Part shown: positions 1 through 32,000 of the stretch, piece by piece
How the letters are laid out: each line of letters opens with the position of its first letter
How positions within the stretch are numbered: position 1 is the first letter of the stretch
Assembly (NCBI RefSeq): GCF_000018105.1
Contig: NC_009925.1
Coordinates: 6,450,001 to 6,482,000, forward strand
Direction: 5' to 3'
DNA: 32,000 nucleotides
Source of the DNA: Acaryochloris marina MBIC11017
GTDB taxonomy: Bacteria; Cyanobacteriota; Cyanobacteriia; Thermosynechococcales; Thermosynechococcaceae
The notes under the pieces: model-generated
Seen by the model: the letters and a program-made list of their open reading frames with translations, nothing else
Told to the model about the DNA's origin: nothing
The model's database searches: none
Made by a program: the position numbers and the translations under genes

Positions 1-1
1 A

Positions 2-3000
2 TCCCCTGATGCCCAAGAGCGGCAAGCCAGTCGCCGCGCCTTTGAACAGGTCGCAACCCAAGAAGGCCACAAGGTTCTGGGTTGGCGAGACGTACCTACC
101 GATAATTCCTCCTTGGGTAACACGGCCAAGGCCAGCGAACCCTTTATGGAGCAGGTCTTTATCCAGTGCAGTCCTGATGTGAAGGATGATATGGCCTTTG
201 AGCGCAAACTATATGTGCTGCGCAAGTTGTCCCACAACGCCATTCGCCCCACAGGTATAGATGGACATTGGTATATCTCCAGTATGTCCTCCCGCACCAT
301 CGTCTATAAGGGCATGTTGATGCCCATCCAGGTGGGCCAATATTACCCCGACCTCCATGATCCTGATATGGAATCAGCTTTGGGATTAGTACACTCACGA
401 TTTAGCACCAATACCTTTCCAAGTTGGGATCGGGCTCACCCCTATCGCTACATTGCCCACAATGGTGAAATCAATACGATGCGGGGCAATATCAACTGGA
501 TGCTGGCTCGCCAGTCCATGTTTGAGTCGGAGCTATTTGGCGAAGATATGGCCAAAGTCCAGCCCGTGATTAACGTGGACGGCAGTGACTCCACCATTTT
601 CGATAACACGTTAGAGATGCTGTTTTTGGCGGGACGCTCCCTTCCCCATGCCGCCATGATGATGATTCCCGAACCTTGGACGGCCCATGAGTCCATGAGT
701 GCGGAGAAAAAAGCTTTTTATAAGTACCATTCCTGCTTGATGGAACCCTGGGATGGTCCAGCATCAATTTCCTTTACGGATGGCACCATGATTGGGGCGG
801 TTCTGGATCGGAATGGCTTGCGGCCCTCCCGCTATTACGTCACCAAAGATAACTTGGTGATTATGGCTTCAGAAGCTGGAGTGCTGCCCATTGAACCAGA
901 GCGAGTGGCGAAGAAAGGTCGTCTCACCCCTGGGCGGATGTTTGTGGTGGATATGAAGGAAGGCCGGATTATTTCTGACCAGGAACTGAAAGACCAGATT
1001 ATTTCTGAACATCCTTATCAGGACTGGCTGGATCAACAGATGGTGAGTGTTGAACAGCTCCCTGCAGCAGACGCTGCTCCCGAATATGATGCCAAGACCG
1101 TGCTGCAGCGGCAGATGGCCTTTGGCTACACCTTTGAAGAACTGCGAATGCTGATTGCCCCGATGGCCAATAACGGGGTAGAGGCGATTGGGGCCATGGG
1201 GACGGATACCCCCCTAGCGGTGCTTTCTAATAAGCCAAAGCTGCTGTACAACTACTTCCAGCAACTGTTTGCTCAGGTGACTAATCCCCCAATTGACTCG
1301 ATTCGGGAAGCGATTATTACCTCACCTGAAACCACGATTGGTTCCGAACGTAATTTACTGAAGCCAGAGCCAGAAAGCTGTCATCTTCTGGAGCTAAAAA
1401 CGCCTCTTCTGACTAATGCGGAGCTGGCCAAAATTAAGGCTCTCAACGGTGATCCGTTTAAGTCAGTAACCTTGCCGATTTTGTTTGATCCCAATGCTGG
1501 GGTGCAGGGCTTAGAAGCAGCCATGATGAGCATTTGTCAGCAGGCGGATGATGAGATCGCATCCGGTGCAAGTCTGATTGTACTTAGCGATCGCAACTTG
1601 GATCATGACCATGCCCCTATCCCTGCCTTATTGGCTGTCTCTGGACTGCATCACCATTTAATTAGGGAAGGAACCCGAACTCGGGTGGGTCTGGTATTGG
1701 AATCCGGTGAACCCCGAGAAGTTCATCATTATGCGGTTCTGATTGGCTATGGCTGCGGTGCCATCAATCCCTATGTCGCCTTTGAAACCATTCACGACAT
1801 GATTCACCAGGGGCTGATGGTGGACATTGATCCAAAAACGGCCTGTAAGAATTACATCAAGGCCGCCACTAAGGGCGTGATTAAAGTAGCCTCCAAGATC
1901 GGAATTTCCACCATTCAGAGCTATCGCGGCGCTCAAATATTTGAAGCCATTGGCCTGAATAAATCAGTAGTGGATAAATACTTTAGCTGGACGGCCTCTC
2001 GGATTGAGGGGGCAGATCTAGAAGTCCTAGCAGAAGAAGCGATTCAGCGCCATCGCCATGCCTTCCCTGAGCGGGATGTGGAAGTCCATACTTTGGATGT
2101 GGGGGGTGAATACCAGTGGCGAAAAGAAGGGGAAGCCCATTTATTTAGCCCTCAGGTGATTCATACCCTGCAGCAAGCTACCCGTGCCGGAGACTTTGAC
2201 CTGTTTAAGAAATACTCAGCCTTGGTAAATGAGCAAAATGAACAGCTGTTTACCCTGCGCGGTCTGCTGGAATTTAAAGATCGACAGCCCATTCCCATTG
2301 AGGAAGTGGAACCCGTCGAAGAAATTACCCGACGGTTTAAGACCGGGGCCATGAGCTATGGCTCCATTTCCAAAGAAGCCCATGAGTCCTTAGCCATTGC
2401 CATGAACCGTGTGGGCGGTAAGTCCAATACTGGAGAAGGCGGTGAAGATCCAGAACGCTTTACCTGGACAAATGACCAGGGCGACTCCAAAAACAGCGCC
2501 ATTAAACAGGTGGCCTCCGGTCGCTTTGGCGTTACCAGCCTCTACCTATCCCAGGCCAAAGAAATTCAAATCAAAATGGCCCAGGGGGCTAAGCCGGGAG
2601 AAGGTGGTCAGCTCCCCGGACGTAAGGTCTATCCTTGGATTGCTAAGGTGCGTCACTCTACTCCGGGCGTGGGCCTCATTTCTCCGCCGCCCCACCACGA
2701 TATCTACTCCATTGAAGACTTGGCAGAGCTGATTCACGATCTTAAAAACGCCAATCGGAGTGCTCGAATTAACGTCAAGCTCGTCTCAGAAGTAGGCGTG
2801 GGTACCATCGCCGCTGGAGTCGCCAAAGCCCATGCGGACGTGGTGCTTGTCTCTGGTTTTGACGGGGGTACGGGAGCCTCCCCTCAAACCTCCATCAAGC
2901 ATGCGGGTTTACCCTGGGAGCTGGGGATTGCCGAGACCCATCAAACTTTAGTGCTCAATAATCTGCGCAGCCGGATCGTCGTGGAAACGGATGGTCAGCT

Positions 3001-4291
3001 AAAGACAGGCCGGGATATTGTGATTGCGGCTCTCTTGGGAGCCGAAGAATTTGGTTTCTCCACTGCGCCCCTGGTCAGCCTAGGCTGCATTATGATGCGC
3101 GTTTGCCACCTCAACACTTGCCCCGTGGGCGTCGCTACCCAAGACCCACAGCTGCGGGAGAAATTCAACGGCGACCCTGCCTACACCGTCAACTTTATGA
3201 AGTTTATTGCCCAGGAAGTCCGGGAGCTAATGGCCCAATTGGGCTTCCGAACCCTGAATGAGATGGTGGGCCGTTCGGATGTCTTAGAACCGCGCCGGGC
3301 CATTAATCACTGGAAAGCCAAGGGGTTGGACTTCTCTAAAATTCTCTATCAGCCAGATGTTCCTGACGATATCGGTCGGTACTGTCAGATTCCCCAAGAT
3401 CATGGCCTAGAAAAGTCCCTGGATATGACCACCTTGCTGGATTTGTGCCAGCCTGCCATTGAGAAAGGTGAGAAAGTCAAAGCTACCTTGCCCATACAAA
3501 ACATTAACCGGGCGGTGGGGACCATTCTCGGCAACGAAATCACCAAGCGCCATTGGGAAGGACTGTCTGAGAACACAGTTCACCTGCATTTTCAGGGCAG
3601 TGCAGGACAAAGCTTTGGCGCCTTTGTACCCCCCGGTGTCACCCTGGAGCTTGAAGGCGACGCCAATGACTACTTTGGCAAAGGCCTTAGTGGTGGCAAG
3701 ATTATGCTTTATCCACCTAAGGAATCAACGTTTGTTGCTGAAGAAAATATTATCGTTGGCAATGTAGCCTTTTATGGGGCCACCAGCGGTGAAGCCTATA
3801 TTCGCGGCATTGCGGGAGAGCGATTCTGTGTCAGGAATTCCGGGGTGCGAGCAGTTGTTGAGGCCGTTGGCGACCATGCCTGTGAATATATGACGGGCGG
3901 CCAAGCCGTGATCCTAGGGCCTACAGGTCGTAACTTTGCTGCTGGTATGAGTGGTGGGGTGGCCTACGTTCTAGATGAGGCTGGAGATTTTGCCACCCGA
4001 TGCAATACGGAAATGGTGGGTCTAGAGTCCCTGGAGGATCCTGAAGATATCAAGGATCTGAAGGAGGTGATTCAGCGCCATGTGGACTATACCCAGAGCG
4101 AAAAGGGAGCTAGAGTTCTCGCAGATTGGGAGGCCATGGTGCCTAAGTTCGTGAAGGTGATGCCCCGAGATTATAAGCGAGTATTGCAGGCGATACAGAA
4201 TGCGATCGAGGATGGCTTGAGCGGAGATGATGCCTTGTCAGCAGCATTTGAGCAAAATGCTAAAGATGTCGCTCGAATTGGAGGAAGTTAG
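2..4291 (+). CDS. gltB: Glutamate synthase large subunit, ferredoxin-dependent type (Fd-GOGAT; GlsF/GltS); 5' end lies outside the window
   Basis: The frame of ORF 113..4291 stays open back to nt 2 ([43 protein letters not shown]...), so the N-terminus is left of the window. Hallmarks present: amidotransferase-domain PWDGPA, FMN-domain [16 protein letters not shown], the 3Fe-4S cysteine motif [21 protein letters not shown], and a C-terminal Gly-rich beta-helix domain. No gltD-like small-subunit gene follows, which fits the ferredoxin type. Confidence 0.95.
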
Positions 4292-4466
4292 CCAGTATTA
4301 AATAGAACCTTCTAGCAATGCTCATTTTAACTCCTGCCGTAAGATTACAGATATTGCTGATATAGATTACGAGAACATGAGTCATGCGTGTTCTCAACTG
4401 GATGTGGGGATGTAGCCCTCACAAAAGAGACTGCAATGCGATAGGCCCATTCAAACCGCTCAAACC

Positions 4467-4787
4467 TCATCTTGATCTTGAGGAGGTTAGAGGTACAAAG
4501 TTAATCGATAGTCGTTGATTGAGCGCTGTCGCAATCCGATTCAGCATTGCCAGGGAATGCCCCTCATAATCTGCATCCTCTAATCGACAAATTACAGATG
4601 CCTGCGTATCCACCAACGTAGCCAACTGTCGCTGCGTAAGATTCGCAGCTTCCCTCAACTCCCGAATCTTACGAGCCACATCATCATTCATCCGTGCGGC
4701 CTCTAGTTCGGCAATCCGCTCTGGCCGACCTTCGTATATGTCTTGATGTAAAATTTCTAACGCATTAGATATTTTCTTTTCAGGCAT
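4467..4787 (-). CDS. XRE-family helix-turn-helix antitoxin (HigA-like)
   Basis: 106 aa with an ATG start. The HTH core is LTQRQLATLVDTQASVICRLE. It starts 5 nt after the stop of the upstream toxin-like gene (4793). This is the toxin-first gene order typical of HigBA-type pairs. Confidence 0.8.
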   Translation of the reverse strand: MPEKKISNALEILHQDIYEGRPERIAELEAARMNDDVARKIRELREAANLTQRQLATLVDTQASVICRLEDADYEGHSLAMLNRIATALNQRLSINFVPLTSSRSR

Positions 4788-4792
4788 AGCGC

Positions 4793-5158
4793 TTACCTCT
4801 GATAGGTGTACTTGTCTGGGTCACTCTCAAAAAGAATTCGACGCTCAATAGCCTTGTCAATCTCTTTTGGTGGTACCCGCTTCTCTTTCACAATGCCGTG
4901 GGACAAAATTGCTGTGCACTCACCGTGAAAAAAATAGAGAATGCGATAGTTTATACCTTGCAATCCAACTCGTAGTTCATAAATCTTGTCTCGCAGATAA
5001 TCTGCCTCTGGTCGGCGCAATTCATGTCCTAGCGCAGCTAACCGTTCTATTTTAACCACGCATTTATCTTGAGCTTTGGGAGATAAACCTTTCAGCCAAT
5101 CTAATGTTGGAATAGAGCCATCTGTGTCCTGGAAGAAAACAACAATTGTTTGTGGCAA
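4793..5158 (-). CDS. RelE/HigB-superfamily toxin, phage Gp49-like (DUF891-type)
   Basis: 121 aa. The only in-frame start is TTG at 5158. The N-terminus (VFFQDTDGSIPTLDWLKGLSPKAQDK...IERLAALGHELRRPEADYLRDKIYELRV...YRILYFF) matches the Gp49-like killer-protein pattern as I recall it. It is tightly coupled to the XRE gene downstream. Confidence 0.75.
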   Translation of the reverse strand: MPQTIVVFFQDTDGSIPTLDWLKGLSPKAQDKCVVKIERLAALGHELRRPEADYLRDKIYELRVGLQGINYRILYFFHGECTAILSHGIVKEKRVPPKEIDKAIERRILFESDPDKYTYQR

Positions 5159-5187
5159 TACTTATCTTCTTCGGTGTGCTTTTCTAT

Positions 5188-5205
5188 GTTCGCAAATATG
5201 TGAAC
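5188..5205. promoter_or_regulatory. Imperfect palindrome GTTCGC-AAATAT-GTGAAC upstream of the toxin-antitoxin pair (candidate operator)
   Basis: It sits 30-47 bp upstream of the toxin start in AT-rich DNA. 5 of 6 arm positions are complementary. TA operons are commonly autoregulated at such palindromes. There is no other support. Confidence 0.25.
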
Positions 5206-5446
5206 AAATATCAAATCCTTTAAAAAATCGGTACAGCTCATAGAGGTTAAATTTAAGTAGCACAACCTTAATGGAAAAGAATTTTAAAAACACTCTTGGT
5301 TGCTTACCGCAGAAACATTTCTATCGATATAGATTGAAATTTTCGAGTCTGAAGAATTCGATGTCAGTAAGAACAACTATTTCATTCTTGAAATATGTAA
5401 TCACTATTCCGTGATTTCTCTGTTCAATTCCTAGAGAAATGATCAG

Positions 5447-5707
5447 ATGATGCTAGTGAACAAATCCTCACAGGCACAGATGATGTTGACAGAAATATTA
5501 GCCGAAGCTTTAGCCGTGACTTCCGATAACTTGCTCTTGGCAAAATTAATGTTTGATTGTGCGAGTGATGCGACAGATGAACTCAGCTTAGAAGCCAGAC
5601 AAAGATTAGGACTCGTTCAAGCTGGGCTTTCGTTGGCATTTGAAGGCTTGGAATGCGATGAGCTGCAGGAATTGATCCAGCAAGCAGATATTTATTGCGA
5701 ACTTTAA
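5447..5707 (+). CDS. Hypothetical small acidic protein (86 aa)
   Basis: This is an open frame only. There is no recognisable domain and only a weak SD. An 8-bp-arm inverted repeat (ATTTCTCT 5414..5421 / AGAGAAAT 5433..5440) lies just upstream of the ATG. It lies in the AT-rich, HIP1-free islet. Confidence 0.3.
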   Translation: MMLVNKSSQAQMMLTEILAEALAVTSDNLLLAKLMFDCASDATDELSLEARQRLGLVQAGLSLAFEGLECDELQELIQQADIYCEL

Positions 5708-5769
5708 GGGTACGCCTTCTTACCAAGACCTGATGAAAAGGAGTTGTGATGCTTAAAAGTGGTCTTCGG

Positions 5770-6171
5770 CTACCCCATCAGTAGAACTCGATCTAATACA
5801 TGGATGATGCCATTATCTGCTTCAATATCAGCGGCAATCACCGTGGCATTTTTCACTTCAAATTTCTCAGAAGCTCGAATCGGAATAGGGGATCCTTCTA
5901 CGGAGACCACCGACTCTAGCGCTTGTAGATCTGCCTGAGTGAGCTTGCCAGGAACGACATGAAACGTCAAAATTCGGCTGAGTTGGGGGATATTCTGTAG
6001 CAAGGTGTGGATAGTACCGTCAGGGAGCTGGGCAAAGGCATCATTCACCGGGGCAAAAACCGTGAAGGGACCCGGACTCTTCAAAGTATCCACTAAATCC
6101 GCTGCCTGTACGGCTGCAACCAACGTCGAGAAATCATTAGACCCAACCGCAATATCAACAATATCCGCCAT
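5770..6171 (-). CDS. cupS: Fasciclin (FAS1) domain protein in the cupS position of the NDH-1MS operon
   Basis: I place the start at ATG 6171 (MADIVDIAV...), which has a strong SD (AAGGAG) 9 nt upstream, rather than at 6195. FAS1 motifs are present: [10 protein letters not shown] and LTFHVVPGK...IHVLDRVL. There is no signal peptide. It is the last gene after ndhF3-ndhD3-cupA. I recall that CupS has a fasciclin-like fold, but this needs checking. Confidence 0.7.
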
Positions 6172-6250
6172 TGTTCGAAACTCCTTTAACCGCAAAATTT
6201 AATAAATTGAGCAGTCATTGACTGCTGAAAGGGGATAAAACGCATCAGAC

Positions 6251-7546
6251 CTAGCGATAGTCCTGGCGTTGAATATCCATTAACCGAGCTTCAGGACGCT
6301 TAAATCGATCCAGTTGGGATTCAAAGAAATCGCGATTGGCTTGTAGATGTTGAGGGTCTTCGTCATCCAGGGGATAGAGTAGTGCCTGGCGGAGGGCCTG
6401 AATCACGGCTGAAGTGACACAATACATGGACCGCTGAAAGGTAATCCCCAGCTGAATTAGTGTATCGTCCTCACCTCGGCAATATTGTTGGTAATAGTCC
6501 ACCAAGTAGGGAGGAAGGAAATGGAGCATATCCTGCATCAGCAGGGTAGGCGGGATGCCAGCCGAGCCAACGGGAAACACATCGGCATAGAGAATACCGT
6601 AGTGGAAGTCTTCTTGGTTTTCTGGCACTTGCTTGGCTTGGGCATTGTAGGATTTCGTTCCTCGGAAAGGAGAGGTGCGATAGAACACCGCTTCTACATA
6701 GGGAAGGGCCGCTTCATAGAGCCACATAAACCCTTTGGATTTGGGGATAATTTCGTAGCATTCACCCCGAATATAGACATGATGATAAATGGGACGACCT
6801 GCGATCGCAAAGATACCATTCACCAAAAAGTTCATCGCTTCCGGCACCGACGTCAACTTGCCTTCATCGTAGAGATCCGACATCTCGAAAAAGACAGGAG
6901 CCATCACTTCCCAAAACAGTCCCAAGTTGGAGTAGTAGGAGAGCTGCCGCACCTGCTCTATAAACATATCGGGGAACAGCTTATACAGCCCCAGCATGAC
7001 TGGGTTGCCTTTGAAGTAAGCCTTAATCGCCCGATCGGCATTGGCGACATACTCATCCGTATCCAAATAGGGGTCAAACTGGCCTCCCATATTGCGATGC
7101 CAGAACATGGCTCGCATACAGGCTTCCGCAAATTCCATATTGATGCGGTCATGCCACAGGTGATGGAGTAGCTTAGGCAGCTTGCGCTTGACCTCACCCT
7201 TCTCCATAAATTCCAGCAATTCTGGATGAGCGGTGGCCTCACCTCGCCAGATCCGCAAATCGGCGTCATCCCCTGCATAGTGATTGTGCAGATCCAGGTA
7301 CTCTTTGGGTAAGAAATACTTGAAAAAAGGCAACGGTTCTAAGAACACCTGCTCAGCAATATAGAGCAAGTTGCGCCAGTAAAAATCCATCGGAACCGCA
7401 TAGGCTTTGTAAATCCCGATAATCTGCTTAAGATTTTCTGGCGTATCCGGTAGCATCGCCCCACCCGCTTCCAGGCGATGAATAATATCAGCAAATTGAT
7501 GCTGGGAAGGAGGGAGTTTGGTTGGTGTCGAAGTCGGGGCACTCAT
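6251..7546 (-). CDS. cupA: CO2 hydration protein CupA/ChpY of the NDH-1MS complex
   Basis: 431 aa with an ATG start. It is a ChpXY-family sequence (YKAYAVPMDFYWRNLLYIAEQVF...HHLWHDRINMEFAEACM...). It follows ndhD and ndhF paralogs. Its length and the cupS-like gene downstream favour CupA over CupB. Confidence 0.88.
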   Translation of the reverse strand: MSAPTSTPTKLPPSQHQFADIIHRLEAGGAMLPDTPENLKQIIGIYKAYAVPMDFYWRNLLYIAEQVFLEPLPFFKYFLPKEYLDLHNHYAGDDADLRIWRGEATAHPELLEFMEKGEVKRKLPKLLHHLWHDRINMEFAEACMRAMFWHRNMGGQFDPYLDTDEYVANADRAIKAYFKGNPVMLGLYKLFPDMFIEQVRQLSYYSNLGLFWEVMAPVFFEMSDLYDEGKLTSVPEAMNFLVNGIFAIAGRPIYHHVYIRGECYEIIPKSKGFMWLYEAALPYVEAVFYRTSPFRGTKSYNAQAKQVPENQEDFHYGILYADVFPVGSAGIPPTLLMQDMLHFLPPYLVDYYQQYCRGEDDTLIQLGITFQRSMYCVTSAVIQALRQALLYPLDDEDPQHLQANRDFFESQLDRFKRPEARLMDIQRQDYR

Positions 7547-7595
7547 AGGAATTGCGGATGACTAACAATAAATTAAGAGGGAAAGAAGGGGTGGA

Positions 7596-9143
7596 CTAAC
7601 TGAGGGAGGAAGAATCCCTAGTACTTAGCAGAGTGGGCGTCGGCTCAACTTCAACCATAAAGGTTTTAGGGGTTGGCGTAGAGAGATGGGCCTCAGCAAG
7701 GAGTGCTGCTGTTGTCGGTTCACTCCACCGCACCAACCAAGACGGTTGTAGTCCCAAAAAGATGATCAGTCCCATCAGCACTAGGGCTGGAATTCGCTCA
7801 TTCCACTGCACCTGTGGGTAATAGGCCGTGCTGCTATCGAGGCGACCAAAGCAAGTCCGGTTCAGCAAAATAACGAAATAGACCGCCGTCAATCCTGTTC
7901 CCACCACGCTCAATAGGGTCTGAATCGGGAAGGCAGTATAGCTGCCTTGGAAGACCAAAAACTCAGCGATAAATCCCACCAGTCCAGGAATTCCGGCACT
8001 GGCCATACCCGCCAGCACCAGGAGGGCGCTGACTAAGGGCAACCCTCGAACCGGGTTCATCAAACCATTGAGCACGTCTAAATCTCGCGTTCCTACCTTG
8101 GTCTCAATCAGTCCGACCAAGTGGAACAGCAATGCCAAGATTAACCCGTGGGCAAACATTTGGGAAATAGCACCCACCACACTCAGTTCGGTATGGGCTG
8201 CCGCAGCCAGAAGAATATAGCCCATATGTCCCACAGAACTGTAGGCCACCATCCGTTTGATGTCTTTTTGGGCGATCGCAGTCAACGAACCATACAGCAC
8301 ACTCACGACCCCCCAAGTCGCTAACACGGGGGATAAGGTTTGCCAAGCATCGGGGAAGAGGGGCATACAGAACCGGAAGATTCCGTAGGTGCCGAGTTTA
8401 GCCAGCACGCCTCCAAGCAGAATAGCCACGGGGGTAGAAGCCGCCACATAAGTATCGGGCAGCCAGGTATGCAAGGGGACTAGGGGAGTTTTAATGCCAA
8501 ATCCCAACAGCAACAGAATCAGGACCCCATACTGGAGATTGATCGGCAAATCCTGACCAAGTAAAACCTCGTAGGAAAAACTGCTGGCCTCACTAAACCA
8601 AATCACCCCTAAGAACCCCGCTAAAATCAGGCCCCCAGAGGTGGCAGTGTAGAGCAAGAACTTAGTGGCTGCACTACCCTGTTGGGCACTGCCCCAAATA
8701 GAAATCAGCAGATAAAACGGAATCAGCTCAATCTCGTAAAAGAGGAAGAACAGCAGCAAATTTTGAGCCAGAAACGCCCCCGCAACCCCGCCGTTGATCA
8801 GCAAAATCAGGGCGTAAAACAAACGAGGTCGTTTGGTTTCAACGCGGCTGCTATAAATCGCAATCCAGCAAAGCAGGCTATTGAGGACGATTAAAGGGAG
8901 TGATAGTCCATCTACCCCCAGTTGGTAGTCCAAACCCAAATCCGTTAGCCAGGATCGAGTCTCTTGAAACTGAAGGGCATTGTTACCCAAATCGAATTGA
9001 AACCCCACAGCTAACGTTAAGACCAGGATTGCCCCCGAGAGAAACAGGGCAGCCAGACGAACCTTACGACCCGTCACTTGCTGGGGTAGCAGGGCAACAA
9101 TGATGGCGGCAATACAGGGAAACCAAATCAGTACGCTGAGCAT
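7596..9143 (-). CDS. ndhD3: NAD(P)H-quinone oxidoreductase subunit D3 (NdhD3; Nqo13/NuoM-like antiporter subunit)
   Basis: A polytopic membrane protein with a typical NdhD N-terminus (MLSVLIWFPCIAAIIV) at ATG 9143. The ORF-track start at 9188 adds 15 atypical residues. It has a Ser/Thr/Pro-rich C-terminal tail. Operon context supports the D3 assignment. Confidence 0.88.
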   Translation of the reverse strand: MLSVLIWFPCIAAIIVALLPQQVTGRKVRLAALFLSGAILVLTLAVGFQFDLGNNALQFQETRSWLTDLGLDYQLGVDGLSLPLIVLNSLLCWIAIYSSRVETKRPRLFYALILLINGGVAGAFLAQNLLLFFLFYEIELIPFYLLISIWGSAQQGSAATKFLLYTATSGGLILAGFLGVIWFSEASSFSYEVLLGQDLPINLQYGVLILLLLGFGIKTPLVPLHTWLPDTYVAASTPVAILLGGVLAKLGTYGIFRFCMPLFPDAWQTLSPVLATWGVVSVLYGSLTAIAQKDIKRMVAYSSVGHMGYILLAAAAHTELSVVGAISQMFAHGLILALLFHLVGLIETKVGTRDLDVLNGLMNPVRGLPLVSALLVLAGMASAGIPGLVGFIAEFLVFQGSYTAFPIQTLLSVVGTGLTAVYFVILLNRTCFGRLDSSTAYYPQVQWNERIPALVLMGLIIFLGLQPSWLVRWSEPTTAALLAEAHLSTPTPKTFMVEVEPTPTLLSTRDSSSLS

Positions 9144-9215
9144 GAAACTTTCAGGTATTAAAAAAGACGGCAGGAGGCGCGAGGGCAAACAGAAGCAGAG
9201 GAATCAGTTGCAGGC

Positions 9216-11051
9216 TTAAAGCAAAGACCGCAGTAACAGCAGTGTAATAACGAACACCCCAGTGATAATGGTCAACAGATAGAACTGGGTTTGTCCGATG
9301 TTTCCATATTTCAGGACTTCACCAGTGGTGACAGAGGTACGGGCAATCCAGTTCACAACCCCATCTACCACTTTGCGATCCAGCCAATCCGTCAGACGAG
9401 AAATTCCATCAACGCCAGAAACAATGCTGGAACGATAGAGGGTCGGGGTATACATATCGAAGGCAAAGAAGTCTTGAACCGAAGTCCAAGGTAGGCGAAC
9501 TGGTTTGGAAAAACGATTCCCTACATAAATCAACGCCCCTAGACCACAACCCACCAAGCTAGACGCAGCCAGCAGAAACCCAGCTTCATGATTCAAAACC
9601 GACCAGTGGGGGAGGAGTTCCAGTTTTTGCAAAATGATCGGCAAATGCAATGTTGCACCCGCGAGGATGGTGGTCGGTAAGGTGATGGACCACAGATTTT
9701 CTGGCGATCGCACCGTCATTTGCTGACGCTCTCCGGCAAAGATCAAACCAAATTCTCGGATAATGCTAAATCCCGTTAAGGCATTGACGAGCAATACGAC
9801 CCCAACGAGGACTGGATGCTGAGTCCATAGCCCATCGATTAACTCTAAAAGCGCCCAAAACGTACCGAAGGGCGGTAACGCTACCAAGCCTACCGTGCCG
9901 ACAAGATAGCTCAGTCCAGAGATGGGACGACGGCTCCATAAGCCCCCCATCTGGGTTAGGTCTTGGGTGATGGTGTTGAGAATAATTGACCCTGTACTCA
10001 TAATCAGCAGGGACATGGATAGGGCATAGGTCAGCATCAACAGCAGTGCTGCATTGAGCTGTTGAGTCCCGACGGCGATAAATATCAGCCCCATATAAAC
10101 ACTGGCAGAGTAGGATAAGGCTCGCTTGATATCAATTTGTGCGATCGCAATCAAGGTACCGCCAATCGCCGTAATCGCCCCCACCGCAATCATGGTGGTT
10201 AAGGCAATGGGTGAAAGGCTAATCACCGGAGATAGCTTCAGAATCACCCAAGCCCCGGTAGATACCACCACGGAATTCCGCAGAATTGTCCCTGGGACGG
10301 GACCTTCCATTGCTTCATCAAGCCAGAGGTGCAGGGGAAATTGAGCACATTTGCCCATCGGACCTGCTACCAAACCCAGGCCCAGCCAAGTCATAACCGT
10401 TGGGTTAACCTGGGCAGTTTGCGCCCAGATCGCCATTTCCCGATAATCCCAAGTTCCCGCCAAAGGGAAGATGGCCAATACCCCCATCAACAGGAATAAA
10501 TCTCCGACCCGCTTGGTGAGAAAGGCATCCCGAGCCCCCGTGACTACCAGGGATTGGTTAAACCAAGTCCCCACAATCAGGTAAGTGGCCAAGGTCAAAA
10601 TTTCTAGAATAATGTAGCTAAAGAATAGGGAGTTGCAGAGGGCCAGGGAACACATCCCCGTTTCGAATAACGCCAGCAGGGCAAAGAAGCGCGCCCACCC
10701 CCAATCCATTTCCAGATAGCCAATGGCATAGAATTGCGTCAGCAAGTTAAGGCTCGTAATAACAATGCCTGCCCCTAGGGTGATAGAGGAAATTTCTAAG
10801 GGAATATCGAGGGTCAGTCCCGACACTTCCAACCAGGTGATATTGATGTACTGAGGGGGTTGGTTCCAAAAACTAGGGAAGGTGATCACGCCATGCAAAA
10901 AGGCACAGAAGGTCGTGACAATATTGACGTAACCGGCGGGGCGAGGTCCCGTCCGACGGATGATCGAGGGCGTCCACAGGAGGGAAATCACCATGCCGAT
11001 CAGAGGATAGCAAGGGATAAACCAAGCTGTTTGGATTAAAAACTGCAGCAC
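9216..11051 (-). CDS. ndhF3: NAD(P)H-quinone oxidoreductase subunit F3 (NdhF3; NuoL-like)
   Basis: 611 aa with a GTG start at 11051. It has an NdhF-type N-terminus (LQFLIQTAWFIPCYPLIG) and many TM helices. It is the first gene of the ndhF3-ndhD3-cupA-cupS arrangement. Confidence 0.88.
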   Translation of the reverse strand: MLQFLIQTAWFIPCYPLIGMVISLLWTPSIIRRTGPRPAGYVNIVTTFCAFLHGVITFPSFWNQPPQYINITWLEVSGLTLDIPLEISSITLGAGIVITSLNLLTQFYAIGYLEMDWGWARFFALLALFETGMCSLALCNSLFFSYIILEILTLATYLIVGTWFNQSLVVTGARDAFLTKRVGDLFLLMGVLAIFPLAGTWDYREMAIWAQTAQVNPTVMTWLGLGLVAGPMGKCAQFPLHLWLDEAMEGPVPGTILRNSVVVSTGAWVILKLSPVISLSPIALTTMIAVGAITAIGGTLIAIAQIDIKRALSYSASVYMGLIFIAVGTQQLNAALLLMLTYALSMSLLIMSTGSIILNTITQDLTQMGGLWSRRPISGLSYLVGTVGLVALPPFGTFWALLELIDGLWTQHPVLVGVVLLVNALTGFSIIREFGLIFAGERQQMTVRSPENLWSITLPTTILAGATLHLPIILQKLELLPHWSVLNHEAGFLLAASSLVGCGLGALIYVGNRFSKPVRLPWTSVQDFFAFDMYTPTLYRSSIVSGVDGISRLTDWLDRKVVDGVVNWIARTSVTTGEVLKYGNIGQTQFYLLTIITGVFVITLLLLRSLL

Positions 11052-11079
11052 AACTGATTCCAGAGCTAAAAGAAAAACT

Positions 11080-11134
11080 TATATAGACTTAAATCTACGT
11101 TTATATAGAAATAAGTATATGAATATCTATATAG
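11080..11134. promoter_or_regulatory. Three TATATAG boxes in the AT-rich ndhF3 upstream region (candidate LysR-type CcmR/NdhR operator or promoter)
   Basis: TATATAG occurs at 11080..11086, 11102..11108 and 11128..11134. The last sits inside the perfect palindrome CTATATAG (11127..11134). Spacings are 22 and 26 bp, and the boxes lie 29-83 bp upstream of the ndhF3 GTG. ATAG-N8-CTAC lies at 11083..11098. Confidence 0.35.
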
Positions 11135-11297
11135 TAATTCTGTAACATAACTTCAAAAAAATCAAACATCTTTTTCTGTCGGCTGAGTTTTTCTACTCAA
11201 AGGGCTACTGTCCTCCTTTGGATAGAACAGATCGGATCAATCGAAGTGGAATTGATCTTCAAGAAAATGTTCCTGATAAATAAAAAACGATGCCCCG

Positions 11298-12788
11298 TTA
11301 GACAACTGTTCCAAACTGAGAAGAGATGGGAAGCGTAATCGTAAAGGTAGAGCCCCTACCCGGCTGACTCTCCACGTCAATTTTGCCTCGGTGGGCTTTG
11401 GTAAAGGCTTTAACAATGGCAAGACCTAACCCTGAACCGTCCGACTGACGTTTACCCAATCGAGCAAACCGATCAAATATGCGGAGCTGTTCTTCTAGGG
11501 TCATACCTTCGCCGTTATCTTTGACCCAAAAAATAACCTGGGAAAACGTTTGCTTGCAGCCCAATTCAATCGTGCCAGAGGCTGGAGTATGCTGAGTGGC
11601 ATTCCTCAGTAAATTCAGCAGCGCTCCCGTTAATCGCTGGCGATCGCCCATCATGGAGCTAGAGCAGTTCAACTGCAGTTGCCAGTCTCGATCAGCCAAG
11701 GCTTGTGCTTTGGTAAACAGTTCGTCCATAAACTGGTTTAAATCAATCATTTCGTATTGAAGAAAATCAGGACGCTCTGATTTGGTCAGGGCAATCATGT
11801 CATTGACTAAGCGGCCCATCCGATCCAGTTCATCGAGAACCAGCTCAATGGTTTCCTCCTGTTCCTTGGGGTCATCTCCCATCAGTTCTAGATGGCCGCG
11901 AACAATTGTAATCGGGGTCCGCAGTTCATGACCCGCATCATTCACAAAGCGACGCTGACTGTTAAAGCTGTCTTGCAGTCGATCCATCATGGCATTAAAG
12001 ACTCTGGCTAAATCAGCCAATTCCCCTGAGCCTTCTGTTGATAATCGTTGAGTTAAATCGGATTCGTTGATGGAGCGGGCTGCGATCGCAAGTTCTCGCA
12101 CCGGCTTGAGTAACCGCCCTGTCACAAACCAGGCCAACAGCAGGGAGATTACAACGACGGCTCCCTCAATCAAAACAAAGGTATATACACTAGCTAAAGC
12201 TTCGTTCTGTTCACCAGCCGTAGCATGGGCAAGGACCATCACACCCATCTGCTCACTGTCTACGATGAGTGGTTCAGCTTTATAAATAATGGTGCCAATT
12301 TCAGGTAGATCCGTCGGTTCCTCTCCCCGTTCAAATTGGTTTAAACTCTCCCATTTTTCATAGAGGTTTGACCCTGGACGCATGGGCTTGAGTAACCGAG
12401 GTGGATTCGCGCGGTAAAAGTCTCCACCAATAATAAAAATAAAAAAATTGTCGTCTTCTGGGAGTTGATTGGCTAAGAAATCATCGGCGAACGTCTCCAA
12501 ATCTTCCACAGATTGATTCGGCTGACGTTCCCAGTTCATATAGGATTCATGAAAGATTTCATGCGCTTCAATCAAATCATTTCGCACCCGCAGAGACACC
12601 TGACTGGTAATAAGCGATTTATAGAGCGGTATGGCAAGCCCTGTGAATATCCCCAATAGCGAAATGTACAGCAACAGAATACGCGTCCGAGTTTGACGAA
12701 AGAACCGTCTGATCACTGAGCGCTGTCGCCGCCCCAAAGGGGAACGTTTGGAGTCAATCACGAAAGGTCCTCTTGATGATCGAGCCAT
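11298..12788 (-). CDS. Sensor histidine kinase (2 TM + periplasmic domain + HAMP + HisKA + HATPase_c)
   Basis: 496 aa with an ATG start. TM helices are ILLLYISLLGIFTGLAIPLY and YTFVLIEGAVVVISLLLAWFV. H-box: NDAGHELRTPIT. N-box: LLNLLRNATQHT. G-boxes: VKDNGEGM and GSGLGLAIV. The start codon lies 1 nt after the stop of the upstream porin-like gene. Confidence 0.9.
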   Translation of the reverse strand: MARSSRGPFVIDSKRSPLGRRQRSVIRRFFRQTRTRILLLYISLLGIFTGLAIPLYKSLITSQVSLRVRNDLIEAHEIFHESYMNWERQPNQSVEDLETFADDFLANQLPEDDNFFIFIIGGDFYRANPPRLLKPMRPGSNLYEKWESLNQFERGEEPTDLPEIGTIIYKAEPLIVDSEQMGVMVLAHATAGEQNEALASVYTFVLIEGAVVVISLLLAWFVTGRLLKPVRELAIAARSINESDLTQRLSTEGSGELADLARVFNAMMDRLQDSFNSQRRFVNDAGHELRTPITIVRGHLELMGDDPKEQEETIELVLDELDRMGRLVNDMIALTKSERPDFLQYEMIDLNQFMDELFTKAQALADRDWQLQLNCSSSMMGDRQRLTGALLNLLRNATQHTPASGTIELGCKQTFSQVIFWVKDNGEGMTLEEQLRIFDRFARLGKRQSDGSGLGLAIVKAFTKAHRGKIDVESQPGRGSTFTITLPISSQFGTVV

Positions 12789-12789
12789 T

Positions 12790-14121
12790 TTAAAACCGAA
12801 ACAGGGTGCGTAGGGTCCCCACCACGATGGGGGACCGATTGGGATCAGGAGCCGTAATCACAACTATGCCAGGCGTAAGGGTAATATGCTCATTCAACTG
12901 AACCTGATAAAACACTTCTAGATGCCAGGCAGGCTGAGCATCTGAAGATACGTGAGGCGGGCGGCCGATAATCAGTCCCCCCAAGGTGCGATCGCGGAAT
13001 AAATTCTTATATCCCAGTGTAAAGGCCCAATTGAAGATATCTGCATGGGGCTGGTTCGACAGATCCGTCGCTGTAGCTCGGGTATAGCCCGTCCAACCCG
13101 ATAGGGTCAGTTGTTCACTGATTTTAGCCGTCCCTTGCAGCCCCACGGAATGGGAATTGATCGCATCGCTTTGTTCCAAAAATGGATCGTTGGCCTGCTG
13201 ACTGCCCGTGCCTGTATCCAATCCGTTTAGGCCATAGGTGTAGAGCAATCCGAAGCGAATAGAATCAGCCGGTTCCAGGGTGAGTTGAGCAAAGGCAACG
13301 GATTCTTCATTGGAAAATACATCCTGATTATCCCCGAGATATCCCAAACTGATATTAATGCGATCGTTAAAGTCATGGGACAACCCAATCCCCGTACTTC
13401 CCCCCTGGCGATACAGAGGATTACGCTGACCAAAGCGAGAAATCGCCCCCCGACTACTGCTACTAAAGAGGGGATTTAAGGGATCAGCAATATCGCTAAT
13501 CGACCCCCCAATTGCTTGGACAAAGACTTCTGTATCCTCTCCCACTGGGAATTGGTAATCCAGACGACTCAGGGAAACTTGATATTGATCTGCTCCCTGA
13601 ATCGATAATCGGGCCAGATCTGTGTCAAACACATCATCGAGTTCAACAACGTTGGTCGTTTGTAGCCGCAGGCGGAATTGATCCTCTCCTGAAAAACTGG
13701 TTTCAAGATTGAGACGAATACGACTACCAAAACTAGGTTCGTTGGAATTTTTAGACTCTTGACGATCACCGGCTGCCTGAATCCATGAAAAGACGGCTTC
13801 ACCACTGAATTCAGTGCTAGAAATTGAATCAGTTGACTCATCTGAAACTGGGATTAACGGTTCTTCGTGTAACTCTGGCCCAGAGCTTTCCCTAGGTTCA
13901 AGCTGCCAAACAGGAATAATGGGTTCTTCAAGTCGCTGCGACTCTGGTACACGGACGGAGGATGGGGCTGTTTCCGCGAGGGCACTAGGGGATTTCTGTG
14001 TCACACCACTCACGACTCCTAAGAACCCACTCCACAGCAGTAGTCGAGTCAAGCCAAACACCGAGAATTGGAAAACTGACCCTCCCTCCAACTGGCTGTC
14101 ACCCCTAGGATGCACAGGCAA
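12790..14121 (-). CDS. Putative outer-membrane beta-barrel porin (OprB/carbohydrate-porin-like), no SLH domain
   Basis: It has a signal-peptide-like N-terminus (GLTRLLLWSGFLGVVSG...SALA/ETAP) and an acidic Pro-rich linker with two copies of EEP(I/L)IPV. After that come alternating beta-strand-like segments and a C-terminal aromatic beta-signal (...TLRTLFRF). There is no in-frame ATG. TTG at 14121 overlaps the upstream gene by 17 nt and GTG at 14115 is an alternative, so the start is uncertain. Confidence 0.55.
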   Translation of the reverse strand: MPVHPRGDSQLEGGSVFQFSVFGLTRLLLWSGFLGVVSGVTQKSPSALAETAPSSVRVPESQRLEEPIIPVWQLEPRESSGPELHEEPLIPVSDESTDSISSTEFSGEAVFSWIQAAGDRQESKNSNEPSFGSRIRLNLETSFSGEDQFRLRLQTTNVVELDDVFDTDLARLSIQGADQYQVSLSRLDYQFPVGEDTEVFVQAIGGSISDIADPLNPLFSSSSRGAISRFGQRNPLYRQGGSTGIGLSHDFNDRINISLGYLGDNQDVFSNEESVAFAQLTLEPADSIRFGLLYTYGLNGLDTGTGSQQANDPFLEQSDAINSHSVGLQGTAKISEQLTLSGWTGYTRATATDLSNQPHADIFNWAFTLGYKNLFRDRTLGGLIIGRPPHVSSDAQPAWHLEVFYQVQLNEHITLTPGIVVITAPDPNRSPIVVGTLRTLFRF

Positions 14122-15244
14122 AAGTTCCTTGTTGAATTAGGGCTGGACCGGCAAAATTCATCGCTTGCAGAATGGGTGCGGGCTGAGTTGTTGGGCAGTG
14201 AACGACGCTGACTCGGCCAGCTATCTGTGACAAGTGCAGCACTTGCTCTGCACCCATAATCTGGCTGATCATCTGTTGCAATAGGTGGGACGGTGCGACC
14301 AACACTCCCGTCATCATGCTCTGCCCTGAGAGGTTGCGACGGTTGAGGGTCCTTAGCCACAGGTGATGAAAATCAGAACAATGGGTATGCAATTGAACCG
14401 TTTGGGGGTGTTCGGACAAAATGGCTTTGCTCAGCCTCTCAGCTGTATCCCCTTGACTGACGCTAAAGCTCAGATCTTGAGGGCTCAGTAAAGTCCGCAG
14501 GGATTCCACAGTCTGAAAACGATGCTCTTCACTCGGCACCAGTAACAACCGTAGTCCCTGTTTGCCTGCTTTTAGCTTGGGAAGCGCTTCTCCCAGATGA
14601 CTGGTATCATTCATGGCTTCTAGGTGGGCTGGTTGACCTTGCCCAGGGAAGCGCAATACGCTGATGCCGCAATTGGATTGCTGCAAGGCTTGAAAATGGC
14701 GGCAGGAAAGTCCCAGGGCAGTTCCCATCAGGGCGCGAATCGTCCCCCCATGACTGACGACTAATAGAGTTTGTCCAGAATGCCGCGGTAGAATCTGTTG
14801 CCAAAACTGACGAGCTTGGTCATAGAGATCTTGAACCGGGCGGCGAACCCCTTGAGGCCCAGTCATTTCAAATAGATGGGGATGTTCCATCCAACAGCGG
14901 TAGTTGGCAGCCATCGTTTCCCGTACATATTGGTAGGGAAGTCCTGCCCAACCGGGAAGATCCACTTCTTTAAGATCGGGGTGAGTTTTTATGGGTATTG
15001 AACGGCACAAGGCAGACTGGATCCCTTGAGCCGTTTGCTGGGTTCGCTGCAACGGACTGGTATAAATGGCAGAAAAAGCAGTCACACGAAGGGCTATACC
15101 CGTTTGATGAGCATCTGCAAGCCCCTTCGCGGTTAAGACAGATTCGTCGCTGGCCCCTTGATACCGACCTTTGTCGTTAAATGTGCTCCGACCGTGGCGA
15201 AGGAGTATGACCTGAGTCGGTGCAGGAGTTTGAGTGTTGGTCAT
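14105..15244 (-). CDS. Histidine phosphatase (phosphoglycerate-mutase superfamily) with a degenerate second domain
   Basis: I place the start at ATG 15244 (MTNTQTPAPTQVILLRHGRSTFN...), which removes the overlap with the upstream GT2. The catalytic RHG motif and a downstream SHGG motif lie in residues 1-220 or so. The C-terminal 160 aa or so resemble a second domain, but the RHG position reads LLLVPSEEH. Confidence 0.8.
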   Translation of the reverse strand: MTNTQTPAPTQVILLRHGRSTFNDKGRYQGASDESVLTAKGLADAHQTGIALRVTAFSAIYTSPLQRTQQTAQGIQSALCRSIPIKTHPDLKEVDLPGWAGLPYQYVRETMAANYRCWMEHPHLFEMTGPQGVRRPVQDLYDQARQFWQQILPRHSGQTLLVVSHGGTIRALMGTALGLSCRHFQALQQSNCGISVLRFPGQGQPAHLEAMNDTSHLGEALPKLKAGKQGLRLLLVPSEEHRFQTVESLRTLLSPQDLSFSVSQGDTAERLSKAILSEHPQTVQLHTHCSDFHHLWLRTLNRRNLSGQSMMTGVLVAPSHLLQQMISQIMGAEQVLHLSQIAGRVSVVHCPTTQPAPILQAMNFAGPALIQQGTFACAS

Positions 15245-15263
15245 CTTTTCTAGACCTCCAAGA

Positions 15264-16340
15264 CTAAACCGTTTTGCTAAATTGAGCTTGTCTAAGGCGG
15301 CGGGCATAGCGATTAAACCAGAAGTGATTTAAAGGACGCTCTAAGGCAATCAACCGCTTTTCTAACCAAGCATTGCCTTTGCCCAGGGTTAAGAATCGGA
15401 CAACCGGCTTGATTAAAAGCTCGTGGCGACGACTGCCTAATCCGGCATAGCGTTTCGTAAAGTATTTGTCTTCAGCCAGATTCCACTTTTGGCGTAGATG
15501 GTCCAAACTGGCCCGGTCCCAAGCATCACTCCAGCGCACCATAAAGTAGGGCAGATCCGACCATTTAAAGTCGGGCAGTTTTAATTGCCCAAACCAGGCC
15601 ATCAGTCCAGCTTTGTTAGAGGCCAGCCCCAGTGTATCCGTGGTGACGATCGCCTCCCTTTCACAGTAGATGTGCCCTCCTGCCTGAGTGACCATAAAGC
15701 AGAAGTCGATATGTTCGCGAGTTGCTAACATGCCTTCATCTAGCAAACCGATGGTGGAAAAGATGTCTCTACGAACCAGCATGCAGTGGAACTCTACATA
15801 GTCACACTGGGTTCGTTGGAGTTGATCTGACACATCTGCGATCGCACGTCCGGTCAAATAGGCTGATTGCTTAATCCGTCGACGGGTCTGACCATCCTTT
15901 ACTTCTGTTTTGATATAAGATTTGCCCCCAGCGTTATGAATCACTTGATGGGCCGGGTTGCCAATACATGTCAAGGGACCAACTACTGTGGCATTCGTTT
16001 CTTCCGCACAGTTGACCAACTGGGTTAACCACCCCCGCTTGACGATCACGTCATTCTCAATAAAGACCACATAGTCGCTATCCGTATGATCAAGTACATA
16101 CCGCAATCCCACATTTCGAGCTTGATTGGGGGAAATATAGTGGTCTGTGGTTAAAAGGGAGAACGACTGCTCTTGGGATTTTTCTTGCAAATAGGTTTGT
16201 ACTGAGGCCGGGGAACACACATCCACAAACACTAAGTCGAAGGGATAATCCGTATTGGCATAGATACTTTCTAAAGACGTTTGAGTATAGCTAAACCGCT
16301 CTCTGGGACCTACAACAAGGGTGACTTTAGGTGGTTTCAT
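15264..16340 (-). CDS. Family-2-like (GT-A fold) glycosyltransferase, paralog A
   Basis: I place the start at ATG 16340 (MKPPKVTLVVGPRERF...), which has SD GGAGGAG upstream. It has the GT2 N-terminal pattern (VTLVVG...FVDVCS...SPNQARNVG...VVFIENDV). The DxD position reads END. The C-terminal extension WSDLPYFMVRWSDAW...KRYAGLGSRRH... is shared with the gene at 18052..19227. Confidence 0.8.
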   Translation of the reverse strand: MKPPKVTLVVGPRERFSYTQTSLESIYANTDYPFDLVFVDVCSPASVQTYLQEKSQEQSFSLLTTDHYISPNQARNVGLRYVLDHTDSDYVVFIENDVIVKRGWLTQLVNCAEETNATVVGPLTCIGNPAHQVIHNAGGKSYIKTEVKDGQTRRRIKQSAYLTGRAIADVSDQLQRTQCDYVEFHCMLVRRDIFSTIGLLDEGMLATREHIDFCFMVTQAGGHIYCEREAIVTTDTLGLASNKAGLMAWFGQLKLPDFKWSDLPYFMVRWSDAWDRASLDHLRQKWNLAEDKYFTKRYAGLGSRRHELLIKPVVRFLTLGKGNAWLEKRLIALERPLNHFWFNRYARRLRQAQFSKTV

Positions 16341-16555
16341 AGTCTCCTCCAAGGAGTGATGGCTTATGTAGAGATAAAGCATTCCTTCCCCGAGCAATCC
16401 TCAATTAGCTTTTCTGAGAATCATGCAAATGGCTGGGGACTGGCAGATAGGTTCAGTTGTATGGGGATGAACGGAAAAAGTGAGCGTTATTCAGAACTCG
16501 GGTTGTCCCTTAGGGTCTATTGTTCAATTTGTCTTTCAAGGAAACGTGAAAGCGC

Positions 16556-16583
16556 CATGAGAAAACTTTCATCTTGAGGAGAG
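16556..16583. promoter_or_regulatory. Two 14-bp-phased CATGAGAA-type boxes upstream of GT2 paralog A
   Basis: The sequence is CATGAGAAAACTTTCATCTTGAGGAGAG, with the CAT trinucleotides at 16556 and 16570. It lies about 215 bp upstream of ATG 16340. It carries the same octamer and the same 14-bp phasing as the array at 26313..26382. Confidence 0.4.
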
Positions 16584-16591
16584 CATTGACT

Positions 16592-17536
16592 TTAAGCTGC
16601 AACCGGTAATTTGGTCAGACGAACCAATCGTTCTCGTTCTGCTGAAGATAAGCAAATATTTCCTGTTGCTGCATTTGCTTGGGCTTGTTCAGGTGACTTT
16701 GCACCTGGTATAGCAACGGGCGATACCGGATGAGAAATAACGTATCGCAATGCTGCGGTGACCATCTCTGATCCAGGCTGCAAAGCTGTTTTAAGTTGTT
16801 CAACCTTGGCTAATTTGCGTTCTAGTTTGGCTCGTGTGCGATCGCTGTCATACCATTCCGATCTCACCGTATCTGTAAAGACGGTCTGGGAGGAATATTT
16901 CCCCGAAAGCAGCCCTTTATGCAAAGGACCTCGGGCCAGTACGCCAATGCCATGTGCTTGGCAATAGGGTAGAAACTCTTTCTCTGGATTGCGGCTCAGC
17001 AGGGAATAATCCACTTCCACCACGCTGCAGGTATGGTTGACGTTGAACCGCTTCAGGACATCCAATCGATCCGTGGAAATGCCGTAGGCGCGGATGGTTC
17101 CTTCAGCTTTCAGCCGCTCAAACCCTTCTAAGTAAACGCTTGGGTCCTCAATTTTGCCTTCATGACAGAGCATGACATCGATATAGTCAGTCTTTAATCG
17201 ATGCAGGGAGGCATGGGTGCAAAGCCGTACCATATCAACCGTGGTCATAGGAACCGTCTGACCACTGCGGCGTCCCCATCGTCCAATTTTGGTGACTACA
17301 TGAACTTGGTCCCGAATCCCGTGGAGCGCTTTTCCCAACCGTTCTTCTGATAGTCCAGCTGGAATACCGTAGGATTCAGCGGTATCAAAGATATTGACAC
17401 CATTGTCGAAGGCACTACGGACAGTGGATAAAGCAGTGGCTTCATCAATTTGTCCCCACTGGTTGCCGATGTTCCAAGTGCCCATGCCAATGGCAGAGAC
17501 TTGCAGATTAGTGTTACCTAGTTTTCGATAGAGCAT
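16592..17536 (-). CDS. Aldo/keto reductase family oxidoreductase
   Basis: 314 aa with an ATG start. AKR signature regions are present: GMGTWNIG, FDTAESYG, the HVVTKIG catalytic Lys region, LCHEG, and AIPGAKSPEQ near the C-terminus. Confidence 0.9.
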   Translation of the reverse strand: MLYRKLGNTNLQVSAIGMGTWNIGNQWGQIDEATALSTVRSAFDNGVNIFDTAESYGIPAGLSEERLGKALHGIRDQVHVVTKIGRWGRRSGQTVPMTTVDMVRLCTHASLHRLKTDYIDVMLCHEGKIEDPSVYLEGFERLKAEGTIRAYGISTDRLDVLKRFNVNHTCSVVEVDYSLLSRNPEKEFLPYCQAHGIGVLARGPLHKGLLSGKYSSQTVFTDTVRSEWYDSDRTRAKLERKLAKVEQLKTALQPGSEMVTAALRYVISHPVSPVAIPGAKSPEQAQANAATGNICLSSAERERLVRLTKLPVAA

Positions 17537-17857
17537 ATTCGTTAATCCTTGGATTTGTGAGGTTGAAACTGAAAATGGGTTGCTTGTAAAAAATGCTCAA
17601 GTAGAACTGCAGCAAAGCAATAGTTGTTCGAAATCTTGCAGCCTTCTTATGCTGCATTCAAACCTACTAGTCCCCAATTCTGTGGTGAGAAAACAGGATT
17701 CTGTTAATTCCCTTCTATGATGGGGACCAGTGCAAGAATTGTGTTGAGCCAATCTAGACAGAAGTCGTGGCTTAATTTATTGAATCGATACCCAACCAAA
17801 ATTTATTTAAAGAGGGAATTCACGCCAGTTTTTGTAAACGAGTCAATGGAGCCCCCG

Positions 17858-18055
17858 ATGCAAATTGTTGAAGCTGTATTTGATGGAGAAGTATTTCTTC
17901 CTGATGCTCCCCTAAATCTGCAAGAAGGGGCGCGGGTTCGAATTACAGTTGAATTAATTGAGAAACCTCAGATAAATGAATCTCCTTCGTTTCTTAAAAC
18001 AGCTCAATCTCTGCAATTAGAAGGGCCATCGAACTGGTCCGAACAAATCAATTAA
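17858..18055 (+). CDS. DUF104/AF2212-like antitoxin-family small protein (orphan, no adjacent toxin)
   Basis: I prefer the start at ATG 17858 (MQIVEAVFDGEVFLPDAPLNLQEGARVRITVE...), which is the typical N-terminus of this family (65 aa). The ORF-track start at 17717 adds 47 atypical residues, and ATG 17846 is also possible. Its stop overlaps the convergent GT2 stop by 4 nt. Confidence 0.55.
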   Translation: MQIVEAVFDGEVFLPDAPLNLQEGARVRITVELIEKPQINESPSFLKTAQSLQLEGPSNWSEQIN

Positions 18056-19227
18056 TGTTGCATTAACGAGTGCTTCCCACTTTCATCAGATAGAGATTGC
18101 TGTCTTATTTCAGCATTACTCCCTGTTTGGGGGAGCAACTTAGGAATATCGTTGTTGGGATGTCGTAAGCCAGATATCCGCTGAGCGTTAGCCAAACGAT
18201 TGGCATGGCGCTTAGAGAACCAGCGATTGAACCGTTTCTCTAGATTAAAGAGCTGTTGCTCAATCCACCGGGTTACGTGTTTACCAAGAAAAGCGAACTT
18301 TTTGGCAATAGGTCGAATTAGCACTTTGCGTCGTCGTTGTCCCAATTTCTGATACCGTTTTTGGAAATAACGACTCTCTTGCAGTCCCCATTTTTGCTGG
18401 TAATGGAGCAGATTACTGAGTTCCCAAGCATCACTCCAGCGCAGCATAAAGTAAGGTATATCGCTCCACTGCAAAGCCGGGGCAGGTGGATGGGTTAAGA
18501 AGGTAACGACGGAGTCCGGTTCCAGGTAAATTAGTCCACCCGCACGGGTGACCATCATGCAGAAATCGAGGTACTCTTTCGTACAGGAAAAGCCTTCGTC
18601 TAAGGGGCCAATTCGATCAAAGATAGCCGTCCGCACCAACATGGCATGAAACTCTACAAAGCCTGTCGGCTGGCGATAAAGCTGATCGCAGACTTCGGCA
18701 AGGGGCTGATTCTGATAGGGAGTGCGTTCTTGAATTTTCCATCCCCCTGTATAGTCCAGGGTGCCAGAAGGATTGAGTTCACCTCGGGCAAAGGCACTGT
18801 AGGCAGCTGGTGCCATATAGGTGCCCCCCGCACAGTGGACAATGGTATGGACAGGGCGATACTGGCAGACTAAGGATCCGACTACAGTGGCCCCTGTTTC
18901 CTCTGTGCAGTTCACTAATTTCTCCAGCCAGCCTGATGTAAAAACGACATCGTTATCAACAAAGACCACATAGGGGGTTGTGACGTACTGGAGTCCCAAA
19001 TTTCGGGCTTGATTTGGAGATAAGTAGGTCTCTGATCGAACGACTTGAAACCGGCGAAGCAGAGATTGAAATTCAAGATTCTGTCGAAGTTTACGAGGAG
19101 AGTTATTGTCTACATAAATCAACTTGAAAGGGACAAAGGTATTTTCGAAAAGGCTTTCTAGAGATTCACGGGCAAACTGAAACCGTTCTCGGGGAACGAC
19201 AATAATCGTGACTTTAGGGTTTGACAT
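18052..19227 (-). CDS. Family-2-like (GT-A fold) glycosyltransferase, paralog B
   Basis: 391 aa with an ATG start. Pattern: KVTIIVVPRERF...YVDNNS...SPNQARNLG...VVFVDNDV (a DxD motif is present). It has the same C-terminal extension as paralog A (WSDIPYFMLRWSDAW...KRYQKLGQRRR...) plus about 45 extra polar C-terminal residues. Confidence 0.8.
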   Translation of the reverse strand: MSNPKVTIIVVPRERFQFARESLESLFENTFVPFKLIYVDNNSPRKLRQNLEFQSLLRRFQVVRSETYLSPNQARNLGLQYVTTPYVVFVDNDVVFTSGWLEKLVNCTEETGATVVGSLVCQYRPVHTIVHCAGGTYMAPAAYSAFARGELNPSGTLDYTGGWKIQERTPYQNQPLAEVCDQLYRQPTGFVEFHAMLVRTAIFDRIGPLDEGFSCTKEYLDFCMMVTRAGGLIYLEPDSVVTFLTHPPAPALQWSDIPYFMLRWSDAWELSNLLHYQQKWGLQESRYFQKRYQKLGQRRRKVLIRPIAKKFAFLGKHVTRWIEQQLFNLEKRFNRWFSKRHANRLANAQRISGLRHPNNDIPKLLPQTGSNAEIRQQSLSDESGKHSLMQH

Positions 19228-19371
19228 GGGTATAACCTTGAAATCGATGAGATGTAGCTATTGAGGATCTCCCCTCTTGGGAGGAATCAGGGGTAAGCGA
19301 ATCGGAATTCTAATGACCCGCCCTGCGGGTATCCTTCACAGGAGGGAAAAGTTCGATTTTGACGAAAGTCT

Positions 19372-21207
19372 CTAGGCGGAAAGAGTCTTAGGGGACAGAG
19401 TTGGTTGTTCAGGGTAGACGACTGACTGGAGCTGGAAGAGGGCTGCGTAATGCTGGCCTTGGTGCATCAGCTCTTGGTGGGTTCCTTGTTCTAGGACTTG
19501 TCCACCTTCGACATAGAGAATTTGGTCAAAGTCTTTGGAAACACTCAGATCATGGGTGATCAATAGGGTCGTGCTGCCTTGAGTTAGGCGTTTAAGGGCT
19601 TGATTGACGGCTTGCTCACTTTTATTGTCTAGACCCACCGTGGGTTCATCGAGAATAACGATAGGGGCTTTGCGGATGGCGGCGCGTGCGATCGCAACCC
19701 GTTGCCGCTGTCCTCCCGATAAAGTGGCTCCACGTTCACTCATGAGGGTGTTGTAGCCATCGGGTAAAGCCATGATGAACTCATGGGCATTGGCCAGCTT
19801 GGCGGCTCGACGCACCTCTGCATCTGTGGCCCCCAGAGAACCGTAGGCGATATTGTCGCGAATAGAGGTTCCAAATAAGATACTGTCTTGAAGAACAATG
19901 CTGATTTGATTCCGCAAGGAGTCCAGTTGATACCTGCGCAAATCTTGACCATCAATCAAAATTCGTCCTGAATGGGGGTCGTAGAGGCGAAGCAATAAGC
20001 TAACGAGGGTTGATTTACCACTGCCAGATGGACCGACTAGAGCGACTCTTTGGCCCGGTTTTACCTCGAAACTGAGGTTTTGGAGGGTGTCTTGATTGCC
20101 TTGATAGGCAAAGCTGACGTTCTCAAACTTTATGGTCCCTTGGAATGGGGGAGCTGCGATCGCATCTTTGGCATTGCGCACTTCTGGCTCTACATTGAGT
20201 AGGTCTATAATTCGCTCTGCAGATACGACACCGCGAGAGATTTTAGCCATTTGTTTTGCCAGTTCCCGCGTGGGTTTAAAGGCCGTTTTGAGATAGGTAA
20301 TAAAGACCAACAGATCCCCCGGAGACGCCTTATCTAGTTGAACCAAATACACCCCTCGCCACAACACCAATGCAGTGGCTATGGCAACCAAGATCTCAGC
20401 CGTTCGTTTTAAACCTGCCGAGAACTGTTGGGTGCGGGCACTTTCCTCTAAACTCTTGCGGTTGTCATGGACAAAGAGTTGCTCTAAAACTCGCTCCAGG
20501 GATAGGGCCTGGACAACCTTGATGGCACCAATGGACTCTGCAGCCGTCGCTGCCATTGCACTTTCACGACGACGTTGCCGCTGGGAAATTTTGCGAATGC
20601 GCTGGGTAATACTGACCGTTGAGAACATAAAAACCGGCAGCACTGCCAAGGCAATTAACGCCAGTTCCCAATCCATCCAGAACATCACCCCAACCATGCA
20701 GAATAGGGTAAAAATATTGATGAGTAAGGGCAGGGCATGGTTGATGATCACATCCCGTAGGCGATCCATATCGCTGGTGATGCGGGTGAGTAAGTCTCCA
20801 CTTTTAGCCTGGTAATGAAAGGCTAAGGACAGCCGTTGCAGATGACGATAGAGCTGACTGCGAATATCAGAAATCATTCTGCTCGCGGCCACTGAAAGAC
20901 TGACCAAGCTGATATAGGCAGACATGGCACTCAGTCCTGCCACTCCAACAATCGACAAGGCCAAAATCAAAATCAAAACGGAGGGATTAACCTCTCCCAG
21001 AACAGGAAGGTCCGTACTATTGGCATCGGGAAGCAATACATAGTCAAAGATCAGCTTGAGGGGCCAGGGACTTAACAGGCGGGCCAACACCTCAATCACT
21101 AAACCGATAATGGAAACTGAAAGTAGGGCTTTTTCTTGGCGGATCTGGGGCCAAAACTGGCGTATCACTTTGCCCAGACCTGGAAATATTTGGGTAGGTT
21201 GAGTCAT
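19372..21207 (-). CDS. Fused TMD-NBD ABC exporter (MsbA/type-IV exporter-like half transporter)
   Basis: 611 aa. It has an N-terminal six-helix TMD followed by an NBD. Walker A: GPSGSGKST. Q-loop present. Signature: LSGGQRQR. Walker B: IVILDEPT. H-loop: ITHDL. Confidence 0.9.
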   Translation of the reverse strand: MTQPTQIFPGLGKVIRQFWPQIRQEKALLSVSIIGLVIEVLARLLSPWPLKLIFDYVLLPDANSTDLPVLGEVNPSVLILILALSIVGVAGLSAMSAYISLVSLSVAASRMISDIRSQLYRHLQRLSLAFHYQAKSGDLLTRITSDMDRLRDVIINHALPLLINIFTLFCMVGVMFWMDWELALIALAVLPVFMFSTVSITQRIRKISQRQRRRESAMAATAAESIGAIKVVQALSLERVLEQLFVHDNRKSLEESARTQQFSAGLKRTAEILVAIATALVLWRGVYLVQLDKASPGDLLVFITYLKTAFKPTRELAKQMAKISRGVVSAERIIDLLNVEPEVRNAKDAIAAPPFQGTIKFENVSFAYQGNQDTLQNLSFEVKPGQRVALVGPSGSGKSTLVSLLLRLYDPHSGRILIDGQDLRRYQLDSLRNQISIVLQDSILFGTSIRDNIAYGSLGATDAEVRRAAKLANAHEFIMALPDGYNTLMSERGATLSGGQRQRVAIARAAIRKAPIVILDEPTVGLDNKSEQAVNQALKRLTQGSTTLLITHDLSVSKDFDQILYVEGGQVLEQGTHQELMHQGQHYAALFQLQSVVYPEQPTLSPKTLSA

Positions 21208-21256
21208 ATTGGCTCACTCCAAACGGTTGTGGCGGAAGGGGGATAGAATAGGCCCC

Positions 21257-22474
21257 TTAGACGAGAGAAAGGGTTTTAGGCGCAGCAGTCCCCAAAACTT
21301 GTTCGTAGACTTGTTGCCATTGGCGTTGTTCAACCGATGGGGCCATTTTCTGGAGGACTGTTTCTCTAGCAGCTAATCCGAGTCGTTCGCGGAGTTGAGG
21401 CTGGGTTATCAGGGATTTTAGGGACTGGGCTAGGGCAGCACTATCGGCTGGACTGACCACTAATCCATTCACGTTGTCTTCCAGAATTTCGCCAATGGCA
21501 TCGACATGGGTGCCGACCACTGCTTTAGCCGCCAGCATCGCTTCGAGTAAGGCATTAGGGCAGCCATCATGGAGGGAGGGGATGGCAAAAATATCCATAT
21601 AGGGCAGGTAGGCTAAAGCTTCTTGACGGCTGACTTTACCGGTAATCACAATCTGGTCGGCTAAACCGCTGTCCTCAATCACTTGCAGCCAGTAGTCGCG
21701 CTCTTTGGCAACGAAATCACCCACAAATAGCAGGGTTAATGGGGTACTGAGTTTCAAAGATTGGCAGGCATCCAGCAAGTATTCCAAACCTTTCTTGTCC
21801 CGGAAACTACCAACAGAGCCAATGACGGTTCCCTGGAGTTTGTGGGCTAGTGCTGGCTGAGGTAAATTGCTGAAATCCAGGGGTGCGATCGCATTCCAAA
21901 ATGCCGATGATTTAGCCCGAATACTAGGAACTAAAGCACGAGCCCGCTGCATTAAATCTCTGCTCACAAAGGTGGTCCAAGCAGAATTTTCTAGAGTCCA
22001 AGTTATTTGACCAAACTGCTGGGGACTAAAGGCATGCTTGTGCAGATCCGCGCCTCGCACGCTGTTAATAACAGGAATTCCGCCCTCTTGTCCTAATAAC
22101 GTCGTTAGGAACCCCATTTCGTTAATAAAAAAGGCATGGAGGGCATCAAACTGATATTGCCGCTGCAACAGCTGAAGCAGTCCGTATAGATCGCAGAAAT
22201 AGTCTTGTTCCTTCGCCTGGGTTGACCGGACAGCAGGCTGCAAGCGGTGAACAGTCACCCCATCTTGCTGAGTGGTTTGACAGCTAGGGCGTTGGAATTC
22301 TCCCGCTGCAGCCTGGGCACGCTGTTCGCGGAATACAGCCCGAAAAACTGCAACATGGACATCAAAACCTAGATCGATCAGCATATGGGCAATGCGTTGA
22401 ACCGACTCGCCCACACCGCCAATATCAGGTGGGAATTCCAGAGCAGTGATACAAATCTTGCGTTTCATAATCAT
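21257..22474 (-). CDS. GT4-family (GT-B fold) glycosyltransferase
   Basis: The N-terminus is ICITALEFPPDIGGVGESV. The C-terminal domain has PSLHDGCPNALLEAMLAAKAVVGTHVDAIGEILED (an EX7E-type motif). SD AGGAG spacing favours the third codon (ATG 22468) as the real start. Confidence 0.85.
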   Translation of the reverse strand: MIMKRKICITALEFPPDIGGVGESVQRIAHMLIDLGFDVHVAVFRAVFREQRAQAAAGEFQRPSCQTTQQDGVTVHRLQPAVRSTQAKEQDYFCDLYGLLQLLQRQYQFDALHAFFINEMGFLTTLLGQEGGIPVINSVRGADLHKHAFSPQQFGQITWTLENSAWTTFVSRDLMQRARALVPSIRAKSSAFWNAIAPLDFSNLPQPALAHKLQGTVIGSVGSFRDKKGLEYLLDACQSLKLSTPLTLLFVGDFVAKERDYWLQVIEDSGLADQIVITGKVSRQEALAYLPYMDIFAIPSLHDGCPNALLEAMLAAKAVVGTHVDAIGEILEDNVNGLVVSPADSAALAQSLKSLITQPQLRERLGLAARETVLQKMAPSVEQRQWQQVYEQVLGTAAPKTLSLV

Positions 22475-22493
22475 GTTCTCCTAACAGGTCTAC

Positions 22494-23663
22494 TTATCGA
22501 GCCAGGGCAACCGTCTGATCACAAAGCTGGCGCAAGCGCTTGGCCGTGTTTTCAGAGCCCTTGAGATTAATGGCATGGGAGGGTTTAGCTGTATGTAAGT
22601 GTTGGAGGATGGCATGGGCCAAAGCTGAGGGGGAAAGCTGGTCAGGGGACAACACCTCAACGGCCCCCAGTTGGGCCAGTCGAGAGGCCCGGAGCCATTG
22701 CTCATCTGCTTGGTTTGGGGAAGGGGAAGGCAGGATCAGAGACCGAACCTGAGAACTCAACACATTCATGGTGGTGTTGTATCCTCCCAGGCTGATGGAT
22801 AAATCGGCCCCATAGAGGTAATCCATTAAATTCGGGGTAAATCGTTGTAGGGTGATGTTGGACTGAGAAGAAGTTAAAGTCTTAAGGGAATGGAACTCCG
22901 ACTCCGACATAAATGGTCCAGCAAAGGCATAGATCTGGTGAGGAATAGCATGGTGCAGAAGGGGACCCACCTCACCAATAGCCTTTAGCAAAGAATAACC
23001 GTATCGCCCGCCCCCCACGCTGGCCACAATCCGAGGGGACTTTAGAGCCTGTTGCTGTACGAACGAAGTGGCTAGAGATTGAGCCACATACCCGGTGTAA
23101 AAGACTTCGCAAGTTAGGGCATGGGCGGAGGGGAAGCAAGCATCTAGGGATTGGAGATTGCGATCGCAATGGCAAAGCACTAAATCATAGAACTGCTGAA
23201 TTTGATCTAGAATCCGAGCCTGCTTTCGAGCCAGTCCCTTTTCACTCATGGATTGGGTCATGATCAGATCTCTGAGACTGCAGACCACTTTGACTTGTGC
23301 TGCTTTAGCCCGCTCCAACAAGGGCAGCAATTCGAACGCCATCTTGTACTTACTAAAGGGGAAGCACTCAGTAATCACACAGTCTGGCTGGAATTGTTCG
23401 AATAGGCCAAGAAGTCTTTGTCGACGAGCGATCTTTACTGATTCAACTGATTGATTCAGGGCAATCAATTCACCTGCTTCTTCCCTAAGAGCGGGGAGAT
23501 AGACCACCTCCACACCATCAGGAACTTCAAACTGATCAATGGGCTCTCCACCAATCACCAGACAAACCTGAAAGCTTGGAACTAAACTACGAATAATTTC
23601 AGTACTGCGGACCAGGTGGCCCATTCCCGCTAAATACTGGCAGTAAAATAAGATCTTCTTCAT
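22494..23663 (-). CDS. MurG/GT28-like GT-B glycosyltransferase (COG4671-like), tandem paralog 1
   Basis: 389 aa with SD GAGGAAG. The N-terminus is MKKILFYCQYLAGMGHLVRS. Later motifs: VCSLRDL, VGGGRYG, ADLSISLGGYNTTMNVL. It is clearly paralogous to the next two genes. Confidence 0.75.
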   Translation of the reverse strand: MKKILFYCQYLAGMGHLVRSTEIIRSLVPSFQVCLVIGGEPIDQFEVPDGVEVVYLPALREEAGELIALNQSVESVKIARRQRLLGLFEQFQPDCVITECFPFSKYKMAFELLPLLERAKAAQVKVVCSLRDLIMTQSMSEKGLARKQARILDQIQQFYDLVLCHCDRNLQSLDACFPSAHALTCEVFYTGYVAQSLATSFVQQQALKSPRIVASVGGGRYGYSLLKAIGEVGPLLHHAIPHQIYAFAGPFMSESEFHSLKTLTSSQSNITLQRFTPNLMDYLYGADLSISLGGYNTTMNVLSSQVRSLILPSPSPNQADEQWLRASRLAQLGAVEVLSPDQLSPSALAHAILQHLHTAKPSHAINLKGSENTAKRLRQLCDQTVALAR

Positions 23664-23680
23664 CTGACTTCCTCAGGCGG

Positions 23681-24865
23681 TTAAGCCGCGACAGCGGGAT
23701 GGTTGTCATAAGCGAGGGAGCGCACTCGCTGAGCCGTTTTCTGTACCCCATCCAGATCAAATCGAGTGGATTGAGGTTTGGAATTTAGAACTATTTCTAC
23801 CCGTTGAGCTAGACGTTCAGGGGCTACATCAACTTTTTGCAGCATCTGAGCCACCCCAAGCTCGTCTAATCGGCGGACTCGCATCGTTTGTTCTTGGTCG
23901 TCGTTGCCTGTAAAGGGCAACATCAGGGCATTGACCCCTGTGGTCAAAATATTCATCGTGGTGTTGTACCCCGACATGCTGACGGAGAGATCCGCCTGCT
24001 CCATATAGGCGAGTAGGTTGGGAGTATAGCGATGAATATGTAGGTTATGACAGTCTCGGCCTGCCTGTTTTAATTGCCAAAACACTGACTCAGGAATAAA
24101 AGGTCCAGCAAACATCTGAATATGGTGGGGAATGCGCGTTGACAAGTATTCCGCTGCACCAACCATGCCCCTCAGCAACTCATGTCCAAATCGACCACCT
24201 CCCACACTGACGAGTATCATGGGAGCCTGTCGGCTCAAGGCCCATCGATCCACCAATGTCAGTCGATTATTTTCGGGTTGTTGGGCCACATAACCCGTAT
24301 AGTGAACCTCACAATTGAGATCCTTAACCCGAGAGAAGCTATCTTCCAGGGGATGTAAGTTGGGGTCTCCATGAATCAGTAATTGATCAAAATATTGATT
24401 CATCAATCGACAGATTTTAGCCTCATGGCGGGCCTGGTCTTGCTTGGTCACCACAATATCGCGCAGGCTACAGACCACTTTGGTACCACTGGCCTTAGCG
24501 GCTTCCATTAAGGGAATAAGTTCAAAGGAAAACCGCCGTCGACCAAAGGGGAAGAGTTCCATCATCAATACATCGGGCTGAAAAGTTTCTATTTGGTTAA
24601 GGAGCAAGTGTTTACGGGTCTCCTGCACAACCTCCAAACTCAGGGACTGATCTACTGGACGCAGTTCACGGAACTCCGTGTCCGTTTTGATCGCTGGTAA
24701 ATTGACAACAGTGACGCCATTGGGGACTTGAAAATTTTGAATCACTTCCCCCCCATTGATAAAGCAAATCTCAAAGTCTTCCACTAGGCCCCGCACAATT
24801 TCCATACTGCGGATCAGGTGCCCCATACCCAGAATGTGTTGGCAATAAAACATCAATTTTTTCAT
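23681..24865 (-). CDS. MurG/GT28-like GT-B glycosyltransferase (COG4671-like), tandem paralog 2
   Basis: 394 aa. Motifs: MKKLMFYCQHILGMGHLIRS, VCSLRDI, VGGGRFG, ADLSVSMSGYNTTMNIL. It is the closest match to paralog 1. Confidence 0.75.
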   Translation of the reverse strand: MKKLMFYCQHILGMGHLIRSMEIVRGLVEDFEICFINGGEVIQNFQVPNGVTVVNLPAIKTDTEFRELRPVDQSLSLEVVQETRKHLLLNQIETFQPDVLMMELFPFGRRRFSFELIPLMEAAKASGTKVVCSLRDIVVTKQDQARHEAKICRLMNQYFDQLLIHGDPNLHPLEDSFSRVKDLNCEVHYTGYVAQQPENNRLTLVDRWALSRQAPMILVSVGGGRFGHELLRGMVGAAEYLSTRIPHHIQMFAGPFIPESVFWQLKQAGRDCHNLHIHRYTPNLLAYMEQADLSVSMSGYNTTMNILTTGVNALMLPFTGNDDQEQTMRVRRLDELGVAQMLQKVDVAPERLAQRVEIVLNSKPQSTRFDLDGVQKTAQRVRSLAYDNHPAVAA

Positions 24866-24907
24866 GACAAATATCCAGAAATTTGAATTACAGAAATGTA
24901 GCTGCCC

Positions 24908-26107
24908 TTACGCCAAAGCCGGTTCTCGATCAGGGGGGCGAAGGAATAGGTTGGATAACTGATTCGCAATATTAGGTAAACCATTGAAATCGAGTTCTAA
25001 AGATGGGGCAGCTCGATCCTCTAGTTGGGCGATGACCGCTTGCATTAAGGATTTCGGCTGTAGATGATTGGGATGAATCGCCCGAATCAATCCGTTGTGC
25101 ATAAACCGTTCTGCCCGAATCAGCTGTTCCTGGGAAGGGGTAATTCGAGGAACCACAACTGTACGTTTGTCCAGAGCTAAGATTTCAGTCAAGGTGTTGT
25201 ATCCTCCCATGGAGACAACAGCATCCGCAGCATCTAAATAACCAATTAGATTGTCCGTAAATGCTTGAACTTCGACACCAGAGTATTGCAAGGCTTGTGT
25301 TTGGATATCCTGCTGCTGAGATAAGGGCATCTCTGGACCGCAGAGAATAACACTTCGGACCTTCACCTGATTTGGCAGGTATTTCAATCCTGCGAGGTAA
25401 GCTTTCACCAGAGGATAACCATCTTCTCCTCCACCTGGAGTCACTACCACCAACTTCTCTGAAGGCTTTATCCGCAGGAACCAGCGCAGTTCCATTCGAT
25501 TAAGCCCCTGAGAAGATTTACGTATATAGCCGCAATAATGGACCTTTTTCGCAATCGGTAATGGGAATTGGTACTCTTGAGCAACATCAAATAGCTCAGC
25601 CATACCTACCACTAGGACTTGGTCATACCAAGATTGGATCGCCTGGTAATATCCCTGTCGTTTCCATTCGCCAATCGTTTTAACAGGACTATCCAGAATA
25701 TCCCTAAGGAGAAGTACTTTTTGGGTCTTTGGTTGGTGAGTTTCAAGATGTTCTAGGGTGCTCAGTAATTCTTTCTGAATCCCATAGGGCTTTTTGTCAA
25801 CAAGCAACACATCTGGTTTAAAGTGCAGCGCGGCTGAATGAATTAAGTGGGAGCGCCACTTTAGAGTTTCTTCTAACTCTGTTCCCAAGTATTTTGCGAA
25901 TAAAGTTCCTGACTGTCCTCGATTAAGGCAAGGAAGTTTGATGTAATCCAAGCCTTTAGGTAGCCGAAAGGCCTGCAGCATCGGTGAACCAGATACCAGT
26001 AAAATAGATAGGTCTGTTTGGTCCTTCAGCAGGTATTCACAGATAGAAAGCATTCTGCGGAGATTGCCAAGACCGAATGCGTCATGAGAGTAAACCATCA
26101 GTCTCAT
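24908..26107 (-). CDS. MurG/GT28-like GT-B glycosyltransferase (COG4671-like), tandem paralog 3 (most divergent)
   Basis: 399 aa with SD GAGGA 9 nt upstream. Motifs: MRLMVYSHDAFGLGNLRR, LLLRDIL, PGGGEDG, ADAVVSMGGYNTLTEIL. It is the first gene of a tightly spaced five-gene run (gaps of 42, 17, 19 and 49 bp). Confidence 0.75.
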   Translation of the reverse strand: MRLMVYSHDAFGLGNLRRMLSICEYLLKDQTDLSILLVSGSPMLQAFRLPKGLDYIKLPCLNRGQSGTLFAKYLGTELEETLKWRSHLIHSAALHFKPDVLLVDKKPYGIQKELLSTLEHLETHQPKTQKVLLLRDILDSPVKTIGEWKRQGYYQAIQSWYDQVLVVGMAELFDVAQEYQFPLPIAKKVHYCGYIRKSSQGLNRMELRWFLRIKPSEKLVVVTPGGGEDGYPLVKAYLAGLKYLPNQVKVRSVILCGPEMPLSQQQDIQTQALQYSGVEVQAFTDNLIGYLDAADAVVSMGGYNTLTEILALDKRTVVVPRITPSQEQLIRAERFMHNGLIRAIHPNHLQPKSLMQAVIAQLEDRAAPSLELDFNGLPNIANQLSNLFLRPPDREPALA

Positions 26108-26153
26108 TGAACGGTCCTCAAAGAATTAGGTCAGTCGATAAAAGGGAATATAG

Positions 26154-26252
26154 TTAAACTGTTTGAAGCTGACGGTCTGATTTAATCTTTGGCAGGACTG
26201 GAGTTAGACGCCCTATTCCTACATATCCAGTACCAATTACACAAACTTTCAT
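26154..26252 (-). pseudogene. Remnant of a UDP-glucose 6-dehydrogenase-family gene (N-terminal Rossmann segment only)
   Basis: My own minus-strand translation gives MKVCVIGTGYVGIGRLTPVLPKIKSDRQLQTV*. The first 12 residues are the canonical Ugd N-terminus with GxGxxG, which I recall for cyanobacterial Ugd as M(R/K)VCVIGTGYVGLVTG. Similarity then collapses and a stop follows at codon 33. It ends 46 nt upstream of GT paralog 3. Confidence 0.35.
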
Positions 26253-26312
26253 AAATAATGAACCTCTCCTAACTGCGTTGTTCAGTTATCTACACCCTGA
26301 CAAGGCGGAGTT

Positions 26313-26382
26313 AAGGTTCAATGAAACTAATGTGAGAAAGGGTTCATGAGAACAGTTTCATGAGAAAGCTTTCATAGAAAGC
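26313..26382. repeat. Tandem array of five 14-bp units (consensus about GTTTCATGAGAAAG) in the leader/promoter region of the GT operon
   Basis: The units read on the + strand are: AAGGTTCAATGAAA / CTAATGTGAGAAAG / GGTTCATGAGAACA / GTTTCATGAGAAAG / CTTTCATAGAAAGC. TGAGAA (or its remnant) starts at 26333, 26347, 26361 and 26375, which is exact 14-bp phasing. The array lies 206-275 bp upstream of ATG 26107. Confidence 0.6.
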
Positions 26383-26455
26383 GTTTTAAGGGCTGGTTAA
26401 TATAACAACACCTCAACGTCTCACTGTTTTGAAGAACAAGAATAGATTGACAGAT

Positions 26456-26812
26456 TTATGAATCGGCGAGATGTCGCTGAATCGTTTCTATTAATTCAGA
26501 GAATTGAAATGGCTTACTGATAAAATCTGTAGCTCCAGAAGCCAAAGCCAACTCGTCTTGATCCACAAAAGCAGTAATTACAATAATCGGAACCGTAAAT
26601 CCCCGTTGACGTAAGGTTTGGAGTACGGTCCAACCACTGATAATAGGTAGCCCCAAATCCAACAACACAACATCAAACGCTTCCAGATTGGCTTGGTCCA
26701 ATGCCTGCTGACCATCAGTCACCAGTGTCGATTGATAGCCATGCTTGAGTAGTCCCTTTTCTACAAAACGGGCTATGCGCTCTTCATCTTCAACTAGGAG
26801 AACCCGCTTCAT
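26456..26812 (-). CDS. Single-domain (CheY-like) response regulator receiver
   Basis: I place the start at ATG 26812 (MKRVLLVEDEERIARFVEKGL...), giving 118 aa. The acidic pocket (EDE), the phospho-acceptor context (VVLLDLGLP) and the conserved SKPF are present. There is no output domain. The receiver resembles that of the adjacent OmpR-type regulator. Confidence 0.85.
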   Translation of the reverse strand: MKRVLLVEDEERIARFVEKGLLKHGYQSTLVTDGQQALDQANLEAFDVVLLDLGLPIISGWTVLQTLRQRGFTVPIIVITAFVDQDELALASGATDFISKPFQFSELIETIQRHLADS

Positions 26813-26909
26813 ATGGAATAGAAGTGATGCGTCAGTACCAATACTCCCTTTAGGCCGAAGCACTACAAAGTGTATTTATATGAAGCTAGCTCAAACAGCC
26901 CTTAAAGAA

Positions 26910-26927
26910 CATGAGAATCTTCTCATG
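26910..26927. promoter_or_regulatory. Perfect palindrome CATGAGAA-TC-TTCTCATG between the two response-regulator genes (operator and/or terminator hairpin)
   Basis: The arms are 8 bp with a 2-bp centre. It begins 14 nt downstream of the OmpR-type gene stop and lies 98 bp upstream of the receiver gene ATG. On the minus-strand RNA it would form a 7-bp stem with a 4-nt loop followed by UUCUUUAA. It shares the CATGAGAA octamer with the array at 26313..26382. Confidence 0.5.
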
Positions 26928-26940
26928 CAGTAAATTGGAC

Positions 26941-27609
26941 CTAAGTCTTTAACCGATACCCAACCCCACGAACGGTTTCAATAAGTGAGTTGCCGAGCTT
27001 CTTGCGCAAATAGCCAACGTAAACATCAACGATATTGGAACCAGGATCATAGTCATATCCCCAGACCCGATCCAAGAGTTGCTGCCGACTGAGGACCTGC
27101 CCAGGGTGACGGAAAAATGTTTCTGCCAGAATAAACTCTCTGGCTGGCAGTTCGATCCATTGATCATCCACTTTGGCCTTACGAGTACGCAGATCTAGCA
27201 CCACATTATGGGCCGTCATTGTCATCGTCTCAGGAGGAGTGCCAATAGACACTGTTCTCAGTCGAACTCTAACCCTTGCCAATAACTCTTCAAACCGGAA
27301 CGGCTTTGTCATATAGTCGTCCGCTCCTCCTTCAAGTCCAGAGATTTTATCTTGAATATCATCTCTGGCGGTCAAAATGATGACAGGGAGTACAGAACCT
27401 TGACCTCTCAAATCAGCTAAAACTTCTAGCCCATCTCTTCCGGGTAATCCCAAATCTAGTATCAGTAGCTCAAACCCATCACTTAAAGCGAAGGATAAGG
27501 CTTCATGGGCATTTTCTACCGTAGTCGTAGCGTATCCGTGGCTCTTTAAACCTTTCTCTATAAAGGATGCAATTCTAGGTTCATCCTCTGCGATCAGAAT
27601 ATGTGCCAT
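26941..27609 (-). CDS. OmpR/PhoB-family DNA-binding response regulator
   Basis: I place the start at ATG 27609 (MAHILIAEDEPRIASFIEKGL...). It has a receiver domain (LLILDLGLPGRDG, TKPF) and a winged-helix output domain (LPAREFILAETFFRHPGQVLSRQQLLDRVWGYDYDPGSNIVDVYVGYLRKKL...VRGVGYRL). Confidence 0.9.
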   Translation of the reverse strand: MAHILIAEDEPRIASFIEKGLKSHGYATTTVENAHEALSFALSDGFELLILDLGLPGRDGLEVLADLRGQGSVLPVIILTARDDIQDKISGLEGGADDYMTKPFRFEELLARVRVRLRTVSIGTPPETMTMTAHNVVLDLRTRKAKVDDQWIELPAREFILAETFFRHPGQVLSRQQLLDRVWGYDYDPGSNIVDVYVGYLRKKLGNSLIETVRGVGYRLKT

Positions 27610-27768
27610 CGATAGTGGGCAGTTGTTTAACAATGACTACTTCTTAGACGATCATAATCACTGATACAGTTCCTCGACCATAAAGCCTGCTAATTTCTTT
27701 TTTCCAATACCTGACAGTTACAATTATGAATATCAATAAAGTCTTGAGAAACGATGAGCCAATTGCCA

Positions 27769-28050
27769 TCATCTAAGAATTTCAAATGCTCGAAATTCCC
27801 CTAAGGATTCTTCATCAACATCAACCTTACTGACCTCTGCCGCAGGAGGTCCTTGTTTAAACCACTCAATTAGTTTATCCACTTGGGTGCGCTCTCCTTC
27901 CGCCATAGCTTCAACGCGGCCATCTGGCAAATTTCGGACCCATCCCACTAGTCCAAGGGACTGAGCTTTAGCTCTTGTACTGTAACGATAACCCACCCCT
28001 TGGACCTTTCCTGAAATCACTGCTTTAAGGCAAATTATATTTGGCATCAT
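27769..28050 (-). CDS. acyP: Acylphosphatase
   Basis: 93 aa. The signature is VSGKVQGVGYRYSTR...GWVRNLPDGRVE (VxGxVQGVxFR-type phosphate-binding loop plus conserved Asn). Confidence 0.9.
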   Translation of the reverse strand: MMPNIICLKAVISGKVQGVGYRYSTRAKAQSLGLVGWVRNLPDGRVEAMAEGERTQVDKLIEWFKQGPPAAEVSKVDVDEESLGEFRAFEILR

Positions 28051-28617
28051 CGATTAGCAAATCCTTTAGATCACCACCAAAATAAATAATAGAAAAGAGT
28101 GGTACCCCATACTCAAAATATTGGCATCTAGCGATGAATACAGAAAAATAAAAAATAGTTCCAGTAGGAAAATAGTTAATTGATAATTAATATTAATTGT
28201 TTAAGGTGATGTAGTCATGGCTCAGTATTGCTGTAGCCCGTATAATACAATCTAAATCTGCTGAAAACGTCATAATTCGGTGCTTTAACGGCTTAAGTGC
28301 TAAAAAAACAATATTTATAGCTTTTTGGTTCATTTACGCATTGAAATCGGTTGTGAAACAGCTGTCTTTCCCAGATTCTCAAATACTTAATTCCTAGGCA
28401 AGGAGCTAACTATCACTATTCCGATTATAGGTAGTTGTTGTTTCAGCCGTGTAGCAGAGTTATCTATCTTTCGTTAAGAGATTTTTAATTGAGAATATTT
28501 CTAACTAATGAAAGTTGATTAGGGCTAATAATAAAGTTAATCGCAAAAAAAATGTCTTAACAGCGTAATATCTTTACCAAACACTGACATCTATATAGAA
28601 ATGTTTACGGGGTTATA

Positions 28618-28636
28618 TTTTTCTCTAAGAGAAAAA
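28618..28636. promoter_or_regulatory. Palindrome TTTTTCTCT-A-AGAGAAAAA next to a TATAAT box, upstream of the GT26 gene
   Basis: It has 9-bp perfect arms. A TATAAT hexamer lies at 28653..28658, 28 nt before ATG 28686. There is no good -35 element, so I suggest it is an operator overlapping a promoter. Confidence 0.35.
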
Positions 28637-28685
28637 AAGTCAGCGCGGTTTATATAATATTACTCATTGTTGGAATCTACTCTAA

Positions 28686-29495
28686 ATGCAATCTAAAGCA
28701 TCCGTTCTAGAACAAAATACTCTTGTGAAAGAACTCCCTCGCATTGATATCATTGGCTCCCGAGTAACGGCAGCTTCTTTTGATGTCCTAAATGAGGTGA
28801 TTTTAGATTGGGCCAAACAAAGACTCAGCAAATGTATTTGTGTTGCCAACACGCATATGTTGGTAGAAGCGCACCGAAGACCCAGTTTTGGCGAAATAGT
28901 TCAACAAGCTGATGTCGTGACCCCCGATGGCATGCCCTTGGTTTGGATGCTGAGAATATTGGGAGCTAAAAACCAAGATAGAGTTGCTGGACTCGATCTT
29001 CTACAAGCCCTTTGCCGCAAAGCAGAGAAGGAAAAAGTTAGCGTCTATTTTTTGGGATCAATGGATCTCATTCTCCAAAAAATGAGAACCCGTTTACTGG
29101 TGGAGTATCCTGATTTAGTAATCGCAGATATGGAGCCTTTACCGTTTAGGCCGCTCACCGTAGAAGAGGATGAAGCTTTAATTCAACGGGTCAATGCTAG
29201 TGGGGCTGGCCTTGTAATGATTGCCCTTGGATGCCCCAAGCAGGAATGTTGGATGGCAGCCCATAAAGACCAAATTAATGCAGTTATGATTGGTTTGGGA
29301 GGCGCGTTTCCAGTCTATGCAGGTATACATCGCCGAGCAAGCGGCTGGGTCAGGCACATGGGAATGGAGTGGTTCTACCGACTTATCCAAGAACCTAAAA
29401 GATTATGGAAACGTTATGCTTCATCCATACCTCTATTCATATACCTAGCTATCAAGCAACTATGTTATCGGTTTGCCAGTTTAGCTTTTAAGTAA
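28686..29495 (+). CDS. WecG/TagA/CpsF-family (GT26) glycosyltransferase
   Basis: 269 aa. Family pattern: ANTHMLVEA...ADVVTPDGMPLVWMLRILG...YFLGS...ALGCPKQECWM...GLGGAFPVYAG...WFYRLIQEPKRLWKRY. Its GC content is lower than that of neighbouring genes. Confidence 0.85.
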   Translation: MQSKASVLEQNTLVKELPRIDIIGSRVTAASFDVLNEVILDWAKQRLSKCICVANTHMLVEAHRRPSFGEIVQQADVVTPDGMPLVWMLRILGAKNQDRVAGLDLLQALCRKAEKEKVSVYFLGSMDLILQKMRTRLLVEYPDLVIADMEPLPFRPLTVEEDEALIQRVNASGAGLVMIALGCPKQECWMAAHKDQINAVMIGLGGAFPVYAGIHRRASGWVRHMGMEWFYRLIQEPKRLWKRYASSIPLFIYLAIKQLCYRFASLAFK

Positions 29496-29681
29496 TTTGG
29501 TGATACCAATTCGTTTTCCCCAATCAAAATAATGCTTGATTAGAATGCTATTCAAGTTTGCTTGTCTCTCTTGGCATTGGATAACAGTTTTACTGGCCCT
29601 TACCATTGCCTATCACTGAATGCAGCGCTTCAGTCTCTTAAAACCGGTCTAAGTGAGGTCTTTCTCTTGATCGTCGACCCA

Positions 29682-32000
29682 TTATTGACTTGTAAACATC
29701 AGAGTTCTGATTTTCCACGGGGCTACGACATTCGGACGATCCATCTCATAATTCGTTTCTAATAAATCAATAGTTTGTTTGAAATGGAGGTTCAAATCGT
29801 TCGTGACAGCCAATGGTGCTTCCTCTCCATGGCATTCATAACAACGCATCACCCAGGCTTTAGGCTGATCCTCAGATCTCTTTAAGGCCATCAGCACTAA
29901 ATTATCTGTCCCTAGCGATAGGAACTGATTTTGCAGTAGTCGTCCCTGCTTTTGTTGATCTAATGAAATCAACGTCCGGAGAGGGCGATTGATTTCGTAT
30001 CCCTTGTGGGTGGTTCGGGCTGTTTGCCAGGAACCTGCATGGGGGTAAATGGCATAGGTAAATTGATGATGACCGCGATCGCATCCTGGATCCGGCCAAT
30101 TCGGACTACGTAATAACGTCAAACGCAGTTGGTCAGGCTTAGCATCGTAACCATACTTACAGTCATTCAAGATGCTTACCCCAGCCATTCCATTTGCATC
30201 TGTTAAATCAGCCCATTGCAAGGCTGGCACTTCCCATTTCGCCTGTTCTCTATCGTCTAGCTGAGGATTCGGCAAAGTAGGTCGCTGAATCGCACCACAG
30301 GGAATTTCGTAGGTGGCAGAGTCAGACGATATTGTGAGAGGGAACACCGTTTTGACCAGTACTTGACTTTCTTGCCAATCTACCGTGGTTTCAATTTTGA
30401 GTAATGGTGCATCCGTATCGAGCACATAGTCCTGGCAAAATTGGGATTGACCAAACTGGAGTTTAACCCGCAATCGTTGTTGTAGTGGACCTTGACTCAA
30501 CCATTCAATGGATTGCAAGGTTGCTCCCGGTAGTCGCTTGTGTTCGTAATTAGGGTCTATGTTCCAAGCATCCCAATATTGGCCTTTGTCGGTGAAGAAC
30601 TGGAGTTGATTCCCTGGGCCAGACAACATTTGGCGTTGGGTTGCTTTGTCATAAATTTGAGCTAGCTCTCCAGTTGATTCATTAACTTGCACCTGTAAAT
30701 AGTCATTTTCCAAGATCCAATTTTTAGGTGCAATGTCGGGTTGATCAGGTTTAGCGCTTACTAACGGGGATAACCAATAGAGCTGATACCCCACTGAAGG
30801 CACTGCAGCTATAAACCCTAAGGAGTTAGGTTGATTGGGGTGGCGCTGAACGGGCTGCGTTTCTCCCTCAATGGTGGAAATTTGCCATCGTTTCTGAGTG
30901 TCAGGCAGTTCTACCCACACTAATTCAGACCGTGGCCAGTTCAGAGAATTAAACACAATAACGGGAAGGCTATCTGAGGTGGGAGCTTGAGGAATGTCAA
31001 TCGCGCTTGCGATCGCATCCAACGCAATATGCAAATGTTCGGTTGCAGTCTGTTTGGCTGATTCCCAATCGCAATTGGCATCCACAAAAACTTGAGGGAT
31101 TGAAGACCCTGGCAAGATATCGTGGAACTGGTTGAACAGGACCTTCTTCCAAGCTTGTTCTAGGTCATCTTTGGGATAGGAATGATCGAGGGTGAGGGTT
31201 GCGATCGCATTCCACAATTCAGCCTCGTACAGCAGCTTTTCGCAATCACGGTTGTAATGTTTTTGATCTGCATGGCTGGTGTAACACCCCCGATGCAATT
31301 CTAGGTAGAGTTCATCATCCCAAACGGGTACCTGTTGAATCTGAGTTTCCACCTGTTGGCAGAAACGTTCAGCTGTGGTTGGTTGGAGCTTTGGAAACAG
31401 GGAAGATTGCTGCCACTGACGAGCCACTTCCAGCATGTCACGGGTTGGACCCCCACCATGATCACCAACCCCCGGCAACCATAGACAGTCTTTCACTCCC
31501 GTTGCCGATTCCCATCCCTGGGCATAGGTTCCCATTTTGACGGGGTAAATCTGCTCTCCAATGGGAGGCAACATAATGCTGAAAATTTCAGTACCATCTG
31601 GCGATCGCCACTGAAATACTTCATAGGGAAACTCCGTGGTATCGTTCCACCGCAGTTTCTGGGTTAAAAAATAGTCAATCCCACCCTGCTTTAGAATTTG
31701 GGGGAGCTGCCAGCAGAATCCAAAACTATCGGGAAGCCAAGCTGTCTTGCTGATGCAGCCGAATTTTTCTTGGGTATACTTTTGCCCATATAGAACTTGA
31801 CGAACTAATGATTCGCCACTGATCAAGTTTAATTCTGATTCTACCCAAAGCCCGGCAGCTATCTCCCATGTCCCTTTATCGACTTGTGCTTGAATTTGAG
31901 CAAACAGATCTGGACGGTTCTGCTCGAACCAAGCATAAAGAGCTGGGGAGGAATGGCAGAAAATAAGTTCAGGGAAATCCGCTTGTAAATTAAGGACCGA
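29682..32000 (-). CDS. GH38 alpha-mannosidase; 5' end lies outside the window
   Basis: The track ORF starts at TTG 31826, but my translation shows the frame stays open to nt 32000 (...PELIFCHSSPALYAWFEQNRPDLFAQIQAQVDKGTWEIAAGLWVESELNLISGESLVRQ...). This continues the GH38 N-terminal catalytic domain (WLPDSFG, GVGDHGGGP). The gene therefore continues to the right of the window. Confidence 0.85.
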   Translation of the reverse strand, partial: SVLNLQADFPELIFCHSSPALYAWFEQNRPDLFAQIQAQVDKGTWEIAAGLWVESELNLISGESLVRQVLYGQKYTQEKFGCISKTAWLPDSFGFCWQLPQILKQGGIDYFLTQKLRWNDTTEFPYEVFQWRSPDGTEIFSIMLPPIGEQIYPVKMGTYAQGWESATGVKDCLWLPGVGDHGGGPTRDMLEVARQWQQSSLFPKLQPTTAERFCQQVETQIQQVPVWDDELYLELHRGCYTSHADQKHYNRDCEKLLYEAELWNAIATLTLDHSYPKDDLEQAWKKVLFNQFHDILPGSSIPQVFVDANCDWESAKQTATEHLHIALDAIASAIDIPQAPTSDSLPVIVFNSLNWPRSELVWVELPDTQKRWQISTIEGETQPVQRHPNQPNSLGFIAAVPSVGYQLYWLSPLVSAKPDQPDIAPKNWILENDYLQVQVNESTGELAQIYDKATQRQMLSGPGNQLQFFTDKGQYWDAWNIDPNYEHKRLPGATLQSIEWLSQGPLQQRLRVKLQFGQSQFCQDYVLDTDAPLLKIETTVDWQESQVLVKTVFPLTISSDSATYEIPCGAIQRPTLPNPQLDDREQAKWEVPALQWADLTDANGMAGVSILNDCKYGYDAKPDQLRLTLLRSPNWPDPGCDRGHHQFTYAIYPHAGSWQTARTTHKGYEINRPLRTLISLDQQKQGRLLQNQFLSLGTDNLVLMALKRSEDQPKAWVMRCYECHGEEAPLAVTNDLNLHFKQTIDLLETNYEMDRPNVVAPWKIRTLMFTSQ

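Follow-up and report, generated by a model that had tools for sequence, protein, structure and literature searches.

The question raised by this locus is whether a co-oriented run of glycosyltransferase (GT) genes, an exporter gene and two-component genes forms one functional unit, and which glycan such a unit might make. The window, i.e. the whole 32-kb stretch of Acaryochloris marina DNA that was analysed, contains a block of about 16 kb with 14 genes supported by Pfam and NCBIfam, 13 of them on the minus strand, together with a 32-codon remnant of ugd (UDP-glucose 6-dehydrogenase); features are on the minus strand below unless stated otherwise. The sequence-only reading had described the content and order correctly, whereas its counts of 17 genes and 16 minus-strand genes were too high. 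It had also listed seven GTs; six lie within the interval, and the seventh, of the WecG/TagA type (28686-29495, plus strand), is located outside, at a distance of about 1 kb. The gaps of 42, 17, 19 and 49 bp through the GT trio, the GT4 gene and the ABC gene are exact by coordinates, and the phosphatase, porin and kinase genes abut or overlap as described. An AF2212-like/DUF104 gene (17717-18055; Pfam/NCBIfam) is located on the plus strand. The cluster genes are identical in A. marina strains. Promoter and terminator scans of the region were at background level only, so the transcription units are not defined by those scans.

Using GT28c as the query, 45 loci were retrieved, many of which are MAG fragments ending at contig edges. 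The carriers include Acaryochloris, Thermosynechococcaceae, Leptolyngbyaceae, Pleurocapsales, Pegethrix, Drouetiella, Elainella and others. A recurrent core of nine genes was found across these loci: three GT-B enzymes, a GT4, an ABCB exporter, two GT2 enzymes, an aldo/keto reductase and a two-domain histidine phosphatase. Among the 22 loci that span 18 kb or more, 14 have all nine genes and 15 have the kinase plus a regulator. The core set is kept through three different gene orders, and the kinase and the two regulators are usually adjacent to it. A chance neighbourhood of unrelated co-oriented genes, with which the background-level scans would agree, is contradicted because 45 loci from distant lineages share this gene set in rearranged orders; a putative operator is also shared, and chance is considered extremely improbable. 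The gene neighbourhood is more than chance, and the earlier proposal of one conserved functional unit that includes the two-component genes, which recur with the block despite rearrangement, is borne out by this comparison.

The OmpR-type response regulator (26941-27633; probable start 27609, 222 aa; Response_reg and Trans_reg_C) is closest to the NCBIfam subfamily cztR_silR_copR (189 bits; cut-off 279), and its orthologs adjoin the cluster in 20 of the 45 loci (median identity 65%). The receiver-only regulator (26456-26863; 118 aa, 26456-26812 in the public annotation; Response_reg only) was found in 19 of the 45. At the other border is a HAMP-HisKA-HATPase sensor histidine kinase (11298-12788; Pfam/NCBIfam) with orthologs in 20 of the 45 loci (median identity 52%), mostly divergent from GT28a. 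Its transmembrane segments at residues 35-53 and 196-214 flank a loop of about 140 aa, which would be located outside the membrane.

A conserved palindrome, CATGAGA-N4-TCTCATG with half-sites 14 bp apart, was found 5' of the first GT gene and between the two regulator genes. The site 5' of the biosynthetic genes is a putative operator array (26317-26380), which reads TATGAAA-GCTT-TCTCATG and then TTCTCAYNAA units repeated at 14-bp intervals; within the 32-kb window, 14-bp-spaced TCTCAY pairs occur only there. The putative second copy, identified by a pattern scan, is the perfect palindrome CATGAGAAGATTCTCATG (26910-26927, no strand assigned), and the same junction carries a palindrome in four related loci (L014, L045, L025 and L032). 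In about 20 loci, operator-like sites precede GT28a or ugd by 100-225 bp. The palindrome was located 27 times in related loci, each time between genes and in 20 cases at this distance before GT28a or ugd; the chance expectation is about 3 matches in 1.6 Mb of strand. Moreover, the 8-mer CTCATGAA is present in 23 of 34 upstream regions.

The absence of canonical polysaccharide machinery was also confirmed: no family match to Wzx/Wzy, Wzm/Wzt, OPX, a chain-length regulator or a priming transferase was found among the other large ORFs scanned in the window. Likewise, no recurrent priming transferase, Wzx/Wzy, other polymerase, ligase, OPX or chain-length regulator was found in the flanks (up to 10 kb) of the 45 loci, and a non-canonical, probably non-polyprenol acceptor fits the gene content for this reason. 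These absences argue against a polyprenol route, in which an unlinked priming transferase would start an undecaprenyl-PP-oligosaccharide, the six GTs would elongate it at the membrane, the ABCB exporter would act as a PglK/MsbA-like flippase, and an unlinked ligase, oligosaccharyltransferase or polymerase would transfer the glycan onto LPS or protein, or into a polymer. The nearby WecG/TagA-type gene in A. marina is consistent with this route; however, it is a cluster neighbour in only one of the 45 loci.

The GT trio comprises GT28c (22494-23663), GT28b (23681-24865; 37 of 45 loci, median identity 67%) and the divergent GT28a (24908-26107; 34 of 45 loci). Pairwise identities of 44% between GT28b and GT28c, 26-28% between GT28a and the other two, and 44% between GT2a and GT2b confirm the paralogy suggested for the trio and the GT2 pair. 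The description of the trio as MurG/GT28-like holds for the C-terminal domain only (Pfam Glyco_tran_28_C, E 1e-10 to 1e-12; 1.4e-11 for GT28b and 2.4e-12 for GT28a) and not for GT28 membership: the murG model, whose cut-off is 250 bits, scored GT28a and GT28b at 26-32 bits, and for GT28c no murG match was among the NCBIfam matches listed. A Foldseek search with the GT28c structure model (pLDDT 87) matched GT1 enzymes (CalG1, OleD, YjiC) and MurG alike, with TM scores of about 0.6. The three are inverting GT-B enzymes that, as modelled, stand no closer to MurG than to GT1.

This assignment bears on the glycolipid candidate of the sequence-only reading, in which diacylglycerol would be glycosylated stepwise to an oligoglycosyl, partly uronic lipid and flipped to the outer leaflet by the ABCB exporter. 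Diacylglycerol glycosyltransferases occur in both GT28 (MGD/YpfP) and GT4 (glucuronosyl-diacylglycerol synthases), the exporter has a lipid-flippase fold, and genes for UDP-GlcA supply are found in relatives. The candidate is nevertheless weakened because it rested on the GT28 assignment; moreover, it gives no role to the conserved reductase and phosphatase or to the porin, and we know of no glycoglycerolipid pathway with as many as six distinct GTs. The same model is embodied by the Gram-positive glycolipid anchor system, where the GT-B enzyme YpfP (GT28) acts on diacylglycerol before the dedicated flippase LtaA; whereas that system has an MFS flippase and one processive GT, the cluster has an ABC exporter and six GTs, of which the trio falls outside recognised GT28 membership. 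The glycolipid reading is regarded as unlikely.

Structurally, the trio is matched best by GT1 enzymes of natural-product pathways, such as CalG1, CalG4 and OleD, and ABCB pumps commonly export glycosylated specialised metabolites. These might suggest that the GT1-like enzymes attach sugars to a small hydrophobic aglycone synthesised elsewhere, with the ABCB protein as an export or self-resistance pump, as in natural-product or biosurfactant clusters. However, scaffold genes (PKS, NRPS, terpene or other) do not recur in any of the 45 loci, and the GT2/GT4 content and uronic-acid genes resemble glycan assembly, not tailoring; this explanation is quite improbable.

The GT4 enzyme (21257-22474; Glycos_transf_1 and Glyco_trans_4_4) is a retaining GT-B found in 39 of the 45 loci (median identity 70%), and its nearest solved structures are BshA enzymes (E 3.5e-15), whose acceptor is a small acid. 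In GT2a (18052-19227; Pfam) and GT2b (15264-16340, ORF to 16397, called as 358 aa; Pfam), the proposed C-terminal motif WSDxPYFMxRWSDAW is present, and it is nearly invariant in the alignment. The GT2a model is a GT-A fold with long C-terminal helices and a basic helical tail; alignment and model indicate that the C-termini of the GT2 enzymes are basic amphipathic helices. No transmembrane segment was found in the cluster GTs by a hydrophobic-segment scan. One distant GT2-family relative is located beside a GT4 and a Polysacc_synt (Wzx-type flippase) gene, which together with the basic helices hints at membrane or lipid-linked substrates. The polyprenol route gains from this neighbour, from the peripheral membrane binding that the helices suggest, and from the trio fold matching MurG as well as GT1.

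The half-size ABCB exporter (19372-21207; ABC_membrane and ABC_tran; 34 of 45 loci) has six hydrophobic segments, taken as transmembrane helices, and a nucleotide-binding domain. It matches MsbA-type flippases, again as the polyprenol route would have it, but its similarity to lipid flippases equals that to drug pumps, and it reached the cut-off of none of the curated NCBIfam equivalog models, including PglK, MsbA and HepA. The Campylobacter pgl system is similar in using several soluble or peripheral single-action GTs for a defined heptasaccharide and a half-size ABCB protein (PglK) across the inner membrane; whereas the PglK model gave 188 bits (cut-off 1000), and neither the priming PglC nor the oligosaccharyltransferase PglB was found in the cluster loci. 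Since the strictly conserved reductase and phosphatase are also left without a role, the polyprenol route is considered possible, although well short of an even chance.

The HEP island for the heterocyst envelope polysaccharide of Anabaena is also cyanobacterial and encodes several GTs together with a fused MsbA-type ABC exporter (HepA), and its receiver-only regulator DevR parallels that of the cluster. It has a priming transferase, HepC, which the cluster lacks, and nothing in it corresponds to the reductase, phosphatase or GT1/28-like trio. The HepA model gave 377 bits (cut-off 725), and most carriers of the cluster form no heterocysts, unlike the HEP host. PMC13555669 (citing Zhu et al. 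1998) places HEP under the histidine kinase HepK, and the cluster likewise has a kinase. A precedent for a soluble product is NdvA/ChvA, an MsbA-type exporter that moves a lipid-free cytoplasmic oligosaccharide, cyclic beta-1,2-glucan, to the periplasm. The glucan-exporter models were below their cut-offs (365 against 733 bits; 279 against 585), and a single giant processive synthase produces the glucan, whereas the cluster has six separate GTs.

The porin (12790-14121) belongs to OprB (83 bits; por_somb 254 bits, cut-off 100), with no other Pfam family reported and no SLH domain matched. The proposed dedicated outer-membrane channel is instead optional: 6 of the 45 loci include an OprB gene within the cluster, among them L007 and the Pleurocapsales loci L019, L020, L035 and L048.

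The claim that no intact nucleotide-sugar gene is present holds for the window, which has only the ugd remnant (26154-26252), in which the first 12 codons are joined to about the last 20 (translation MKVCVIGTGYVG followed by IGRLTPVLPKIKSDRQLQTV and a stop). This is a lineage-specific loss; L006 and L007 have an intact Ugd where the remnant lies, and related loci carry Ugd (12 loci) and a UDP-glucuronate-4-epimerase-like SDR (11 loci). From these genes, the product is probably acidic and uronic-acid-containing, at least in relatives. In the window strain, with ugd deleted and no epimerase, uronic acids would depend on unlinked genes.

The reductase and the phosphatase are conserved as strongly as the GTs. 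No other cluster gene is as strongly conserved as that of the aldo/keto reductase (16592-17536; Aldo_ket_red, 183 bits; median identity 74% across the 45 loci), which has an intact catalytic tetrad (D51-Y56-K83-H125) and whose orthologs of at least 70% identity trace to the same sources as the cluster loci. The branch 1 histidine phosphatase (14105-15244, ORF to 15307; His_Phos_1, 156 bits) has intact RHG (37-39) and SHGG (185) motifs. Its conserved C-terminal part of about 150 aa had no match in Pfam or PDB, but in every ortholog the alignment extends to about residue 385. Both genes are cluster-specific. In mycobacterial MGLP priming, a small phosphorylated acceptor is first glycosylated by a GT; its phosphate is then removed by GpgP (Rv2419c), of the histidine phosphatase superfamily, and the resulting glycoside primes the oligosaccharide (PMC3240985). 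The cluster phosphatase matches GpgP weakly (E about 2e-4) and differs in its extra conserved C-terminal domain; the cluster also lacks a GT81 GpgS, and MGLP stays intracellular whereas the cluster product is proposed to be exported.

Beyond a conserved, co-regulated gene set, we infer everything, including the acceptor and the product. With a probability of about one half, the genes form one two-component regulon for a defined cytoplasmic hetero-oligosaccharide, or a glycoside carrying one, that is pumped across the inner membrane by the ABCB exporter. With the loop between its transmembrane segments, the kinase would sense a cue from the envelope or from outside and phosphorylate the OmpR-type regulator, which would bind CATGAGA-N4-TCTCATG and activate both the operon and the receiver gene; the receiver-only regulator is probably a phosphate sink or modulator. 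The reductase and phosphatase might form or complete a small non-polyprenol acceptor, either a polyol or a sugar acid, from a sugar phosphate, following the synthase/phosphatase logic of glycoside solutes. GT4 is the candidate for the first sugar transfer, and the five other single-copy, non-membrane-spanning GTs would add one residue each, including GlcA or GalA. The finished molecule of about six sugars would be exported by the ABCB pump, and OprB, where present, may allow its outer-membrane passage.

No published description of the cluster was found in the literature, and it is an undescribed variation on known glycan-cluster logic. A conserved gene set for the assembly and export of an as yet undescribed sugar product, with its own putative DNA control site, is common to dozens of distantly related cyanobacteria.

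Fourteen genes are supported between positions 11298 and 27633 of the window, thirteen of them on the minus strand, whereas the sequence-only reading had counted seventeen genes. Read along the minus strand, they encode an OmpR-type regulator (26941-27633), a receiver-only regulator (26456-26863), three glycosyltransferases (GTs) with a Glyco_tran_28_C domain, namely GT28a (24908-26107), GT28b (23681-24865) and GT28c (22494-23663), a GT4 enzyme (21257-22474), a fused ABC exporter (19372-21207), the GT2 enzyme GT2a (18052-19227), an aldo/keto reductase (16592-17536), the GT2 paralogue GT2b (15264-16397), a histidine phosphatase (14105-15307), an OprB porin (12790-14121) and a HAMP kinase (11298-12788). 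The lone opposite-strand gene is AF2212-like (DUF104; 17717-18055, +). Each family named earlier, and the gene order, was confirmed in Pfam/NCBIfam scans; the intergenic gaps of 42, 17, 19 and 49 bp are exact by coordinates, and the paralogies among the GTs are real. Seven GTs had been claimed; however, six lie in the interval, and a WecG/TagA-type enzyme (28686-29495) maps beyond it. The earlier observation was essentially right. The products of the GT genes are identical on the A. marina chromosome AP026075.1 (GCA_024347835.1) and in strain MBIC11017. Consensus scans of 11000-28700 for promoters and terminators returned fewer sites than shuffled controls and did not define transcription units, and Rfam and tRNA scans over the window gave no matches.

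The conservation of the block was analyzed by aligning GT28c homologues and scanning one genome per species, which gave 45 cyanobacterial loci; the window proteins were compared with these loci by tblastn. Because the loci were retrieved through GT28c, only the co-occurrence of the remaining genes counts as evidence. The loci span Acaryochloris, Thermosynechococcaceae, Leptolyngbyaceae and Pleurocapsales (Hyella, Myxosarcina and Pleurocapsa), and also include Pegethrix, Drouetiella, Elainella, Phormidesmis, Leptothoe and Leptolyngbya sp. JSC-1. Protein matches revealed further carriers, including Synechococcus sp. PCC 7335, Rivularia sp. PCC 7116 and Coleofasciculus. A set of nine genes (GT28a, GT28b, GT28c, GT4, exporter, GT2a, reductase, GT2b and phosphatase) recurs nearly wherever the contig suffices. 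All nine are present in 14 of the 22 loci of at least 18 kb, and the missing ones are mostly at contig ends. The set is kept through three gene orders: that of A. marina, common to many marine Leptolyngbya-like genomes; one with GT2b and GT4 shifted up and the exporter gene shifted down (Pegethrix, Drouetiella and JSC-1); and that of the Pleurocapsales, in which an OprB gene adjoins the exporter gene. Fifteen of the 22 long loci also have the kinase gene and one or both regulator genes beside this set, most often arranged as regulator, receiver and then kinase divergent from GT28a. Among the cluster products, the reductase shows the highest conservation (median identity 74%), and the sources and contigs of its orthologues with at least 70% identity match those of the cluster. 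The synteny check proposed earlier thus found the block and its two-component genes conserved rather than scattered, and this synteny excludes chance co-location of the genes.

The neighbours of the cluster were also inspected. The right flank (27769-32000) encodes an acylphosphatase, a GH38 alpha-mannosidase of 1041 aa and, on the plus strand, the WecG/TagA-type GT; these three were excluded from the cluster since they are not conserved beside it outside Acaryochloris. This flank also contains an AT-rich spacer (28051-28685, 635 bp, GC 0.36), and on the full chromosome a DDE_3 transposase and an HTH gene lie immediately past it (L001, 763-1778). The AF2212-like gene was rejected as a pathway member. 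It represents the antitoxin of a PIN toxin-antitoxin pair that inserted between GT2a and the reductase gene; the pair is intact in the sister strain, which retains the PIN gene (L002, 15021-15660), and in the window only the antitoxin-like ORF is left. The whole cluster is present in two diverged copies in one Acaryochloris MAG (L005 and L007) and in Pegethrix bostrychoides (L025 and L032). On the other side of the block, the minus strand carries an ndhF3-ndhD3-chpY (CO2 hydration protein) operon for an inducible CO2-uptake complex (6251-11051), followed by a fasciclin-domain protein (5770-6195) and a probable toxin-antitoxin pair of a Gp49-like (HigB-type) toxin gene and an XRE-type HTH gene (4467-5158). 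A glutamate synthase large subunit (113-4291, +) is truncated at the window start.

Between the receiver gene and GT28a lies a 348-bp spacer that holds CGCTTTCTATGAAAGCTTTCTCATGAAACTGTTCTCATGAACCCTTTCTCACATTAGTTTCATTGAACC (26317-26380), an imperfect palindrome (TATGAAA-N4-TCTCATG) with TTCTCAYNAA units repeated after it at 14-bp intervals. A perfect palindrome, CATGAGAAGATTCTCATG, lies between the two regulator genes (26910-26927). The conserved form across loci is CATGAGA-N4-TCTCATG with TTCTCAYNAA half-sites at 14-bp spacing, and in most loci this element is located upstream of GT28a, or of the UDP-glucose 6-dehydrogenase gene (ugd) if present. The 8-mer CTCATGAA was found in 23 of 34 upstream regions; in 20 of the 34, the three-unit score was higher than in 99% of random locus segments. 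Within the 32-kb window, TCTCAY pairs spaced by 14 bp are unique to this spacer. Against about 3 occurrences expected by chance in 803 kb (both strands), the degenerate palindrome pattern occurs 86 times, a count that includes both strands and the A. marina duplicates. In the 41 loci from outside A. marina, the matches collapse to 27 sites, all intergenic; 20 are 100-225 bp upstream of GT28a or ugd, and the others are found where the regulator and receiver genes meet, or at breakpoints of rearrangement (upstream of the exporter gene in L032 and of GT28c in L012). These sequence comparisons are strong evidence for a cis-element common to the cluster loci, which supports the two-component control proposed for the block.

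The regulator contains a receiver and a winged-helix output domain of the OmpR/PhoB family, and the kinase has HisKA and HATPase_c domains. The curated equivalogs RppA, NblR, RpaB, PhoB and CopR all scored below cut-off with the two-component proteins. The nearest curated subfamily of the OmpR-type regulator is the CopR/CusR/SilR group, whose members bind palindromic boxes. The palindrome is presumably bound by the cluster's own OmpR-type regulator; to our knowledge, no motif like it and its half-sites has been published.

The 'GT28' label given earlier to the trio fits the C-terminal domain (Glyco_tran_28_C, E 1e-10 to 2e-12) but not the rest of the protein, as no N-terminal Glyco_transf_28 match was found in Pfam. 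With the murG model TIGR01133, GT28a and GT28b scored 26-32 bits against a cut-off of 250, and GT28c had no listed match; by these profile scores the trio would not belong to the MurG-type family GT28 of CAZy. The inverting GT-B fold of GT1/GT28 was recovered in the GT28c model (pLDDT 87, pTM 0.86). Foldseek with this model matched CalG1, OleD, YjiC and MurG at E 1e-13 to 1e-16 (TM 0.53-0.64), and the GT1 small-molecule and natural-product enzymes (CalG1, CalG4, OleD and YjiC) were matched about as well as MurG, at 13-18% identity. When the trio profile was compared with PDB sequences, YjiC, UGT109A1 and MurG aligned solely in the C-terminal nucleotide-sugar domain. Since GT1 and MurG are matched about equally and the alignment is C-terminal only, the trio is predicted to be a distinct inverting GT-B family near GT1/GT28, with a modelled fold from which the acceptor class cannot be read. 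The diacylglycerol glycolipid proposed in the sequence-only reading is weakened and now appears improbable, and a glycosylated specialised metabolite would be more improbable still.

GT2a and GT2b are of the GT-A type; both carry a W(S/T)D-PYFM-RWSD-W motif that hardly varies, and their C termini form long, basic helices. Their family reaches beyond cyanobacteria (717 representatives at E < 1e-30). One distant relative adjoins a GT4 and a Wzx-type flippase. The contigs recovered for distant relatives (3-6 kb) are too short for function transfer. The best matches of the GT2a model, polypeptide GalNAc-transferases at a low TM of ~0.45, are read as generic GT-A similarity and not as a sign of a protein acceptor. 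The closest solved relatives of the GT4 enzyme are BshA enzymes. Transmembrane segments are absent from all GTs, the reductase and the phosphatase. When the GT2, GT4, reductase and exporter sequences were compared with those of solved structures, the matches were to generic families and gave no substrate assignment. The amphipathic tails of the GT2 enzymes, the MurG-like fold and the Wzx neighbour of the distant GT2 would suit a polyprenol-linked oligosaccharide, begun by an unlinked starter enzyme and flipped in the manner of PglK; however, the conserved reductase and phosphatase have no role in lipid-linked pathways, and this alternative seems somewhat unlikely.

The exporter has the ABCB/type IV fold, with PF00664 (158 bits), PF00005 (134 bits) and six hydrophobic segments, and matches Sav1866, TM288 and MsbA at E 1e-85 to 1e-97. 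It falls short of the models for the MsbA lipid A flippase (TIGR02203, 441 bits vs 602; PRK11176, 366 vs 867) and the HepA family (NF045513, 377 bits vs a cut-off of 725). With the glucan exporter and PglK models also below cut-off, it is best described from its profile scores as a generic ABCB half-transporter. The porin is a member of the OprB carbohydrate-selective family (PF04966, 83 bits vs 22.9; NF033921, 254.5 vs 100). Among the scanned ORFs of the window there was no Wzx, Wzy and PCP/OPX set, no ABC-2 permease with a separate nucleotide-binding domain and no priming transferase. Across the 45 loci, the flanking genes include no recurrent family of priming transferase, Wzx, Wzy, ligase, PCP or OPX type. 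The earlier statement that canonical polysaccharide machinery is missing holds in both data sets, and these loci do not appear to encode a Wzx/Wzy-dependent or ABC-2 (Wzm/Wzt, KpsMT) pathway.

The reductase belongs to the aldo/keto reductase superfamily (PF00248, 183 bits), and its tetrad (D51, Y56, K83 and H125) is intact in sequence. Its closest solved relatives are the AKR11 proteins IolS and YhdN (E 5e-38), which provide no substrate assignment for it. The phosphatase belongs to branch 1 of the histidine phosphatase superfamily (PF00300, 156 bits; RHG at 37-39 and SHGG at 185-188) and reached no equivalog cut-off (PspA, 118 bits vs 350). Its C-terminal domain of ~150 aa is kept in every orthologue and has no match in Pfam or PDB. 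A degenerate second phosphatase domain in the C-terminal 160 aa was not supported, as BLASTP between the halves gave E = 0.99.

Unassigned ORFs of all loci were clustered and then scanned against Pfam and PDB. A UDP-glucose 6-dehydrogenase gene lies directly upstream of GT28a in 12 loci, and an SDR epimerase gene is downstream of the phosphatase gene in 11. The solved relatives of the latter include Klebsiella 5u4q (E 4e-131), a dTDP-glucose dehydratase according to the depositor, together with 6zl6/6zla and MoeE5, which are UDP-glucuronate 4-epimerases. In the window, 32 codons at 26154-26252 (-) encode MKVCVIGTGYVG joined to IGRLTPVLPKIKSDRQLQTV and a stop. This ugd remnant corresponds to the first 12 and last ~20 codons of the intact Ugd at the same position in Acaryochloris sp. 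IP29b (L006 and L007), and from its sequence it looks like the product of an internal deletion between two YVG-coding repeats. Another ugd copy, unlike the window remnant, is partly decayed in L005. The earlier statement that a nucleotide-sugar gene is missing is correct for an intact gene in the cluster; however, the remnant and the ugd genes of relatives mark the absence as a recent loss. From the remnant and the ugd and epimerase-like genes of relatives, the ancestral product very likely contains glucuronic and/or galacturonic acid. Other accessory genes encode a heparinase II/III-like protein between the exporter and GT2a in three loci (L010, L014 and L015; e.g. L015 14428-16614), and a small secreted acidic protein of ~125 aa with a ADTRIRGEFEYN motif between the reductase and GT2b in seven loci (e.g. 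L015 19351-19737 and L028 16700-17077), which has no Pfam match.

In these loci a conserved set of co-oriented genes shares an operator and includes six distinct one-copy GTs and an exporter, and canonical polymerisation and export genes are absent. The core of the earlier interpretation, one co-regulated non-canonical glycoconjugate locus, is supported by the synteny and the operator. The cluster is read here as one regulon that builds and exports a defined oligosaccharide or glycoside, with a probability of about one half. The kinase would sense an envelope or external cue through the 140-aa loop between its two transmembrane segments and phosphorylate the OmpR-type regulator, which would bind the palindrome and thereby switch on both the operon and the receiver gene, whose product might modulate the phosphate flow. 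A defined oligosaccharide of roughly six residues would be assembled by the six GTs and carried across the inner membrane by the ABCB protein; OprB, where present, would let it leave the cell. A small acceptor derived from a sugar phosphate is favoured, because the reductase and phosphatase match the GTs in conservation and play no part in lipid-linked pathways. Either an aldose-phosphate would be reduced and then dephosphorylated, or a phospho-acceptor would be glycosylated and then dephosphorylated. That the acceptor is non-lipid is a tentative proposal. The complete scheme is more doubtful: an unrecognised cyanobacterial route to an anionic oligosaccharide glycoside, secreted or periplasmic, built without a lipid carrier on a polyol or sugar-acid primer made by the reductase and phosphatase, with six one-step cytoplasmic GTs, ABCB/OprB export and two-component control at the operator.

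The Anabaena HEP system (HepA and HepK) is similar in its kind of exporter and in its kinase control; however, it has a priming enzyme, none being found in the cluster, and the HepA model does not fit the cluster exporter. The pgl/PglK assembly line is a close analogue, and NdvA/ChvA, which exports a lipid-free glucan, is another; neither is a family match. The second acceptor route resembles the priming of mycobacterial MGLP, likewise an analogue rather than a family match, in which GpgS and GpgP act on a phospho-acceptor that is glycosylated and then dephosphorylated (PMC3240985). The cluster follows known glycan-cluster logic, and no description of it, or of its combination of genes, was found in the open-access literature.

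Surface and secreted glycans of cyanobacteria shape biofilms, crusts, mats and symbioses, and few of their pathways are defined beyond a handful of model strains. The present analysis delimits a 12-gene regulon with a precise operator, outside the three canonical polysaccharide export routes and widespread in benthic, epiphytic and crust-forming lineages. The exporter, the GT genes, the regulator with its DNA site, and the reductase and phosphatase provide handles on the product. If the acceptor proves to be non-lipid-linked, the cluster would represent a new way to make and export a defined oligosaccharide; and if the route without a lipid carrier is true, it would define a new class of envelope or extracellular oligosaccharide and a new bacterial assembly logic.

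Follow-up and report, generated by a model that had tools for sequence, protein, structure and literature searches.

A repeat array upstream of a glycosyltransferase cluster in Acaryochloris marina is probably the composite operator of a conserved cyanobacterial two-component system

An array of short repeats precedes a glycosyltransferase (GT) operon of Acaryochloris marina MBIC11017, which raises the question of whether the array is an operator and, if so, which protein binds it. The original prediction, made on the 32,000-nt stretch analysed here (the window), described a direct repeat with a 14-bp period and placed it as a promoter-proximal site for an OmpR/PhoB-family regulator encoded upstream. 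We compared the array with orthologous cyanobacterial loci and with characterised bacterial operators.

Anatomy of the array

The genes here are all on the minus strand, so the sense form of the unit is TTCTCATGAA and the array is read from 26380 to 26311. In this direction there are four long units of the TTCTCATGAA type at 14-bp steps, followed by two shorter TTCA-type half-sites at 11 and 10 bp (TTTCTATGAAagc TTTCTCATGAAactg TTCTCATGAAccct TTCTCACATTag TTTCATtgaac CTTAAC). The step series is 14, 14, 14, 11 and 10 bp (window chain 14, 14, 11). The elements are:

26311–26382, minus strand: whole candidate operator array, in sense order U0 (degenerate), U1, U2, U3, TTTCAT, CTTAA
26357–26366, minus strand: unit U1, TTCTCATGAA, with the maximum PWM score (16.6)
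26343–26352, minus strand: unit U2, TTCTCATGAA, missing in the Acaryochloris relative L007
26329–26338, minus strand: unit U3, TTCTCACATT, from sequence reading
26321–26326, minus strand: short half-site TTTCAT, 11 bp from U3, from sequence reading
26360–26375, minus strand: box 1, ATGAAAGCTTTCTCAT, two mismatches to ATGAGAANNTTCTCAT, composed of the degenerate inverted half-site U0 and of U1
26346–26361, minus strand: box 2, ATGAAACTGTTCTCAT, two mismatches, overlapping box 1 by 2 bp

All positions given in the original prediction were correct: the decamer TTCATGAGAA lies at 26343–26352 and 26357–26366, the TGAGAA core at 26333, 26347 and 26361, and the copy lacking one base, TAGAA, at 26375. 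The claim of 14-bp phasing holds for the first three steps but breaks down at the last two (11 and 10 bp), so the period is not uniform. Nor is a pure direct repeat the basic element; the array is built from a palindromic box that is extended by direct half-sites. A supposed related palindrome at 26248–26262 proved to be the spacer and start codon of a relic ugd gene, with no palindrome in the orthologues L005 and L007.

Tandem Repeats Finder independently reported 26333–26382 (period 14, 3.6 copies, 84% matches, score 63). One pair of ATGAGAANNTTCTCAT boxes (≤3 mismatches) exactly 14 bp apart occurs in the real array and none in 200 shuffles of the window. The octamer CATGAGAA is weakly enriched in the window (5 observed versus 1.6 expected; at least 5 in 3 of 100 shuffles). 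This count alone being weak, the significance of the array comes from clustering and conservation. The ABC exporter gene has another tandem repeat of the window at its 3' end (19367–19401; 15-bp period, 2.2 copies, score 49).

A near-palindromic box is conserved upstream of orthologous operons

We collected 80 orthologous loci, one genome per species, using as the query the first glycosyltransferase (50–88% identity):

24908–26107, minus strand: first GT28_C-type glycosyltransferase of the candidate regulated operon, assigned by domain matches

Boxes were counted in the 450 nt preceding the first operon gene (ugd if present, otherwise the first glycosyltransferase, GT1) in 79 loci and compared with shuffled controls. 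The core shared by the loci is a near-palindromic box, TTnATGAGAA-NN-TTCTCATnAA. With up to three mismatches it is found in 74 of the 79 loci (shuffle mean 3.9), with up to two in 57 (shuffle mean 0.4) and with at most one in 36 (shuffle mean 0). Loci with the box span Acaryochloris, Thermosynechococcaceae, Leptolyngbya-like cyanobacteria, Microcoleus, Pleurocapsales and Nostocales. Box density reaches 2.95 per kb in the 450-nt upstream region versus 0.14 per kb elsewhere in the loci.

Two outcomes had been named beforehand as fatal to the prediction, lack of conservation in orthologous upstream regions and a random distribution. The first is contradicted by the box counts and the second, within the orthologous loci, by the box densities. 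In the Acaryochloris clade alignment fails upstream of the array, and conservation runs from the array down to the start codon; hence, the repeats form the upstream edge of a constrained promoter region. We conclude that the array is very probably a functional and conserved operator.

Origin of the 14-bp step

Across the orthologous loci, half-sites (yTCAy) downstream of the box follow one another at steps of almost exclusively 11 bp (n = 109) or 14 bp (n = 30), 139 steps of exactly these lengths in total. The 11-bp steps have the consensus TTCTCATaAAAtTTCAT, that is, TTCTCAT-aAAA-tTTCAT, a 7-bp core with an A-rich spacer. The 14-bp steps have the consensus TTCTCATGAAnnnnTTCTCAT, or TTCTCATGAA-nnnn-TTCTCAT, with a G after TCAT in 28 of the 30. 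Direct half-sites extend toward the operon only. The pattern of a box followed by half-sites at +11 and +22 occurs in 41 loci, and at least one 14-bp step precedes the 11-bp steps in 20. The window belongs to the latter group, as do all its closest relatives (Acaryochloris, Thermosynechococcaceae and several marine metagenome-assembled genomes, MAGs).

TCATGA is itself palindromic, and each 14-bp junction therefore remakes a weak box, ATGAAnn-NN-TTCTCAT, in which the left half retains ATGAA only. The 14-bp period is thus that of a 16-bp box minus the 2 bp by which it overlaps its neighbour. Unit number differs among Acaryochloris strains: L007 has three, and the window and strains of the CCMEE 5410 type have four. 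Since U2 is the unit missing in L007, it represents a 14-bp gain. A. marina NIES-2412 carries an independent 19-bp duplication. Such variation between close strains indicates that units are gained and lost by tandem duplication.

In the marine MAG locus L011, three TTCTCATCAT units at exact 14-bp steps (5269–5306) lie between GT1 and GT2, and a second full operator (2404–2439) precedes a gene for a protein with a C-terminal receiver domain.

Target cluster and candidate promoter

On the minus strand the locus runs from acylphosphatase through the regulator (27609–26941), the receiver-only gene (26812–26456) and a 348-bp gap to three GT28_C genes, and continues with GT4, an MsbA/HepA-like ABC exporter, GT2 genes, an aldo-keto reductase, a histidine phosphatase, an OprB-type porin and the kinase. 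The array had been placed in the gap between the receiver-only gene and the first GT, which is correct as to position and length (26108–26455). The same gap, however, holds a gene relic:

26151–26252, minus strand: ugd (UDP-glucose 6-dehydrogenase) relic of 33 codons with an AGGAG ribosome-binding site, the first cistron downstream of the array

It is thus this relic, and not the first GT gene, that directly follows the array. The relic consists of the first 12 ugd codons joined in frame to the last ~20, the deletion having fallen between two TATGTGGG repeats. A full ugd occupies this position in the Acaryochloris loci L005, L007 and L095. Independent decay of ugd is seen in the Acaryochloris MAG locus L006 (about 2990–3200) and in the Fischerella contig L099 (7444–7749), whose sister contig L100 has ugd intact.

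Two hexamers upstream of the relic may form a weak promoter:

26309–26314, minus strand: putative −35-like hexamer TTAACT (TTCACT in L005–L007)
26287–26292, minus strand: putative −10-like hexamer TAGATA, invariant in the window and L005–L007, with a 16-nt spacer

Neither hexamer was called in a consensus promoter scan of the window. In Nostocales the last half-site ends 10–13 nt ahead of a TATATA-like hexamer.

Several other features were noted in the window. A small AF2212-like/PIN module of the toxin–antitoxin type (17717–18055, plus strand) sits inside the glycosyltransferase cluster and varies between otherwise identical strains (L001 15021–15660 versus L002 14984–15181). A Gp49-like/HTH pair (4467–5158, minus strand) is also toxin–antitoxin-like. 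Adjoining the kinase is an ndhF3-ndhD3-chpY-like operon (6251–11051, minus strand) with two NDH-1 antiporter-type subunits and a ChpXY CO2-hydration protein.

Further boxes in the window and elsewhere

Within the 32 kb there are four boxes with up to two mismatches, all intergenic and all inside this cluster. Besides the two in the array, they are:

26911–26926, minus strand: site 2, a perfect box ATGAGAAGATTCTCAT, 14 nt past the regulator stop codon and 98 nt before the receiver-only start
16546–16572, minus strand: site 3, box ATGAAAGTTTTCTCAT with two mismatches (box at 16557–16572) and TTTCAC at +11

Site 3 follows the aldo-keto reductase stop codon and precedes a GT2 gene, a position that suggests an internal regulated promoter. 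A box that follows or overlaps the regulator stop codon, as site 2 does by following it, was found in 17 of about 31 assessable loci and accompanies the presence of the receiver-only gene. Overlap with the stop codon is frequent because ATGAGAA contains TGA. For example, in L009 (1621), L018 (813), L023 (1370), L025 (2802) and others the TGA stop of the regulator lies within the left box half (A-TGA-GAA), so the gene end and the next operator overlap. In Cyanothece, a box with one mismatch is found at the 5' end of a kinase–regulator operon, on a contig without GT genes.

An inverted similarity of about 35 nt (AACCAGCCCTTAAA ... ATGAAAGCTTTCTCATG; 26359–26398 versus 26893–26927) flanks the receiver-only gene. 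Site 2 with its flank resembles the upstream edge of the array copied in inverse orientation, in CCMEE 5410-like strains only.

Linked regulator, receiver-only protein and kinase

Three signalling genes of the window are associated with the box:

26941–27609, minus strand: OmpR/PhoB-family response regulator with receiver and Trans_reg_C domains, the candidate binder (domain match, synteny)
26456–26812, minus strand: receiver-only response regulator, with site 2 before it and the array after it
11298–12788, minus strand: HAMP-HisKA-HATPase histidine kinase, orthologue of the kinase that adjoins the box in relatives

In most loci the regulator (orthologues 61–90% identical) and the receiver-only gene are within 4 kb of the operon. 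Kinase orthologues (45–58% identical) occur in over 40 loci; in about 33 of these the kinase gene and the operon diverge, and the box lies between the two. Among the orthologous loci the box is syntenic with no further DNA-binding protein. On the other side, 33 of the 80 loci have the box while kinase, regulator and receiver-only genes are all undetected in the flank covered (≤4 kb).

We compared the proteins with curated NCBIfam models, and no equivalog for the regulator, the kinase or the GTs scored above its cut-off. The best match of the regulator is the heavy-metal CusRS/CopRS model TIGR01387 (189.6 bits, below the cut-off of 279.2), only ~10 bits above its PmrA and PhoB matches; the PhoB equivalog gives 178 bits (cut-off 296). 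The kinase matches best the heavy-metal model TIGR01386 (214.1 bits, below the cut-off of 292.55). Homologues of the regulator have generic or automatic names only, e.g. QseB and CusR. Its sequence is 99% identical to an Acaryochloris CCMEE 5410 protein and the locus is arranged as in L086, which places the window in a strain very close to CCMEE 5410.

A paralogue of the regulator, 82% identical, is found in L091–L094 (Logan SRR296940xx, samples that also contain the window) in an operon with a kinase, and the neighbours of this pair look mobile (MT-A70, DUF5131, DUF6283). No box was found near the paralogous regulator–kinase pair in L091–L094. Cross-talk of the paralogue with the operator is possible.

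Comparative evidence, namely the box in 74 of 79 loci and its synteny with regulator, receiver-only gene and kinase, thus supports the original prediction of a promoter-proximal site for the OmpR/PhoB regulator encoded upstream. It is likely that the adjacent regulator binds the array.

Comparison with known operators

CusRS is a copper/silver two-component system, and the CusR box is an activator site. In E. coli this box (ATGACAAnnTTGTCAT; AAAATGACAAnnTTGTCATTTT) lies between the divergent cusRS and cusCFBA operons (PMC11195947). The box described here has the same 7-bp inverted half-sites with an exact NN spacer (ATGAGAA/TTCTCAT versus ATGACAA/TTGTCAT for CusR), identical at 12 of 14 core positions, and in both the flanks carry the palindrome on. 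In many relatives the box is likewise situated between a divergent kinase (or kinase–regulator) operon and the target operon, the regulon is apparently small and local, and regulator and kinase score best against heavy-metal subfamily models. However, the two proteins stay under the curated subfamily cut-offs, and each half-site differs at its central base (G in place of C and C in place of G; TGACAA/TTGTCA there, TGAGAA/TTCTCA here). The box is also extended by direct half-sites at 11 and 14 bp, for which there is no mention in the case of the CusR box in PMC11195947. Moreover, the targets are the ugd relic, three GT28_C genes, GT4, the ABC exporter, GT2 and the OprB-type porin, with no metal genes, and the kinase in the window is 13 kb off, at the far end of the cluster.

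A second NN-spaced palindrome, ATTCATnnATGTAAT, is bound by the OmpR-family regulators CusR/CopR/CzcR of Pseudomonas in a divergent intergenic region, is common to several paralogous regulators and controls metal-resistance genes (PMC11195947). The NN-spaced palindrome and its setting are alike; the half-site sequence and orientation and the metal-resistance targets differ. By analogy, the sharing of ATTCATnnATGTAAT by paralogues may be relevant here, given the 82%-identical Acaryochloris paralogue.

The 11-bp part of the operator has another counterpart, with which it shares the protein family. Its steps (TTCTCAT-aAAA-tTTCAT) resemble the Pho box of PhoB, which consists of 11-bp direct repeats, each a 7-bp core with a 4-bp A/T-rich spacer, and replaces the −35 element. 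In PhoB-type activation the box ends ~10 bp before the −10 element; the sites described here reach to ~10–13 nt before a −10-like hexamer in Nostocales. The differences are the core (TTCTCAT versus CTGTCAT in the Pho box), the extra inverted half-site upstream, the 14-bp steps interposed in the clade of the window, and a regulator that is no PhoB equivalog.

Features expected of an OmpR/PhoB operator include tandem direct half-sites at ~10–11 bp and a linked cognate regulator. Across the loci 109 of the 139 steps are 11 bp, and the regulator at 26941–27609 is linked, with orthologues syntenic in most loci. One feature expected of a CusR-type site, an NN palindrome of 7-bp half-sites, is perfect at site 2 and present with at most one mismatch in 36 of 79 loci.

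Cyanobacterial sites of other kinds were considered by inspection. The published consensuses are a TTACA repeat for RpaB HLR1 and GTAN8TAC for NtcA. The consensus TTnATGAGAAnnTTCTCATnAA has neither a TTACA repeat nor GTA-N8-TAC, and spacing and key bases differ from the CRP/NtcA-type geometry. The motif had been called unrecognised. This stands as far as HLR1 and NtcA are concerned, but the geometry is that of the CusR box and the 11-bp part is Pho-box-like. Searches of open-access literature text for the motif (strings of the TTCTCATGAA, TTCTCATGAGAA and GAGAANNTTCTC type) returned primers and unrelated matches only, and no description of a cyanobacterial regulator–ugd–GT system was found there. 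Sub-cut-off scores and non-metal targets together indicate a system that resembles the CusR and PhoB operators and is a member of neither family. Overall, this is apparently a previously undescribed operator of an uncharacterised cyanobacterial two-component system.

Proposed mechanism and alternative explanations

The best explanation, and in our view a likely one, sees in the array a composite operator through which the adjacent regulator acts, probably as an activator. It would be the main operator of a three-part module of histidine kinase, OmpR/PhoB-family regulator and receiver-only regulator. The ancestral element would be the near-palindromic box, to which direct yTCAy half-sites are appended on the operon side as far as a weak promoter. 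Once phosphorylated, the regulator would occupy the box and half-sites, bring in RNA polymerase and switch on the ugd/glycosyltransferase/ABC-exporter cluster. In the lineage of the window, extra long units (TTCTCATGAAnnnn) would have been added by 14-bp tandem duplication, their junctions serving as weak overlapping boxes. Site 2 would make expression of the receiver-only protein dependent on phosphorylation, as a feedback or phosphate-sink arm, and site 3 would drive the downstream GT2 gene. The 33 box-bearing loci without module genes in the flank, the paralogue without a box, the sub-cut-off heavy-metal match of the regulator with its narrow margin over PmrA and PhoB, and the weak hexamers count against this explanation. 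A further point against a regulator–operator reading is the 14-bp step, which is atypical for OmpR/PhoB tandem binding, where the step is usually 10–11 bp, and whose junctions retain no more of the left half than ATGAA.

Some of these observations would suit a real, conserved operator that is bound by a different, unlinked transcription factor. Loci in which no module gene accompanies the box are what such a binder predicts; helix-turn-helix dimers use palindromic boxes more often than OmpR-family regulators do, and the 14-bp step is unusual for the latter. We nevertheless regard an unlinked binder as unlikely. Regulator, kinase and receiver-only protein are the sole regulators syntenic with the box across orders, boxes adjoin the regulator's own stop codon, and in Cyanothece the box precedes the kinase–regulator operon on a contig devoid of GT genes. 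Direct steps of 11 bp, with their A-rich spacer, are an OmpR/PhoB signature, and the palindrome itself is no obstacle, as CusR-type regulators bind NN-spaced palindromes (PMC11195947).

If the linked regulator is the binder, the sign of its effect has to be considered. Multiple tandem sites could occlude the promoter, site 2 directly after a gene could be a roadblock, and the promoter positions are themselves putative hexamers, so that the regulator might repress or act as a roadblock. However, the half-sites are placed ahead of the putative −35 region and reach up to it, and good −35 hexamers are missing, as in PhoB-type activation; the CusR box, which is the nearest analogue, serves activation. 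Repression therefore appears improbable to us, and from the arrangement of the sites we lean slightly towards activation of the operon by the bound regulator.

Action of the repeats as RNA, either as hairpins in a 5' leader or as intrinsic terminators after the regulator and receiver-only genes, is very unlikely. It is true that the array folds better than shuffles (z = −3.2), that GCUUUC-UAU-GAAAGC followed by UUUCUC is terminator-like, and that site 2 forms an 8-bp hairpin followed by UUCUUU. In 77 boxes, however, paired substitutions that would preserve the stem are essentially lacking, A·C mismatches occur often (19 of them at pair 5), and conservation is far stronger in the right arm than in the left. 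Boxes of relatives are followed by an A-rich tract, with no conserved U-tract, and the box is often in a divergent promoter region without an upstream co-oriented gene; a hairpin would also need a longer loop than NN. No Rfam family matched, either in the whole window at the gathering threshold or in 26050–27000 with E relaxed to 1. Pair statistics and genomic context thus largely refute a hairpin or terminator.

A neutral, functionless replication-slippage repeat would explain the differing unit numbers of L007, the window and NIES-2412, but is ruled out for practical purposes: 74 of 79 loci, from different orders, share this sequence in this position, amid flanking intergenic DNA that is unconserved.

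Returning to the composite operator bound by the adjacent regulator, one could further imagine a hybrid in which a single OmpR-family regulator is forced into two dimer geometries on one promoter, one symmetric, on the NN palindrome, and one head-to-tail, on the repeats of 11 bp. In such a hybrid the 14-bp step would be a conserved register shift, with ~120 degrees between successive dimers around the helix, and slippage gain and loss of units, as among the Acaryochloris strains, would provide an evolvable gain control on polysaccharide production. This idea is speculative and we consider it doubtful.

Biological significance

The analysis reveals no new kind of mechanism; the switch proposed here is of a kind familiar in bacteria. 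Its interest is that a widespread, uncharacterised cyanobacterial signalling module (kinase, OmpR-type regulator and receiver-only protein) becomes tied to a defined DNA motif and, moreover, to a defined target, the ugd/glycosyltransferase/ABC-exporter/porin cluster, whose product is presumably a uronic-acid-containing surface glycan. The module yields testable operator sequences and a predicted feedback arm through the receiver-only gene. In addition, the natural series of 11- and 14-bp spacings offers material for studying the tolerance of OmpR-family dimers to shifts of register.
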